A stretch of 64,000 nt of DNA from positions 1,824,001 through 1,888,000 of the forward strand of contig CBDCNP010000002.1 of assembly GCA_965219415.1 (NCBI GenBank), in the 5' to 3' direction. Below are positions 1 to 64,000 of the stretch, in pieces. The notes under the pieces are model-generated. The model made no database searches. It was not told the origin of the DNA and saw nothing but the letters and a program-made list of their open reading frames with translations. The translations under genes and the position numbers were made by a program. The stretch comes from Candidatus Marinacidobacterales bacterium (GTDB lineage: Bacteria; Acidobacteriota; Vicinamibacteria; Marinacidobacterales; DATDRI01). Positions within the stretch are counted from its first letter, which is position 1, and each line of letters starts with the position of its first letter.

Positions 1-241
1 CGTAACTGGCTTGGTACCGCATCCAGAAATCGGCATTCGACCAGCCGGCCGCCTCGAAGCGCAAAGCCATGTCGGCCGAGATTCCGCCACGGCCGTTGAG
101 CACGCGGTCCAGCGTCGTGCGGGCCACGCCCAATTTCTCGGCTGCGGCGGTCACGGTCAACCCTTCGGCCTTCAGACAATCTTCCCGCAATGCCTCGCCG
201 GGGTGGATGTTGGCCACGATCTTATCGCCCATCATGCTCAT
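1..241 (-). CDS. higA: HigA-family antitoxin (XRE HTH), 3' end beyond window
   Basis: Hand translation MSMMGDKIVANIHPGEALREDCL...GLTVTAAAEKLGVARTTLDRVLNGRGGISADMALRF...FWMRYQASY; AGGAGG RBS; directly downstream of HigB-like ORF. Confidence 0.9.
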   Translation of the reverse strand, partial: MSMMGDKIVANIHPGEALREDCLKAEGLTVTAAAEKLGVARTTLDRVLNGRGGISADMALRFEAAGWSNADFWMRYQASY

Positions 242-258
242 GTTGTTCCTCCTAATGG

Positions 259-534
259 TTAGTGATAATCGGTCAAGTCAACGTCGAACACGTCGCCGTC
301 CTCCATGCGGAACAGGATTCGCCAGTTCGCCGACACCCGTACGGACCAGTAGCCGGCAAGCTTACCCTTCAGCGCGTGCAGCCGGTAACCCGGCAAGGCC
401 ATGTCTCGGGGGGTGATGGCGATGTCCAGTTCCCTCAAGATGCGCACAATTCGCGCCGCGTGTTCCTGCGGAAGGCTGCTGCGGTCACCGCGAACCGCTC
501 GTTTCAACGCTCGATGTCGCACCGATTTGAGCAC
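259..534 (-). CDS. higB: HigB/RelE-family toxin (plasmid maintenance killer type)
   Basis: PGYRLHALKGKLAGYWSVRVSANWRILFRMEDGDVFDVDLTDYH signature; toxin-first order with higA. Confidence 0.9.
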   Translation of the reverse strand: MLKSVRHRALKRAVRGDRSSLPQEHAARIVRILRELDIAITPRDMALPGYRLHALKGKLAGYWSVRVSANWRILFRMEDGDVFDVDLTDYH

Positions 535-598
535 GGCAATACTGTCGCATGCTGCGCGTCGTACGTCAAATTGGGCGAGAGAATACCTGATCTGGCGT

Positions 599-778
599 TG
601 TGCCTTCTATTTATTCATCCGCGCGCCCCGAACCTGATCGGTCTCCGATCTGCCGGGACTATGCCTGCATGATTTCGTCGTTTGTTCGCGCTCGGCCCTG
701 GGCACGGCCGCAAACACAGAACTCTAAGTTGCTGATTTATGGGCTATTTCAAAAGGGCTGAGTTTTGGCACAGGGACG
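599..778 (+). mobile_element. Internally deleted rve/IS481-like element (family-H left end + first codons + family-A right end)
   Basis: Starts TGTGCCTTCTATTTATTCATCCGC, contains ATGATTTCGTCGTTTGTTCGCGCTC as at 8508, ends ...GAGTTTTGGCACAGGGACG. Confidence 0.8.
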
Positions 779-779
779 C

Positions 780-917
780 CGTTGCCACTTGGGGCTGAAC
801 AAGGACACACCGAGCTTGAGAGCGGTCACGCACCGACCGTCTCCTACGGCGAAAGTCGTCGCACTGCCGCGGGTCGGTGGACTGCACCGCCGATACGAGT
901 GGCGAGAGGCAGCCTGA
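780..917 (+). pseudogene. C-terminal stub of rve integrase-core transposase
   Basis: Hand translation CHLGLNKDTPSLRAVTHRPSPTAKVVALPRVGGLHRRYEWREAA*. Confidence 0.75.
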
Positions 918-1636
918 GTCAGCTTGGTCGCTCGCGTTACTCGGCTGGTCGCCGAGAAGTTCGTCCTCAGCACCTTCCCTCGCGCCCTGACCACGCTCTC
1001 CAGCATGGGCTCGAGGGCGGTCCGGGCCTGGATCCAGTCCCGGACTAATTAATGATGATGGACAGCAAGAGGCCCATCAATTCAGGCTTGTTATAGAGGT
1101 GTCGCCGATATACAATTTGCTCTTCCCCTCTTCACGGTCTGATGTTGAATCGATAGAAACAATCGCGAGCAACGGCCGTCCGTCGCTATAAGTCGGCGTT
1201 CGTCAATTCTCGCCGGAAAAATGCGGAGTGGGTGCAGATCATATTGGTCAACCGATATGGGGAAGCCGGATGGGGGGCTGTGCGGGAAACGCTCAGAAAG
1301 AACCCGTCCGTGTGGTCGCTGGCACATCGCGGGAGGGCCGTTGAAATGATCGCTCCCCCTCCTCCTACTCTCGGAGGACTCCTCGAGCTGGCTCAGGAGC
1401 AAGCGCGGCGCGCGGCTCAGGGGGATTCTGACTCGTGCCCCCCGTCGATCACCGGACTCTTCAATGACCACAACTGGGGAAAACTGGGTGACCCTTGATA
1501 CCTCGCCACAAGGGGGCTGGTTCATGGACCACACCGCTGGGCGGCACCGCAGATCTTGGTCAAGATGCGGTCGCCGAGCGTTTCTTTGGTCAGGCCGGTT
1601 CGCAGCGGACCGTCGAAACCCGAGAGGAGGAGAAAC

Positions 1637-2043
1637 GTGAAGTATCGTCATTCATTCCTGTAGGTACTCGCGGTTGTCTTCCTCGCTGGCACACAATACG
1701 CCTGCCGGGCGGATGCACCGAGCCAGGGGGATGCAGAGGACCAGATGGACGCGGAGCGCGCGCAGGGCGCAGCGACCGGCGAGGTTCACTGGAGCTACGA
1801 AGGCGACACCGGACCGTACCAATGGGGTGGGCTGGATTCGTCCTTCGCGGTCTGTGACAGCGGGGCCCAGCAATCTCCGATCGATCTGACGGATGCGATC
1901 CCGGCAGGCGGAGGGGGACTCGAAATCCAGTGGCAACCCGCGGCGGGCGAGGTCGTGGATAACGGACATACCATCCAGGTCAACATAGACGCCGGGAAGT
2001 TCCATCACTCTGCAGGGCCGGCAATTCTCGCTCTTGCAGTTCC
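1637..2043 (+). pseudogene. Alpha-carbonic anhydrase, N-terminal fragment (early stop, frameshifts, cut by MITE-A)
   Basis: WSYEGDTGP..WG, QQSPIDL, DNGHTIQVN; ends at FSLLQF just before the first zinc-binding His. Confidence 0.85.
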
Positions 2044-2190
2044 TGTGCCTTCTATTTATTCATCCGCCAGCCCATGGGTCGGAAGTCAGCCCTGCGGCGC
2101 GAAATACCCTGGATTCTGCGCGGATTCCAAGGGCGTCTAAGCTGCTGATTTGTGGTTTATTTCAAAAGGGCCGAGTTTTGGCACAGGACG
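2044..2190 (+). mobile_element. MITE-A (147 bp)
   Basis: TGTGCCTTCTATTTATTC...GAGTTTTGGCACAGGACG; near-identical to five other complete copies in the window. Confidence 0.9.
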
Positions 2191-2285
2191 GGGTCGACTG
2201 TGCCGTGTTCTCGGGCGAGGTCGAGTGTGCGCGCGGTAAGGTGCTCGCCATCCGCGTCCCCAAGGCATGGCGAGCACCTCGGTGA
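2191..2285 (+). pseudogene. Short C-terminal stub, possibly hot-dog-fold thioesterase
   Basis: VDCAVFSGEVECARGKVLAIRVPKAWRAPR*; bracketed by two inward-facing family-A ends (2190 and 2303). Confidence 0.4.
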
Positions 2286-2326
2286 TGGCTCGTCACCGTT
2301 CCCGTCCTGTGCCAAAACTCGACCCT

Positions 2327-2420
2327 TGTGCTCCGCAGAAAGTCTATCCAGCGTTGATTGCGCGTTTGAGATCTGCTATGGTCGGCTGCTTCTTGTCGAT
2401 CTTCTTTTTTGCGGATCACA
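2327..2420 (+). mobile_element. MITE-C (94 bp)
   Basis: Ends TGTGCTCCGCAGAAAG / TTTTGCGGATCACA; second full copy at 19119-19212, partial copies near 37746, 38483 and 47962. Confidence 0.85.
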
Positions 2421-2570
2421 GCTGTCGACGTGAGCGCCGGTGATGTCGAGCATGCGCTCCGCGCGGTACACGTCGGCCATGCGCACGAGGATGGACATCG
2501 CCATCTTCGCAGCACGACCGAGTTCGCCCGCGAGGAGTGCTTTGTCCTTCTCCGCGAGCTCCAAGCTCAC
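2421..2570 (-). pseudogene. Aconitase X catalytic subunit (DUF521), N-terminal stub cut by MITE-C
   Basis: MSLELAEKDKALLAGELGRAAKMAMSILVRMADVYRAERMLDITGAHVDSC; overlaps the stop of the NSS gene. Confidence 0.75.
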
Positions 2571-4030
2571 GATCCGCTACTCTTTTTCAGGCGGTGGACC
2601 CAGTAGGTGTTGGTGATGACAACCACGACGACGAGCACCGAAATTTGGATGACGGCGGTCCCAACGCTCGATTCACTCCGGAGCTTCCACCAGCCATCGG
2701 GATCGAATTGCGTCGCCGATTGGTAGAACCACCATGCCAGCATGGCAAGAAACTCGAGCGGCACAACGATCGAGATGACCCACACGAACCAGCTACCGAT
2801 CGGATGCTTCTCATCTTCGGTGTTGATGAGCTCCTCCCGGAATTTCGCCGCTCCGTACTTGATGACGGTCACCGCGATGAAGAAACCGGAGAACATGAGG
2901 CCGATGCCCCAGACCCAATCCTGATTCTTGAAAAAGCCCATGAAAAACGCCGAGGGAAGGCCGAGCACAAACGACACCACGCCGACCGTGGCCACGGCGC
3001 GGGTGCGCGAAAAACCCAGGTTCATCATCATGCGGGATGCCATTTCGAGCATGGCGATGAGCGACGAAATCGCCGCGAAGCTCAGCGCGAGGAAGAAAAT
3101 GGGGAGAAAGAGTCGCCCTCCGGGCATCGACGAGAAAAGCTGCGGCATCCAGATGAACGTCAGGCCTTCGTTGCCGGCAGCGAGAGCGGCCGAGGCCTGG
3201 TCTTCGGGAAGAAGGGCGAAGACAGTACACATCACCGCGATGCCGGCGAGAAGCGAAGCCGAACTGTTGCCGAACGCGGTCGTGAGCGTCGTCAGCGTGA
3301 ACGTGTCTTTCTTGCGGAAGTACACGCCATAGGTCGTGACCAGGCCCCAGCCCGCGCCGGTGCTCCACGCGGATTGGGTTAGCGCTGCCAGCCAGACTTG
3401 GTAGTTTCCGAGGTCTTCCCAGTTCGGCGTGAACAGATAGGCCAGGCCTTTCACGGCCCCGGGAAGAGTGACCGCACGGATGGCCGCGATGATGAGGAGC
3501 ACGAAAAGCGCCGGGATGAGGATGCGGTTGGTCCGCTCGATACCACGGACGACGCCTCTATAAATGATGGAGCATCCTATAGCGAGTGCTATGGCGTGGA
3601 AGATGACCGGTTGGATGGGATCGCTAGTGAATCGCGTCCAGTAACTCTCGGCATTGTCGGCGGAGAACACCGTGCCCAAGGAAACGGTAAAGTACTTCAG
3701 ACACCACCCGGTGACGACGGAGTAATAGAACGTGATGAAGCACGTCACCAGTCCCACGAAAACGCCCAACCAGTTGTAGCGTTCTCCTATCAACGTTCCA
3801 ACGGCGCCCGCCGGGCCGCGGCGGGTGGTCTTGCCGAGAGCGAACTCGACGAGAAGAAGCGGGATCGCCCACGCGAACAGGAAGATCACCCAGGGGATGA
3901 GAAACGATCCTCCTCCATTCGCGGCGGCAACTCGTGGAAAACGCCAGATGTTCCCGGTGCCGACCGCCATGCCGATCGAGGTCAGCAGGATCCCCCATCG
4001 AGACGTGAACTCTTCTTTGGATGTGCTCAT
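2567..4030 (-). CDS. Sodium-dependent transporter, NSS/SNF family
   Basis: FTSRWG..LTSIGMAVGTGNIWRFP..NGGGSFLIP motif; 487 aa, many hydrophobic segments. Confidence 0.93.
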   Translation of the reverse strand: MSTSKEEFTSRWGILLTSIGMAVGTGNIWRFPRVAAANGGGSFLIPWVIFLFAWAIPLLLVEFALGKTTRRGPAGAVGTLIGERYNWLGVFVGLVTCFITFYYSVVTGWCLKYFTVSLGTVFSADNAESYWTRFTSDPIQPVIFHAIALAIGCSIIYRGVVRGIERTNRILIPALFVLLIIAAIRAVTLPGAVKGLAYLFTPNWEDLGNYQVWLAALTQSAWSTGAGWGLVTTYGVYFRKKDTFTLTTLTTAFGNSSASLLAGIAVMCTVFALLPEDQASAALAAGNEGLTFIWMPQLFSSMPGGRLFLPIFFLALSFAAISSLIAMLEMASRMMMNLGFSRTRAVATVGVVSFVLGLPSAFFMGFFKNQDWVWGIGLMFSGFFIAVTVIKYGAAKFREELINTEDEKHPIGSWFVWVISIVVPLEFLAMLAWWFYQSATQFDPDGWWKLRSESSVGTAVIQISVLVVVVVITNTYWVHRLKKSSGS

Positions 4031-4373
4031 GCCACTAGTCCCCTGGATCTTTAATTATCACAGGTAAACCCCCGGCTCTGCCGGGGTGACTCGCAGAGGT
4101 TTGACCGTGTGAGGCAGTAATAACAAAGTCCTCCTTGGAAAGCGCCAACTTCCAAACAAGGAGGATGCACAACTCGCGATCTCGGGTCCACAATTGTCCT
4201 GTACTCGCGGATACGAACCTTCCCACGTGCGATCCACCTGCAAAGTGTCTCTGGGGTTATGCCAGCGGACTGCGCTGCATCCTTATAACTCATCCCCGTC
4301 CTGTGCCAAAACTCGGCCCTGGACTTGACCCGCTTTCGTGGACACCTAATCCTTTGGGAGACAGGAGTCCACG

Positions 4374-4688
4374 ATGTCAAAGCAGGGAAACAGATACGCG
4401 GCCGAATTCCGGCGCCAAATGGTAGAGCTGGTGCGAGCTGGCCGCGGCTCCGAAGAGCTGGCGCGAGAGTTTGAGCCCTCGGGCCAGACGATCCGGAACT
4501 GGGTGAACCAGGCGGATCTCGACGAGGGTCGCAGGCAGGACGGTCTGACGAGTGAGGAGCGTGCGGAGCTCCGCCGCCTGCGACGGGAGAACCGTCAACT
4601 ACGGTTGGAGCGGGAGATCCTCTCAAAAGCCGCGGCCTGGTTCGCTCGGGAGACCGAGTCGGTACCACCGAAGCCTTCCGATTCGTGA
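4374..4688 (+). CDS. IS3 transposase OrfA
   Basis: RYAAEFRRQMVELV...ELRRLRRENRQLRLEREILSKAAAWF; AAAAG slippery-type motif near 4625. Confidence 0.9.
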   Translation: MSKQGNRYAAEFRRQMVELVRAGRGSEELAREFEPSGQTIRNWVNQADLDEGRRQDGLTSEERAELRRLRRENRQLRLEREILSKAAAWFARETESVPPKPSDS

Positions 4689-5536
4689 GGGCGAACCAGG
4701 ATTCACTACCGGTTGCCACGATGTGCCGACTGCTGGACGTCTCCGCCAGCGGCTACTATGCGTGGCTTGAGCGTGCCCCGTCGGCCCGCGCGGTGTCGGA
4801 TGCGGAGTTGCTTGAGAAGATCCGGGCGATTCACACCGCGTCGCGGAGCACGTACGGCGCGCCGAGGATTCTCCACGAGCTACGAGAGACACACGAGCTC
4901 CACGTCTCACGCAAGCGTGTAGCGCGGCTAATGCGCGAGGCTGGCATTCAAGGTGTTCACCGGCGCAAGAGGGCGCACACTACGATTCGCTGTGACGACG
5001 CCCGTCCCGCCCCCGATCTCGTCGACAGGAATTTCGAGGTGGACCGGCCCGACCGCCTGTGGGTCGCCGATATCACCTACGTGCCCACGTGGTCGGGCTT
5101 CTTGTTCCTCGCCGTCGTGCTGGACGCCTTCAGCCGACGCATCGTCGGATGGGCAATGGCTACCCACCTGCGGACGTCGCTCGTCTTGAGCGCCCTCGAC
5201 ATGGCGCTGTTCCAACGCAAGCCCGGCGACGTCATCCATCACTCGGACCAGGGCACGCAGTACACGTCACTAGCGTTCGGCCAGCGATGCCGGGAGGCCG
5301 GGGTGCGACCGTCGATGGGTTCGGTCGGGGACTGTTACGACAATGCGATGTGCGAGAGCTTCTTCGCGACGCTCGAGTGCGAGCTGATCGAGCGCCGGTC
5401 GTTTCGCTACCACGCTGAGGCGCGCATGGCGACCTTCGATTTCATCGAAGGCTGGTACAACCCGCGACGACGACACTCCGCCATCGACTATTGCTCGCCT
5501 ATCCAATTCGAAAGGAGGTACTATCGCGACGCTTGA
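4685..5536 (+). CDS. IS3 transposase OrfB (DDE)
   Basis: WVADITY, HHSDQGTQY, DNAMCESFF, WYNPRRRHS. Confidence 0.93.
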   Translation: MRANQDSLPVATMCRLLDVSASGYYAWLERAPSARAVSDAELLEKIRAIHTASRSTYGAPRILHELRETHELHVSRKRVARLMREAGIQGVHRRKRAHTTIRCDDARPAPDLVDRNFEVDRPDRLWVADITYVPTWSGFLFLAVVLDAFSRRIVGWAMATHLRTSLVLSALDMALFQRKPGDVIHHSDQGTQYTSLAFGQRCREAGVRPSMGSVGDCYDNAMCESFFATLECELIERRSFRYHAEARMATFDFIEGWYNPRRRHSAIDYCSPIQFERRYYRDA

Positions 5537-5960
5537 TCCCTAACTCTTAACCTGTCCACGAAAGCGGGGTCACTTCAGCCCTTTTGAAATAGACCACAAA
5601 TCAGCAGCTTAGACGCCCTTGGAATCCGCGCAGAATCCAGGGTATTTCGCGCCGCAGGGCTGACTTCCGACCCATGGGGCTGGCGGATGAATAAATAGAA
5701 GGCACAACCAAGCCTAGACACCTCTAATCCGAAACGTCCCGGCGCGTGGGTCTTGAGTTCGTTTGTGTTTTTGGACACGACGGGCATGGACTCTGCTGCG
5801 TTGCTGGAGACGACATCGATCGAACGGTGGAGGAGTTGCGCCGTCGGTATGAGCAAAACCACGACGATTGCAGCGTTTTGTCGTCCAATGAAACCGGTCC
5901 CTGCCGACTGGCCCGCTCGCACCAAGCGTGAGCCTAGCACCTAGTAAAGGTGAAGGTCCC

Positions 5961-6109
5961 CGTCCTGTGCCAAAACTCGGCCCTTTAGAAATAGACCACA
6001 AATCAGCAGCTTAGACGCCCTTGGAATCCGCGCAGAATCCAGGGTATTTCGCACCGCAGGGCTGACTTCCGACCCATGGGCTGGCGGATGAAAATAAATA
6101 GAAGGCACA
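5961..6109 (-). mobile_element. MITE-A
   Basis: Reverse-complement copy of 2044-2190. Confidence 0.9.
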
Positions 6110-6796
6110 ACCTCTCCGGTTGGCGTCTGCCCGCACCCACGCTGGAACGGACCGTCGTACATCTCGTCCAACAGCATGTGGGGGCACCGACCTTCTCGGC
6201 CTCGCTGATCCACACTCCGACGATACAGGAACTCGCCTCGGTGCGTCACGTTCTAGACGGGCTGTGTCCAGGTAGTAATAGTAATGATGATGATGATGAT
6301 GATGATGATGATAGTGCCTCGGCAGCCAGCCTGCTCCGTTTCATCCGGCGGGTCGATATCAGCCCCGGCTCCTGTGTCCATCCTGCTCGACCGAGATGCG
6401 TTCGCTGCTTGCCTGTCTATGGAGCCCGATCGCATTCGCGAGGACGCACTCCGCATCCACGCGCCGTTCCGCTTGCGTCGACGCGGCGTCGAGACCAAGC
6501 TCGTTCTGGGCAACCCCACGAAATCCGTTGACCGCACCCTCCTGCGCAATATCGCCAATGCCCTCTCCTGGCTCGACCGAATCAAAGCGGGCAAAACCTA
6601 TGAGGAGATTGCCACCGAAGACGCCATCCCAAAGGCCCGCGTGCGCAAGGCAATCCGTTATGCCTTTCTGGCGCCCGACATCGTCCGCGCCATTGTGGAC
6701 GGTCGCCAGCCCGTTGGGCTGACCTCGAGCTACCTCCTCCATCATCCACTTCCCGACGATTGGGAGGAGCAGCGTGCCCTCGTCGCAACGCTGTGA
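6110..6796 (+). pseudogene. Large serine recombinase, C-terminal fragment with a frameshift near 6372
   Basis: GWRLPAPTLERTV...; APFRLRRRGVETKLVL...LAPDIVRAIVDGRQP...LPDDWEEQR tail; N-terminus removed at MITE-A. Confidence 0.75.
6286..6312 (+). repeat. (GAT)9 microsatellite, poly-Asp in the recombinase frame
   Basis: Nine perfect GAT units counted. Confidence 0.95.
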
Positions 6797-7839
6797 GGCA
6801 GGTCACGCTGTAAGCCAACCCGCTGCTGCCACGCTCACTCTTGGTCTCCATCAGTCGGCGAACGGTATCGCCCCTTACTAATGATGATATCGGCGGCGTG
6901 CGAGTCTTGAGTTCGTTTATGTTTTTGGACACGACGGCGTTTTCCCATTAACTGAGCGATTAGCGCTCGATGCAGCCCCGAAATGCCCTCCAATTGCATT
7001 TTGATGATCTGTTTTGCACCGTTACTGCTTGTTTGCTGCCAAGACCCGAATAGCTCCACTTGCCCCCATTTGAGCCTTACGACTGCGATAGTCGGAAAGG
7101 TGTTCCCGTCGACGACGCGTCCATCGATGAGGCGTAATAGCTTTTCACTACAATGACTTACGAGTGTAGCCTCCGTCGGAGAGTTTACGACACGGCCCTC
7201 TTTCAGGCGTCAAGGAGGTTGAGATTGCCGTATAGAAAATCGGATTGACTGTCAATTCGCAAATAAGCTCGAACGACCATCCGTCGATGAGGCGTGCGGG
7301 GACCAGCACGTGACGGATGGCTTTAAATCACTGCAGGACAAGAGGATAGAACGACGTGGGCACCAGGGCTTCTCTGAGTTTTCGCTACATTGCCCCACCA
7401 CGCGCGCGGCGAAAGGGCCACATCAGACTTGAAAAACTCGCGATATACCTTTCACAGAGACCGGATGGCTCCAGCCTGCACCATCCGCCACCCAGTCTTG
7501 CAAATTGTGGCACTGCAGAGACGGATGAGATTTTCCACGCGGGTGGCGGGGTTTTACAGAGATAGGTGTCACCAGAGACGCGCTAGAAGGGCGGAACGGG
7601 CCTCATTTTCGGTATTCGTCTCTAATCCCGATTTTCGAGTGCCACGTTTGCGCCAAAGGGGGGAAGCGGGCCGCTGACAGGGCCGTGCGGCGTCGGAAAA
7701 GAGGCCCACCCGAGGGGTCCAGAATCGAGGCCAGGGCTACTGCCGCGTAGCTGCCCTAGCACGTTCTGGTCCAGGTGCGCCTGAGCGTCCTTCATGTCTT
7801 TACTTGTCTCGGATTGGACCTCAACCAGGGTCCGGACCT

Positions 7840-8300
7840 CGTCCTGTCCGAAAACGCGTACGGAGCCGAAAGCTCGAATCCTGGAGGCGTTCTCGAGATT
7901 CACGGAGACCGGCCGACGCGGCACTGGCTCTGCGATAGGCGCTCCCGAGCAGACCTCTCCTCCAGACCATCCGTTCCGTCCAACTGGCGCGCCCGAACTC
8001 CTATGCGGCGTCGCGGTGGTAATAGCTGAGCAAGCCGCCCAATCGCTTACGACATCGCACCTTCCCGTGAGGACTGCCGACGCATTCTTCCGCTTCGAGC
8101 AACGCGTTCCCGAGCCCTTGATGGTTGCGCTCTCCGCGATAATGATGGATGAACTCAGCGACGGCACGGCGCAGCGATTGCTCACTGAAGAAGATCATCC
8201 GCTCCAAGCACTCGCTCTTGACCGACAAAACAAACCTTTCGACGTAAGCGTTCAGATTCGGCGAACGGTGCGGCAGCCGAATGACGTCCGTTCCGGCGTG
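7840..8300 (-). pseudogene. rve/IS481-like transposase 3' part plus right end (family F)
   Basis: PHRSPNLNAYVERFVLSVKSECL...GERNHQGLGN...RLGGLLSYYHRDAA*; end CGTCCTGTCCGAAAA; homologous to 15033-15190 and 47655-47957. Confidence 0.88.
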
Positions 8301-8437
8301 CGGAACGTGTCAACGACATTGAGACACCCGCGTGTTGCATTTAGTGAGCCTCGATTGGTGTCGCCGGGGTCATGACGACGTCGCGGTCCACGTCCGCTTC
8401 GATCGCGAACGCGCCACAAGGAGTGGAAACAGGGGGT

Positions 8438-8668
8438 TGTGCCTTCTATTTATTCATCCGCGCGCACCGAACTTGATTAGTCTCCGGTCTGCCGGCACCA
8501 TGCCGGCATGATTTCGTCGTTTGTTCGCGCTCTCGTCTCTGCCTTCAAGGCTCGTCGCGAGCTAGCTCTCGAGAATGTCGCTCTTCGGCAGCAGCTCGTC
8601 GTCCTCCGCCGTTCGGTGAAACGGCCGCGGCTCTTGAATGTCGACCGCGAGTTTTGGGTGCTGTTGCG
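8438..8668 (+). pseudogene. rve/IS481-like element left end and transposase N-terminus (family H), cut by MITE-B
   Basis: TGTGCCTTCTATTTATTCATCCGC then MISSFVRALVSAFKARRELALENVALRQQLVVLRRSVKRPRL. Confidence 0.85.
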
Positions 8669-8835
8669 GGTGCTTCCGCCATTAAGTGTTGGTGAGATGA
8701 CGCTAAGACTTTACGCTGCATTAAATTACAGCCAAAATAGCGCTCACGACCTTCGCCGCGCACTAAATGGAGCGTAAGCGCTTTTTTTGCAAAGGGATAC
8801 GTACACATCACCAACAGCAAACAGCGCAAGCAACC
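8669..8835 (+). mobile_element. MITE-B (~166 bp, IS1-like ends)
   Basis: GGTGCTTCCGCCATTAAGTGTTG...ACAGCGCAAGCA(A)CC; seven full copies in the window. Confidence 0.88.
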
Positions 8836-9328
8836 GGGCGAGACCCACCTCGCCTGCGCCGCTGTGGCGTCCGGGGTGCCCCCCTCCAGCCGGGAGCCGC
8901 GCACCGTCACATGCGACGCCGACGACCCGCGCAGGCGTTCACCCACCGCGTCCACCGCCTGGAGTCGTTTCTCGATTCCGCGAGGAGCCCTCCGAGTTAT
9001 TGAGCGCTTCTTCGAATCGCCATGCGGCTCCATGAATGGCTCTTCGTTCACCCTTCACGACGCTCTCACGGCCGGCCCGTCATCACAGCGTAGAATTGAT
9101 TCGTTTCTCGAACTCACGAAGGATAGAATCGCTTATTCGTCAACTACCCATGACTGAACAGGCGGCCATGTTTTTGTCCACCCGGTCTGGCCCACTTTGA
9201 TCATTTCATTTGGCCCACCCTAAGTTATTGATTACACACGAAGAGAAGTAATAAGTGCCCCTTTCCTCTGTTGCGGCCGGAGCTAAGTGAAGGCCGCCTC
9301 GAGTGAAACCGGAGCAAAGCGTGTTCTG

Positions 9329-10099
9329 TCATGATGTTGCCGTCTTTTTCCGGGTTTTGAGCGAGCGACGGAAGCGATAGGACTCGGTACCGGTTTCGAG
9401 GATGTGAGCCTGGTCGGTGAGCCGGTCCAGTAGCGCTTTGCACAGCCGGGCGTTTGTGAACACTTGCGTCCATTCCGAGAACGGCAAGTTAGTGGTGATG
9501 ACGGTCGCGGCGCGCTCACATCGTTCGGAGACGACCTGAAACAACAGTTCGGCACCGACCTCGGCGAGCGGTACGTAGCCGAGTTCGTCGATGCACAGCA
9601 GTTCGAAGCGGGCGTGCTTGCGAATAGCCTTAGAAAGCTGGAGCTCCTCCTTGGCCTCGACGAGTTCGTTGACGAGCCTCGACGCGGTCGTGAACCGCAC
9701 TCGACGACGCTGCTGGCAGGCCTCTACACACAGCGCGGTGGCGAGATGGGTTTTGCCAGTGCCGGCATCGCCGAGAAAAATCACCGGCTCTGCCCGCTCG
9801 AGGTATCTACCCTCAGTGAGTTGGCGGATTCGCTGAGCGGACAGCTTCGGTGACAGCGAGAAGTCGAACTCGTCGAGCGTCTTCGCTCTCGGCAGCTGTG
9901 CTTCCTTCAGCCGTCTCTGAACCGTTCGGTGTTCTCGCTCTTCGACTTCAGAGCTGAGCAGAACCTCCAGATAACCCACGTGGGTTTGTTTTTCGCGGCT
10001 AGCTTGTTCTGCGAGCTTGTGGAACTGAGCTGACACCGTTGGCATCCGAAGCGTCTTGCAATGCTGCTGGATCGTCTGAATCTCGACGGGTTGTCTCAT
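9329..10099 (-). CDS. istB: IS21 helper ATPase IstB
   Basis: [44 protein letters not shown]. Confidence 0.95.
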
Positions 10100-11633
10100 C
10101 GACTTACCTCGTGTGCCTGCTCATCCACGAGTCGGTCGTAGTGACCCACGTGAGGTAGAGGACGTTCGTAGCGCGCCAGCTCACCGAGTTGAGATTGGAC
10201 TAGCTCTGACGATGCCGCGCGCGAAAGCGATGGAGACTCGACAAGGTGCCGAATCGCGTCTGCATCGATACAGCCGATCTCAAGCGCCACACGCAACGTA
10301 TCTCTTAGCTGGTCGTAACCGTGTCGGCGTCCAAGCTGCACGAGTTCGATCATCTGACGCGTGCCTTCTTGCTTGCCCGTGACGACGATTCAATCGCTTC
10401 CACACTTCATCGTAGCTCGCTGGCCACCGTCCTTGCTCGCGCCACTGCGCCAGAGGCGTCGACCCGGCTAAGGCTCCGGGTTTGCGCTCGAGGACGTCCA
10501 AGTAGTGTTCAAGATCTAGTACTTGTTTCATGCGGTCGTAGCAGCGTTCGTGACGCGCCACCCGGCGTCCCTCGTGCCAGACCTCAACTTCAAGCGGCAT
10601 CAGCTTGGCCACCGCACGTTGGCCGCGCTTGAGCGGCGTCGAGTACCAGTTCGTGCCCGCACGGACGCAACCCTTCTTATCCACCAGACCGATTCGTCTT
10701 TCTTCGAGCTCGAAACCCTGCGTCGCCAGTGGCAACAGGTGCTCGCGTTCGTACTCCATCCCAACACCAACCGTATGTGCTTTGCCGGAGATGTGACGTT
10801 TCTCCTCCTTGCGGCAACACGTCAGCAGGTAGTCGTTCAGCTCTTCCCAATCCGTGAACTCAGGGACCGGCGTCCAGTGATTGCGGCGGAAGTAGCCGAC
10901 CTCGCTTTCCACACCGCCTTTCTCGTTTCCACGGCTCGGATTGCAAAATTCCGACTCAAAACTCCAATGCGAGCGAAACATGATGAACCGTTCTGTTTGC
11001 TCACGTTGGTGACCCCGAAGGATCTTCCTCACCGCCAGCGATAGGTTGTCGTAACGCAGCCGGTGGAACACCCCGCCGAAAAACTCGAACGCCTTCTCGT
11101 GCGCTTCGAAAAACGCTTGCTGCGTCGGACGCGGATACCCTCGATGCAACGCCCCTCCGCTTGCCATGCTCCGAACCACCAGCACGTAGACCTTCTGCTC
11201 TCGCCCTCCGATCCGTGAGTGAGCCTCGTACCAGTCCACTTGGCCTTCACCGCCCCACTCGTAACTCTGGGGCACGAACACTTCGGCGTCCTTCAACCCC
11301 AGCTCTCGCCTCCGACGACCTACGTAGCGACGTATCGTTGGTTCCGCTATCTCATGTCCCGGATACTCCTCAATCACACGACTCCAGATTCGATGAGCCG
11401 TGTGACGCTGTTTGCGCGGGGCTCGCTTGTCTCCTTCCAGAATCCCGTCGATGAACTCGACCACTGGACCCAGTTTCGGTGACGCCCGTTCTGGACATTT
11501 ACGCTCCCGTGGCACAGCCTTCTCCAGGGCCTGTCGCAACCATTCGTCGGTGAACACCGTACTTCGTTGCAACTCCTTGAATCGTTCCAACTCCGCGTTC
11601 GTACTCTCGCCTCATCTGCTCGAACAGTCGCAC
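10096..11633 (-). pseudogene. istA: IS21 transposase IstA with two apparent frameshifts
   Basis: [11 protein letters not shown]..., [32 protein letters not shown]; frame breaks near 11540 and 10380. Confidence 0.88.
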
Positions 11634-11820
11634 TTTGGCACCCCTTTCCAACCGACACCTCCTTCCCGGGACTTCGCCCCGGGAAGACTAACGGTTCGAT
11701 ACGGGTGGGCCAAATCAGACGATCAATATGGGCCAAAACAGAGTAGCAAACACACGGCCATCCTGTGGTTCGAACAGGTGCTCGCCCGCACATGAACATC
11801 ATCTATAAAGAAGAGACCGT

Positions 11821-12901
<1,081 letters not shown>

Positions 12902-13067
12902 GGTGCTTCCGCCATTAAGTGTTGGTGAGATGACGCTAATACCTTACGCTGCATTAACTTACAGTCAAAATAGCGCTCGCAACCTTCGCTGCGCGGTAAA
13001 TGGAGCGTAAGCGCCTCTTTTGCAAAGGAATGCGTACACATCACCAACAGTAAATAGCGCAAGCACC
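12902..13067 (+). mobile_element. MITE-B
   Basis: GGTGCTTCCGCCATTAAGTGTTG...GCGCAAGCACC. Confidence 0.9.
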
Positions 13068-13377
13068 CCTCCCGCACCAACAATCGTTCCAACCCAGCCT
13101 TGACTCAAAAAGCGGATAAATTCCTGCATGCCAAGTTCCTATCTATCCGAAAAGCGGTGCGGCTCAGACGATTTCCGAACGCGGTTTCCGTCCATCCTCG
13201 TCGTGGCTATTCATTTGGTGCTCCTGCCATCGAGTGTTGCTACACCGCTAAAGGCATTTGAAGGTTAGTGTCAGTTGGCCTGGGGGTATTGTCAATACGG
13301 ATCTGGGATGGCTGGCTATACCTGGCCGTCATCATCTACCTGTTCTCGCGTCGTACCATTGGCTGGTCGATGCAACC

Positions 13378-13506
13378 CGTCGTGTCCAAAAACACAAAGG
13401 CGTTGCCAAGCCCTTGATGGTTGCGCTCTCCACGATAATGATAGATGAACCCGGCGACGGCCCGGCGCACGGGTCTTAGAGTTCGTTTGTATTTTTTGAC
13501 ACGACG
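13378..13506. mobile_element. 129-bp two-ended mini-element (family-D ends) enclosing a transposase sliver
   Basis: CGTCGTGTCCAAAAACACAAA ... TTTGTATTTTTTGACACGACG; the inside encodes HYRGERNHQGLGNA on the minus strand. Confidence 0.75.
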
Positions 13507-13520
13507 ACGACGCTGGGATC

Positions 13521-14438
13521 TCAATACGAAAGCTTGCGGTAGACCTTACCCATCGTTTGGCCGATAGGATGGAGTGTCGGCTCAAGCGCGGAGCCGCGCC
13601 GCCACACCAGTGCGATGGTCCGCTTGGGAGGATCTCCGGCGAAGCGACGGATGCGGAGCGTCCCTCGGCGGTTCTCTACATCAATCGCGAGGGATGGGAG
13701 AAGGGTTCCGCCAGCGCCGCTCGCCGCCATTTGCGCAAGGGTGGACAGGCTGGTGGCGCGCACCGCCATCTCGTCCGCACCGGCCTTCGAGCAAAACGAG
13801 AGCGCTTGATCGCGGAAGCAGTGACCGTCGTCCAGAAGCAGGAGCGCGTGGCCGTCGAGGTCGTGTCCGCGGATGCGTCGCTTACCGCGAGCGAGTGGGT
13901 GGTCCGGTGGCGCCGCGAACACGAACGGATCGTCGCCGAGCACGACGCGCTCCACGGAACCGATATCCGCTTCCAGCGCCAAGATCGCGCCTTCAATCTT
14001 GCCGTCCCGCAGTCGCGCCATCAACGTCTCGGTCTTGTCCTCGATCCACAGCAGAGTGAGCTTCGGGTACGCGGCACGGAGGCGAGGCACCAGATCCGGC
14101 AACAGGTACGGACCGATGGTGGGGATGACGCCGAGCCGAAGTGTGCCCAAGAACGGGTCGGCCAGCCGCGTAGCGCTGTCAACAAGCTCCTCCATCGATC
14201 TCAGGAGCGTGCGCGCGCGCGCGACGATATCGGTGCCGGCGGGAGTCACGAGCACGTGGCGTCGGTCGCGCTCGAAGACGCGGACCCCGAGGGCGCCCTC
14301 CACCTGTGCGATCTGCACCGAGAGCGAAGGCTGAGAAACGTGGCACTCGGTCGCAGCTCTCCGAAAATTCCTTCGCTCCGCCACCGCGACGATGTATTGG
14401 AGCTGGCGCACGGTGACAGGATGAGGGCTCAGTATCAT
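13521..14438 (-). CDS. oxyR: OxyR-like LysR hydrogen-peroxide sensor
   Basis: LysR HTH (RQLQYIVAVA..NFRRAA..CHVSQPSLS), GVIPTIGPYLLP, DGHCFRDQALSFC with both redox Cys; divergent from dps. Confidence 0.85.
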   Translation of the reverse strand: MILSPHPVTVRQLQYIVAVAERRNFRRAATECHVSQPSLSVQIAQVEGALGVRVFERDRRHVLVTPAGTDIVARARTLLRSMEELVDSATRLADPFLGTLRLGVIPTIGPYLLPDLVPRLRAAYPKLTLLWIEDKTETLMARLRDGKIEGAILALEADIGSVERVVLGDDPFVFAAPPDHPLARGKRRIRGHDLDGHALLLLDDGHCFRDQALSFCSKAGADEMAVRATSLSTLAQMAASGAGGTLLPSLAIDVENRRGTLRIRRFAGDPPKRTIALVWRRGSALEPTLHPIGQTMGKVYRKLSY

Positions 14439-14457
14439 GATAGATATACACTATCAT
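14437..14457. promoter_or_regulatory. OxyR-type operator (ATAG-N7-CTAT) in the oxyR/dps intergenic region
   Basis: ATGATAGatatacaCTATCAT palindrome; ATAG at 14440-14443, CTAT at 14451-14454. Confidence 0.7.
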
Positions 14458-14540
14458 AATAATATGAAAGATATCTTGGACGAATCAGCGGATTACTGGC
14501 ATCCTTGGGTCAGGAAAACGACGAAAGGAGACACCAAGAG

Positions 14541-15020
14541 ATGATGTACCCAAGCCCGAGCATGCTATCCGAACAAGTACGCCGCCGTGTCATCGAGAGC
14601 CTGAACGCACGGCTCGCGGACGGACTCGATCTGCACAGCCACATCAAAGTCGCGCACTGGAACATCCGGGGACCTCAGTTCCCGTCGCTCCATCCCCTGT
14701 TCGAGACGTTCGCGGTCAGCCTCGCCAACCACAACGATGCCGTTGCCGAGCGCGCGGTCACTCTCGGCGGCCAAGCGTACGGAACCGCCCGGCACGTCGC
14801 CGGAGCGTCGGCACTGACCGAATACCCTCAAGACACGACCCGCGATATGGAGCACGTGAAGTTGCTGGCGGATCGGATCGAAGCCTACTTGATCGGTCTA
14901 CGCGAATCGCGCGAAATCGCCAACGACACAGGCGATACCGATACCGCCGATTTGTTGACCGCCATCATCACCGAGTTCGAGAAGCACGACTGGTTCTTGC
15001 GGGCCTCGTTGGACGGCTAG
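14541..15020 (+). CDS. dps: Dps DNA-protection ferritin-like protein
   Basis: AHWNIRGPQFPSLHPLFE, DAVAERAVTLGG, GDTDTADLL, EKHDWFL; AAAGGAG RBS. Confidence 0.93.
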   Translation: MMYPSPSMLSEQVRRRVIESLNARLADGLDLHSHIKVAHWNIRGPQFPSLHPLFETFAVSLANHNDAVAERAVTLGGQAYGTARHVAGASALTEYPQDTTRDMEHVKLLADRIEAYLIGLRESREIANDTGDTDTADLLTAIITEFEKHDWFLRASLDG

Positions 15021-15032
15021 CTAGATCGTCCC

Positions 15033-15262
15033 CGTCGTGTCCGAAAATGCGAACGGAGCCGAAAGCTCGAATCCTAGAGGCGTTGTCAAATTCGCGGAGA
15101 CCAGCCGACGCGGCACGGGCTCTGCGATAGGCGACCCCGAGCAGAGCTCTCCTTCAGACCATTCGTTCCGTTCAGCGGGCGCGCCCGAACCCGTCGTGTC
15201 CAATAATACAAACGAACTCAACACCGACTAGCTGGCCCACAACACTTGATGGCGGAAGCACC
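15033..15262. mobile_element. Stack of element ends: family F (15033), family D (15192), IS1-like (to 15262)
   Basis: CGTCGTGTCCGAAAATGCG; CGTCGTGTCCAATAATACAAACGAACTC; CAACACTTGATGGCGGAAGCACC. Confidence 0.8.
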
Positions 15263-15401
15263 CACAACCGGTTAATGGTGCTACCATGGACCACCTCAGA
15301 CCTCCTGACGACTGAGAAGAGTTTCCGCGAGATTTAGAGATATCGTAACCTCTGTATGTCGAAGATGAAGCTTACGACGATAATGTGAAAGAGTTCACTG
15401 G

Positions 15402-15869
15402 ATGAAGCTGCGGATTGACTGGGCTCGCCCGATCCAGCTCAGGAGGCCAGAGGGGATATCACGTATCTACGACCTTGACCTTAGCAAGGTCTGCGATGCA
15501 GCAGGGATCTACATCTTTGGAAGGCGGTGGGGCCGGCACTTCGAAGCGTTGTATGTGGGCAGGGCGAGCAACGTCCGCGGACGCGTCAAGGGGCATCTCA
15601 ACAACCTGCGTTTAATGCGGCATCTTCACAACGCCAAGACTGGAAAGCGGGTTCTGTTAGCCGGCAGACTTGTGACAAAGCGCGGCCAACAACTATCCAA
15701 GTGCTTGGCCTTGGCCGAGCGGGCTCTCATCCGGCATTTCTTGTTGGAAAGGCGACGACTTAGTCAACAAGCAAGGTACCAAACCTCGCAGGCATCAACT
15801 AGAGTTCTCGGGTCGGTATCCAAAACGATTCTTCCCGGAAGTGATTTACCTGGAGAAAACAAAAAATGA
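15402..15869 (+). CDS. GIY-YIG nuclease-like protein, probable frameshift near 15750
   Basis: AGIYIF...LYVGRASNVRGRVKGH...AERALI; another frame continues GDDLVNKQG. Confidence 0.65.
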   Translation: MKLRIDWARPIQLRRPEGISRIYDLDLSKVCDAAGIYIFGRRWGRHFEALYVGRASNVRGRVKGHLNNLRLMRHLHNAKTGKRVLLAGRLVTKRGQQLSKCLALAERALIRHFLLERRRLSQQARYQTSQASTRVLGSVSKTILPGSDLPGENKK

Positions 15870-16188
15870 ATAGCAGATCAACGCGGCGACGTGGCTTCTC
15901 CCCACAATTGGCCGCAAATGAGCCAGGATTCGCGCGCGAGTTCAGAAAGGTTCCAGACCCTTCAGACCGATAGGCCCAAGCTGCCGGCGAGGAGCACAGC
16001 GACGGCGGGCGCTGCGTAGTACGAGACGCGGATCAGGCCCGTGGAGGCCCGGCAGGACGACGCAGACATAGCGACTACAGCGACTTACGCCACCGCGGGC
16101 CGGCATCCTGTCCCTTCCATAAACTCGAGCTGTATGAGATTGGCGAACTGGGCGTTCGAGTATTTGGACCAGACGCGAGAGAAAGAGG

Positions 16189-16872
16189 TCAAGATTCTAT
16201 CTGAATATTGGCGTTGCTCGGGTTACAGCATTCCGAGTCCCGCACACAGCGACAACCGCCGACCGCTAGGAGAGCGCCGAGCACCGGAGCCGTGAGATAG
16301 ATCCAGAGAGCTTGGACGTGTCCACTCACCAGCGCGGGTCCGAGGGAGCGCGCCGGATTCATCGACGCACCCGAGACGGGTCCCCCGAAGAGAGACCCTA
16401 GGGCGACGGCTCCACCTACGGCGACTCCTGCCAATAGGCCCTTCTCTTTTTCGCCGGTGGAAACGCCGAGAATCACGAACATCAGAATGGATGTGAGGAG
16501 CACCTCAAGAACGAAAGACTGCGAAGCCCGACCAGCGGGAATTGTCGCGCCGAAGGTCTGGCTCTCCAGAAACAACGCACGAACGATGAGGCTGGCAGCG
16601 AGGGCACCTGCGGACTGACTAACGACGTAGGGCGCAACCTCACGGCGCGACATTCGCCCCGAGGCCCAGAACCCTAGTGTCACGGCGGGGTTCAAATGCG
16701 CACCGGAAACGTCCCCCACCGAATAGATCATTGCCATGACCACCAGACCGAACGTGAGGGCCACGCCTACGTGGGAAATAACTCCCCCGTTGAGCTCGTT
16801 AATAACGATGGCGGCAGTGCCAGCGAACACGAGCGCAAAGGTACCAATGGATTCAGCCAGATAGCGTTTCAT
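16189..16872 (-). CDS. MIP-family channel (aquaporin/aquaglyceroporin)
   Basis: SGAHLNPAVT and SGASMNPARSLGPA (two NPA motifs); Cys-rich C-terminal tail. Confidence 0.93.
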   Translation of the reverse strand: MKRYLAESIGTFALVFAGTAAIVINELNGGVISHVGVALTFGLVVMAMIYSVGDVSGAHLNPAVTLGFWASGRMSRREVAPYVVSQSAGALAASLIVRALFLESQTFGATIPAGRASQSFVLEVLLTSILMFVILGVSTGEKEKGLLAGVAVGGAVALGSLFGGPVSGASMNPARSLGPALVSGHVQALWIYLTAPVLGALLAVGGCRCVRDSECCNPSNANIQIES

Positions 16873-16929
16873 GGGGGCCCGATTATAACGGCTAGGCGGA
16901 AGTCGCTACGGTGAGTCGCTCGAGATGAT

Positions 16930-17303
16930 CCGCGGTATCCCCATGTCGGGTTCTCCCGCGCCATGCGTACCATGAGCTCACGGATGTCCTTCGCCGTTGG
17001 AGGTCGGCCTGGACTCCGGTTCTTGCTGCCATCGTACTTGGCTGCGATGAGGTAGCGGTACCAGCGCAGAAGCGTAGCGGGTGTGGCAACCGACGCAATC
17101 TGGGCCAGCGCCTCGCGGCCTAAAACCTGGGCCTTGACGGCGAGCCTACGCCGGTCGTCGTCAGAGAGCTTGAGACGCTTGCCCCGAAGCCCGGCTCGGA
17201 GCACACGGTTCTCCTCTTGCAGGTAGTCAATCACATCCTGCTGCTGGCGGTTGACCCAGCCAGCCACAACGAGCAGTAGGAATTGCGCGTGGTACGTCAT
17301 CAT
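16930..17303 (-). pseudogene. rve/IS481-like transposase N-terminal fragment
   Basis: AGWVNRQQQDVIDYLQEENRVL...ATPATLLRWYR.LIAAKYD...MARENPTWGY. Confidence 0.85.
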
Positions 17304-17401
17304 GGGTCTGAAGATAACACCCTCGGGCCAGACGATTGTAAAGCCCACGGCCCTTGACCCGGTCGCAAACACAGACACTAAGCTGCTGATTTATGGTCTA
17401 T

Positions 17402-18716
<1,315 letters not shown>

Positions 18717-19118
18717 AAGGGTAGTCGTCACGCCATTCGGTCAAGAGTCCATCGGGTGCGGCCCCGGTGAAAAGCCGTGCGGTGCGTTTGGTGCGCCATC
18801 GCGAGGTTAGCCGGACCGTCTTGTAACGGTTGCTCGCCACGGACCCGGATGTGTGCTGTCTTGCCTTATTGGGGCATGCTGGCTTTCTCGACCCGACGCT
18901 CCGAATGCGAGCGATGAACTCGGGGATTTCGATAGTCGCATGTCCTTGGTCGCCGTGCTGACTCTCGGCGCCGAAAACGCCTGGGCGTCGTGTCCAAAAA
19001 CACAAACGAACTCAAGACCGGCGCGCCGGGATGTTTCGGATTAACGGCCTCGGCGCACCGCCGTGGGATGAGTTCGCCAAGCCGGCCCGCGTGGCCGCCG
19101 AGATCTCCCTCCACCGCC

Positions 19119-19212
19119 CGTGCTCCGCAAAAAGTTGATCCAGCGTTGATTGCGCGTTTTAGACTTGCTATGGTCGGCTACTTCTAGCTGGTCTTCCTTT
19201 TTGCGGATCACA
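19119..19212 (+). mobile_element. MITE-C (94 bp)
   Basis: CGTGCTCCGCAAAAAG...CTTTTTGCGGATCACA. Confidence 0.85.
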
Positions 19213-20043
19213 GCCGATTCACTCGAGGCCGAGCCGACCGCGAAACAACAAGCGCCCACACCAGCAACCAGAGCGCTACCGCCCCGGCGCTGATGCCGAG
19301 AACCAACACCGGATTGTAGGCGAGCGCCAGAGGAATGGCGGCGCTGGTCCACAGCCCGCCGCCCATGAACGGCTCGTGCATGAGCTGCTTGTAACCGAAG
19401 GCCGAGGTGGCGTCCGTATCGCCCTCGGGGTCGACAACGCGCAACAGCAAGAGGCCGGTGGCGGTGACGCCCATCGATTGCCCCATCTCGGCGATCGAGC
19501 GCTCGAACCACGAATCCGCTGGCAAGAGGCGACGCGCCAGCCACACCACGCAGAAGACATTCCACAGCACTCCGGCGGCGACCAGGATCGCCAAGGGCAC
19601 GAGCCCCCCCAGCACCACCTTCACATTGATGGTCGAGATCGCAGCCACCACCAGGAAATCCATGGCGGTGCCCGAGAGGCGCTGCATGAGGCGATGGTCG
19701 AGCGGATTGCGCTTGGTGAAGTTGGCGAAAAAGACCTGCACCACCAGACCACCGATCATGCACAGCGGAAAGAGCGGGAAACTGTTGAAAAAGGCGCGAC
19801 CGTCGGCGCTCGGAGGCCGCACCAGGAGCTCAACGCGCACCAAGCCGCTGTGGATCAGATAGCCAATGAAGACACCGAGACCGATGATGGCGAGATGGAA
19901 GCTGAGGCTGTCGATTGACGCCGCCGACACGGTCTGGCTCCCGGCACTCGGCCGTTCGGCTGGGTCGTAGACGCCTACGATACTGCTCTCAGGCATGTCC
20001 TCAATGCGCTTCAGTTGCTGGGTGTAGCCCCGGCGCGCCGCCC
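19208..20043 (-). pseudogene. Sodium/glutamate symporter (GltS-like), C-terminal half
   Basis: SIDSLSFH, FPLFPLCMIGG, WFERSIAEMGQSMGVTATGLLLLRVVDP; 5' part removed at IS1-like element; stop codon supplied by MITE-C. Confidence 0.85.
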
Positions 20044-21244
20044 GGTGCTTCCGCAATTAAGTGTTGGCGGCCAGCCTCTAACCGGTCTGCGTGCTAGAGT
20101 TTGAACCAGAATTCCGAAGACACAGTTCTCTCATCGTCAGGGCCGAGCCAAAGTGAAGAATCGCAGATGTCTCAATCTCGCATGTCCGTTGCGGGGCAAA
20201 GTCAGTTCCGGAAACATCGTTCGCCACGGATTCTACCGAACCAGGTCCGGGAAACGCCGTCGATACCGGTGCGGCGAGTGCGGAAAGACGTTCTCCTCGA
20301 CGAAAGGCACGCCCTACTACCGTCTCCAACATCGAAGAGCTACTTTCGATGTGGTCATCGCTCTCAGAGTCGAGGGTGTCAGCATTTCCTCGATTTCCCG
20401 GGTCGAAGGGATTGCCTGGAACACCGTCGCCCGCTGGCTCGAGAAGGCAGTCCAAGTGTGTCGTCGATTCAATCACAGAAGGATCGCTGGCTTCGCTGCC
20501 GAAGAGCTTCAAGCCGACGAGATTCGCACGTTCGCGGGCAACAAGAAGACACCGAGTGGGGTCTTCGTTACAATCGAGGTCTGGTCTCGGCTCTGGCCAT
20601 CGACGGTGACGGGAAGGCGAAGCTACCGGAACACTCACGCTCTGTTTCGCGACCTTTCGAGACGGATGAATTTCGAGCGTCTTCCCTTGATCGTCACGGA
20701 TGGATTCGAATTCTACCAGAAGGTCATCCGTCGCTTCTTCGGGCCAGCGTGTCTTTATGGCCAGGTCCTCAAGACGCGCAGGAACGATCGCATCATCAAG
20801 GTCGAACGGAGAGTGCTGCACGGAGCCGCGTGGCGATTCGAAGACGCGCTCAATAACTCCGAGGACTCTTCGACATTGAACACGTCGTTCATCGAGCGGT
20901 TGAATCTGACCATCCGGCAAAGCTCGGCATACCTTTCGAGACGAACGCTTTCCCACGCTCGCTCGACGGAGAGGCTCGATGAGCACCTGGAGTTGCTCCG
21001 TTGCTATTACAACTTCGTCCGACCGCACCGGAGCTCTGAAGTTCGGACGTGAGATCCGAACTCCGGCTATGCAGGCTGGTCTGACGACGCGACGGCTCAC
21101 CTTTCGAGACATCTTCTTGGCGACGACGATTCCTTTGTGGTCGCGGATCGAGGTTTTCGTGCTCAGTAGGGCGCGCAACCCGCTCTCTTCCGCACCTGTA
21201 CCACTGCCCGCAGCCGCGTAGCAACACTTGACGGCGGAAGCACC
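20044..21244 (+). mobile_element. IS1-like insertion sequence (zinc finger-HTH-DDE transposase from 20153, frameshift near 21030)
   Basis: 23-bp TIRs GGTGCTTCCGC(A/C)(A/G)T(T/C)AAGTGTTG; CLNLACP...RYRCGECGKTFS, QADE, TDG, NTSFIERLNLTIRQ, YYNFVRPH; no target duplication. Confidence 0.85.
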
Positions 21245-21267
21245 GATTAGAGGTGTCTAGGCTTGGT

Positions 21268-21415
21268 TGTGCCTTCTATTTATTCATCCGCCAGCCCCAT
21301 GGGTCGGAAGTCAGCCCTGCGGCGCGAAATACCCTGGATTCTGCGCGGATTCCAAGGGCGTCTAAGCTGCTGATTTGTGGTCTATTTCTAAAGGGCCGAG
21401 TTTTGGCACAGGACG
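21268..21415 (+). mobile_element. MITE-A
   Basis: Full copy with the same extra-C variant (CAGCCCCATGGG) as 4297-5706. Confidence 0.9.
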
Positions 21416-21528
21416 AGGAAGAACTCCTCGGTTCCCTTCCCGGCGCGCCGTGCGAAAACCACGCCGATACCAATTGCGAAGAGGAGATACGCAACGACAA
21501 TGCTCCAATCTAGTGCAGAAAGCGCCAT
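21416..21528 (-). pseudogene. Sodium:solute symporter (SSS) N-terminal stub cut by MITE-A
   Basis: MALSALDWSIVVAYLLFAIGIGVVFARRAGKGTEEFFL, then MITE-derived VLCQNSAL*. Confidence 0.8.
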
Positions 21529-21654
21529 GGCTGGCTGGATTCTACAACGAGTTCTCGGCCAAGCGTCAGGATTCACGCTTGGCAACGTCCCCATAAATAG
21601 TGTACTAAAAGTCGAAATGTTGACCGATTATGCGTTCACGAAAGGAATCGCAGT

Positions 21655-23349
21655 ATGTCCAAACGAAGCCTTCGGACTATAGCGGGCGTTTTTCTCACCT
21701 GCCTTACGTGTCTTTGTTCCTCTGCGGCGCACGGCTCCCCGACAAGCAGTGAATACGACGATTTGGTGGCGCTATTTAACGACTTTCGTGAATTTCAAGA
21801 GCCGATAATCACCAACGGCGTGCCCGACTACACTGGCGCCGCCATCAAACAAAAGTACGCCGGCCTAAGGGGGTATCAAGAACGCCTCGCCGCGATGACG
21901 ATAGATGATTGGCCGGTCTGGCAAAAAGTCGACTATCACCTGGTTCGCGCCGAGATGAATGCCGTGGAATTCCATTACCGAGTACTCAAACCCTGGGCAC
22001 GTGACCCTGGTTTCTACTCGATACGGCAGGGAGACGCTGGGCCGTCAATGAACGTGGAGAGGTTCTTGTCCCCCCTTTTTGACATGGAGCTTCCTCTGTC
22101 AAGTGAGGATGAAGCGAGAGCCGAAGCAATACTAGAAGCCATCCCGAACATCTACAAACAGGCAAGAGGCAATCTGACCGAAGCCGCAGGTGACTTCGCC
22201 GAGCTGGCTATACGGGACAATGTGAGAGAAACCCGAACCTTCGATCGAATCGCCGAACGGTCACAGGAACACCATCCGGCTCTGGCTGCCAGTGCAAAAC
22301 GCGCCGGAGACGCCATACGCGATTACGTTGAGTGGCTGAAACAAAATAAACACAAGATGACGGCACCCGCCGGGATCGGCAAGGAGAATTACAGTTGGTG
22401 GATGAGAAATGTGCAGCTGTCACCCTGGGGCTGGGAAGAAAGCAATGCGATTATCCAAAGAGAATACGATCGCATCATCGTTTTTCTGAAACTGGAGGAG
22501 CAAAGAAATCGCCAGCTACCTCCACTCGAGGTAACCATGTCCGCAAAGGAATGGGAGGAGAGCCTACGCCAAGCCCTCCACTATGTCGTTGAATTCCTGC
22601 GCGACGAAGAGATCATGACTGTTCCCGATTGGGTCAACCCGAGAGATTACTACGCCCGCCGTCAGGGCGATGACCTCCCTGACCTCGACGACCTAGATGA
22701 CTCTCCGAGTGAAGAATTCTTGCCTGAAAACACCACCATCGACACTAAAGTACGTCAGCGTGAGATATTGCCCGGCGAAACCCATGAATACATAGGTCAC
22801 ATGCTCGATGGGCAAAGACGAAGACGCCTGACCAAAAGCCCCATCCGTAGTGCAAGGCGGCGTTACAACATGGGCTCTTTGCGTCTGGAAGGCTGGGCCG
22901 TCGCACTCGAGGAATTGTTGATGCAGGCCGGCGTACTCGACGAGCGGCCACGCAGGGGCAGAGAAATGGAATACCTGATGAATGCTTCCCATATGAGCCT
23001 GGCAATACCAGACATGAAAATGCACGCCAATGAAATCAATCTGGCTGAAGCAAGACGCCTTTGTGCAGAGATTATGCCGCGCGGCTGGTCACAAGAAGAC
23101 GAAGGTATGGTCTGGTTTGAGATGAAATCCAACGTGCGTAATCCAGGCGGCTTTCATAGCAATGTAGTCACGGGTAAAGCCTATTTCATGAAGATGTTCA
23201 GAGAACGCGCGCAGGAATTGGGTGACAAATTCGTGCTCAGGGACTTCATCGATGAGTTTCTGTCTGCCGGCATCATCCCGATGTCATTGATTAGATGGGA
23301 AATGACCGGTAATAGTGACGACATCATACTGGTGACAGAGGATCTATAG
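21655..23349 (+). CDS. Secreted DUF885-like protein
   Basis: Signal peptide; PW.RDPGFY, HEYIGH, EGWAVALEE, FVLRDFIDEFLSAG.IP. Confidence 0.7.
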   Translation: MSKRSLRTIAGVFLTCLTCLCSSAAHGSPTSSEYDDLVALFNDFREFQEPIITNGVPDYTGAAIKQKYAGLRGYQERLAAMTIDDWPVWQKVDYHLVRAEMNAVEFHYRVLKPWARDPGFYSIRQGDAGPSMNVERFLSPLFDMELPLSSEDEARAEAILEAIPNIYKQARGNLTEAAGDFAELAIRDNVRETRTFDRIAERSQEHHPALAASAKRAGDAIRDYVEWLKQNKHKMTAPAGIGKENYSWWMRNVQLSPWGWEESNAIIQREYDRIIVFLKLEEQRNRQLPPLEVTMSAKEWEESLRQALHYVVEFLRDEEIMTVPDWVNPRDYYARRQGDDLPDLDDLDDSPSEEFLPENTTIDTKVRQREILPGETHEYIGHMLDGQRRRRLTKSPIRSARRRYNMGSLRLEGWAVALEELLMQAGVLDERPRRGREMEYLMNASHMSLAIPDMKMHANEINLAEARRLCAEIMPRGWSQEDEGMVWFEMKSNVRNPGGFHSNVVTGKAYFMKMFRERAQELGDKFVLRDFIDEFLSAGIIPMSLIRWEMTGNSDDIILVTEDL

Positions 23350-23383
23350 GGGAACTCCCGGGGCTGCCAAGAAGGCACATCGC

Positions 23384-24919
23384 ATGAAGTCGATCATCAT
23401 TGTGGGTTCCGGCGTGGCCGGCGCGTCGTTGGCAAGACAGCTGCTCGAAACAGGAAACGACTATCAGATTACGATGTTTGAGGCTGGGCCTGATTTTGTG
23501 ACGGGCGACTACCGAGTATGGCTCGACTTCCTGATGGCCGGTAAGCGTCCGTATTTGCCGTTTGTCGATGACCCGCGAGCCGAACATGAGCGCTTCGGAC
23601 TTCGCGGTTCGAGGCTGTTCATGAAGGGTGGCACCACCAATCATTGGGGCGGCGAAACCCCCCGCTTCAAGCCCGAAGACTTTGAATTGAAATCCCGCAC
23701 GGGGATCGGAGCTGACTGGCCGATCGACTATGACGCCCTATCCCCGTACTATGCGCGAGCAGAGTTTCTCCTGGGAATCGAAGGAGATTCTGGCAACGAC
23801 GACCCACCGCGGCATGGCCTCAAATATCCGTTCCCTCCAACGCCGTACACCCTAAACAACATGACCTTAATTAAAACACTTGAGAGTCTCGGTATGTCCT
23901 ACTCCCACATGCCGCTGGCGAGGAACGGCGACAAGTGCATAACAACGGGAACCTGTGATTATTGTCCGGTTAACGCCCGCTATACCGCTACTTTCGATCT
24001 TATGATGCTGCAGAACGAGTATGGCAGCAAGCTGGACCTCCGGACGGAAGCACCGGTACTGAAGATATGGATGGATGGAAAGAAACGCACCCGAGGGGTA
24101 CGTTTCTTGAATCGCGAGACAGGCGATCTCGAACTGATGGAATGCGACGCTGTGGTCGTCTGCAGCGGCATCGTCGAGTCCACCAAACTCCTGCTCGCGT
24201 CTGCCAGCACGGATTGGCCAGACGGCATCGGCAACGATTCAGGACATCTTGGCAGACATTTGGTGGGCCATCCGGTTTTCTCTGTTAGCGGCGTTCGGCT
24301 AGGTAATCCCGACCGGTTCCATCAAGAGCTTATCGGCATGGTTTCGCTGGTAAGCCGGCATTTTGATACACCGGACTACCAGCGGGAAGGCAAAATGCTG
24401 TTTACCATGAGTGACGGTAGCACCACCCCCCTGGAACGACACATTCTTTCAAACGTGTCACGGGCCGATATTGATGCGCAAATGACCTCGGAGATGCCGC
24501 TCTCACTAGGGGGCGCTATGGAACAGTTTGAAAGCCCCGAAAACCGGGTGAGCCTGGGCACTGGCACGACGAGGCACGGTCTGGCGACAACAGAAATAGA
24601 GTTCGGTGTCAATGAAATCACCCAAGAGTCCCACCGGGCGCATACGCAGACTCTGGCTGGGGTTCTGAAAGCGGCTGGCTGTAAAGAGGACAGCATTCGA
24701 ATCCGTCTCGGAAATCCGGATGGCGCCCACGCCACCTCGACCTGTCGCATGAGCGGCTCCGACTCCGATGGCGTCGTTGATCGCAACTTGCAGGTTCACG
24801 GCACGGACAGTCTCTACGTGTGCTCCAACGCCGTTTTTCCCAACGTGGCTGCAGCGAATCCCACCCTAACGGTGGCAGCGTTCGCTGTGCGGCTAGCCGA
24901 ACATATTGACGCGGCATGA
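23384..24919 (+). CDS. GMC-family FAD oxidoreductase
   Basis: IIIVGSGVAG, KGGTTNHWGG, DWPIDYDALSPYY, HATSTCRM, NPTLTVAA. Confidence 0.92.
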   Translation: MKSIIIVGSGVAGASLARQLLETGNDYQITMFEAGPDFVTGDYRVWLDFLMAGKRPYLPFVDDPRAEHERFGLRGSRLFMKGGTTNHWGGETPRFKPEDFELKSRTGIGADWPIDYDALSPYYARAEFLLGIEGDSGNDDPPRHGLKYPFPPTPYTLNNMTLIKTLESLGMSYSHMPLARNGDKCITTGTCDYCPVNARYTATFDLMMLQNEYGSKLDLRTEAPVLKIWMDGKKRTRGVRFLNRETGDLELMECDAVVVCSGIVESTKLLLASASTDWPDGIGNDSGHLGRHLVGHPVFSVSGVRLGNPDRFHQELIGMVSLVSRHFDTPDYQREGKMLFTMSDGSTTPLERHILSNVSRADIDAQMTSEMPLSLGGAMEQFESPENRVSLGTGTTRHGLATTEIEFGVNEITQESHRAHTQTLAGVLKAAGCKEDSIRIRLGNPDGAHATSTCRMSGSDSDGVVDRNLQVHGTDSLYVCSNAVFPNVAAANPTLTVAAFAVRLAEHIDAA

Positions 24920-24956
24920 CTCGTTGCCCCATGGTTGGCGAGAGGGAGGATCATTC

Positions 24957-25529
24957 ATGCCACTGACACGGGACAAAGCTTGGCAACACCTTTGTGAATG
25001 GACCCAGACGGATTCGCTCCGCAAGCACGCACGGGCGGTGGAAATTGTCATGCGGCAAGCCGCACACCGCTACGGGCCGGGTGTGGATGGGGAAGAGAAA
25101 TGGGGGATCGCCGGCATGTTGCACGATGGGGACTACGAGCAGTGGCCCGAAGATCATCCCAACCGCATCGTCGCCTGGCTCCGTGAGCGCGGTGAAGAGG
25201 AGCTCGCCTACGCCATCTCCGCTCACTATACGAAGTGGAACGTTCCCTACAAGAGTCAGCTCGATCGCAGTCTCCTCGCCTGCGACGAGCTCACCGGCTT
25301 CATCGTTGCAAGCTGCCTCGTCCGCCCGGATGGCGTCCACACGATCGCCCCGAAAAGCGTCCGGAAGAAACTCAAGGACAAGGCGTTCGCTGCCAAGGTC
25401 GAGCGCGCGGAGGTTCACGCTGGTGTCGAGTTGCTCGGCGTGGATCTGTCCGAGCATATTCAGTTCATCATCGATGCTCTGAAGCCGCACGCCGAGGAAC
25501 TCGGAATCGGCGGAAGGGGTGCCGCCTAG
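24957..25529 (+). CDS. HD-superfamily (HDIG-like) hydrolase
   Basis: LRKHARAVE, GMLHDGDYE, LLACDELTGFI, KSVRKKLKDKAFAA. Confidence 0.88.
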   Translation: MPLTRDKAWQHLCEWTQTDSLRKHARAVEIVMRQAAHRYGPGVDGEEKWGIAGMLHDGDYEQWPEDHPNRIVAWLRERGEEELAYAISAHYTKWNVPYKSQLDRSLLACDELTGFIVASCLVRPDGVHTIAPKSVRKKLKDKAFAAKVERAEVHAGVELLGVDLSEHIQFIIDALKPHAEELGIGGRGAA

Positions 25530-25598
25530 CAACTAGCCGGCGCTAGTTCTTTCGCCTTCGCTCTAGCAATTGCCCGAGCCATGCGGCGGCCAGAATCT

Positions 25599-26193
25599 GC
25601 CTTGGTGCACAACTCCGATAGAGGCCGAGAGCTCGCTTGGCCCCGACTCCCATCATCCGATCATCTCGCTATCAGGCATCCCGAGCGCCGTCATGGTGTT
25701 GAGAATCTTGCATCCGATCCTTGCCTCACCTCTCTGTGCCGCCAACCCTCTCGCTCGCATCGCTGAGCCCACGATAGCCTTGTAGCGATGGAACGTTGTC
25801 TCGACTTTGCTCCGTTTGCTGTAGCCCGATTCTGTGTGCCACTTTCGTTTGCCGAGCCGAGCTTGTGCTGCAATGTTGCGATTGCGCTGTCGGCTGCTCG
25901 CCGGCCCCGATGCGAGCAGGGCGCCCTTGCGCGGCGGTATCAGCACCCTCGGCGAGCGATGAGCGCTGTGATTCTCGATTGCCTCATAGACGCCGCCGGC
26001 GTCGTATGCGGTGTCAGCTCTGGCCGATGAGATGGGACTGTCGATCTGTCCGACAAGCGATGCAACCCGCGATGAATCGCGGGCTCTTTTGCTCGTCAGC
26101 TCGCCGGCGACGACTTCGCCACTCTGCTCGTCGACACACAGATGGAGCTTGCGATAGTCCCTGCTCTTTTGTGCTCTGCGCAGCTGGCCGGCG
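25599..26193 (-). pseudogene. IS5-family (IS903-like) transposase 3' half with right end, cut by MITE-B
   Basis: RKLHLCVD, ADTAYD, IPPRK, SGYSKRSKVETTFHRYK, LNTMTALGMPDS. Confidence 0.88.
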
Positions 26194-26359
26194 GGTGCTT
26201 GCGCCATTTACTGTTGGTGATGTGTGCGCATCCCTTTGCAAAAGAGGCGCTTACGCTCCATTTAGCGCGCAGCGAAGGTCACGAGCGCTATTTTGACTGT
26301 AATTTAATGCACTATAAAGTCTTAGCGTCATCTCAGCAACACTTGATGGCGGAAGCACC
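26194..26359 (-). mobile_element. MITE-B
   Basis: GGTGCTTGCGC...CAACACTTGATGGCGGAAGCACC. Confidence 0.9.
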
Positions 26360-26730
26360 CTATCACACGGAACGGAATCACTAAGGTCTCGGCAACGAGC
26401 TCCTCACACCTCTGCCGGGCAAGCGCGAATGACGCTGGCCCCATCGTGTCGCGAGAGCGACTTTGGGGCATTCTCAACTACTACTGCCGTGCCGCGTAGA
26501 TGGTTTTGCTGGCGACGGTAGCTCCTCGGTGCGCTCGACCGGCGTAGCGTGGAAACCGCTTCAGGAACACGCTTCGATATTCGCTCTCGACTAGGTGGTA
26601 ATCTGCATGGTGACGACCCACCCGCCCAAGACGATTGTAAAGCCCACGGCCCTTGGCCCGGTCGTAAACATAGACACCAAGTTGCTGATTTATGGCCTAT
26701 TTCAAAAGGGCCGAGTTTTGGCACAGGACG
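26360..26730 (+). pseudogene. rve/IS481-like transposase tail, 3' non-coding region and right end (family A parent)
   Basis: YHTERNH..GLGNEL...GILNYYCRAA*; ends GAGTTTTGGCACAGGACG; homologous to 31039-31426 and 34961-35105. Confidence 0.85.
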
Positions 26731-26969
26731 AGGTGGAGGACCGCGATATGCGTCTCCATCGCGCGCAATCGAGGGGACGGCGGTTCGGGGTCCACTTTGT
26801 TGGAATGACCCTCGTTCGCGCGTGGCCCGAAGCCCGAAAAGAGTGAGGTCGAATCGGCGACGGGACGAAAGTGTAGCCCTGGGGGCTGTTCTGGAGGGAC
26901 TCCAAGCAGGCCGGTGCGCCGGTCTTGAGTGCGTTTGTGTTTTTGGACACGAGACGGGAGCCCTCCCCC

Positions 26970-29855
26970 TTACATGCCTCCCCACCGGTAGTTGAGGCGC
27001 GTGTAGAAGTAGGCGCCATTGAAGCCAAACGGTGAGAACTGGCCGTATTGATTGCCGACCGTATCGGCGCCGAACATGTTCACGTCGGGGTACGTGTTCA
27101 GCACGTTTTCACCGCCGACCGCCAGGGTGACGGCATCTCCGAGCGGAATGCCGAGTTCGAGGTCGAGCAATGCCTTGCCGGAATAGGCCGGGTACAGCGA
27201 AGGCGCCGCCGGTCCGCCAGCGATATCGACGGCATTCCGTCCATCCTCGCTGTCCCAGAACTGGCCGAAGTAGTTCAGCCTGCCCATCAGGCTCCAGCGG
27301 TCGGCGCGGTGGATGATGCTGGCGTTCCATCGGGTATTCGGTAATCCCCGTTCTAGCGTGTTGATGCGGAATTCATCGATCACGGCGCTCTCGATATTAT
27401 TGACCGCTGTGTCCGTGTAGTTGAAGACCGCGCTCACCGTCGTGCGCCCGACCGCCAGGCTCGAAATCAAGTCTAGACCCTGGGTCGTCGTCGAGAAGTC
27501 GTTCAGGAAGAACCGGAACACCGGGAAATTCCGCGCCTCGGGAATCCCTTCCTCGAGCAGCGTCAGGATCTCGGGCTCCGACAGCTCGATTTCCTGTGAC
27601 AGGGCGACACGATCGTCGATATTGATCCGGAAGTAGTCGGCGGTGAAAGTGAACGGGCCCTGCTCGACGACCACGCCCGCGCTAACGTTGAGTGATTTTT
27701 CAGGCTGGAGCTGCCCGCCGCCACGCGCGATGGCCACCGCAGAGGTAGCCGGGACGACGCCGTTGTTAGTCAACTGCCCGCCGATGAACGCGGTCGTCAC
27801 GTTGAACGCGTGCTGCTGCCCGGGGGTCGGCGCCCGGAACCCGCTGCTCACCGCGCCGCGCAGCGAGAAAGCTTCAGTCAGTTCGACACGCGCCGCGAGC
27901 TTACCGTTCGTCGTCGTGCCGAAGTCCTCGAAGTTCTCGAACCGGACAGCCGTGCCGACTGTCCACTGGCCGCCCGGGTCGTTGAACTCGACGTCCCCGT
28001 AAACTGCCACGTTGCTGCGGCTCCAGCTGCCCGCCGTCGTGTCAGCCCGGTAGCCGTTGAAGCCGTTCGACCCGGAGCTAAAGCCCTGGGCGGCATACGG
28101 GCCGATCTCCCACGACGGCTGCCCGCCCGCGCCGATCGTGAACTGCTCGTCGCGCCACTCCGTGCCGCCCGCGACGTTCACCATGTCGCTGACCGGGTAC
28201 GAGACGTCGAAGTTGACGTTGACGTCGTGCTGCTGGTAGCTGCCGGGCTTGAACGACGTTGGCGTTTCGTAGCCGAGCGACGCGTTGACCGTATCAAAGA
28301 TGAACTGATCGACTTTGCTGGTGCCGATGTTGATGCTCGCGTCCCAATTGAGGCCGGTGCTTGAGAGCCGGCGCAGGCCGGCGACCGCCGAATGGTCGAT
28401 GAGGTCCCCGCCGAACTGCGGCGTGAACCCGCCGGGGAACCGGCTGTAGAGCGTGAAGCAGTTCGGGTCGGCCTCGACCTGCTGGAGGGCCGCCGCATCG
28501 GGGACGTTGCCGATGATCGGGACCGCGGGGCACCCGCCGGCACCCTTGACGCCGGTCTCGGCCCAGACCCGGTCGCCGACGAGCAGGGTCGGGAGGCCAT
28601 CGACCACCGGGCCGCGGAAGACCCCGCCGCGGGTATGCGGATTCCGAAAGTAGAAGCCGCCAGTCACCGTGCGGCTCGCGTAGTTGGTGTGGCCGTAGAG
28701 TTGCAATTGGTTCGCAAACAAATGGCCGAAGTTGCCGAACAGCTTCAGGTCGTCCTCAAGTCTCGGCGATCCCCAGACCTGGGCCGGGTTGCGAAGGTTC
28801 GTATTGCCGGCCGCGATGATGCTCTGCGCATCCGTGCGCTGAATGCTGCGGTTGGTCGGCCCGGCGTTGCCGTACTCCAGGCTGAGGTTCACGAACCCAG
28901 TCGTGCCGAGCGGCAGTCCGGCATTCCCGGCGACCGTGAACGCCTGCCCCCGGCCGCCGATCCCGTTGCAGGAATGCTTGATGTCGCCGATGATGCCATC
29001 CCCGCAGGTGGACAGGCTACCCGGGTTCGCATCGCGGTAAGCGCCTGTGCGGAACTCCAGGCTGCCGCCCGAACGGGCATCCTTGAGCTGGAAGTTCATG
29101 ACGCCGGCGATGGCATCCGAGCCATATTGCGCCGCCGCGCCGTCGCGCAGCACCTCGGCCTGCCGAATCGCAATCGAGGGGATGACGGAGAGATCCGGTC
29201 CCTGCGAGCCGTCCGCAATGCCGTTGCCGAGCCAGGTGATGACCGCCGCGCGGTGGCGGCGCTTGCCGTTGACCAGGATCAGCGTGTGATCGGGCGCCAA
29301 ATTGCGCAGGTTCACTGGCCGGACGATGGTCGCCGCGTCACTAATCGGTTGAATGCTAACGTTGAACGAGGGGATGACGGTCCGCAACTGCTCAGCTAGA
29401 TCCGTACTGCCCTGGCTGACGAAATCCTCGCTTCGGATGACGTCGACCGGCACGGTCGAGTCGGTCACCGAACGAGGCCGAGCACGGGTTCCGACAACGA
29501 CCACCAGCTCTTCGAACCCCCCGACCGTCATCTCCACGTGGATGGAGGCCGTGGCGTCGGCGCTCACCTCCACCACCTGCGCGGGCGCGGTGAAGCCAGA
29601 AAGGGTGAACGTCACGTCGTACGTCCCCGGGGCGAGTCCGCTGAACGTGAACTGACCGGTCCCGTCGGTAACCGTCACCTGCCCGCTGCCCGCCGCGCCC
29701 CGCGCTTCCACGGTGACGCCGGGGAGAATGCCACCCGTGGCGTCGGTAACCGTCCCGGACATCGTCGCGTCCTGGGCGTTGGCGTCGCCAGGTGCGTACA
29801 CGACGGCCGCGAAAACCAGTGAAAGGAAAGCCTGTCTTTGATTGTGAAGTGTCAA
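26970..29855 (-). CDS. TonB-dependent receptor with N-terminal carboxypeptidase-regulatory-like domain
   Basis: SGTVTDATGGILPGVTV, VVVVGTR, LILVNGKRRH, EVLRDGAAAQYGSDAIAGVMN, GFNGAYFYTRLNYRW. Confidence 0.95.
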   Translation of the reverse strand: MTLHNQRQAFLSLVFAAVVYAPGDANAQDATMSGTVTDATGGILPGVTVEARGAAGSGQVTVTDGTGQFTFSGLAPGTYDVTFTLSGFTAPAQVVEVSADATASIHVEMTVGGFEELVVVVGTRARPRSVTDSTVPVDVIRSEDFVSQGSTDLAEQLRTVIPSFNVSIQPISDAATIVRPVNLRNLAPDHTLILVNGKRRHRAAVITWLGNGIADGSQGPDLSVIPSIAIRQAEVLRDGAAAQYGSDAIAGVMNFQLKDARSGGSLEFRTGAYRDANPGSLSTCGDGIIGDIKHSCNGIGGRGQAFTVAGNAGLPLGTTGFVNLSLEYGNAGPTNRSIQRTDAQSIIAAGNTNLRNPAQVWGSPRLEDDLKLFGNFGHLFANQLQLYGHTNYASRTVTGGFYFRNPHTRGGVFRGPVVDGLPTLLVGDRVWAETGVKGAGGCPAVPIIGNVPDAAALQQVEADPNCFTLYSRFPGGFTPQFGGDLIDHSAVAGLRRLSSTGLNWDASINIGTSKVDQFIFDTVNASLGYETPTSFKPGSYQQHDVNVNFDVSYPVSDMVNVAGGTEWRDEQFTIGAGGQPSWEIGPYAAQGFSSGSNGFNGYRADTTAGSWSRSNVAVYGDVEFNDPGGQWTVGTAVRFENFEDFGTTTNGKLAARVELTEAFSLRGAVSSGFRAPTPGQQHAFNVTTAFIGGQLTNNGVVPATSAVAIARGGGQLQPEKSLNVSAGVVVEQGPFTFTADYFRINIDDRVALSQEIELSEPEILTLLEEGIPEARNFPVFRFFLNDFSTTTQGLDLISSLAVGRTTVSAVFNYTDTAVNNIESAVIDEFRINTLERGLPNTRWNASIIHRADRWSLMGRLNYFGQFWDSEDGRNAVDIAGGPAAPSLYPAYSGKALLDLELGIPLGDAVTLAVGGENVLNTYPDVNMFGADTVGNQYGQFSPFGFNGAYFYTRLNYRWGGM

Positions 29856-30157
29856 TGCTTATCCCTCCATTATTTATCCTTCCATTTACCGCTTCGCATC
29901 GCTAGAAAAGCCGACGGCCTGTTTCGTCTACAGCTGGGGTATTGTCAAGTTTTAGAAAAACTCCACGGATCAACTTCCAAGATGATGGGCTCGCATTCTG
30001 TCGTAAACCCGGCATATTTGGGTCGGTCAGCCCGATTCTGCTTAACTTGATTGGAAGCGCCAACCCAGTAACCCGAAAACACCGTTTGGGGCCGCCCACC
30101 ACCATCCGGGGGAGCGTATCACTTCCACAAGTTATTTTAAATGATACTCTTTTTCTA

Positions 30158-30324
30158 GGTGCTTCCGCCATTAAGTGTTGGTGAGATGATGCTAAGACGT
30201 TACGCTGCATTTAATTACCAGTCAAAATAGCGCTCGTGACCTTCGCCGCGCATTAAATGGAGCGTAAACGCCTCTTTTGCAACGGGATGCGTGCACATCA
30301 CCAACAGTAAACAGCGCAAGCACC
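30158..30324 (+). mobile_element. MITE-B
   Basis: Full copy. Confidence 0.9.
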
Positions 30325-30386
30325 CCGAACGGCGGGTAGTGGGGTCTTTGCGTTTAGGCATGGTCAGGATACTGCCAGACGGAGAG

Positions 30387-30482
30387 GGCGCGAAATACCC
30401 TGGATTTTGCGCGGATTCCAAGGGCGTCTAAGCTGCTGATTTTGTGGGCTATTTCAAAAGGGCCGAGTTTTGGCACAGGACG
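30387..30482 (+). mobile_element. MITE-A right part
   Basis: GGCGCGAAATACCCTGG...TTTTGGCACAGGACG. Confidence 0.85.
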
Positions 30483-30623
30483 GGATACACGGCAGGCGCC
30501 AACATTTGACTGCGGAAGCACCCGAGTTCCATTCTTCGCCGCTGTACGCTACTAGGTGGAGGACCGCGATATGCGTCTCCATCGCGCGCAATCGACCGAG
30601 AGAACGACGGCATAGCCTGTGAG

Positions 30624-30789
30624 GGTGCTTGCGCTGTTTGCTGTTGGTAATGTGTACGTATCCCTTTGCAAAAAAAGCGCTTACGCTCCATTTAGCGCAC
30701 GGCGAAGGTCGTGAGCGCTATTTTGGCTGTAATTTAATGCAGCGTAAAGTCTTAGCGTCATCTCACCAACACTTAATAGCGGAAGCACC
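30624..30789 (-). mobile_element. MITE-B
   Basis: Full reverse-orientation copy. Confidence 0.9.
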
Positions 30790-31562
30790 GGTAGAGTCAC
30801 CGGCGATGGGCAAAGTGAGAGCCATTCCAAAGGTCGGTGGTCTCCATCATCATTACACTCGACGCGCTGCTTGAGCCGACCCGCTCGGAACGGCTGCCGG
30901 ACTTCGCACCAGCTTACACCTCTACCCCTGAGTAGAGCCGACGCCGGCTCTTAAAACGTCCTACATGAAGACGACCAAAGCATTCCGGTTGCAGGAAGTT
31001 CGCCAATCTCATACAGCTCGAGTTTATGGAAGGGACAGGTAACCGAATACGTAGTGCACTATCACACAGAACGGAACCATCAAGGTCTCGGCAACGAGCT
31101 CATCACACCTCTGCCGGCAAGCGCGAATGACGCTGGCCCCATCGTGTCGCGAGAGCGACTTGGGGGCATTCTCAACTACTACTGCCGTGCCACGTAGATG
31201 GTCGCCGGCGACGGTAGCCCCTCGGCGGGCTCGACCGGCGTAGCGTGGAAACAGCTTCAGGAACACGCTTGGATATTCGCTCTCGACTAGGTGGTCATCT
31301 GCATGGTGACGACCCGCCCGCCCAAGACGATTGTGAAGCCCACGGCCCTTGGCCCGGTCGCAAACACAGACACTAAGTTTCTGATTTATGGCCTATTTCA
31401 AAAGGGCCGAGTTTTGGCACAGGACGGGATTGAGACATCTGCTATTCTTCACTTCGGCTCGGCCCTGACGATGAGAGAACTGTGTCTTCAGAATTCTGGT
31501 TCAAACTCTAGCACGGCGAACGGGTTACGCGGCGGCCACCAACACTTGATGGCGGAAGCACC
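30790..31562. mobile_element. Chain of remnants: family-H tail, family-G end (to ~31038), family-A tail and right end (to 31426), IS1-like left end inverted (to 31562)
   Basis: KVGGLHHHYTRRAA*; GAGTTTATGGAAGGGACA; HYHTERNHQGLGN; reverse complement of 20044-20177. Confidence 0.82.
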
Positions 31563-31762
31563 GCCGGTCGTGATCGTCAATTCACTGTCCGGGAAACCGG
31601 GACCACTACAAGGGGAACTCGATCAGAGAAACGAAGATCGTCCGCTAGACCATAAAATATCAAGGTGGGGAAGTGCGAAACGGCAAGTTGCGCGATGGAA
31701 AGATCATTCACGCTGACACACTATGCTCCTCGCGTCCATGCACCAAAGCAGAGGAAACGTCC

Positions 31763-32581
31763 GTGCCCAAGCCGAAGAAACCCAAGCTGACCTCCAAAAA
31801 GACCGACAAACACATTCTCTATCAGGAGAGCGTCCAAACTCCAGAGGAGGACGCGAAGTTCTTCTCCAGATACTTCAAGAAGTACACCGGCTCAAGCCTC
31901 CGGATATTTCGCGAGGATTTCTGCGGGACCGCGATTCTCTCGTGCGAGTTCGTGAAGCAGAGTCGCAACAACTTCGCTCTGGGTGTGGATCTCGACGAGG
32001 CGACCTTGAAGTGGGCGCGCGACCACAACGTGAGTGCTCTTGGAGCGCATCAACGAGATCGGGTGCAACTCGTTCGGGGAGACGTGCGTGGGGTCAGAGA
32101 CCCCCAAGCGGAGTTGATCGCGGGACTCAACTTCAGCTATTCCGTCTTCAAGACCCGCAAGGATATGGGCGTCTACATCAACAACGCTCATCGCGCGCTC
32201 TTGCCCGGCGGCCTCTTCGTACTCGAAGCCTGGGGCGGCGGTCGGGCTCAGTTCCTGATGAAGGAGCGGAAACGATTCAAGGGGTTTACCTACGTCTGGG
32301 ATCAGGCCGACTTCGATCCCGTGACACACCATATCCTCTGCAAGATTCACTTCGAGTTTCGGGACGGGACCCGCATGAAGAACGCCTTCATCTACGATTT
32401 GCGGCTCTGGACTCTCCCGGAGCTCCGTGAGCTCATGGACGAGGCGGGGTTTTCGGACATCCACGTGCTCTGGGAAGGCACCGACCGCAATACCGGGGAA
32501 GGCAACGGGGTATTCAGGAGAGTCGAGCGTGGCGGCGACGAGGAGGCCTGGATTGCCTACGTCATCGGTCAGAAGCGGTAA
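31763..32581 (+). CDS. Class I SAM-dependent methyltransferase-like protein
   Basis: DKHILYQESVQ, FREDFCGT, LGVDLD, GLNFSY, LLPGGLFVLE. Confidence 0.8.
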   Translation: MPKPKKPKLTSKKTDKHILYQESVQTPEEDAKFFSRYFKKYTGSSLRIFREDFCGTAILSCEFVKQSRNNFALGVDLDEATLKWARDHNVSALGAHQRDRVQLVRGDVRGVRDPQAELIAGLNFSYSVFKTRKDMGVYINNAHRALLPGGLFVLEAWGGGRAQFLMKERKRFKGFTYVWDQADFDPVTHHILCKIHFEFRDGTRMKNAFIYDLRLWTLPELRELMDEAGFSDIHVLWEGTDRNTGEGNGVFRRVERGGDEEAWIAYVIGQKR

Positions 32582-32597
32582 CTCACTTGCAGTAGAG

Positions 32598-32744
32598 TGT
32601 GCCTTCTATTTATTCATCCGCCAGCCCATGAGTCGGAAGTCAGCCCTGCGGCGCGAAATACCCTGGATTCTGCGCGGATTCCAACGGCGTCTAAGCTGCT
32701 GATTTGTGGTCTATTTCAAAAGGGCCGAGTTTTGGCACAGGACG
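32598..32744 (+). mobile_element. MITE-A
   Basis: Full copy. Confidence 0.9.
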
Positions 32745-32823
32745 GGGTCTACGTGATCGGCACAGGCTCTCCTAGCAAAGAACCGGCGCGCCCCCACCAA
32801 GAGTATAAAAGGAGGCAGCCATC

Positions 32824-33789
32824 GTGATGAGAGTAAGAACAGTTTGGACCTGGGGTGTCCCCATCGTTGCGCTACTCCTTGTGGCGGCATGCGCCCGTGA
32901 TTCGAATCCCACTGCCGTGAGTTCGCTACCTCCCAATGTCGATCAAGAGGACGAGGTCCCTGAAGGGAACGAGGCCCCTGAGTCGACCCCGGCGGCAGAG
33001 TTTAGCTGCACGAACGTCGAGATGGTTCGTGCCCGCTTCAGTCGGCCCGGATATGTGGAGCACAACAAAGTCGGGCTCTATGTGTTTTTCCGGGGTATTC
33101 CCGAGGGTGAGAAGCGTCTGCAGATCTGGTGGGACTATCTGGGTCGCCGCGATGTCTCCCGCGACGTTCGGATCGAAAGCGGGGAAGAGATCTTCGAAAA
33201 CGTGCTGGAGCATGTCTACGAGGGATTGACAGAACCAACGACTTTCACGGTCCGTGTCCAGGTCATCGTGGACGGTCTGCGCGGTCAATGTGCCCGCAAT
33301 CGTGAGGTAGACGTACGGCCGCCGCCTTCCGGCGTTCAGACTTCCGGCGTTCAGACCGCCTTCGTCGGACCGGTCGATAACACCATCGGCGACATGCAAA
33401 CCTCCGGCGACTCGCAAACCTCCTATTCCTTCGGCCTGAAATTCACGGTGCTCAGAACGATGACGCTTCGGAGCGTGAGGGTGTATCCGGAAGGGACCGG
33501 AACCCTGGTCGTTCAGATATCAGATGCCGATGGCAATCCGATCGGGTCGAGTTCAGCCGCGATCACGACCCCCGGCGACCAGCGCGTATCGGTTGGGATG
33601 ACGCTTCCACCGGGGGATTATGAGATTAGCCTTACTGGAACATCGCTCTCCCCACCTGGGTTGTCCTGGAATTCTTCCGGGGTAGTGTTTCCTTACACCG
33701 TGCCAGGGGTCGTGAGCATCAACTCGGCGACCGGCGATGTATTGATCGAGTACAACTACTTCTACAACTGGGAAGTGTCGTGGCAGTAG
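32824..33789 (+). CDS. Hypothetical lipoprotein with beta-rich domains
   Basis: AAGGAGG RBS; LVAAC lipobox; ends YNYFYNWEVSWQ. Confidence 0.7.
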   Translation: MMRVRTVWTWGVPIVALLLVAACARDSNPTAVSSLPPNVDQEDEVPEGNEAPESTPAAEFSCTNVEMVRARFSRPGYVEHNKVGLYVFFRGIPEGEKRLQIWWDYLGRRDVSRDVRIESGEEIFENVLEHVYEGLTEPTTFTVRVQVIVDGLRGQCARNREVDVRPPPSGVQTSGVQTAFVGPVDNTIGDMQTSGDSQTSYSFGLKFTVLRTMTLRSVRVYPEGTGTLVVQISDADGNPIGSSSAAITTPGDQRVSVGMTLPPGDYEISLTGTSLSPPGLSWNSSGVVFPYTVPGVVSINSATGDVLIEYNYFYNWEVSWQ

Positions 33790-33869
33790 TTGACGTGGGC
33801 GTTGGGTTGCAGCTACTCCGAGTCCGGGCGGCATCCAACTCGAGCGGGTCCAGCTTTTGCTATTCCAGA

Positions 33870-34115
33870 GGTGCTTCCGCAATCAAGTGTTGGTGGCTGC
33901 CGCGTAACCCGCTCGCGTGCTAGAGTTTGGGCCTGATTTGGATAGATGCAAGTTCTTTCGGCGATACCGGCTGGGCTGACCACGCGGTGCCTGACGTTCA
34001 GGGACATCTTCGTGTGCACGCCGACATCCTTAATTTATGGCGTTCGCCGACACAGGCAGGCCAACTGATATTAGCATTCAAACGCGGCGTAGCAACACTT
34101 GATGGCGGAAGCATC
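33870..34115 (+). mobile_element. Internally deleted IS1-like element (246 bp)
   Basis: Both TIRs present; inside resembles the AGLTTRRLTFRDIF tail of 20044-21244. Confidence 0.8.
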
Positions 34116-34211
34116 CTTATGATGAGGTATGAGAGAAGAGGACGACCTTCATCGCCGCGGCGATCTAACCCTTCTTGAACGCTGCAGTGTGAGCCACTCC
34201 AGGAGGTAACG

Positions 34212-34793
34212 GTGGGATTGTTTGGAAAATCGGAACCGCAAAAACTCAACGTCGTGACCGGTCCCCGCGGTGTTCCGGCCCAGAACGAATCACCATCGGT
34301 CGCGCCGCAAACGTTGATCGGGGCGAAAACGATCATCAGCGGTGAGTTGAACACCAGCGAGGTGCTCCAGATCGAAGGGCGGGTGGAAGGCAAGATCAAG
34401 AGCAGCGGAATGGTTGTAATCGGAGAAGCTGGTCGAGTGAAAGCGAAGGTCGAGGCGGCCAACGTCTCGATACGTGGCAAGCTAGAGGGCGACTGCACGG
34501 CAAGCGACAAAGTTGAGCTCACCCGCACCGGAAAGGTGTTCGGAAATCTCCGCGCCGCACGCATCGCGGTTGCCGAAGGAGCCATCTTCAAGGGGTCGAT
34601 CCAAATGACGGTCAACGAGGAACGCTCCGCTCCTGCTGAACCGGAGGCTGCTGAGCCAGAGGCTGCTGAGCCAGAGGCTGCTGAACCGGAGGCTGCTGAG
34701 CCAGGGGCTGCTGAACCAGAGGTTGCTGAGCCGGAGGCTGCTGAACCAGAGGTCGACGATGGCGATTCGCAATCCAGGGAGTCGCAGCCATGA
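34212..34793 (+). CDS. Bactofilin (polymer-forming cytoskeletal protein) with acidic repeat tail
   Basis: TLIGAKTIISGEL...LQIEGRVEGKI...VVIGEAGRV...IAVAEGAIFKGSIQM; AGGAGG RBS. Confidence 0.9.
   Translation: MGLFGKSEPQKLNVVTGPRGVPAQNESPSVAPQTLIGAKTIISGELNTSEVLQIEGRVEGKIKSSGMVVIGEAGRVKAKVEAANVSIRGKLEGDCTASDKVELTRTGKVFGNLRAARIAVAEGAIFKGSIQMTVNEERSAPAEPEAAEPEAAEPEAAEPEAAEPGAAEPEVAEPEAAEPEVDDGDSQSRESQP
34635..34754 (+). repeat. 8 x 15-bp coding tandem repeat (AEPEA)
   Basis: GCTGA(A/G)CC(A/G)GAGGCT units with few substitutions. Confidence 0.92.
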
Positions 34794-34794
34794 T

Positions 34795-34960
34795 GGTGCT
34801 TGCGCTGTTTACTGTTGGTGATGTATATGCATCCCTTTTCAAAAGAGGCACTTACGCTCCATTTAGCACGCAGCGAAGGTCACGAACGCTATTTTGGCTG
34901 TAATTTAATGCACCGTAGGGTCTTAGTGTCATCTCACCAACACTTAATGGCGGAAGCACC
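34795..34960 (-). mobile_element. MITE-B
   Basis: Begins 1 bp after the bactofilin stop codon. Confidence 0.9.
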
Positions 34961-35202
34961 CTTGAGATTGTCGCCAGCGACGGTAGCCCCTAGGTGGACT
35001 CGACCGGCGTAGCGTGGAAACACAACTTCAGGAACACGCTTCGATATTTTCTCTCGACTAGGTGGTCATCTGCACGGTGGCGACCCGTCCGCCCAAGACG
35101 ATTTATAAGCCGCTCCGGTTGTGAGAGGACTTCCCTCTCTTGCAAAGGCATGTGTGCACATCACCAACAGCAAACAGCGCAAGCACCGCGTCGCACCAAA
35201 CG

Positions 35203-35715
35203 CTAGGTTTCCCCCCACAACGGAAGCCTTGCCATCACAAGGCGAAACGGGACGAGCAGACACCCCGCCGCCAGGAGTTTGACGCCGTAATCGCCCATCG
35301 CCCAGCTCACCCACGGTGTTCCCGTCGCGGCGAAGGCGACGCTGAAGAAGATCACGGTGTCGAGTGCCGAGGCGAGCGCCGACGAGATCAGAGGCGCCCG
35401 CCACCAGCTTACCCGTCGAAGGCGGTCGAAGATGGCAACGTCTGCGAGCTGCCCCATAAGGAAGGCCGTACCAGAGGCCGTGGCGATCCGGGGCGTAGCG
35501 ATGATGGCGGAGAGTCCGACCGCCAGCGCAAATCCCACGTAGACTATACGTCGGGCGGGCTCTGCACCGAGAGCCCGGTTGGTGAGGTCGGTGACCAGGA
35601 AAGCGAAAGGGTACGTGAAGGCACCCCAGGTGAGCCAGTCGTTGATGGGGTACTGAACGGCGACGTTGGACACGACGACGGTCAGCGTCATGGCCAGAAT
35701 AGCGATGGGGTTCAA
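35203..35715 (-). CDS. VUT-family (QueT/YhhQ) queuosine-precursor transporter
   Basis: SNVAVQYPIN.WLTWGAFTYP.AFLVTDL, RIATAS.TAFL.GQLAD..IF..LR, WWRAP; start codon uncertain. Confidence 0.87.
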   Translation of the reverse strand: MNPIAILAMTLTVVVSNVAVQYPINDWLTWGAFTYPFAFLVTDLTNRALGAEPARRIVYVGFALAVGLSAIIATPRIATASGTAFLMGQLADVAIFDRLRRVSWWRAPLISSALASALDTVIFFSVAFAATGTPWVSWAMGDYGVKLLAAGCLLVPFRLVMARLPLWGET

Positions 35716-35820
35716 GTCAACGTTCAGCAGTACACTGAGCTGCTGATTTATGGTCTATTTCAAAAGGTCCGAGTTTTGGCACAGGACGGGGTGGCGGAGG
35801 GTGCAGTCTGGAGCCATCCG

Positions 35821-35866
35821 CGTCGTGTCCAAAAATACAAATTCGTTTGTGTTGTTGGACACGACG
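35821..35866. mobile_element. 46-bp minimal element made of two family-D ends
   Basis: CGTCGTGTCCAAAAATACAAA-TTCG-TTTGTGTTGTTGGACACGACG. Confidence 0.75.
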
Positions 35867-35969
35867 GAATTCGCACGTTCGCAGGCAACAAGAAGACGCC
35901 GAGACGTTCGTCCTCGACATCCATCGGCAAGGGACGAGCGTGCAACCATCCCCGCCATTGAGATAGACG

Positions 35970-37676
35970 CTAAGGCGACAAGGATCCGTAAACTAACTCG
36001 CCGCCGAGCACGGTGGCCACGACCTCGATCTCGTTGATGTCTTCTGCTGGAACGGTGAGTATGTCCTGGCCCAGCACCACGAAGTCCGCGTACTTGCCCG
36101 CCTCGATCGAGCCCTTTTTGTCTTCTTCGAAGCTGGTGTAGGCAGAATGTTGTGTTATCGCGCGGATGGCCTCTTCTCGGGAGATCGCTTGATGAGCTGC
36201 CAGTATCCCGCCACCACCCATCTCGCGGATCACCGCGATCTCGATCTGCATCAGCGGAGCCGAGCGAACGGAAATGGCCTTGTCGGCCCCCAAGGTCATC
36301 ATCACCCCGTTGTCGATCCAGTCCCTGAACCGATAGGTCATTTCGGCCAGCGGCTTTCCCCAGAACTCAATGAATTTGTCTCCGATGATGTAGATGTGCC
36401 TTGGTTGCGCGTTCACGATGAGCTCCAGCCCCTTGATTCGCTCGTACTGGTCGGGCTGCAACAAGATCGCGTGATCGAGCATCCAACGTTTCCCTACGAT
36501 CGAGCTCTGGGCATTCGCATGTTCGAAAGCGTTCAATGCGAGATCGATAGCCGCGTCGCCTACCGCATGAGGACCGGGACGCCAGCCATGGCGAGCCGCA
36601 GCGGCCGCGAATGCATTGAACTGCTCTTGCGGCACGACCGACACACCGTGGTAGTCGGGACGCCCCTTGTACGCACCGCGTAAAAATGCCGACTCTTCCG
36701 CCCCGTCGAGCATCAGCTCGGCCAATCCGTCGGCACGAAACATGCCCTCACCCCATGTCTCGTCCGGAGAACCCAGGGCTTCGAAAACCGTGTCCAGCTC
36801 TGCTTCCGGGGTGTTGGGGTCGACGTTGTAACACCAATCCACGCGGGCGGTGAGCTCGCCTCGGTCATAGATTTCCCGGAGCATCGCGACTTGTTCCTTC
36901 GTACCGCCTGCCTCCCTGAAGCTCGTCATGCCCCAACTGTTGACTCGGCTGATGGCCTGCCGGATCCCGTCGAGCCGCTGCTCTTGAGTTAGCTTGGGAA
37001 CGTATTGGCGTGTCGGATGGTGGGCCGCTTTGAGAAGGAACCCGGTAGGATTGCCTTTCTCGTCCTTCCAGATCTCACCGCCGGGAGGATCGGGTGTGTC
37101 CTTCGTATAGTTGAGGCGTTCGAGAGCCAGGCTATTAGCGATATTGTAGTGCCCCCCTCTAAGGACTACTGGGTTGTCAGGAGACACAGGATCGAGATCA
37201 TGGCGGTTCGGTAGGCGCCTGTCCGAGAGCATGAACTGCCACCAACCACCCTCGCTGAAAAGCCACTCGCCGGACTCGGACTCCGTCACCGCCTTGGCGA
37301 CCACTTCTTGAATGTCGGCGATGGAGGTAACCGAAGTCAGATCCATCGAGGCGGGGAGGTTGAGCCCCATGGTGACCGCATGGGTGTGCGTATCGTGGAA
37401 CCCGGGGAGGACCGTCTTGCCACCTAGATCGACTTGCTTGGTATTCGCGCCGGCCATCGCGCGTACGTCGCTATCGGCTCCGACCACGACGAACTTACCG
37501 TCCTTGATAGCCGCCGCTTCGGCTATGGAAAAGGCTTCGTCCACGGTAAGGATCTTGGCGTTATGGACGACGAGGTCCACCGCTACCCCTTGCGAGGAGC
37601 CTGGATCTTCTTCACCGCATCCCGCCAAGCCCCCCATTCCTGCCACCAAAACGACCAGCTTTACTAAGCGACCCAT
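35970..37676 (-). CDS. Amidohydrolase-3 (YtcJ-like) lipoprotein
   Basis: LAGC lipobox; DLGGKTVLPGFHDTHTH, HAVGDAA, KKGSIEAGKYADFVVL; AGGAGG RBS before 37676. Confidence 0.92.
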   Translation of the reverse strand: MGRLVKLVVLVAGMGGLAGCGEEDPGSSQGVAVDLVVHNAKILTVDEAFSIAEAAAIKDGKFVVVGADSDVRAMAGANTKQVDLGGKTVLPGFHDTHTHAVTMGLNLPASMDLTSVTSIADIQEVVAKAVTESESGEWLFSEGGWWQFMLSDRRLPNRHDLDPVSPDNPVVLRGGHYNIANSLALERLNYTKDTPDPPGGEIWKDEKGNPTGFLLKAAHHPTRQYVPKLTQEQRLDGIRQAISRVNSWGMTSFREAGGTKEQVAMLREIYDRGELTARVDWCYNVDPNTPEAELDTVFEALGSPDETWGEGMFRADGLAELMLDGAEESAFLRGAYKGRPDYHGVSVVPQEQFNAFAAAAARHGWRPGPHAVGDAAIDLALNAFEHANAQSSIVGKRWMLDHAILLQPDQYERIKGLELIVNAQPRHIYIIGDKFIEFWGKPLAEMTYRFRDWIDNGVMMTLGADKAISVRSAPLMQIEIAVIREMGGGGILAAHQAISREEAIRAITQHSAYTSFEEDKKGSIEAGKYADFVVLGQDILTVPAEDINEIEVVATVLGGELVYGSLSP

Positions 37677-37805
37677 GACTCCCCTCCTGAGTTCTAAATC
37701 ACCCCCATAGCATAGAACAAACCCGTTGTGTCCGAAAACACGAACGGCAGGTCTAAAATGCGCAATCAACACTGGATAGACTTTTTGCGGAGCACAGCCG
37801 TGAAC

Positions 37806-37971
37806 GGTGCTTGCGCTGTTTGCTGTTGGTGATGTGTACGTATCCCTTTGCAAAAAAAGTGCTTACGCTCCATTTAGCGCGCGGCGAAGGTCGTGAGCGC
37901 TATTTTGGCTGTAATTTAATGCAGTGTAAAGTCTTAGCGTCATCTCACCAACACTTAATGGCGGAAGCACC
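37806..37971 (-). mobile_element. MITE-B
   Basis: Full reverse-orientation copy. Confidence 0.9.
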
Positions 37972-38255
37972 ATCATTCGTGCCGGACTCATTTGTCGCTT
38001 GAGAAGGACGCGCGCGAGCCTCGCCGCGTAGAGTCGCCGACGATGGGCAAAGTAAGTGCCATTCCAAAGGTGGGTGGTCTCCATCATTATTGCACTCGAC
38101 GCGCTGCTTGAGCCGATCCGCTCGGAACGGCTGCCGGACTTCGCACCAGCTTACACCTCTACCCCTGAGTAGAGCCGACGCCGGCTCTTAAAACGTCCTA
38201 CATGAAGACGACCAAAGCATCCTGGTTGCACGCGGATGAATAAATAGGAGGCACA
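37972..38255 (+). pseudogene. Family-H transposase tail and right end
   Basis: RTHLSLEKDA...KVGGLHHYCTRRAA*; ends GCGGATGAATAAATAGGAGGCACA, the inverted repeat of the 8438 left end. Confidence 0.85.
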
Positions 38256-38463
38256 CCTTCCATGGTTCGCCGATGGACCGCTCTTGGCGTCGTCACCGCG
38301 CAGAAAAAGTTCCAGCGTATCAAAGGCTATCGCCATATGGGCGCTCTCGTTCACGCGCTTAGAAGCAAACAGAAATCTCTTGACAGCGATGAGTTTGCTG
38401 CCTAAGAGTATTCACAGGTGCCGTCGCTACCCGACCAAATTCAACAGCGGTCGGGACATCCCC
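38256..38463 (+). mobile_element. 3' fragment of the IS256 found complete at 59617-61077
   Basis: Near-identical to 60871-61077. Confidence 0.9.
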
Positions 38464-38631
38464 GTCTGCCCGTCAATACGCGATCTTCTTTTTTGCGGAT
38501 CACAACTGTCAAGTTGATGAAAAAGCTAGCAGACCGACCCCCAAGATACTGGGCTCAAGCCCGTGGTGAACCCACCATGCCGGGCATCAGAAACGGCCGT
38601 CAGCCTCAACTTGACAATGCTGGTAAAAAGG

Positions 38632-39051
38632 CTAGGGCGCGGTGGGTAGCAACGCCCAGCCAATGCACCGCTCAGCATCATCAAGCAAACTTGCCGCGGC
38701 GGGGTCCTCAAGCAGTGGTACTCCAAGCCTGACCAGACAACAGGGCAAGTCCAGCTCCGCCGGTAGCTCCGCCGCCAACCAGCGCACGCCCTTCGCTGCG
38801 CCCCCGACCGTCCAGGCCGTCACGCAACGAACCATGACTCGGCGCTCGGTTCCCTCAATGAGCCAGCCCACCGCGCCGGTCCAGGTGTTCCTGATGCTTA
38901 GAAAGTATTCGGTGAATCCGGGCAACGGCATCGCCTGGCCGCTGGTGGCTGCCTTGACGATGGGCCTCAACGCGGCCAGCGTCTCGGGGCGAACATCCGA
39001 GCGTGGAATCTGGGCCATGTGGCCCGTCGATAGGTGGTAGTGGTGTATCAC
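38632..39051 (-). CDS. Hypothetical protein
   Basis: 139-aa ORF with protein-like composition between element ends; no family recognised. Confidence 0.45.
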   Translation of the reverse strand: MIHHYHLSTGHMAQIPRSDVRPETLAALRPIVKAATSGQAMPLPGFTEYFLSIRNTWTGAVGWLIEGTERRVMVRCVTAWTVGGAAKGVRWLAAELPAELDLPCCLVRLGVPLLEDPAAASLLDDAERCIGWALLPTAP

Positions 39052-39177
39052 CCCGCCGGCGAAACAACGCCCAAGGGTAGCAACCCGTTCGCCAACATCT
39101 CCCTCGCCCGTTAGCTGTGCCTTCTATTTATTCATCCGCGCGCACCGAACTTAATTAGTCTCCGGTCTGTCGGCACC

Positions 39178-40389
39178 CGTATGGTGCAAAAACTCAGCCG
39201 GTCATCTTCCGCAGCGGTAAGTGACTTCCGCTACGATGCTTGCGATGAGCACATTGGTCTCGCCACAAATCTTCCTGGTCTCGCTCCTGGCCGGTTGGCT
39301 GAACCAGGAGCAGCAGAAGATCCTTGAGTATCTGCAGGAGGAGAACCGTGTTTTGAAGGCGCAACTCGGTCAGCGGTTACGCTTGAGCGACGAGCAGCCG
39401 ATGGCATCGTGAGCTCATCGCGAGGAAATGGACGTACCCTTGTCGTCAAGCGGGGCGTCCGCCTATCTCGTCGGAAATCGAGGAGTTGGTCGTGCGCATG
39501 GCCAAGTCGAGCCCGTCTTGGGGCTACGACCGAATCCAAGGAGCTATGGCCAACCTCGGCCACAAGATCGCGCCGAACATGGTGAAGCGGCTCTTGAAGG
39601 AGCACGGTATCGAACCGGCACCGCTTCGCCGGCGAAGGACGACATGGGCGCAGTTTCTTCGGAGTCACGGGGACACCCTTGCCGCCGCCGATTCCTTCAC
39701 CACCGAAATCTGAACTCCCACGGGTCTGGTTACGTTCTACGTCTTCTTCGCGATTCAGCTGAAGACCCGCCGGGTCCATATCTCGATACCCACACCAAAC
39801 TCGGACCGAGTCTTCATGAAACAAGTAGCGCTCGACCTTGCCGCGTTCGACGACAGCTTTCTCCGAGGCTACTCGCACCTCATCATCGACCGAGATTCGA
39901 AATACACAACGGAGTTTCGAGAAGTCCTGAAGGAAAACGACGTGGACATTGTCCCGATTCCGACAAAATCTCCGAACTGCAATCCTCACGCGGAGCGCTT
40001 CGTGCGCTCGGTCAAAGAGGAGTGCCTAAACAGGACGGTCTTGTTTGGCCGGAATGCGTTGGAACGCGCTCTCCGCGAATATCGTCTCCATTATCTGCGT
40101 GAGAGGAATCACCAGGGTTTCGGCAACCGTTTGCTAGACGATTTTCCCCAGGACGCGGATGGGCCCAGCGTCGAGTGCCGCAAGCGACTCGGCGGCCTAC
40201 TTCGTTATTACTATCGTGCGGCTTGCCTGAGCAGATACGTTCGAGTGCCGTCCGAGCCGCCCCGTGGGTTTCGTATCGTCGTGGCATTGACCTCGGCTGA
40301 CGGCCCATTGAATCCTCGCGTTCGCGCAGATCCGGTCATCGACCCTCCACGGGCCGACGTCGAGCTCGACGTACTATTTGCACCATACG
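39178..40389 (+). mobile_element. Two-ended rve/IS481-like element (family I) with a broken transposase
   Basis: TIR CGTATGGTGCAAA at both ends; LAGWLNQEQQKILEYLQEEN / WGYDRIQG / AADSFTTEI* / HLIIDRD..AERFVRSVKEECL..ERNHQG..RLGGLLRYY. Confidence 0.88.
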
Positions 40390-40427
40390 GGTCATAGATG
40401 ACAGGCCTCTCCGCTCGCAGCAGGGAC

Positions 40428-40754
40428 TCAACGGGCCCGCTCGATCAGCCGCATCAGGTTCGCGACATGCTGCTTCAGTCGGGTTCGGCCGTTGGTGGTC
40501 AGATGATACCAAGTCACCGGTCGCCGGTCGCGATGGGTCTTCTCGATCGACAGGTAGCCGGCGTCCTCGAGCTTGCGAAGGTGCGTGCCGAGACTGCCGT
40601 CCTTCTCTTCGAGCACCTGCTTCAGGCGACTGAACGACATCGCGTCGTGCTTTGAGAGCAGGACACAGATCGCGAGCCGCACCCGGTGTTCGAGGAGTCC
40701 GTTGAGCGACTCCAACTCGTCGAGACCTGGAATGTCCGGGTCAGTTCGTGGCAT
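40428..40754 (-). CDS. Winged-helix transcriptional regulator
   Basis: EHRVRLAICVLL...FSRLK...DGSLGTHLRKLEDAGY...RPVTWYHLT..GR. Confidence 0.88.
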   Translation of the reverse strand: MPRTDPDIPGLDELESLNGLLEHRVRLAICVLLSKHDAMSFSRLKQVLEEKDGSLGTHLRKLEDAGYLSIEKTHRDRRPVTWYHLTTNGRTRLKQHVANLMRLIERAR

Positions 40755-41312
40755 CGTGCTTCCGTGCTTCAAGAAATGCCTGCACTGTGAGCGCGACGGC
40801 GACGATGACACCGGCGGTGGTCCACACGTACCCAGGCAAGAAGAGCGTGATCAGGTAACAGACGCCGAGCACCAAGCCAATCGGCAAGAGCCGGCGTTCC
40901 AGATGCACACCCGCTTGGAAGTACGTCAAGCTCAGGAGCAGGACCCAAAGCGAATTGAATCCGGACCACTTCAAGTGTCCCGCTGCGACGAGCGCCCCAC
41001 CGAGCAGACCAGCCACCATGAACGCCAGCCAGTGAAGGCTCCAGCGAATGCCCTCCTGACGATCGGCCTGCCCGGCGTGGTGACTTGCCCGCATGCCGAG
41101 CCACACGGAGAGGCAGAAACCGGCTGGCGCCGAGACGACCCAAATACCTACCGATCCATCGGTAGTCGTCGACGAAATCCACCAGCGCGAAGCCGCAGAG
41201 TGCTATTACCGCCCACAGCAGATATATGGACGGGACAAAGATTGGTGTTCGATCGGTCCGCCGCCGCGCGGATGTAGGCGATGTCTTCCTTGAGTTCCTT
41301 TGTGTCGGTCAT
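40741..41312 (-). pseudogene. Membrane protein upstream of the wHTH gene, frameshifted
   Basis: MTDTKELKEDIAYIR start with GGAGG RBS; hydrophobic segments spread over different frames. Confidence 0.6.
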
Positions 41313-41495
41313 GTGTTCCTCCATTTCTGCGTCGATGATGTACTCTCATTCCGATGGTACTCTTAAATATAGAGTATATTATTGGAGCTGTCAATAGGAA
41401 CATCGCTTGTCCTGCTGGACGGGATCAGGGTTGGGAAACGGCCCGAAATGGAGTGATGACGGGAAGCATAGGGCGGATAGTGGTGATAGAGGGGT

Positions 41496-41642
41496 TGTAC
41501 CTTCTATTTATTCATCCGCTAGCCCATGGGTCGGAAGTCAGCCCTGCGGCGCGAAATACCCTGGATTCTGCGCGGATTCCAAGGGCGTCTATGCTGATGA
41601 TTTGTGGTCTATTTCTAAAGGGCCGAGTTTTGGCACAGGACG
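41496..41642 (+). mobile_element. MITE-A
   Basis: Full copy with a few substitutions. Confidence 0.9.
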
Positions 41643-44600
41643 CCGAACGCCAGCGATACCGCCATGGGTATCAAGAACGTTGCCTGCATGCTTCTTTCGA
41701 GCATGAGGGGCAGCAGTCCCGCAAACGTTGTGAGCGAAGTCAAGAGGATGGGGCGAAAGCGCACCACGCCGGCTTGACGGATCGCTGCCGCAAGGTCGTC
41801 CTTGGTCTTACGGTAGCGGTTGATGAAATGCACCATGATCAAATTGTCGTTCACGACCACCCCGGCCAAGGCGACGATACCGAACATGGAGAAGATGGTG
41901 AGGTTCAATCCAAGCAGGAAATGTCCCCAGGCGGCGCCAACAATGCCAAAGGGGATGGCGGCCATGATAATGAGAGGCTGTGAGTAAGACTGCAAGGGTA
42001 TCGCCAGCAATGCGTAAATCAACACCAGCGCGATGGCAAAGCCTCGTTGCAGTCCAGCCAGAGATTCTCGCTGCTCGGCCTGTGCGCCCTCGAGGGAATA
42101 GAAGACACTCGGGTGGTCCGCGACGATATCGGGGAGTATGGTGGCCTCCAGATCGGCGATGATATCTCCCGGGGTCACTTGCAAGGAGTTCACATCCGCG
42201 GTGACGTTCACCGACCGGCGCCGATTCACGCGCTGGATGGATGCGTAGCCCCGTCCCGGGGAAACCTCGGCCACCTGATCGAAGGGCACTTCTTGACCAC
42301 TCGAGGTACGAATACGTAGATTCTCCAGGTCGCCCAACGATCGGCGCTCCTCTTGCGGATAGCGAACCATGACGCGGACATCATCGCGCCCTCGCTGAAT
42401 TCGTTGCGCCTCCTCGCCGTAAAATGCTTGCCGCACCTGCCGCGCCAGATCGGCGAGGGTCAGGCCGAGTACCTCCGCGCGCGGTTGGATCTGCAGCTTG
42501 ATCTCCCGCTTTCCTTCGCGGAAGGAATCCGCGATCTCGTAAACGCCGGCATACTCGGCGAGGCGCAGCTTGAGCTCAGTCGCGGCCGCCCGGAGCTCAT
42601 CCAGATCCGAACCGGTTAGCTCGATGTTGATGTCCTCTCCCGGAGAAAAGAGGGTGGCGTTGAAGGACATCTCAACCGCGTCGGGGATGGGGCCGATGAG
42701 ATCTCGACACCGCTCCGCGAGGGTGGAGCTACTGATGTCCCGGTCTTCGGAGGGGACGAGCTCGATGGTGAATTCGCCAAGGTGAGAGCCCGAGTAATTG
42801 ACCTGCCGTCCCGCGCTCGGTCCCATGGTGTTCTGCGACGTCCGAAAGGGTTGATCGCCCACCGCTGCGTATGAATGGCGATAGAGGTCGGTCCCGAACT
42901 CGTCCTCGAGCTGTTTGCGAAGCGTCGCAGCGGATTGTCGAAGCCGCTCAACGCCTTCCGCCGTCGTCGCAACGGGCGTGCCTTGTGGCATGGTGAGGCT
43001 CGCGGTGATGAAGTCGGCCTCGATCTCGGGAAAATAAATGAACGTTATCCAGCCTCCACCCACCAACCCCAATGTGAGGATCAAGGTGGAAACGCCGGTG
43101 GCCAATGTGAGGTAGCGCCAGTGAAGGGCGCACTCAAGGAACGGCCGGTAAAAGGTGTCGATCTGACGCTCCAAACCTTCCGAGAAGCGTGCGTGCAATC
43201 GTCGCCAAAGCCCGGCGCGGGGTGGATCCACGTGGTTCCTCTTGCTCAGTCGTGAGAGGTGATGCGGAAGGATCCACAACGATTCGACCAGCGAAAACAG
43301 AAGACAGGGAATGACGATGAGGGGGATGGTCCGCATAATCTTACCCATTGTTCCGGGAACCATGAGCAGGGGCATGAACGCGGCTATCGAGGTCAGCACC
43401 GCGAAGATGACCGGCGTCATGACGGCCTTCGTACCTTCGATCGCGCCTTCGAGACCCTGATGAGAGGCCTGCTGATGGGTGTAGATGCTCTCGCCGACCA
43501 CGATCGCGTCATCGACAACGATCCCCAAAACGACAATGAAAGCGAAGGCGGAGATCATGTTGATCGAGACGTCGAAGGTCGGCATCAACCAGATGGCGCC
43601 CAAGAAGGAGATGGGAATTCCGAGGCTCACCCAGAATGCCAAGCGAAATCGCAGGAAAAGAGCGAGGGTAAAGAACACCAGGACGAAACCCAGGCGTCCG
43701 TTCCGAAGCATTAAGTCGAGACGGTCGCGAAGCGTCTTCGAGGTGTCGCCCCACGTTGTAAGAGTGATTCCGGCGGGCATGTTGCGTTGCGCGTCGGTGA
43801 CGTAGGTATTCACTTTGTCGGCGATGTCCAGTGCGCCTTGTTCACCGGTGCGATAGGTACGGATGATCATCGTCGGTTGGTCGTCGAAGAAGGAGGATTG
43901 ATCGGTTTCGGCGAAACCGTCGTTCACCCGGGCGACATCACCCAGACGTAGATGAGTGCCGTCAGGATGGGTGATGAGAACGAGATCTTCGAACTCCCGT
44001 TGGCGGTACGCCTGCCCCTTGGCACGCAGCAGAATTTCTCCTCCGCTGGTTTTGACCGAGCCGCCGGGCAAATCGAGAGAAGAGCGTCTCACCGCGTCCG
44101 CCACCTGGCTGAATGTCAGCCCGTGCCGCCGCAAATCGCGCTCCGAGACTTCGATCGAGATCTCGTAGGGACGCGAGTTGACGAACTCGACTTGGCTGAT
44201 TCCGGGAATCGCGGTGAGCTCGTCCCTTACCTGCTCGGCTAGGAATTTGAGCGTCGATTCGTCGGCATCGCCCCACAGCGCAATGTCGATGACCGGCCGG
44301 CGGGTAGTGATCTCCTGGATCACCGGCTTTTCGGTCTGCTCGGGGAAGGTAATGATGGCGTCGACTCTCGATTTGACGTCATCCACGACTTTGCGCGTAT
44401 CGGCACCGAGCTCGAGCTCGATGACGACTTTACCCGAGCCCTCGTTGGCGGTCGAGGTGATTCGCTTGATGCCATCGAGTCCTTGGATCGCCTCTTCGAT
44501 GCGCGTGCAGACTGCTTCTTCGACTTCTTCGGGCGCAGCTCCGAGGTACTCGACGGAGACGGTGATCAAGTCGAGAGAAAACTCGGGCATCACTTCTTGC

Positions 44601-44701
44601 TTGAGGTTGAAAATGGTGAGGAATCCACCCAACACGATCAAGATCATCATCAAGTTCGCGGCGACGCCGTTGCTGGCAAACCATTCGACGGTTCGATTCA
44701 T
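41615..44701 (-). CDS. RND efflux permease (AcrB/AcrD/AcrF family), last helix truncated by MITE-A
   Basis: GIVVDDAIVVGE, GVVVNDNLIMV, RFRPILLTSLTT, PMAVSLAFGV then MITE-derived LCQNSAL*. Confidence 0.92.
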   Translation of the reverse strand: MNRTVEWFASNGVAANLMMILIVLGGFLTIFNLKQEVMPEFSLDLITVSVEYLGAAPEEVEEAVCTRIEEAIQGLDGIKRITSTANEGSGKVVIELELGADTRKVVDDVKSRVDAIITFPEQTEKPVIQEITTRRPVIDIALWGDADESTLKFLAEQVRDELTAIPGISQVEFVNSRPYEISIEVSERDLRRHGLTFSQVADAVRRSSLDLPGGSVKTSGGEILLRAKGQAYRQREFEDLVLITHPDGTHLRLGDVARVNDGFAETDQSSFFDDQPTMIIRTYRTGEQGALDIADKVNTYVTDAQRNMPAGITLTTWGDTSKTLRDRLDLMLRNGRLGFVLVFFTLALFLRFRLAFWVSLGIPISFLGAIWLMPTFDVSINMISAFAFIVVLGIVVDDAIVVGESIYTHQQASHQGLEGAIEGTKAVMTPVIFAVLTSIAAFMPLLMVPGTMGKIMRTIPLIVIPCLLFSLVESLWILPHHLSRLSKRNHVDPPRAGLWRRLHARFSEGLERQIDTFYRPFLECALHWRYLTLATGVSTLILTLGLVGGGWITFIYFPEIEADFITASLTMPQGTPVATTAEGVERLRQSAATLRKQLEDEFGTDLYRHSYAAVGDQPFRTSQNTMGPSAGRQVNYSGSHLGEFTIELVPSEDRDISSSTLAERCRDLIGPIPDAVEMSFNATLFSPGEDINIELTGSDLDELRAAATELKLRLAEYAGVYEIADSFREGKREIKLQIQPRAEVLGLTLADLARQVRQAFYGEEAQRIQRGRDDVRVMVRYPQEERRSLGDLENLRIRTSSGQEVPFDQVAEVSPGRGYASIQRVNRRRSVNVTADVNSLQVTPGDIIADLEATILPDIVADHPSVFYSLEGAQAEQRESLAGLQRGFAIALVLIYALLAIPLQSYSQPLIIMAAIPFGIVGAAWGHFLLGLNLTIFSMFGIVALAGVVVNDNLIMVHFINRYRKTKDDLAAAIRQAGVVRFRPILLTSLTTFAGLLPLMLERSMQATFLIPMAVSLAFGVLCQNSAL

Positions 44702-45332
44702 GGTGCCCTCTCACCGTTGAAAGGCGTTTCCGGTCGTCCGCCTTCGGGCTGGATGCGCACCTCCATGCCGTCGGTGACCGCTCCCAGCGGGGAGAGCAAG
44801 ACCCTTTCTCCGTCCTCGAGCCCGTCCCGGACAACTAGCTCTTGATGTGTTTGGCGAAACACGTCGACCTCGCGAAACCGGAGTCGATTCGAAGAGTCGA
44901 CGATCAGAACGTTTCCATCGCTCCTTAAAGCGGCGCGGGGTAGGACCGCAACGTTTTCGGCAACAATTCCCTGTATCTCCGCCTCCACGAACATTCCCAC
45001 TGCCAGCGGTGGGCGCTCGCTTTGTTCGGCACGGCCGTATGGGTTTTCGATTTCCACGACCGCGTGCACCATTCGGCTGGTGCGGTCGATCTCCCCTTCG
45101 GTACGCACAATGCGGCCTTTCCATTCGAACTCTTTGCCCGCGAAATCGGCGCGAAGCCTCACCTCCGGGCCGGCCTGTGCGCGGCTTTCCCCCCGATAGA
45201 CGAGCGGCAGATCCAGATAGGCCAATTCGGTATCGGGTAAGGGAAGCCGAATCTCCGCTTTGTCGATAGCGTAGATGGTTGCCAAGGGACTTCCGACGGT
45301 CACGAACTGTCCAAGGTCGACGTTCTCTTGGC
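44698..45332 (-). pseudogene. RND periplasmic adaptor (MFP), N-terminally truncated
   Basis: VDLGQFVT.G..LATIY, WKGRIVRTEGEID, LAVGMFVEAEI, LPRAALR, GLEDGERV. Confidence 0.88.
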
Positions 45333-45575
45333 TGTGCATCGTCAAAACTGCTCCGCCCACGAAATCAAGGACTTACGCTCCGCTTGAATTCCGGGCCGAA
45401 GACGGCGAAACTCCGCCGCTATGCTCAACGTTGTTGTCTTCCTCGTCTCACTTGGCGTCCGTGCCATTCGGGCGATGTGTCGGCACCGCGCCGACCTGGT
45501 GTTGGAGAACGTCGCTTTGCGGCAGCAAGTGACGGCGCTGAAGAAAGAGCGCCCACGCCCACCGCTCGACGACAA
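45333..45575 (+). pseudogene. rve/IS481-like left end and transposase N-terminus (family J)
   Basis: TGTGCATCGTCAAAACTG; MLNVVVFLV...RADLVLENVALRQQVTALKKERPRP. Confidence 0.8.
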
Positions 45576-45820
45576 GTGAAGTGAAACTCGGATGCTCCGG
45601 TAGTTTTTCTAAGCTCCGAAAGGGCTGCCGGAAACTGCCTCCACACCTCGCCAATGTGCTCCTTTGGAACCACGACGGCGACCCATGACTTTCGACTAGC
45701 GCGAAGATGCGGGGGCGTGTTCCGCAGGCCTGGGGATCCCGTGTCATCAACGAAGATTCCATGAATGGAACCGGCACGCTGTTGATCGATGAAGTTCTGA
45801 TATCGAAATTTAGGTTTCAC
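45576..45820 (-). pseudogene. DUF3800-like protein, N-terminal stub
   Basis: IFVDDTGSPG ... SEFHF pattern. Confidence 0.5.
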
Positions 45821-46084
45821 GGGAGAAGGAATACCACGCCTAACTACAAATTAGACTGTTTCCGCCTAAAATCCCCAACACTGCATGACGCCGCTTCCCA
45901 TCACGCGGGCCGCCTTCGTGAACGTATTGGAAGCACAGGGCTTATGGGAATCGGTCCTGGAGATATAATGCAGGAACTTGCAGGGTGCTTCCGCCATCAA
46001 GTGATGGAATGGACTCCTCCACTGACATAGACGGCATCGATGTGCCAAAGTCAGTCGAATACGCATCGAAAAGGAGGAGTCCGA

Positions 46085-47116
46085 ATGAAAGATACGACAA
46101 TCGCTGTGGATCTTGCAAAGAACGTCTTCGAGATTGCCATCTCGGGAGAAGCGGGGAAGGTGTCCAAGCAACTCCGTGTGAGTCGACCCAAATTGGTGTC
46201 GTTCTTTGCCAAACAGAGCGCTGCCACCGTGCTTCTCGAAGCCTGCGGCTCGGCTCACTTCTGGGCAAGGACGTTCCGAAGGTTGGGACACGACGTCGTC
46301 CTGCTCCCACCTCACCTCGTGAGGCCGTATCGACGCGGGAGCAAGAACGACCGCGCCGACACGAAGGCGTTGCTCGAGGCCTACAGGAACGAGGAGCTTC
46401 TTCCCGTACCCATCAAGTCCGTGCACCAGCACACCCTCGCTGCGCTCCATCGCCTGCGCTCAGGATGGCTCTCCACACGGACCGCACGCATCAATGCCGT
46501 ACGCGGGCTCCTGCGCGAACTCGGATTCATCATCCCAAAGGGCGCTCACTTCGTCGTGCCCGCCCTCTTCGAACTCGTCGAAGACGCTGATTCTGATTTG
46601 CCCGACGTGCTCCGTTCGCATCTCCGTGATGCCTGCTCCGAGATTCGAGAACTCAAGGACAAGTGCGCTAGCATCGAGCACGAGCTCAAGGCGCTCACCA
46701 AGCAGCTTCCTGAAGTCCAACGACTTCTCGCCATTCCCGGCATCGGACTTCTGGCCGCGACCGCCATCGTGGGCTTCGTCGGCGATCTTCGCCGCTTCCC
46801 ATCGGGGCGCCGCTTCTCGAGCTACCTCGGCCTAGTTCCCAAGGAAAACTCCAGTGGCGACATTCGCCGCCTCGGACGCATCACCAAGCGTGGCGACTCC
46901 TACCTCCGTATGCTCCTCACCCAGGGCGGGCGCGCCGTGCTCCGCGCGGCGAACGTCAGCAAGAGCCCGCCCGACAAGCTCCGCGCCTGGGCTCGGAAGG
47001 TCCACCGCTCGCGGGGACACAACAAGGCCGTGATTGCTGTCGCCAACAAACTCGCCCGGATCGTCTGGGCCGTCTCCACCCGCGAGAGTGAATTCCAGTC
47101 GCCGGTGGCCGCTTAG
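46085..47116 (+). CDS. IS110/IS1111 DEDD recombinase
   Basis: IAVDLAKNVF, LEACGSAHFW, KNDRAD, IPGIG, YLGLVPKENSSG, ITKRGDSYLR, AVANKLARI. Confidence 0.96.
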   Translation: MKDTTIAVDLAKNVFEIAISGEAGKVSKQLRVSRPKLVSFFAKQSAATVLLEACGSAHFWARTFRRLGHDVVLLPPHLVRPYRRGSKNDRADTKALLEAYRNEELLPVPIKSVHQHTLAALHRLRSGWLSTRTARINAVRGLLRELGFIIPKGAHFVVPALFELVEDADSDLPDVLRSHLRDACSEIRELKDKCASIEHELKALTKQLPEVQRLLAIPGIGLLAATAIVGFVGDLRRFPSGRRFSSYLGLVPKENSSGDIRRLGRITKRGDSYLRMLLTQGGRAVLRAANVSKSPPDKLRAWARKVHRSRGHNKAVIAVANKLARIVWAVSTRESEFQSPVAA

Positions 47117-47189
47117 ATTTAGAGGCTCCACTTTCGTGTTTTCCTTTTTCCCTTCCAAAAGAGGCTGCGACGATACCCATCCAACTGAT

Positions 47190-47345
47190 GGCGTACCGGT
47201 CGGACCGGCGCGGGGTCAAGCCAATAGCAACACTGGCCCTAAGAGGTCGTTCAAAGTGATTGGCTCCTCGCGCGCGGATTTTCCATCATGGCCCGGAGCA
47301 CCCAAGACGCTCCTCACTGAGGCCGAAGATACGTTTGCAGTCTGA
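47190..47345 (+). ncRNA. Predicted bridge/seek RNA of the IS1111 element (boundaries approximate)
   Basis: Stem GCCAAT/ATTGGC enclosing target matches; second loop with TTCCATCAT and AGATACG matching the element's own end junction. Confidence 0.75.
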
Positions 47346-47570
47346 CCCACTCGTCACGACGCGATGGATGCGCAGCTTCGATGGAAGATTTATTAAGAAA
47401 GGGGCGTGACTAGAAAGAAAGGGGCTTGACTAGAGGAGTCCAGATATGTTGCTACGCGGCTGCGGGCAGTGGTACAGGCGCGGAAGAGACCGGGTTGCGC
47501 GCCCCCGCTGGTCCAAATACTCGAACGCCCAGTTCGCCAATCTCATACAGCTCGAGTTTATGGAAGGGAC

Positions 47571-47957
47571 AGGGACTACAGCGAGCGGCGGAAACAACTC
47601 GGACGGCCCCGGGTCATGGCGGAGATTAGCGAGCTCGTTGTGGGGATGGCTCAGTATCATGGAGAGCGCAACCATCAAGGGCTCGGGAACGTGTTGATCG
47701 AAGCGGAAGAATGCGTCGGTAGTCCCGACGGGAAGGTGCGATGTCGTAAGCGATTGGGCGGCTTGCTCAGTTACTACCACCGCGCCGCCGCATAGGAGTT
47801 CGGGCGCGCCAGCTGGACGGAACGGATGTTCTGGAGGAGAGCTTCTGCTCGGGGTCGCCTATCGCAGCTCCAGTGCCGCGTCGGCTGGTCCCCGCGAATT
47901 TCGACAACGCCTCTAGGATTAGAGATTTCGGCTCCGTTCGCATTTTCGGACACGACG
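47571..47957 (+). pseudogene. Family-F transposase remnant (internally deleted) and right end
   Basis: DYSERRKQLGRPRV... fused to YHGERNHQGLGN...RLGGLLSYYHRAAA*; ends TTTTCGGACACGACG. Confidence 0.82.
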
Positions 47958-48181
47958 CCGTCGTGCTCCGCAAAGAGTCGATCCAGTGTTGATTGCGCGG
48001 TTTAGACCTGCCATGATCGGCGGCTGCTTCGCGCCGATCGAAACGACGACGCCACCGGTGCTTTCGCTGTCAAATGTTGGCGGCCACCGCGTAACCCGTT
48101 CGCGTCCTAGAGTTTGAGCCTGATTTCGAGAGGCGTGGTTTTTTCGTCGATGCCGACTGGGCCGAGTTTTGGCACAGGACG

Positions 48182-48666
48182 GGGTGCGCGGGCTCGAAGA
48201 TGACGACATCGCCAGCATCTTCGATGCATTCCAGCAAAATCGAAATTGGGAAGAGGCTCGAAGGTACGGCTTCATTTCAGCCGGCGGTGGTCGGTGGTAC
48301 ACGAAGAGCTTGGAGATGTTGCACGAAGGCGCTCGCATTTGGGTCTACATACCCGGCACAGGCTATGTTGGCGTCGGGCGAATACTTGAGAAATCGGTGC
48401 CGGTCTCCGAGTTCTTGATAGATGACGACCACGGCAAGTCTGTGCCGATCACGAACCTGCCGCTCGCGATCGCGAAAAGCAATGTCGATGATCCTGAGAA
48501 GATGGAGCATCTTGTCAAGGTCGAGTGGATCAAGACCGTTCCGGTTGCTGAGGCTGTTCTCGAGAAAGGGTTTTTTGCAAACCAACACTCTGCCGCGAAA
48601 CCAAGGGCAAAGAAGTGGCAGCATACGGTTGATAGACTTCGCGTGGGATTTGGCGTGACGGACTGA
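48182..48666 (+). pseudogene. C-terminal domain of a putative NucS/DUF91-like nuclease
   Basis: RNWEEARRYGFISAGGGRWY...RIWVYIPGTGYVGVG...VKVEWIKT; no own start; between two inward-facing family-A ends. Confidence 0.55.
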
Positions 48667-48675
48667 CGCCGTCCC

Positions 48676-48822
48676 CGTCCTGTGCCAAAACTCGGCCCTT
48701 TAGAAATAGACCACAAATCAGCAGCTTAGACGCCCTTGGAATCCGCGCAGAATCCAGGGTATTTCGCGCCGCAGGGCTGACTTCCGACCCATGGGCTGGC
48801 GGATGAATAAATAGAAGGCACA
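48676..48822 (-). mobile_element. MITE-A
   Basis: Full reverse copy, followed by a family-E end (about 48827-48908) homologous to about 7484-7566. Confidence 0.9.
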
Positions 48823-48928
48823 GCTACCTACCCCTGCAAAACCCCGCCAACCGCGCGGAAAATCTCACCCGTCTCTGCAGTGCCACAATTTGCCAGACTG
48901 GGTGGCGGAGGCACGCGGATTCAATCCT

Positions 48929-51259
48929 CTAGTCCGGCTGGCGTGAGGCGCGGCGCATCATCTGCTCGGCTTCTTGGGTTTTTCCAGTAAGGCGATAGGC
49001 TTCGGCGAGATTCTCCATGACCATGCGATTGTTCGGAGCCGCTCTCAAGGCTTGCTCGAAGTGAGGGATTGACTCCGAACAACGGTCGAGCCTGCAAAGT
49101 GTTGTGCCTAAAGCGTTTCTTGTCGAGGGATCTTCTCGTAGCTGGAGCGCGGACTCGAAGGCGGGGATCGCATCTTCGCCCCTACCGACTCGAGAAAGAA
49201 TGACTCCACGATCGTGGTACGCCGGAGCGAAGTTGGGATCAAGGGCGATTGCTTTGTCCAATTCGTCAAGGGCCTCCGGTATCCTCTCTGTTTCACGAAG
49301 AATCGCGCTCAAAGTGTAGTGAACTTGGAGATCTTCGGGACCAGAGCGCAACAATTTTTCCGCTTCCGGGAGCTCCCCGAGCTGCGCCACCAAATGCGCG
49401 TACTCTGCAAGGGCCTTCCCGTTCTCCGGATCTATCTGGACGGCGCGAGCATATTCCGCCCTGGCGTCGTCGAATTGCTTCAGGCCTCGATGGTAGCGAG
49501 CCAAACCGAGACGCGCATCCGTCCTTGCATCGTCGATACGAGCCGCCTCTTGGAAACGCTCGTAGGCTTGCTGCGATTGTCCTTGTGTTAGATAGAGATA
49601 CCCGAGCCGTTCATGAGCACGAGCGAAACGGGAATCCGCTTGGATAGCGGCCTTGAACTCCTTCTCTGCCTCCACCAAATTCCCTTGTCGCCACAGCAGG
49701 TTTCCGAGAGAAAGGTGAGGCAATGGTCGATCGGGGGCAAGTGCCGAGATGCGGCGGTACAAATCGATCGCCTCACCACGAGAACCCTGCTTGTTGCGGG
49801 AGATGGCCAAATGCTCCATCGCCAGAAGGTTGGTAGGGTCCTCTTCCAGAATCGCCGCCGCCTGTCGGGCGGCTTCTGCGTAGTCGCCTTGACCGATGTG
49901 ATGAATTACCCACTGAGACTTATCCCAAAGGTATAGACGATCCTTTGGATCCAAGAGCTCCTCGCCATCGTCACCGGCGTGGCCACCACCGCCCGCGTAA
50001 CCCAAGCTGCGCAGTCTGGCGAGCGTCTCCGGATCCGGTTGGTGTCGCGCAGAGAACGAACCGGGCCAACTCGCATGCAAAGACTCGAGATCGGTTTTCA
50101 TGCGTTCGGCGAGTTTCGGATCTGCGCCAAGAATATTCTCGCTCTCGTCCGGATCCTTCGATAGATCGTAGAGCTCTCGACGCGGGGCTTCGATGTACTT
50201 GAATCCGTCTTGCCGTAGTGAGACGAGGGGAGCCCATCCGAAATTCAATTGAGAGACGTAGCATTCGCTGTAAGCCGTAGCCTTCTCGGAATCTGCCCCA
50301 TCGATCAGGCCCATTAGGCTGACACCTTGCACGGTGTCCGGAGCGGACACGCCTACCAGTTCCAGGACGGTTGGAAATACGTCGACAAGTTCCACTCGCG
50401 ATGGAATGCTCCGATCCTTCGGGAGAGATGGCGAGCTCGTCAGGATGAGGGGAACCTTCAACGTCGCGTCGTAAACAAAGAAGCCATGGGTTCGCTCACC
50501 GTGCTCCCCCAGCGACTCCCCGTGATCGGCGGTAAAGACAACGAGCGTGTTCTCCATCAACCCTCGCGCCTCAATCTCCTTTAGCAGCACACCGATCTGT
50601 TCATCCACGTAGGCAATCTCACCATCGTAAGGAGACGAAGCGAAACGTTCTCGAAACGGGGAGGGGGAAGCGTAGGGCGTGTGAGGATCGAAGAGATGCA
50701 CCCATGCGAAGAACGGCCTTGCTTCGTCCGTCTCGCCGAGCCACCGCCTGAACGCATCAACGACCTCGTTCGCAGGCCTCTCCGAGAACGTACCGACCGC
50801 CTCGTCGTCTCGTGCCTGCATGCGGGCATCGTAGACATCGAATCCCTGGCCGAGGCCGAAGCTCGCGTCGAGAACATAGGCTCCCACGAAAGCACCGGTT
50901 TGATAGCCGGCCGATTGGAGTATCTCGGCGAGCGTCAACGCTTCGGGATCGAGACGAAAGTACGTGTTGTCGCGGACGCCATTGACCGGCGGAAACGTGC
51001 CCGTTAGGAGACTGACATGGGAAGGAAGCGTGACGGGAACCTGGGCGATGGCCTCTTCGAACAAGACGCCCTGGCTCGCCAGTCGGTCGATGTTCGGCGT
51101 AGCGGCGCGCGAATAGCCGTAGCACCCCAGACGGTCGGCCCGCAGCGTGTCGATGGTAATGAGAAGAACGTTCTGGCCTGACTGCGGTTGAACCTTCGGC
51201 GTACTGCAGCCACAGAGAAAACTAAAGAGAAGGAAGAAATTAGTCGCGAGGGTTTTCAT
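48929..51259 (-). CDS. Sulfatase-like hydrolase with C-terminal TPRs
   Basis: NVLLITIDTLRAD, TLPSH, WVHLFDPH.PY, YDGEIAYVD, TADHGE; TPR helices. Confidence 0.9.
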   Translation of the reverse strand: MKTLATNFFLLFSFLCGCSTPKVQPQSGQNVLLITIDTLRADRLGCYGYSRAATPNIDRLASQGVLFEEAIAQVPVTLPSHVSLLTGTFPPVNGVRDNTYFRLDPEALTLAEILQSAGYQTGAFVGAYVLDASFGLGQGFDVYDARMQARDDEAVGTFSERPANEVVDAFRRWLGETDEARPFFAWVHLFDPHTPYASPSPFRERFASSPYDGEIAYVDEQIGVLLKEIEARGLMENTLVVFTADHGESLGEHGERTHGFFVYDATLKVPLILTSSPSLPKDRSIPSRVELVDVFPTVLELVGVSAPDTVQGVSLMGLIDGADSEKATAYSECYVSQLNFGWAPLVSLRQDGFKYIEAPRRELYDLSKDPDESENILGADPKLAERMKTDLESLHASWPGSFSARHQPDPETLARLRSLGYAGGGGHAGDDGEELLDPKDRLYLWDKSQWVIHHIGQGDYAEAARQAAAILEEDPTNLLAMEHLAISRNKQGSRGEAIDLYRRISALAPDRPLPHLSLGNLLWRQGNLVEAEKEFKAAIQADSRFARAHERLGYLYLTQGQSQQAYERFQEAARIDDARTDARLGLARYHRGLKQFDDARAEYARAVQIDPENGKALAEYAHLVAQLGELPEAEKLLRSGPEDLQVHYTLSAILRETERIPEALDELDKAIALDPNFAPAYHDRGVILSRVGRGEDAIPAFESALQLREDPSTRNALGTTLCRLDRCSESIPHFEQALRAAPNNRMVMENLAEAYRLTGKTQEAEQMMRRASRQPD

Positions 51260-52994
51260 TCTCTAGTCGCTGATACGCTTCCATTTGCTCCGCCGAGTCG
51301 GCTTCGCGCCCGATCATCCTGTAGACTTCTGCGAGGTTCAGCCGTGCCACGGCGTAGTTAGGATCGAGGCGCACGGCTTCTTCGAAGTGGGACGTCGCCT
51401 TGACTATTTCGCCGCGTTCCGAATAGATGACGCCCAATCCGTTGTGAGGTAGAGCCACCTCGAGATTCGCAGCGACCGCCCTCTCGTAGGTTTGAATCGC
51501 TTCGTCCTTGCGTCCGGTTCGCGAGAGGACAACCCCTAGATCGTTCAGGGCCAGAGCATGCTCGGACTCGATGGAAAGTAGTTTTTGTAAGACCGGCTCC
51601 GCACTTTGGAGGTCGCCGCCAGCCAGGTGGAGCGCGGCGAGCTGATAGAGTGCTGCGACATTGTCCGGCTCGAGAGACAGTGCCTTCTGGACCGCCGCTC
51701 CTGCCTCGTCGAGACTCCCTCGCTCGCGGAACAAGTCCGCCATGAGGATGTAGGCGGCCGTCTGGTCCGGTGCCACTTGAGCGCCTAGTTGCAACACTTG
51801 AAGCGCATCGTCGGGTCGACCTTGTTCCCGATAGAGCTGGCCTAGCTCCACGTAGCTCGTCAGGGCCCCTGGCGAGACAAGCTTTTGACTTTCGAAGCGA
51901 TCGACCTTGTCTTGAAGATCACTCAGTTCCTTGAATCGCTCGAGCACTGCTTGCGCTTCCTGCGGCTGGCCGGCTCTCGCCAACAAGCGTCCGAGTTGGT
52001 AGTGCGCGTCGGCCAGGTAAGGCTGCTCTTCGATGGCGAGGCGACAGTGCTCGATCGCGGCATCGGTCTCCCCCATCGCGGTGAGAATGCGCGCCAGCTC
52101 GGCATGGGCGGGAGCGCGTACCGAAGGCCTATCGAGTGACTTTTCGAGGGCCTGGACTGCCTCCTCCCGTCGACCCAGCTTCGAAAGCGTGATGCCCAAC
52201 TGAAATTGCGCCGACCCGTTCTCCGAGTCGAGCTCCACCGCTTTTTGAAACTGTCGCCTAGCTTCTTCGAACTGTCCCGAGTTCAAATGACAGTAACCGA
52301 GATCCACGAGAAGAGACGGGGTGACCGTCCCCGCTTCCACGATCGCGTCGAATTGCCCGATGGCTTTATCGAAGTCGGCGTGATTCATGTAGGCCCGGCC
52401 GAGAGCTTTCCTTAGGCGTGGGGTGTCCACGCCAGCAGCCAGCACCTGCTCGTACGCTTGGGCCGCGTGTTCGTAAAAGCCGAGCTTCTCCATCACCGAG
52501 CCGAGTTGGGCAGACGACTGGGCATTGCCGGGGTGAAGGACGAGCGCTGCTTCGAAAGCAGCTCGCGCTTCATAAAGCCTCCCTTCGATATGGTAAGCAA
52601 CGCCGAGAAGATGCTGGACCGCCGCGTCACCAGGCTTGATTTCGAGCAACGCGCGGAACAAGTTCTGCGCCTCTTCCGCCCTTCCTTGTTCCAACCGAAT
52701 GCGCCCGAGGTTGAAAAGCGCCGGAGTGTTCTTGGAATCGCCCTTCAAGACCGCTTCGAAGTCCGACGATGCCTCCTCGACGCGCTTCATCATTAGATAG
52801 GCACTCCCTCTCAGCAGATAAGCGGGAGCAAACCCGGGGGGTGAGCTCTTAAGAAGCGGGTCGAGAAGCGCTATCGCTACTTCCGGCTGTCGCTCCTCCA
52901 AGGCTTGCTTGGCCTCGTGCAGAACTTGGCCTGTAGAAGGTGCCGACGCCTGGAGAAAAACCGAAAGGATAGCTAGCTGAACGATGCCTGCCAA
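51240..52994 (-). CDS. Tetratricopeptide-repeat protein
   Basis: Signal-like N-terminus and many TPR-pattern repeats (A..NLG...A...P). Confidence 0.9.
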   Translation of the reverse strand: MAGIVQLAILSVFLQASAPSTGQVLHEAKQALEERQPEVAIALLDPLLKSSPPGFAPAYLLRGSAYLMMKRVEEASSDFEAVLKGDSKNTPALFNLGRIRLEQGRAEEAQNLFRALLEIKPGDAAVQHLLGVAYHIEGRLYEARAAFEAALVLHPGNAQSSAQLGSVMEKLGFYEHAAQAYEQVLAAGVDTPRLRKALGRAYMNHADFDKAIGQFDAIVEAGTVTPSLLVDLGYCHLNSGQFEEARRQFQKAVELDSENGSAQFQLGITLSKLGRREEAVQALEKSLDRPSVRAPAHAELARILTAMGETDAAIEHCRLAIEEQPYLADAHYQLGRLLARAGQPQEAQAVLERFKELSDLQDKVDRFESQKLVSPGALTSYVELGQLYREQGRPDDALQVLQLGAQVAPDQTAAYILMADLFRERGSLDEAGAAVQKALSLEPDNVAALYQLAALHLAGGDLQSAEPVLQKLLSIESEHALALNDLGVVLSRTGRKDEAIQTYERAVAANLEVALPHNGLGVIYSERGEIVKATSHFEEAVRLDPNYAVARLNLAEVYRMIGREADSAEQMEAYQRLENENPRD

Positions 52995-53045
52995 AGCGGA
53001 ACCCTTTTTTCTAGTTAGCCGGGCGAAGCAGAGGTGGGAGCCCGC

Positions 53046-55184
53046 TCAAGGTTGCGGGCGCGCGCTCCCCGAAACCTCCATTTGGCTCAGGAATTGCTTA
53101 ACCGCTTGCTGGTCGGGTTCGATCGCAAGCGACCGGTTGAAGGCTGCCTTCGCGGCATTGATCTTGCCGGAGTAGAACTCTGCTTCACCGAGGGCATTTA
53201 GCAGGCCAATCGACTCTCCACCGAGGTCGATCGCCTCGCGGTAAGCGGTCGCTGCTTTCTCATACCGCTCCTGTCGGAAGAGTGCCAGACCCAGCATGGT
53301 GGTCGCTTCGAAGTCTTTGGGTTCTCTCTCTAAGGCTTGACGGGCCGTTTTCTCGCCGGTCGCGGGGTCGCCCGAATATATTTCTGCTCTTGCCTTGCCC
53401 AAGCGTGCCGACTGAAGGGTTGGATCGTAGTCCAGCGCCGCTTGAAATCGCGTCGTGGCTCTTTCGTAGTTACCCGCCAAAAGGTACTTATGAGCATCAA
53501 GGAGAATTTTTTCCTCCCTGCCAACCTCTTTCACACCCATCGTGGCTAGGCGCCCCATCGGCTGGGCAGTGGGATGGATATGAAAGTCGATCCGTGCAAT
53601 ATCGCTAAAGCCGGTGGTCGCTTCCGAAAGCTCGACTTCCAACGTGTAATCCCCCGGTGCCGGAAAGGGACCCGCAAGATTCTTAAGGATGTCGACCGAG
53701 CCGTCGGCAGCGCCGATATCGGGCCGGTAGCGGTTCGTTTCGTCGAGCACCGTCTGGTCCGCGGTCTTGAGCACGAACCGAGCTTGGATCTCGAGGCTAT
53801 CCACATCCACTTTGTCCTGCGGATAATAAACCTGGAGAAATGCCAAGACGCGCTGCGTCAAACCAAAGACTTGATCGGGCTTCGGATAGAGCACCAGTCG
53901 GCCGAACGTATGCGCAAACGGTGCGTCTAATGGCACGCCCTGTAAGGAGTCCGCCTTGAAACTCGCAAACGCGCTACTCACACTCAACGCATCGGTTGGA
54001 AATGCCGGGACCGAAAGCGTACGGTTGAGCGTCGCCACCTGACGCACTACGAAATCCCGGGCGATCAGCTGGAGGTTATAGCGACCGGGAAGCAACGAAA
54101 TTTTCCTCTGATACAGGAATGGGAAATTCTGCGCTTGGTCCCAATCGTTTTCTTCTATCTTCAACTCGGCCGTGTCCCGGAACTCTTCGACGATCTCCCC
54201 GTCGGCCGTCGTCACCGTCCCGAAGAGATCGATGCGGCCTCGCATGCCATCTTCGTACTGATTCACGTGAAGATCTTCGGCTTTAATCTCGAGTGCGATG
54301 TGGACGTCGGTGAAGTCGTCTCGACCGCGAAAATAGTCCGTCTCGATTTCGACCGGGAGATCCCTACCGAAGGAAACGTCGGCCGTGACGCGTGATGCGA
54401 TGTCGCGATTGAGGTGCTCGAACGTGTAGCCGGGCATAGTAATCAGCATGAGCACTTCTTCGGAGGCGTGACCGGTGTAGCCGGGTCCAATCCCCACCGC
54501 CGCGTCCATAATCTCAAGATCGAACTCCTGCCGCCATTGGTACGGGATGTTGTTGCCAAAGCCGACTTGTGCCGCAATCGCCTTATCGCCGATGAGCCCC
54601 TTCATGCCATCGAAGACGGGGCTGTAGAGCCGGTACTCACCGACCCCGTGTCGCCTGAAGAACATGAAGCGAGGAGCGGTGGGCACTCCGCGGATTTGGA
54701 GTCCTTGATACTGCCAGACCTCGAGGGGGACGAGACGTTGGGTATTCGGGTGAGTCATGATGTCGTGAGGGGCCCCGAGCGTGATGTACATCTGACCCCG
54801 CTCGGTGCGCCATCCCGGACGCGCCTCGCGAAACTTCTTATCCGCTTCCTTCATCCTCTTGTAATGCTCTTCCTGAAACTCGTTGGTCAAGGTCTCCGGA
54901 ATCGGATCCCGAACCTGCCAGAAACTCTCCATGAAGGCGTCTCGTTCCCGGTCGGTCCTCAACTCCAGGAACTTCTCCCGCTCCTTGGGTAGCATGATGT
55001 AGATCGCGTCCTTATCAAGGAACGTCTTGTACTTCTTGCCGAGATCGTCCGTCTCGTCGCCCGCCGCCGGCCTGGCCGGCAGGGAAAGACTCGCGGCGAG
55101 AATTCCCACCGTCAATAGCGTGGATACCAGCCCGTAGGGGCGTCGATGATTTAGATCGAGTCGGTCGGAAATGGGTGTTTTCAT
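53046..55184 (-). CDS. GWxTD-domain protein with C-terminal TPRs
   Basis: FW.VRDP.PET..NEF.EEHY.R, PGWRTERG..YI.LG.P; start uncertain. Confidence 0.88.
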   Translation of the reverse strand: MKTPISDRLDLNHRRPYGLVSTLLTVGILAASLSLPARPAAGDETDDLGKKYKTFLDKDAIYIMLPKEREKFLELRTDRERDAFMESFWQVRDPIPETLTNEFQEEHYKRMKEADKKFREARPGWRTERGQMYITLGAPHDIMTHPNTQRLVPLEVWQYQGLQIRGVPTAPRFMFFRRHGVGEYRLYSPVFDGMKGLIGDKAIAAQVGFGNNIPYQWRQEFDLEIMDAAVGIGPGYTGHASEEVLMLITMPGYTFEHLNRDIASRVTADVSFGRDLPVEIETDYFRGRDDFTDVHIALEIKAEDLHVNQYEDGMRGRIDLFGTVTTADGEIVEEFRDTAELKIEENDWDQAQNFPFLYQRKISLLPGRYNLQLIARDFVVRQVATLNRTLSVPAFPTDALSVSSAFASFKADSLQGVPLDAPFAHTFGRLVLYPKPDQVFGLTQRVLAFLQVYYPQDKVDVDSLEIQARFVLKTADQTVLDETNRYRPDIGAADGSVDILKNLAGPFPAPGDYTLEVELSEATTGFSDIARIDFHIHPTAQPMGRLATMGVKEVGREEKILLDAHKYLLAGNYERATTRFQAALDYDPTLQSARLGKARAEIYSGDPATGEKTARQALEREPKDFEATTMLGLALFRQERYEKAATAYREAIDLGGESIGLLNALGEAEFYSGKINAAKAAFNRSLAIEPDQQAVKQFLSQMEVSGSARPQP

Positions 55185-55338
55185 GGCGGGTACAAAGCCT
55201 CCAGTTCTTCCTAAGTCTTCTCTAGAACACAAGATAGCACGCGATCGGGCCTCCATCAAACCAAGGATCGGCTCATCCGTGGGCTCCGGGTCGGACTTGC
55301 GTTTAGGCCTATCTATTGGTAAAAAGGGATGTTACACG

Positions 55339-57012
55339 ATGGCACCCTTCCGTTTCGCTCGTTTCAGTGAGAGTCGCCGGTGCGTTCAGGCCAGCCATAA
55401 CCGCTCTTCCTTCTCGTCCGCCCTGTTCCTCCTGTCGCTCCTGTTGCTCCCCTTCACGCCCCGCCAAGTTGACGGATTCGCCGCGCAGCGACAAATGGAG
55501 CAGGTAACGGTCGTGGGTCCCCGTGGGCGCCAAGCTATCCCTATTAGCGAGTTTGCCAGCGTCCCGATGGTCCCGCTGGATGAGCTCAACCGTTTCGTTC
55601 GGAGCTCGATCCGTACCGACGCCGATTCCGCCTCGGCGACATTCATAGTCGGCAACCGGTCGGCAAAGATTTCCTCTGGCCGTTCACTCGTGCCAGTCGA
55701 AGGCAAGCTCATCCTGCTCTCCGCACCGATCACCGCCCGGGCGGGACGATGGTTCGTACCGCTTGATTTCCTCGAGAAGGTTCTCCCGGAAGTTACTAGG
55801 CAGAAGATCACTTACGAAGAAGACTCTCGTCTGCTCGTACTCGGGGAGGGCTTCCCAGAGCTCAATGTTCACAGTTTCCCCTACCCCGCGTACACGCGGA
55901 TCGTGCTCGAAGCCACTTCTGAAGTTGACTTTCAGGTGACTCAAGCAGGAGACCAAGTCCGCGTCTTCATGCCGATCGGCTATCTGGAATCCGACTTCTC
56001 GAATGAGGAGCTCCGGGACGGTGTCGTGGACAGCATGACGCTTGCCCGACAAAGGGACGGTTACTTGCTTCTCGTGAATCTGGGCGAGAGATTCGGGACG
56101 CTCAAGGCGTTCGAGCTGGATAGTCCTTCGCGGATGGTGCTCGATCTTTTTCGTAGCCGCGTCCCTACCACTCCCGAGATCATTTCTCCACCGGCTCCAG
56201 GGCCGGAGTTGCCAACCGGCAACACGGGTATTCCAGCACCGCCGCGGCCGACCGTTCCCGACGACCGTACTCCGCGCTCCGACCGACGACCCGGTGTCTT
56301 GACCACGATAACTCTCGATCCAGGCCACGGCGGCTCGGAGACCGGCGCCACCGGCCGAAACGGTTTGCAGGAAAAGGATGTAGCGCTGGCGGTGGCCAGG
56401 CGGTTACACCGATTGTTGGAGGACCGCTTGGGCGTTCGCGTTTTGTTGACCAGAGACTCTGATTCGTTTCTATCTCTGGACGATAGAACCGCACTCGCCA
56501 ACAACAACAAATCTGATCTTTTCCTCAGCATCCACGCCAACGCGTCACCTCGACAGACGGCGCGCGGTAGCGAAGTCTACTACCTTGCCTATCAAGCGTC
56601 CGATGAAGACTCTCGCCGGCTTGCGGCCACTGAGAATGCCGGTCCCCAACGAACGGCCGCTCACCGCACTACCGATCTCGAGTTCATTCTTTGGGATATG
56701 GCCCAGGCAACTCACTTGAACGAATCCGCTACCTTGGCTGAGTTGCTACAGGACGAGTTGCAAGCCAATCGCGCCGACGCCAGGAATCGAGGTATCAAGC
56801 AGGCACCGTTTCGCGTTCTAATGGGCGCCACCATGCCATCGGCACTGATCGAGATCGGATTCGTTACCAATCCCGAAGAAGAAAGACGACTCAGATCCAC
56901 CGAGTACCAGGATCAACTGGCGAATGCAATCTTTCGCGGCGTCGTGAAATACAAAGAGCGCTACGAGCGTACTTTGAGCGTGGGCGGCTCGCCTTCTGGA
57001 CAGAGACCTTAA
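55339..57012 (+). CDS. N-acetylmuramoyl-L-alanine amidase
   Basis: TLDPGHGG, EKDVAL, LTR, LFLSIHANA, APFRVL, PSALIEIGFVTN; start uncertain. Confidence 0.92.
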   Translation: MAPFRFARFSESRRCVQASHNRSSFSSALFLLSLLLLPFTPRQVDGFAAQRQMEQVTVVGPRGRQAIPISEFASVPMVPLDELNRFVRSSIRTDADSASATFIVGNRSAKISSGRSLVPVEGKLILLSAPITARAGRWFVPLDFLEKVLPEVTRQKITYEEDSRLLVLGEGFPELNVHSFPYPAYTRIVLEATSEVDFQVTQAGDQVRVFMPIGYLESDFSNEELRDGVVDSMTLARQRDGYLLLVNLGERFGTLKAFELDSPSRMVLDLFRSRVPTTPEIISPPAPGPELPTGNTGIPAPPRPTVPDDRTPRSDRRPGVLTTITLDPGHGGSETGATGRNGLQEKDVALAVARRLHRLLEDRLGVRVLLTRDSDSFLSLDDRTALANNNKSDLFLSIHANASPRQTARGSEVYYLAYQASDEDSRRLAATENAGPQRTAAHRTTDLEFILWDMAQATHLNESATLAELLQDELQANRADARNRGIKQAPFRVLMGATMPSALIEIGFVTNPEEERRLRSTEYQDQLANAIFRGVVKYKERYERTLSVGGSPSGQRP

Positions 57013-57681
57013 GTGACGAAGAAGGGTCTCATCGCCGCGATCGCGATCGCGGTCTTCCTGATCGCGACGATTGTCACGTTGACTCTGTGGCTCTTCGACG
57101 AGCCCGCCACCGAACCCGCAACCGCCGAAGCGCTGGTCGCGCTGGTCGGAGAGCGTTTGGACGTCCCTCTCTCCTCTGGAGGCCCTGCAAACCCTGCTAA
57201 CCCTGCTAACAACGAAGAGCGGGACGTCTCGGCCGAGCGTCGCATCCGGATCACGCTCTACCTGGTTTCCCGGTCAGGAAAAACACTCGCCCTCGAGGAC
57301 AGAGAAATCCCATTGGCAGACTCGGTGCAAGAGCAGGCGAAGCAAGTCATCCGTGAGCTTCTTGCCGGCTCGCGCCAGAACTTGGCTTCCCCGCTTCCGA
57401 GAGGGGTGCAATTGAGGGAGCTCTTCATAACCCCCCAGGGCTTGGCCTTCGTGGACTTCTCGCAGGAGCTCGTCGCAAATCACGTGGGCGGCACGGTCGC
57501 CGAGGAGCTCACCGTGTACAGCCTCTCCAACACTTTGATTGCGAATTTCCCTGCCGTGAAAAGCGTCCATTTCTTGGTGGAGGGTCGCGAAGTCCCGACT
57601 TTGGCCGGTCACCTCGATCTTACGATTCCCTACGGACGCGGCCCGCTTCGGCTGGAACAGGATCAACCGGCCGGCCCCTAA
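57013..57681 (+). CDS. GerMN-domain protein
   Basis: [37 protein letters not shown]....TLAGHLDL. Confidence 0.88.
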
Positions 57682-57689
57682 AGAGCAAC

Positions 57690-58439
57690 GTGAAACGGGA
57701 AGACGGCCGGCGCATAGACGAGATGCGCCCTATCTCCATCAGCCCGCATTACCTCCGCCACGCCGAGGGATCGGTACTTATCCAAGTCGGTGAAACAAAA
57801 GTCATCTGCTCGGCAACCATCGAACCGAAGGTGCCACCCTTCCTCAAGGGATCGGGGAAGGGTTGGATTACCGCCGAGTACGGCATGATCCCCCGTTCGT
57901 CTGCTCAGAGGATTTCTCGTGAGTCGAGCCGTGGAAAAGTTTCCGGACGCACTCAGGAGATTCAGCGTCTCATCGGACGCTCGCTCCGAGCGGTTGTAGA
58001 CTTGAAGCGCCTAGGGGAAAGGACCGTCTGGATCGACTGCGATGTGATCCAAGCGGACGGCGGAACCCGCACCGCTTCGATTTCCGGCGCGTTCGTCGCC
58101 TTAGCCCTTGCACTAAGAAAGGCCGTCGAGCAAGGTTCACTCAAGGTCTTCCCAGCCCGCGACTTCGTTGCCGCTACCAGTGTCGGCGTGGTCGAAGGAG
58201 AGCTGCTCCTCGATCTCAATTACCCGGAGGACTCGACCGCCGAAGTCGACATGAACGTCGTCAAGACCGGTAAGGGTCGTTTCGTCGAGCTGCAGGGCAC
58301 CGCAGAGTCCGAGCCTTTCGATCAAGACCAGCTCTCGGAGCTGTTGAAGATTGCTCAAAAGGGGATCGATGGAATTGTGCAACACCAAAGCGAGGTGCTG
58401 GGACCCTTGAGCTTCCTTCCCTCCACCGCGGAAAGTTGA
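57690..58439 (+). CDS. rph: Ribonuclease PH
   Basis: [57 protein letters not shown]. Confidence 0.98.
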
Positions 58440-59038
58440 AACTCCTTCTCGCCACTCGAAACCCGGGAAAGATCCGAGAACAAGGGGCGGCCCTTGCCGT
58501 CTGCGGAGTGGAAGTCGTTGGACTGGACGACTGGCCCGATCTCGCCTCACCGGAAGAACCAGGTCCGACCTTTCTAGACAACGCGATCGTCAAGGCGATG
58601 TATTACCACCGAGCCACCCGCCTGGCCGCGCTCGGTGAGGACTCCGGGCTCGAGGTCGAAGCACTCGGGGGTGAGCCGGGCATCCATTCGGCGCGCTGGA
58701 TGGGAGAGAAAACCTCCTACGACATCAAGAATGCCAAGTTGATCGAAGAACTCGCGGGCCTACCTGCGACCCAGCGCAAGGCGCGCTTCGTCAGCACCGC
58801 CGCCATCGCGGATCGAGAGACGATCATCTTCAAGACCGTAGCGAACATCGAGGGACTCATCGCCGAAGCCCCTCGTGGAAAGGGTGGCTTTGGTTACGAT
58901 CCTATCTTCTATTACCCGCCCATCGGTAAGTGCTTCGCCGAGCTCAGCCTCGAGGAAAAGCGCCTCTACGATCATCGGGGGAAAGCCATGGCTCGCGTTT
59001 GTGAGTTTCTTGACCGATCGCGCGAATCGGCCCTATAA
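58436..59038 (+). CDS. rdgB: Non-canonical purine NTP pyrophosphatase (RdgB/HAM1)
   Basis: [41 protein letters not shown]; follows rph. Confidence 0.95.
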
Positions 59039-59051
59039 TAGTTGGTTTACG

Positions 59052-59129
59052 CGGGGCGTAGCGCAGCCTGGTTAGCGCGCCTGCCTTGGGAGCAGGAGGT
59101 CGGCAGTTCAAATCTGCCCGCCCCGACCA
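59052..59129 (+). tRNA. tRNA-Pro(TGG)
   Basis: CGGGGCG/CGCCCCG acceptor stem, anticodon loop CTTGGGA, GTTCAAATC, CCA end. Confidence 0.96.
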
Positions 59130-59192
59130 CGTACTCCGCGCGGGGCGCCCTGGCAAGAGGCGGCAGGAGATGAAGCCCGCGGAGCGCATATT

Positions 59193-59269
59193 GCGCCTGT
59201 AGCTCAGCTGGATAGAGCAGCGGCCTTCTAAGCCGCGGGTCAGAGGTTCGAGTCCTCTCAGGCGTGCCA
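59193..59269 (+). tRNA. tRNA-Arg(TCT)
   Basis: Anticodon loop CTTCTAA, GGTTCGAGTCC, CCA end. Confidence 0.96.
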
Positions 59270-59356
59270 GTATTAGATGGACCGACCAAATGGAAATGCG
59301 CTGGTCGCTCGAACTCTTCCTCTCCCTCAGGGAGAGGGTAGGATGAGGGGTCTTAT

Positions 59357-59433
59357 GGTGAGTGTAGCTCAGTTGGTAGAGCACCGGATTGTGGTTCCGG
59401 TGGTCGCGGGTTCGAGCCCCGTCACTCACCCCA
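59357..59433 (+). tRNA. tRNA-His(GTG)
   Basis: G-1, anticodon loop TTGTGGT, GGTTCGAGCCC, CCA end. Confidence 0.96.
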
Positions 59434-59616
59434 ACACTTAGTGCTCGCTCGCGGCTCTCGCTCCTCGCTCGAGCCCAAAACCCGGCCAGGTTCCCTTAAG
59501 CGTTCCCCTAACTCAATTCCTCTTGGCCAGCGACCCTTGCGGGCCGCTAACAGTGGGTGCCGGACCTCTGCACTTCCCAGAGAGCTTAGGTTCTCTGTAG
59601 CTCACGGACTCCCGCA

Positions 59617-61077
59617 GGGGATGTCCCGCCGGATGTTGAATTTGGGGTAGCGGCGGCTCCTTGGCCGGCCTAAGAATTAGGTCTGCCAAACAACCGTCTC
59701 CAGAGGGGGACAAGGAGCCACCAATGCCTAGGAAATCAAAGAAGCCAGTAAGAAAGCAAACGCACTCGCCTACGGGCAAGGTAGTTGGCCAAGTCGGTCA
59801 GATACTGCTACCGATGATAGCTGGGATCGCGGCCACGAAGGCGGAACTGACGGAATGGGTGTACGAGCAAGGACTGACAGCTCTGCACCTACTGCTCAGA
59901 GAGGACGCCGAGGAGATCGCGGGGCTCAAGGGCAAGCACGAGAAGGAGCGAACTCATAACCACTGGGGGAGCACGAACGGAGAGCTGAGCTTCGGTGGTC
60001 GTCGCATCCAAGTGTCGCGACCTCGAGTTCGCTCGAAGTCGGGCGAGGAGGCGTCGCTTCCACACTTCGAAGCCTTCCGCGAAGAAGACCCGCTTCCAGA
60101 GCGAGTGTTGAATCAGATCTTGGTGGGGGTATCGACCCGAAATTACGAATCGAGTCTGAACAAACCCGCGGCCAAGTTGAAGTCTCGTGGCACGAGTAAG
60201 AGTGCCGCCAGCCGTCACCTCGTGAGCCAGACGACTAAGAAGCTCGAGGAATACCTGTCTCGGCGGCTAGAGGAGTTCGAGCTTGCGGCACTGATGCTGG
60301 ATGGCCTTGAGGTGGCCGGACAGACCGTCGTCGTAACTCTAGGTATCACAATAGATGGAACGAAGGTGCCCCTGGGTATATGGCTGGGCTCGACGGAGAA
60401 CTCTCGGGTGTGCACCGCGATGTTGCAGGACCTTCTCGAGCGGGGCTTGCGCGTCGATGAGTCGATTCTCTGCGTAGTGGACGGAGGCAAAGGCATCCGC
60501 AAGGCACTCGTCGACGTTTTGGGGGACCTCGCGGTCATCCAAAGGTGCCAGATCCATAAACTCCGGAATCTTCGCTCGTACCTTCCCAAGTCTCGTCACG
60601 CCTACGTGCTCCAGACGATGAAGGAAGCCTACAAGTGCAAGAGTGCCGACAAGGCGCGCAAGCGACTTCAGGCATTGGTGTCGTGGCTCGAGCGAAACGG
60701 CTACGACGAAGCTGCCGGAAGCCTTCGTGAAGGGATGGAAGAGACACTCACGGTCGTGAAGCTCGCGCTGCCCGCCTTACTTCGCCAGTCTCTTGCCACG
60801 ACGAACGCCATTGAGAATCTCAACGGAACCATTCGCAGAGTATCGAGAAACCTCAAGCGTTGGAAGAGTCCTTCCATGGTTCGCCGATGGACCGCTCTTG
60901 GCGTCGTCACCGCGCAGAAAAAGTTCCGGCGTATCAAAGGCTATCGCCATATGGGCGCTCTCGTTCACGCACTTAGAAGCAAACAGAAATCTCTTGACAG
61001 CGATGAGTTTGCTGCCTAAGAGTATTCACAGGTGCCGCCGCTACCCGACCAAATTCAACAGCGGCCGGGACATCCCC
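59617..61077 (+). mobile_element. IS256-family element, 8-bp target duplication CTCCCGCA; transposase 59724-61019
   Basis: TIRs GGGGATGTCCCG / CGGGACATCCCC; duplication at 59609-59616 and 61078-61085; GVSTRNY, MLDG, VDGGKG, QRCQIHK, TTNAIE. Confidence 0.95.
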
Positions 61078-61505
61078 CTCCCGCAACAAAAGCAGCACTG
61101 TTCACGACACGACTGGTCGCAGTGGCTCCTGGCCCCCTGTCCATTCTCGTCACCGCAGTAGCGTCGCTCGTGTTCTTCCTTCTCCGGGTGGCAGGATGAA
61201 ACCTTGGGGCAAGCATGAAGGGTCACGCCCTCAGAAAGGTACTGCTTCCACCCCGCTGCATCGTGACCGGCAGGGAAGCAGTAGCCCCATGTCTTGCAGA
61301 GCTTCGGGTCTCTACCGTGGGCAGAAGAGGCACGCCGCTTGTACTCGTCTTTGCCGTGACTGTGACCCTCCTTCTCTGGATCCAACTCTACTTCCTTGGC
61401 GGGCTTGGAAGGCTCCTTCTTCTCCTTGACCTCGCCTGGGCTGGCCGAACCGACCAGCGGGGCGCAGAACAACAGTGACAAGGCTGCAACGCCGAGGGTT
61501 TTCAT
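61041..61505 (-). CDS. Small secreted Cys/His-rich hypothetical protein, last codons displaced by IS256
   Basis: GAGG RBS, signal peptide MKTLGVAALSLLFCAPLVGSA, about 11 Cys in the mature part. Confidence 0.65.
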   Translation of the reverse strand: MKTLGVAALSLLFCAPLVGSASPGEVKEKKEPSKPAKEVELDPEKEGHSHGKDEYKRRASSAHGRDPKLCKTWGYCFPAGHDAAGWKQYLSEGVTLHACPKVSSCHPEKEEHERRYCGDENGQGARSHCDQSCREQCCFCCGRGMSRPLLNLVG

Positions 61506-61568
61506 TGGCTTCCCCTCCTCTAGATACTCCTAACCTCTAGCGGCCGGGGAAACTGAAGGCTTGTAGAT

Positions 61569-62970
61569 GGAGATATTGTCAAGAGTTGTGGATCAACTTT
61601 CTGAGTCAAGCGGCGTTCCTCGCTTCTTCGTTTAATCCGTCGACGAACTTCTCTCCCTCAAGTATCCGAGCGACAAGTGCGGGGGCGTTCACCCGGCGCC
61701 ATCGTTGGCTCGCCATGTCGAGTAACTTGTAGGCCATGAGGAGGGCTTTCGAACGGGAGCCTGCTCCCTTGGTAACTCTCTGCCGGAGTCGCACCGTGGC
61801 GAACGCCGACTCGATGGGGTTGGCGGTTCGGATGTGCTCCCAGTGCTCGGCGGGGAAATCGTAGAACGTCAGGAGTTTGTCCTGGTGCTTGGTCAGGGAT
61901 GCGACAGCCTTGGGGTACTTGGCCCCGTAGTCCGATTCGAACCGCTCAAGAGCTTCTTCCGCCTGCTCCCTGGTCTCAGCCTTGACGATCTCGTTCAGGG
62001 CACCCTTCACACGGCCATGAAGACGCCTCGGTAGCTTGTCGAGGACGTTTTTTGTCTTGTGAACGCAGCACAACTGGTGACGGGTTTCCGGCCATACGTT
62101 TCGAACCGCAGCCCAGAATCCCAAGGCGCCGTCTCCGATGGCGAGAAGAGGAGGTTTCATCCCGCGGCGATCTAGTTCCCTCAGCACGTACGCCCAGCTC
62201 TCCTCGCTCTCTCGATAACCGTCCTCCACCGCGAGCAGCTCCTTCATCCCATCCGCCCGAACACCAAGAACGACAAGGGTGCAAAGCCTGTCGTCTTCGA
62301 GACGAACATTGAAGTGAACGCCGTCGACCCAGATGTACGCGTAATCCTCGCGGCTCAAGTCTCGTTTCCGAAACTCTTCGTACTCCGACTGCCATTTCGC
62401 CGTCAGCCTCGTGATCGCCGTCGACGAAAGCCCCGAAGCCTCCTCGCCCAGCAGCTCCTTCAGCGCAGGCCCGAAATCGTTCGTCGACAATCCGCGCAAG
62501 TACAGCAACGGCAAAACCTCACTCACCTTCGGGGAGCGACGCATATACGGAGGTAAGATGCTGCTCGTGAAGCGCTGACGTTCTCCATCGATCACCCGCT
62601 TGTCGTTGACTCGCGGCGCCTCGACTTCCATCGTTCCGCAGCCCATCGTCACTTTGCGGGCTCGAGCTCGACCGTTGCGGACTACGCTCGCGTGTCCGTT
62701 CTCGTCTCGTTCCGGAGAGTGGCTTTCGATGTAGTCTCCGACTTCCTCCTCCAGCGCCGTCATCAACATTCGACGCGCCCCCTCACGAGCCAGCTCATCG
62801 AGCGCAGTCCCGACTTCCTCATGTTTCGTTTCCTTCGGTGGATCTTGTATCCTCAGCATCGGTGGCGTTTCCTTCCTCCGGTTCGCTAAAACCGGTTTGG
62901 CCTTTGTCTTACATGGAAGGATACGCCGCCTTTCTCATTCAGGCGATCCACAATTTCTGGTTATAACTCC
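61569..62970 (-). mobile_element. IS256-family element; transposase 61606-62859
   Basis: LYLRGLST.DF, WVDGVHF, IGDGALGFW, HIRTANPIES; TIRs GGAGATATTGTCAAGAGTTGTGGATC / GGAGTTATAACCAGAAATTGTGGATC; no duplication seen. Confidence 0.93.
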
Positions 62971-63093
62971 AACAGTCGTGCGGGTGTGGCTCGTTGCATT
63001 GTGGTCATCGGTCCGTCTAACTAGAAGCTAAGCAGCTCTCGGCTGCATGAACCGAAGTATATCGGTCTTTTGCTGTGAAGGAGACGGTCATGC

Positions 63094-64000
63094 TGTGTTT
63101 GCTACTCTGTTTTGGCCCATATTGATCGTCTGATTTGGCCCACCCGTATCGAACCGTTAGTCTTCCCGGGGCGAAGTCCCGGGAAGGAGGTGTCGGTTGG
63201 AAAGGGGTGCCAAAGTGCGACTGTTCGAGCAGATGAGGCGAGAGTACGAACGCGGAGTTGGAACGATTCAAGGAGTTGCAACGAAGTACGGTGTTCACCG
63301 ACGAATGGTTGCGACAGGCCCTGGAGAAGGCTGTGCCACGGGAGCGTAAAATGTCCAGAACGGGCGTCACCGAAACTGGGTCCAGTGGTCGAGTTCATCG
63401 ACGGGATTCTGGAAGGAGACAAGCGAGCCCCGCGCAAACAGCGTCACACGGCTCATCGAATCTGGAGTCGTGTGATTGAGGAGTATCCGGGACATGAGAT
63501 AGCGGAACCAACGATACGTCGCTACGTAGGTCGTCGGAGGCGAGAGCTGGGGTTGAAGGACGCCGAAGTGTTCGTGCCCCAGAGTTACGAGTGGGGCGGT
63601 GAAGGCCAAGTGGACTGGTACGAGGCTCACTCACGGATCGGAGGGCGAGAGCAGAAGGTCTACGTGCTGGTGGTTCGGAGCATGGCAAGCGGAGGGGCGT
63701 TGCATCGAGGGTATCCGCGTCCGACGCAGCAAGCGTTTTTCGAAGCGCACGAGAAGGCGTTCGAGTTTTTCGGCGGGGTGTTCCACCGGCTGCGTTACGA
63801 CAACCTATCGCTGGCGGTGAGGAAGATCCTTCGGGGTCACCAACGTGAGCAAACAGAACGGTTCATCATGTTTCGCTCGCATTGGAGTTTTGAGTCGGAA
63901 TTTTGCAATCCGAGCCGTGGAAACGAGAAAGGCGGTGTGGAAAGCGAGGTCGGCTACTTCCGCCGCAATCACTGGACGCCGGTCCCTGAGTTCACGGATT
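63094..64000 (+). mobile_element. Second copy of the IS21 element (left end and 5' istA), runs off the window
   Basis: Near-exact reverse complement of about 10850-11754. Confidence 0.95.

Follow-up and report, generated by a model that had tools for sequence, protein, structure and literature searches.

The 64-kb window (the whole stretch of DNA that was analysed) contains seven copies of the mini-element F1 (150 nt), seven of F2 (167 nt) and one of F3 (180 nt), together with many solo element ends, larger insertion sequences (IS) and gene modules. The features are given below by window position, with target-site duplications as TSDs.

599-778, plus strand: F3 mini-element with A-type left and right tips, without TSD
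786-1065, plus: 3' fragment of IS-X (IS481-like); this part has about 83 copies
1230-2043, plus: stub of a carbonic anhydrase module, 5' part only, truncated by an F1 tip
2044-2193, plus: F1 copy 1, flanks unrelated
2421-4165, minus: SNF-family transporter module (gene 2567-4030)
4320-5577, plus: young IS3-family element within an A-type right end
5556-5706, minus: F1 copy 2, partial (131 of 150 nt); the pair with copy 3 spans 5556-6109
5958-6109, minus: F1 copy 3
8433-8668, plus: 5' end of an IS481-like element of A type, truncated by F2
8669-8835, plus: F2 copy 1, IS1-type tips, without TSD
9169-11754, minus: young IS21 (IstA/IstB)
11791-12901: stub
12902-13068, plus: F2 copy 2, terminating the preceding stub
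13374-15235: module of LysR (13521-14438, minus) and Dps/ferritin (14505-15020, plus)
16162-16935, minus: aquaporin (MIP) module
17402-18716, plus: IS3-family element within an A-type 3' end (16936-17402), with an ALIL frameshift pseudoknot at 17730-17846
20044-21244, plus: IS1-like element (1201 nt), without TSD
21268-21418, plus: F1 copy 4
21416-25597, plus: DUF885, GMC oxidoreductase and HD-domain genes
25598-26192, minus: IS5-derived element (597 nt), ends fixed; at least 9 other genomes have it at 98-100% identity
26193-26359, minus: F2 copy 3, between the IS5-derived element and the 3' part of an A-type element (26360-26733)
26955-29955, minus: TonB-dependent receptor module (gene 26970-29855)
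30158-30325, plus: F2 copy 4
30387-30484: A-type right end between two F2 copies, in a composite stretch (30158-31434)
30623-30789, minus: F2 copy 5
30790-31434: 3' part of an A-type IS, directly beyond F2 copy 5
31628-32596, plus: methyltransferase module
32598-32747, plus: F1 copy 5, after the methyltransferase module
34117-34960: bactofilin gene (34212-34793, plus) joined to F2
34794-34960, minus: F2 copy 6, the one joined to the bactofilin gene
35709-37735, minus: solo A-type right end (35735-35791) and amidohydrolase module (35970-37853)
37805-37971, minus: F2 copy 7
41496-41645, plus: F1 copy 6, which overlaps the AcrB frame at its 3' end
41615-45360, minus: AcrB-type pump (41615-44701) and HlyD-type adaptor frame (220-224 aa)
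45984-47505, plus: young IS110-family element, preceded by 24 nt of B-type tip
48673-48822, minus: F1 copy 7, the final old element ahead of the clean flank
59617-61077: IS256 copy
61569-62969, plus: IS256-family copy (IS256b)

F1 has the tips TGTGCC...GGCACAGGACGGGG and F2 the tips GGTGCTTCCGCC...GCAAGCACC, which are of IS1 type. Both resemble MITEs in being short, multi-copy elements with terminal inverted repeats that match autonomous IS in the same genome. F1 has 69-70 copies genome-wide and tips in common with fragments of IS481-like elements, while F2 has 148-150 near-full copies and GGTGCTTCCGCC tips that match both ends of the IS1-like element. The TSD of the parent type is lacking in the 15 window copies of the mini-elements and almost wholly so in the genome-wide counts of F1 and F2. 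Orientations in the window are mixed (F1, + - - + + + -; F2, + + - + - - -). The earlier note had counted six full MITE-A, which correspond roughly to F1 (six to seven copies), and seven MITE-B, which are F2; of its two MITE-C only one, F3, was found. The IS1-like element is likely the autonomous partner of F2. Its frame (20105-21052, plus) scored 78.6 bits (E 5.8e-22) against the IS1 model NF033558, below the cut-off of 100, and a search of the genome with this model gave 55 matches, none reaching the cut-off. TSDs of the IS1 family are 8-9 bp long, and some single-ORF members are given as 0-9 in ISfinder summaries. The IS481 family has an rve-type DDE transposase and ends of the TGT...ACA type. 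IS-X has a 360-aa frame and the ends TGTGCATCG...GATGGACA, and scored about 80 bits against the IS481 model NF033577, below the cut-off of 224. Transposase matches in the window were of the IS1, IS481, IS3, IS5, IS21, IS110 and IS256 types. An Rfam scan of the window gave ALIL and three tRNAs, and nothing else.

The segments between the elements are of mixed origin, comprising single-gene modules with copies in other genera and families (93-99% identity), duplicates of other islands and one relocated native segment, as the earlier note had expected of a collection of unrelated genes. The carbonic anhydrase module has 99% identical copies in genomes G022 and G026. The stub (1515-2043) ends exactly at the F1 tip, an intact copy (98.7%) lies at C3:2651-2652 kb, and the continuation seen in that copy is absent behind F1 and from the rest of the genome. 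The missing gene halves and reciprocal MITE flanks, which the earlier note proposed to seek elsewhere in the genome, were not found there. The SNF module is 99% identical in G034, G014 and G003 and 99.8% identical at C3:2635-2637 kb; its host-genus orthologue reaches only 68%. The LysR-Dps module is 98-99% identical, and truncated to differing extents, in G022, G018, G003 and G014, and the MIP module is 98-99% identical in G018, G003, G014, G022 and G016, with an 81% orthologue in the same-genus genome G001. Copies of the SNF, Dps, MIP and carbonic anhydrase modules elsewhere are cut short at differing points. The TonB module is 93-94% identical at 8 loci of G003, G014, G018, G022, G026 and G034, bordered at nested positions by differing element tips that vary with the genome. 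Four genomes share its joint to the right tip of F2, at 5 loci in all, and the far side of F2 has 3 different sequences there. The methyltransferase module is 93-94% identical in G014, G022 and G008. Copies of the bactofilin gene in G026, G016 and G014 show 91-97% identity, and its joint to F2 recurs at C3:3580-3581 kb (95.8%). The amidohydrolase module is 99% identical at two G002 loci and 75% identical in G001. The AcrB/HlyD segment is only 78% identical to G001, which places it outside the high-identity pool. The related-genome comparison suggested by the earlier note revealed modules common to other genera and families, with differing truncations and joints. The DUF885-to-HD segment (21416-25597) has a native-level identity of 79-89% to G001, where it lies between orthologues of C3:313 and C3:316 kb. 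Its final 939 nt still have a duplicate at C3:315188-316126 (99.5%), and the segment was relocated from its native locus.

The window is one of many such islands, and the pattern is genome-wide and not specific to the locus. The earlier note had confined the array to 599-48910; the island begins at about C3:1819440, which is window position -4560 and lies outside the window, and its transposon-riddled stretch is about 57 kb long. Old-family tips number 49 in the 100-kb bin of the window and 0-1 in the adjacent bins, a clustering beyond chance. On contigs C3 and C2 the old elements fill islands that total about 2 Mb, and contig C1 has almost none of them, with island 10-kb bins making up 208 of 570 on C3 and 1 of 207 on C1. 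The island lies at a synteny break against G001, in which its flanks are 0.75 Mb apart by arithmetic on coordinates, a circular chromosome being assumed. Dense mobility genes, the synteny break and content of mixed origin are those of a genomic or plasticity island. GC, which the earlier note proposed to profile per segment, is not distinctive (0.53-0.66 per kb against 0.59 for the genome).

No TSD was found in the window among the 15 mini-element copies (0/15 with matching flanks), and the two flanks of each are unrelated, as the earlier note had observed. Genome-wide, TSDs were found in at most 1/69 copies of F1, at most 2/145 of F2, 0/50 of IS-X and at most 1/31 of the IS1-like element. The young families gave 18/36 (IS3a), 6/6 (IS21), 19/24 (IS256a) and 4-7 of 10 (IS256b). 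The earlier contrast with IS that restore their targets held for IS3 (GCCC), IS21 (CGGCCA) and IS256 (CTCCCGCA) but was not confirmed for the IS110/IS1111-type copy, which lies 24 nt inside a B-type tip and beyond which the sequence is not the remainder of that tip. The flank class (repeat or unique) is the same on both sides in 30/36 copies of IS3a and 19/24 of IS256a, and mixed in the old families. Five other genomes yielded 11 full IS1-like copies, all without TSD, and TSDs were likewise absent from the sole F2 match in G008 and from a copy in G001. Among young copies 47/120 lack a TSD, 25/50 within islands and 22/70 elsewhere (Fisher p=0.057). The claim that the mini-elements are special linkers fared less well: full-length IS481-like and IS1-like copies lack TSDs alike, many young IS do so too, and orientations are mixed. 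Pairwise identity is 99.7% in the young families, 96-97.5% in the old ones and 91% in F2, and TSD loss scales with family age. By hand extrapolation, 61% retention at about 0.3% divergence becomes about 2% at 2.5% divergence, on a clock of between-copy divergence that gene conversion could distort. The 1-2 copies with TSD thus expected per old family match the observation.

The region is probably a horizontally shared mobilome junkyard that nested insertion, adjacent deletion and recombination have produced. It has the look of accumulated wear and not of a dedicated gene-capture machine, and a dedicated capture system is not needed. The old elements, IS1-like and IS481-like, and the miniatures derived from them would have inserted time and again into dispensable DNA from a horizontally exchanged pool, often into the ends of other elements. 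Adjacent deletions, deletions or inversions between element copies and more nested insertions may later have stripped or swapped one original flank of almost each old copy. Such removal or exchange of flanks after insertion would leave old elements at joints of unrelated segments without TSDs, and the genes between them would be passengers (inter-genus modules, duplicates from other islands and at least one native segment). We infer the order of these events and the shares of transposase-made and recombination-made deletions. The two routes given in the earlier note, ends that attack separate targets and portable homology, are the known ones of replicative transposition and IS-IS recombination. 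Ngan et al. (2024; PMC11708052) document IS-IS recombination and adjacent deletion as causes of missing TSDs.

Genome-wide TSD loss and its scaling with age, the nested TonB joints and the synteny break all favour accretion and decay. The IS256b copies at 61569-62969 and C3:1889974-1891374 carry reciprocal TSD halves, which shows an inversion through recombination between IS copies. Only 6/25 TSD-less young copies have any mate, so that one-sided loss dominates even in young IS. With growing distance, four-gamete incompatibility climbs from 0.12 to 0.27-0.30 in IS-X and from 0.06 to 0.28-0.33 in the IS1-like element, a sign of mosaic copies. Against this reading, the mini-elements showed no mosaicism (F1, 0/105 incompatible site pairs; F2, flat at 0.13-0.16), and breakpoints fall precisely at their tips. 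Recombination within 150-167 nt at 91-97% identity is expected to be inefficient, and TSDs are absent even where recombination between copies should be rare. The caveat on the clock also counts against it. At one hot spot in A-type ends, B-type tips form 17 joints of a tip fragment of A with B and 3 of B with the body of A, although plain insertion with random loss should give near-equal numbers. No reciprocal TSD mates were found among 626 B tips outside this hot spot. Very recent module duplicates (99.5-99.8% identity) already have new joints to old-family tips, so joint formation is still active, yet none of the old-family copies has the appearance of a fresh simple insertion.

The IS-rich plasticity zones described by Ngan et al. 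(2024, mBio, PMC11708052) are alike in having TSD-less IS at deletion, inversion and duplication breakpoints and IS481- and IS5-type elements; in the present genome an inversion between two IS256 copies can be seen directly from their swapped TSD halves. They differ from it in that here about 300 old full copies are practically all without TSD, the C3 and C1 compartments are sharp, and elements and intervening modules are common to several genera at 93-100%.

Several of these observations would also suit linking by transposase, similar in effect to IS26, which we regard as a rather unlikely alternative. IS1-like and perhaps IS481-like transposases would act on full and mini-elements and join a tip directly to foreign DNA through replicon fusion, targeted joining beside existing ends and adjacent deletion, and units of element plus gene would then travel among islands, plasmids and genomes. 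The absence of TSDs in all genomes examined, low-copy ones included, the tip-exact breakpoints in mini-elements without mosaicism and the new joints on recent duplicates are consistent with this. So are the fixed positions that B-type elements target in A ends (the 17:3 asymmetry, and 4 loci at which different B elements occupy the same position in the A left end) and the module-tip joints that are kept across genomes while the other side of F2 varies, as in TonB. Between the two joint types at the hot spot there is an 8-nt overlap (TCCTGTGC), which hints at an 8-bp stagger and fits a staggered cut by the IS1-like element with the halves later separated. TSD-less arrays can be made by transposase, as reported for IS26 (Harmer et al., 2014, PMC4196232; He et al., 2015, PMC4471558). 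IS26 arrays, translocatable units and pseudo-compound transposons are alike in that unrelated segments lie among copies of one element without TSDs and recur in other contexts and hosts. Here, the elements are IS1-like and IS481-like, mini-elements stand in place of full IS, and a targeted conservative reaction would be hypothetical. The cargo consists of housekeeping-type accessory genes (aquaporin, Dps, transporter, TonB receptor). The directly oriented IS6-family copies of an IS26-type array were not found: F1 and F2 orientations are mixed, and no IS6-type transposase match occurred among the window ORFs scanned, IS1 being the best match, itself under the model cut-off. After fusion, two copies would be expected to carry TSD mates, and no such pair was found. 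High TSD loss also occurs in young IS of other families, and a shared passive cause is simpler where unrelated families (IS481-like, IS1-like, IS5-derived) behave alike. A broader form of this idea is more doubtful still: the IS1-like element with F2, and perhaps the IS481-like families, might be a natural linker system beyond IS6, whose tips are mostly joined to a second molecule or distant site, with a preference for fixed positions in the ends of other elements and without TSD-flanked simple insertion, and which assembles and rearranges a stock of single-gene modules that genera and families of the order exchange.

Insertion into DNA breaks, by which copies were captured at duplication or deletion junctions as these formed and so never had TSDs or continuous flanks, is improbable. 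Partly overlapping segment duplicates do stop at element tips in one copy and run on in the other, and the main old families include IS481-like and IS5-derived elements. Ngan et al. (2024; PMC11708052) describe de novo movements of IS481 and IS5 without TSD in the middle of a duplication and at the site of a deletion, with insertion into existing breaks as the proposal. That mechanism is a hypothesis there too, the timing of insertion against rearrangement lacks direct support here, and the 8-nt overlap resembles a staggered transposase cut. False junctions from repeat-driven misjoins, which the earlier note named among its possible refutations, are very improbable. Repeats of 150-1300 nt are indeed dense in the region, the short-read comparison contigs end at them, and the contamination estimate of the genome is 8.45%. 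An assembly of 8 Mb in only 3 contigs, despite hundreds of such repeats, would nevertheless imply long reads that cross elements of this size. Genomes assembled independently repeat the joint types, in some cases down to the very same joints, and TSDs are clean in young IS copies of these islands. Unique segments match short-read contigs with 0-3 differences, and contig X16 (one run, 3299 nt, 0 differences) bridges an F1 tip and the segment from 21424.

Other known systems may also be compared. Unrelated single genes are gathered at one locus as in integron cassette arrays, where a tyrosine-recombinase integrase adjoins cassettes with attC sites, and the earlier note spoke of an integron-like collection without an integrase. 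No integrase domain was indeed found among 181 stop-to-stop ORFs of at least 120 aa in the window, and no common recombination site is apparent either. Orientations are mixed and many segments between elements are truncated stubs; the analogy is descriptive only. Integron mobilization units are composite structures bounded by two miniature elements. TIME-COMPs (Microb Genom 2026, PMC13367494) are alike in having a gene flanked by miniature elements; here the tips at the two sides of most modules belong to different families. The TonB receptor is bracketed by inverted F2 copies (26193-26359 and 30158-30325), and the sequences outside this pair differ, so that there is no outer TSD and no composite transposon.

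If the reading as accretion and decay holds, the genome is an unusually clean natural record of the rate at which IS flanks are scrambled, with families of different age to be compared in one cell line and a sharp split into clean and junkyard compartments. If transposase joins tips directly to foreign DNA, gene recruitment of the IS26 kind would extend to IS1-type elements and their miniatures, with a bearing on whether TSD-less IS movements accompany rearrangements. At 93-100% identity, the same mini-elements and single-gene modules (those for aquaporin, Dps, transporter and TonB receptor) recur in several genera and in two families, a sharing that suggests an active inter-genus mobilome among environmental bacteria.

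The window corresponds to C3:1824001-1888000. The genome (8.05 Mb, three contigs, 59% GC) contains a block, from about -4560 to 48900 in window coordinates, of which the majority is repeated elsewhere in the genome. Element families were defined by a search for repeats and by BLAST comparison with the whole genome. F1, F2, IS-X and the IS1-like element are referred to here as old, and IS3, IS21, IS110, IS256 and one further family named ISy as young.

Element families and genomic copies with a target-site duplication (TSD)
F1 (mini-element): 150 nt, tips TGTGCC...GGCACAGGACGGGG; 69-70 near-full copies; TSD in at most 1/69
F3 (mini-element): about 180 nt, related to F1
F2 (mini-element): 167 nt, tips GGTGCTTCCGCC...GCAAGCACC; 148-150 copies; TSD in at most 2/145
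IS1-like: 1201 nt, tips as in F2, 371-aa transposase, below the cut-off against the IS1 model NF033558 (E 5.8e-22); TSD in at most 1/31
IS-X: 1288 nt, IS481-like with a 360-aa rve frame; TSD in 0/50
IS5-derived element: 597 nt, fixed ends
IS3a (young): TSD in 18/36
IS21 (young): TSD in 6/6
IS256a (young): TSD in 19/24
IS256b (young): TSD in 4-7/10

The window holds seven F1 (one partial), seven F2 and one F3, in agreement with the counts of families A and B in the earlier note. Solo tips far outnumber whole elements genome-wide; tips of the A type (F1, F3 and IS481-like) number 243 left and 534 right, and those of the B type (F2 and IS1-like) 441 and 185. Pairing of left and right A-type tips gave 22 pairs of 600-5000 nt without a consistent length and no intact autonomous element. 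C3:4879624-4879924 contains a head-to-tail pair of F1 copies without a spacer, the right tip GGACGGGG being followed directly by TGTGCC, an arrangement reminiscent of active tandem junctions in some IS families.

Old tips are found in islands only: 208 of the 570 10-kb bins on contig C3 and 11 of 29 on C2 contain them, against 1 of 207 on C1, a sharp split. C1 (2.07 Mb) and C3:0-1.8 Mb have almost no old elements of the IS1-like and IS481-like families and almost no mini-elements, whereas these occupy much of C2 and of C3:2.5-5.7 Mb; young IS families are found everywhere. The island in the window sits at a synteny break, its flanks lying about 0.75 Mb apart in the same-genus genome G001. Genes for tRNA-Pro, tRNA-Arg and tRNA-His are clustered at 59052-59433, and immediately to their right young IS256 and IS21 elements form a second block (59617 to C3:1896000).

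The earlier note had reported mini-elements without TSDs at joints where the flanking sequence does not continue, and this observation is confirmed and extended. None of the 15 window copies of F1, F2 and F3 has a TSD, and throughout the genome TSDs are lacking from almost all copies of the old families. A carbonic anhydrase stub stops exactly at an F1 tip (2043/2044), and its expected continuation, revealed by an intact copy at C3:2651-2652 kb (98.7% identity), is absent both behind F1 and elsewhere in the genome. The young elements named for contrast do restore their targets in the case of IS3 (GCCC), IS21 (CGGCCA) and IS256 (CTCCCGCA); the IS110-type copy at 45984-47505 gave no such confirmation; it lies 24 nt into a B-type tip, and what comes after it is not the remainder of that tip. 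In 15 of 15 near-full copies of this IS110-family element these 24 nt of the IS1-like tip stand directly in front, which means either that the inverted repeat is its target or that the 24 nt are part of it. Some IS1111-type elements target transposon ends. Among young IS, copies without a TSD already make up 25/50 inside islands vs 22/70 outside (Fisher p=0.057), which speaks for ordinary decay as the origin of the TSD-less old copies.

Several simple explanations have been rejected. Mutational decay of TSDs is ruled out, as the copies are 96-98% identical, a level at which most 8-bp repeats would persist. Segmental duplication as the main route of copy growth is ruled out because unique sequence lies on both sides of the majority of old copies (F1 57/70, F2 106/149, IS-X 45/50). 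Both flanks are of the same class, repeat or unique, in 30/36 IS3a and 19/24 IS256a copies, and are mixed in the old families. For B-type elements, inversions and translocations that scramble copies reciprocally are ruled out as the sole cause, since outside one hot spot a search among 626 B-type tips gave no TSD mates (k=9: 3 seen vs 3.5 in the control). Joined-flank queries for empty sites within the genome gave spanning matches for only 7/69 F1 and 6/148 F2, all tandem artefacts or weak one-sided matches. A pristine low-copy insertion was also sought in relatives; G008 has a single F2 match, and both this and a copy in G001 lie between gene segments shared between genera (pool modules) and thus give no clean empty site.

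Searches of 40 relatives have placed the segments in three classes; none of the conclusions depends on genome G007, which is unpublished. The first class comprises modules whose identity to copies in other genera and a second family is anomalously high, ordinary orthologues there being about 66-76% identical.

Segments and their identity in relatives
26955-29955: TonB receptor module, 93-94% at 8 loci in 6 genomes
13374-15235: LysR-Dps module, 98-99%
16162-16935: aquaporin module, 98-99%
Bactofilin and methyltransferase modules: 91-97%
SNF transporter and carbonic anhydrase modules: 99%
Amidohydrolase: 99% at two loci of the same-genus G002, 75% in G001

F2 itself is present in 14/41 genomes at up to 99% identity, and the IS5-derived element in at least nine other genomes at 98-100%. 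The second class consists of duplicates of segments from other islands of the same genome (96-99.8%); at each of their boundaries one copy stops at an element tip and the other runs on. Segments of the third class show native-level identity and include AcrB with its adaptor (78% to G001) and a DUF885-GMC-HD segment (21416-25597; 79-89% to G001). In G001 the latter is flanked by orthologues of C3:313 kb and C3:316 kb. A young IS and 673 nt of other DNA now occupy its native site in this genome, and its last 939 nt are kept at both the native site and the island (99.5%). The HD-motif gene is present in two copies (24897-25529 and C3:315426-316058; 99.5%), one in the island and one at the native site, and is single-copy in relatives at 72-76% DNA identity. 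The HD motif was recognised by eye, and Pfam gave no match for the frame. An RNA gene was considered for the conserved 550 nt at 24957-25517 and rejected, as the stretch has no Rfam match and encodes this HD-type protein frame. The 3' part of the bactofilin gene (34618-34782) carries about 10 units of a 15-nt tandem repeat (CTGCTGAGCCAGAGG-like) that would encode a repetitive Ala/Glu/Pro-rich tail. A hairpin-ended sequence (CCCGGCTCTGCCGGGG...) lies beside modules in several genomes (window 4080-4165; locus L008, 6745-7107; loci L005 and L006), and in G026 it is preceded by a short frame resembling, by eye, an IS200/IS605-type transposase.

The island is probably best read as part of a horizontally shared mobilome junkyard, in which nested insertions of elements and subsequent one-sided loss of flanks would have shaped a common pool. 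In PMC11708052, adjacent deletion and recombination between IS copies are named as frequent causes of absent TSDs. Four-gamete incompatibility grows with distance in full-length old IS copies, which are therefore mosaics. An inverted IS256-family pair (61569-62969 and C3:1889974-1891374, locus L050) has its 8-bp TSD halves swapped (TTGTAGAT, CAACAGTC), so the roughly 3-kb segment between the copies has been inverted by recombination; of 25 IS256 and ISy copies that lack a TSD, only 6 have a reciprocal mate. By a hand calculation with a simple exponential, 61% TSD retention at about 0.3% divergence becomes about 2% at 2.5%, which predicts 1-2 TSD copies per old family and agrees with the counts.

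Nesting is visible at the joints. On one side of the TonB module, five loci from four genomes have the joint with the F2 right tip in common, three different versions exist of what lies beyond that F2, and the uninterrupted sequence is kept in the window and in G014; the F2 copies adjoining the module gave no clear hybrid structure in a mosaic test. Its other side carries an A-type right end with a B tip within it, an A-type left tip and tips of one further family at nested positions. B-type tips strike fixed positions in A-type ends. At one hot spot, joints of an A tip fragment to B number 17 vs 3 of B to an A body, the two types sharing an 8-nt overlap, and 464 ends are intact; at a second, 52 nt into the A-type left end, different B elements are found at 4 loci.

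An IS26-like linker mechanism is an unlikely alternative to nested insertion and one-sided loss, and break-associated insertion a still more doubtful one; evidence that speaks against ordinary decay would favour either. The asymmetry of the hot-spot joints is of this kind, as are the lack of mosaicism in mini-elements (F1 0/105 site pairs; F2 flat), with breaks exactly at tips, and the absence of TSDs from IS1-like copies in five other genomes (TSD in 0/11), from the F2 match of G008 and from a G001 copy, all of them again lying between pool modules. Duplicates 99.5-99.8% identical already bear new old-family tip joints. A precedent for one-step joints is offered by PMC11708052, in which IS481 and IS5 are reported to move de novo without leaving TSDs, at the site of a duplication and at that of a deletion. 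The earlier proposal that mini-elements serve as linkers is unsupported in so far as nothing sets them apart from full-length old IS as special. The gene-capture array that it envisaged is partly supported, by its heterogeneous content and lack of reciprocal halves; of integron-like machinery there is no sign, as the 181 ORFs scanned in the window yielded no integrase.

An assembly artefact is highly improbable, since identical joints occur in independently assembled genomes and young IS within islands have clean TSDs. The read check used short-read contigs, which stop at repeats; these show 0-3 differences from unique segments, and one spans an F1 tip to position 21424. In the public runs X15, X16, X1 and X2, in which this region is present, the summed contig depth of the TonB module and repeats is about 1500-3000 vs 8-19 for unique segments, an about 100-fold difference that suggests many copies or many carriers in the samples.

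Follow-up and report, generated by a model that had tools for sequence, protein, structure and literature searches.

The insertion sequence located at positions 46004–47448 of the window (the whole 64,000-nt stretch of DNA that was analysed) very probably inserts, guided by a bridge/seek RNA from its 3′ region, into a terminal repeat end shared by an IS1-like element and a MITE. Judged by its sequence, the element is an IS110-family member of the IS1111 group, with a DEDD transposase, subterminal repeats and a downstream non-coding region. The analysis of its genomic copies and relatives points to a specific insertion site, to selectivity for repeat ends of the TTGCTA type, to an RNA structure supported by covariation, and to guide strands that change together with the DNA flanking the element.

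The element is 1445 bp long, lies on the plus strand, and its flanks rejoin into an uninterrupted repeat. The left junction (46003/46004) reads GGTGCTTCCGCCATCAAGTG/ATGGAATGG and the right junction (47448/47449) reads CCAGATATG/TTGCTACGCGGC; because the dinucleotide TG stands at both junctions, the boundaries are ambiguous by 2 nt. The subterminal inverted repeats are placed 6 nt from each end. The left one, TGGACTCCTCCA (46010–46021), follows the 6-nt extension ATGGAA and pairs with the right one, TAGAGGAGTCCA (47431–47442), which together with the extension GATATG occupies 47431–47448. The pair GGACTCCTC/GAGGAGTCC was present in 14 of the 18 best homologous loci. The transposase gene (46085–47116, plus strand, with a further in-frame ATG at 46040) encodes 343 amino acids, and leaves non-coding stretches of 81 nt upstream and 332 nt downstream. 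In Pfam the protein matched PF01548 (E=6.9e-12) and PF02371 (E=3.2e-24), and in NCBIfam it matched NF033542, "IS110 family RNA-guided transposase", with 302.9 bits against a cut-off of 140. Residues D9, E52, D89 and D92 were invariant among 16 aligned homologues, as were G249, L250, P252, S257 and G258 of the motif GLVPKENSSG. The best annotated plasmid match was an "ISPa25 family transposase" with 45.9% identity over 99% of the protein. Siddiquee et al. (PMC11187229) give as traits of the IS1111 group subterminal repeats, a downstream non-coding region, a transposase of 330–350 aa and the motif GL-P----S(t)G, and the assignment to this group is made because the element shows these features. 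The IS1111 identity proposed in the initial annotation was thus confirmed by the domain matches, the motif residues and the subterminal repeats. Near the right end, two copies of a 20-nt tandem repeat (47395–47434, plus strand) end in the −35-like sequence TTGACT (47426–47431).

To describe where the element inserts, its copies were collected from the whole genome (8.05 Mb in three contigs). BLAST with the full 1445 bp identified 16 copies with 100% identity, eight with 99.93% identity, and a small number of variant or fragmentary copies. Length variants of 1425 and 1465 bp occur, the copies in sister genomes are short of one tandem-repeat unit, and the transposase frame is uninterrupted in 29 genomic copies. 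The element is most probably active or recently active. The genome contains 33 left junctions, and every one of them is preceded by the same 20-mer (GGTGCTTCCGCCATCAAGTG) with at most one substitution. In the window this left half of the target (45984–46003, plus strand) is made up of the 20 outermost bp of the IS1-like element's right terminal repeat, and its last two bases, TG (46002–46003), form the shared core. The right flank is TTGCTA in 28 of the 29 copies for which both junctions were found (right end within 1.7 kb), while the one remaining copy, C3:5105436, lies at a mismatched end with the right flank TTGGCG. All copies have a single orientation, and TG is the only dinucleotide common to both junctions. 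Hence, the claim that the element splits a repeat end held for the window, where both junctions read as had been described, and for the full collection of insertion sites.

The same 20-mer, with up to three mismatches, was found 481 times in the genome. Because 477 scored candidate sites are nearly identical and differ at few of the bases that face the guide, they constitute a natural specificity experiment with occupancy as its read-out. The element occupied 28 of 115 ends of the TTGCTA type as compared to only one of 362 other ends (Fisher p=7.4e-18). Where the left half of the site was perfect (CATCAAGTG), the TTGG-type ends listed included at least 43 empty ones and one occupied one. This agrees with the earlier expectation that repeat copies carrying TTGG escape insertion, as most of the other repeat copies have TTGG and are empty. 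A copy in a sister genome (L099) also lies at a mismatched end, TTGGTA. Two uninterrupted sites on the minus strand of the window, 21213–21237 and 34084–34108, each deviate by one mismatch from the 25-nt joined pattern, and two such matches were obtained in none of 100 shuffles; these are two of the three empty sites that had been proposed, while the third, near 26334, is a TTGCTG variant. Two near-identical elements from sister genomes (L078 and L079), which carry the same G1 guide strand as the window element, are inserted at non-repeat sites that share only TCAAGTG/TTGCT with the repeat. This limits the recognised site to about 12–13 bp, which is also the length predicted from the guides.

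The hosts of the element fall into three or more sequence classes, and their outer flanks differ, which argues for independent insertions. The intact IS1-like host in the window is 1201 bp long (20044–21244, plus strand), its right end contains the empty target at 21213–21237, and terminal repeats of about 20–29 bp are present at both ends. Its open reading frame (20153–21052) matched the IS1 transposase model NF033558 with E=4.8e-22 and 78.9 bits, which is below the cut-off of 100, and in Pfam gave only a weak match to rve_3. The two ends of this element are unlike: the left one reads ...AATTAAGTG/TTGGCGGCC and the right one ...CATCAAGTG/TTGCTACGCGG, and insertions into it were found at ends of the right type only. 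A MITE of about 246 bp with the same repeat ends (33870–34115, plus strand) has the empty target at 34084–34108 in its TTGCTA-type end, and further short elements carry the same terminal end. Among TTGCTA-type sites, occupancy was 15 of 65 for the right ends of IS1-like elements and 11 of 27 for MITE ends; ten occupied MITE copies measure 1689–1692 bp from end to end. These observations bear out the view that the target is the terminal repeat of the IS1-like family, with the right end of the IS1-like element and the MITE as hosts. At the window copy the right half of the target comprises 58 bp from the inner side of the IS1-like right terminal region, starting with TTGCTA (47449–47506, plus strand). 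Other copies run on into the IS1-like body while the window copy diverges after these 58 bp, and because the IS1-like sequence stops there, the host at this locus is regarded as a remnant. A host end that has been split may lose its function, and this repeat family may, as the initial annotation proposed, build the array. A left end at a distance of 1100–1300 bp was present for three of 15 occupied IS1-like right ends as compared to 27 of 50 empty ones (p=0.037), which is a weak difference open to other readings.

To understand the possible role of the 3′ region, it was aligned with the corresponding regions of close homologues from sister genomes (92–98% protein identity) and of distant homologues (48–62%) from 400 other genomes of the phylum, 31 of which had a match at E<=1e-40. 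About 160–180 nt of the region could be aligned across the homologues. The predicted core of the bridge/seek RNA (47162–47343, plus strand) is closed by AGGCTGC (47162–47168) and GCAGTCT (47337–47343). In the seven-helix structure 90.5% of 505 cells were paired, as compared to 30–44% when the partners were slid by 1–3 columns, although this percentage is somewhat favoured by construction, because the structure was drawn from the window element and RNAalifold. Changes on both sides were observed in 14 of 39 pairs among 13 homologues, and none of 500 shuffles reached such a score. The putative target-binding arm (47219–47265, plus strand) is made of the stem AGCCAAT/ATTGGCT, the guide strand G1, an inner hairpin (47235–47248) and the guide strand G2. 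Its stem, helix 5, was paired in 91% of cells and showed compensatory changes, and it closes the internal loop which holds G1 and G2. The loop closed by GCCAAT (47220–47225) and ATTGGC (47259–47264), which had been pointed out from the single sequence, therefore reappears here as a covarying helix, and the folding and alignment of the 3′ region yielded conserved covarying helices.

In Rfam no family matched 45500–48000, and the sole row returned was a chance miRNA hit below threshold. A consensus scan of 45900–47560 detected no sigma-70-like promoter, and no terminator-like site was found on the plus strand. In the model the RNA would be transcribed, and in our own, unscored reading of the sequence the joining of the ends in a circular intermediate could create a junction promoter from TTGACT (47426–47431) and TGGAAT of the left end. 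The assembled contigs of four of 24 public runs showed no RNA ends and no contig joining the right end to the left end. Contigs from RNA-labelled libraries contain parts of the 3′ region and of the transposase gene, which is not a proof of transcription. Five matches of about 193 nt to the RNA region that lack the transposase gene (L161, L173, L178, L179 and L182) were considered as orphan guide genes and rejected; they are right ends of 5′-truncated elements, still joined to the TTGCTA repeat.

The strand G1 (47225–47234, TAGCAACACT) is the exact 10-nt reverse complement of AGTGTTGCTA, i.e., of AG-TG-TTGCTA, as the initial annotation had stated. This is the longest match in either sense between the non-coding region and the reconstructed target; when the non-coding region was dinucleotide-shuffled, 10 of 2000 versions had a match of at least 10 nt to that target. 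The strand G2 (47250–47258, TTCAAAGTG) reads like the top strand, and its pairing partner would accordingly be the bottom strand of ..CAAG-TG. The resemblance of TCAAAGTG (47251–47258) to TCAAGTG was upheld in part: AAGTG matches without a gap, while the full 7 nt fit only with one extra A, that is, with a 1-nt bulge.

Comparison with relatives provides what the single sequence could not have provided, namely covariation between guides and flanks. Within the alignment it is the loop strands that vary, and their changes go with those of the flanks across lineages, which makes this comparative evidence decisive. For G1 against the right flank the cognate score over nine lineages was 72, while permuted pairs scored 39.8 ± 5.0 (P=1e-5), and the cognate pairing was the unique best in eight of the nine; L041 had no clear G1 match. 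For this permutation L034 and L039 (right flank as in L031), L036 and L037 (element as in L035), L048 (as L043), L044 and L047 (contig ends before the flank), and L040, L042, L045 and L046 (subterminal repeat not found) were dropped. For G2 against the left flank the score over ten lineages was 45 as compared to 28.7 ± 3.3 (P=4e-5), with poor matches in L031, L034 and L039; L032, with a left flank of only 3 nt, was dropped. In most relatives the core is CG in the guides and at the right end, and TG at the left junction; in the window element it is TG throughout except in G4 (see below). These data support, at the level of sequence, the claim that the guide RNA is programmed against its target.

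Variants were also found at closer range. In L076, whose transposase is 94% identical to that of the window element, G1 is GATAACAATCGT, G2 is TTTGCAGCG and the site is ...CTCCAGTG/ATTGTTATCC, with a left flank ending in CCAGTG. The loop sequence and the insertion site thus both differ between two proteins of 94% identity. This variant occurs once in its own genome (one of 26 matches at 100%) and was not found in 31 relatives searched. Two copies in another genome (L168 and L174), which were found later and stand outside both permutation tests, have GCAACTGCGT as G1, GTCCGGACG as G2 and ..GTCCAGATG/CAGTTGC as the site.

The distribution of the copies could alternatively be explained by a single old insertion, after which the host, an IS1-like element or a MITE, transposed or was duplicated and carried the element along as its passenger. 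The recurrence of some outer flanks (GAAATAGACC three times and CGATGCAGAG twice) and the uniform length of the ten MITE composites speak for this explanation. It is nonetheless highly improbable, as the hosts of the three or more classes have their own point differences beside the junction and most outer flanks differ between copies, while the insertions in sister genomes lie at non-repeat sites that share only the 12–13-nt motif. In addition, the host transposase could probably not use a repeat end that has been split, and guides covary with flanks in other lineages.

The covariation is also what bears on two explanations in which the 3′ region does not guide insertion. If the transposase protein alone read the repeat, the complementarity in the 3′ region would be a side effect, left for instance by an earlier recombination with the target, and the fact that the RNA was not observed here leaves room for such a view. 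However, between proteins that are 94% identical the loop strands differ and fit their different flanks, both permutation tests argue against the protein as the sole reader, and published experiments (PMC11187229) found the RNA to be required in four IS1111 relatives, so that we give this explanation very little weight. The least credible explanation is that the conserved structure serves mRNA stability, termination or translational control instead of targeting. It would be in line with the position of the structure in the 3′ UTR of the transposase gene, with the failure to find a separate promoter and with the internal pairing of G3, but what varies is precisely the unpaired loop strands, which follow the flanks, and the plus strand yielded no terminator-like site. 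Hence, RNA-guided insertion remains the preferred explanation.

The donor-side segments of the predicted RNA (47280–47333, plus strand) comprise G3 (47280–47289), a hairpin (47290–47324) and G4 (47325–47333). G3, TTTCCATCAT, is complementary to the core and the left end; within it, TTCCATCAT (47281–47289) is a 9-nt complement of A-TG-ATGGAA, the predicted circle junction. Across lineages G3 follows the changes of the left end (65 versus 59.3 ± 1.5, P=7.5e-4). G4, GAAGATACG, has the same sense as the right end and core. Its AGATACG (47327–47333) is one base off the right end AGATATG (C for T), and a sister variant has AGATATG as its G4; among relatives, G4 contains ATATA where the right end is CATATA, and AGATA where it is CAGATA. 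The second, donor-binding loop proposed earlier is only partly supported: G3 and G4 agree with the element's ends and follow their changes, but CCATCA of G3 (47283–47288) is also predicted to form a helix with an upstream box, TGATGG (47186–47191, plus strand), which has the sense of the core and left end. This helix 2 was paired in 92% of cells, with changes on both sides in three of six pairs (RNAalifold and pair counts). In the model, either the free RNA would keep G3 covered, or the left end would be read on both of its strands. We consider it possible, but rather unlikely, that the conserved TGATGG box is an internal mimic of the donor, holding the bridge RNA shut until it is displaced by the real joined ends, or else serves to read both strands of the left end, and that the element acts as a hyperparasite which splits only one of the two ends of its host and could thereby curb the expanding IS1-like/MITE family. 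The lineage also points to natural retargeting at close range, as loop and site differ between proteins of 94% identity.

Taken together, the analysis suggests the following mechanism. The 3′ non-coding region would encode a bridge/seek RNA, in which the loop strand UAGCAACACU would pair with the top strand of AG-TG-TTGCTA and the loop strand UUCAAAGUG with the bottom strand of ..CAAG-TG, while G3 and G4 would hold the element's own joined ends. This pairing would position the DEDD/serine recombinase, and a circular copy of the element would recombine at the TG core. The site is 20 bp into the right-hand terminal repeat of the IS1-like element, and of the MITE derived from that family, and therefore the element lands in a single orientation. 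Ends with TTGC would fit the guide, and ends with TTGG would be spared through their mismatch to it.

Known mobile elements offer several comparisons. IS4321 and IS5075 are said to target the terminal repeats of the Tn21 family, a report attributed to Partridge and Hall in 2003. Like the window element, they are IS1111-group elements with subterminal repeats that use one position and orientation in the terminal repeat of another transposable element. The window element differs from them in that the host repeat comes from an IS1-like insertion sequence and a MITE, in that it is acidobacterial, and in that only one host end has TTGCTA. A further parallel is IS1111 of Coxiella burnetii, for which PMC5896051 gives 20 of 21 copies in QMITE2, with 10–20 bp of MITE sequence remaining at their 5′ side. 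There, as here, nearly all copies lie inside one MITE family, but in that account the Coxiella target is a REP-like palindrome inside the MITE, while here it is a terminal repeat common to an autonomous insertion sequence and its MITE.

RNA-guided targeting from a 3′ non-coding RNA has already been published for the IS1111 group (PMC11187229; PMC11208160). In the seekRNAs described in the former, the top-strand match lies 5′ of the bottom-strand match. The window element has this order as well: G1, which matches the top strand, lies 5′ of G2, which matches the bottom strand, with an overlap at the core. ISPa25, ISKpn4 and ISPst6, for which a seekRNA has been shown experimentally, resemble it in the downstream non-coding region and in the match order, but they have another target and belong to a distant phylum, and the RNA of the window element is a prediction from sequence. 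The bridge RNA of IS621, a member of the IS110 group, has target and donor guide pairs (PMC11208160), each of which reads opposite strands of the two flanks around a 2-nt core. Two guide pairs around a 2-nt core are also predicted for the window element. In contrast to IS621, the RNA is at the 3′ and not the 5′ end, TG (CG in relatives) takes the place of the CT core that IS621 reportedly has, and G3 is predicted to be paired with a 5′ box instead of lying in a simple loop.

The mechanism, and the targeting of repeats of other mobile elements, are therefore already in print, and the known mechanism is unchanged by these data. Among the papers listed by a literature search, none reported an IS1-family repeat as a target, although published consensus target logos and IS1111 bridge-RNA models could already include relatives of the window element. 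The value of the window element lies in the contrast of occupied and empty sites over hundreds of near-identical sequences, and in close relatives in which guide and site have changed together. It helps to establish which positions in a target are important to IS1111-type systems, themselves of interest as tools for genome editing, and adds an IS1-like repeat to the mobile-element repeats targeted by the IS1111 group.

Several copies of the IS1111-group element had their right end fused to the element's own internal sequence, either in the transposase gene or in the 3′ region, instead of to the terminal repeat. Such joints were present in the element's own genome (G000:C3:3316853-3315125), where the junction reads CCAGATA-GG-CTGCGACG, and in sister genomes at the homologous loci L060, L068, L069, L072, L073, L074, and L085, with CCAGATATG followed at the joint by ATTGCTGTCGCC in L060. 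The likeness of the internal joining sites to the target is weak in some cases (left side xG-TG). Judged from their sequences, these joints look like the products of the element inserting into, or recombining with, another copy of itself. In five related genomes (L161, L173, L178, L179, and L182), 5′-truncated relics kept the guide-RNA region and the right end alone, with the right end still attached to the TTGCTA repeat. The cut-off was made by another repeat, whose terminus is ...TTTCAAAAGGGCCGAGTTTTGGCACAGGAC, and the left flank was identical in three of the five relics.

The surroundings of the window element were also composite. The element and the IS1-like remnant are flanked by two parts of an integrase-type (rve-like) transposase frame, one N-terminal and one C-terminal (45421-45579 and 47469-47795), an arrangement suggesting that a third element received nested insertions. 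The 20-bp repeat end occurs in 16 copies within the 64-kb window (at 8669, 12902, 30158, 30789, 34960, 37971, and other positions). Most of these belong to the class continuing TTGGTGAGATGACGC, for which, with 129 copies in the genome, a regular partner end was not found. A further short repeat, …CTATTTATTCATCCGCCAGCCC…GGAAGTCAGCCCTGCGGCGCGAAATACCCTGGATTCTGCGCGGATTCCAAGG…, adjoins IS1-like ends in two places (21250-21400 and 32600-32700), and the outer flank GAAATAGACC is found again next to three other copies of the occupied target in the genome.

Near the right end of the window element, the 20-nt unit AAGAAAGGGGCGTGACTAGA is present in two tandem copies (47395-47434). The number of these units is variable, because copies of the element elsewhere in the genome are 1425 or 1465 bp long, and copies in sister genomes are one unit short. 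The last unit contains a −35-like TTGACT sequence, which would face the left end in the predicted circle. At the left end of L168 and L174, two copies in another genome whose guides differ from those of the window element, the subterminal repeat occurs a second time, in inverted orientation, about 60 nt inside (GGACTCCTCCTG ... CCCAGGAGGAGTCC; positions about 325-400, reverse strand), and the pair forms a hairpin immediately upstream of the transposase start.
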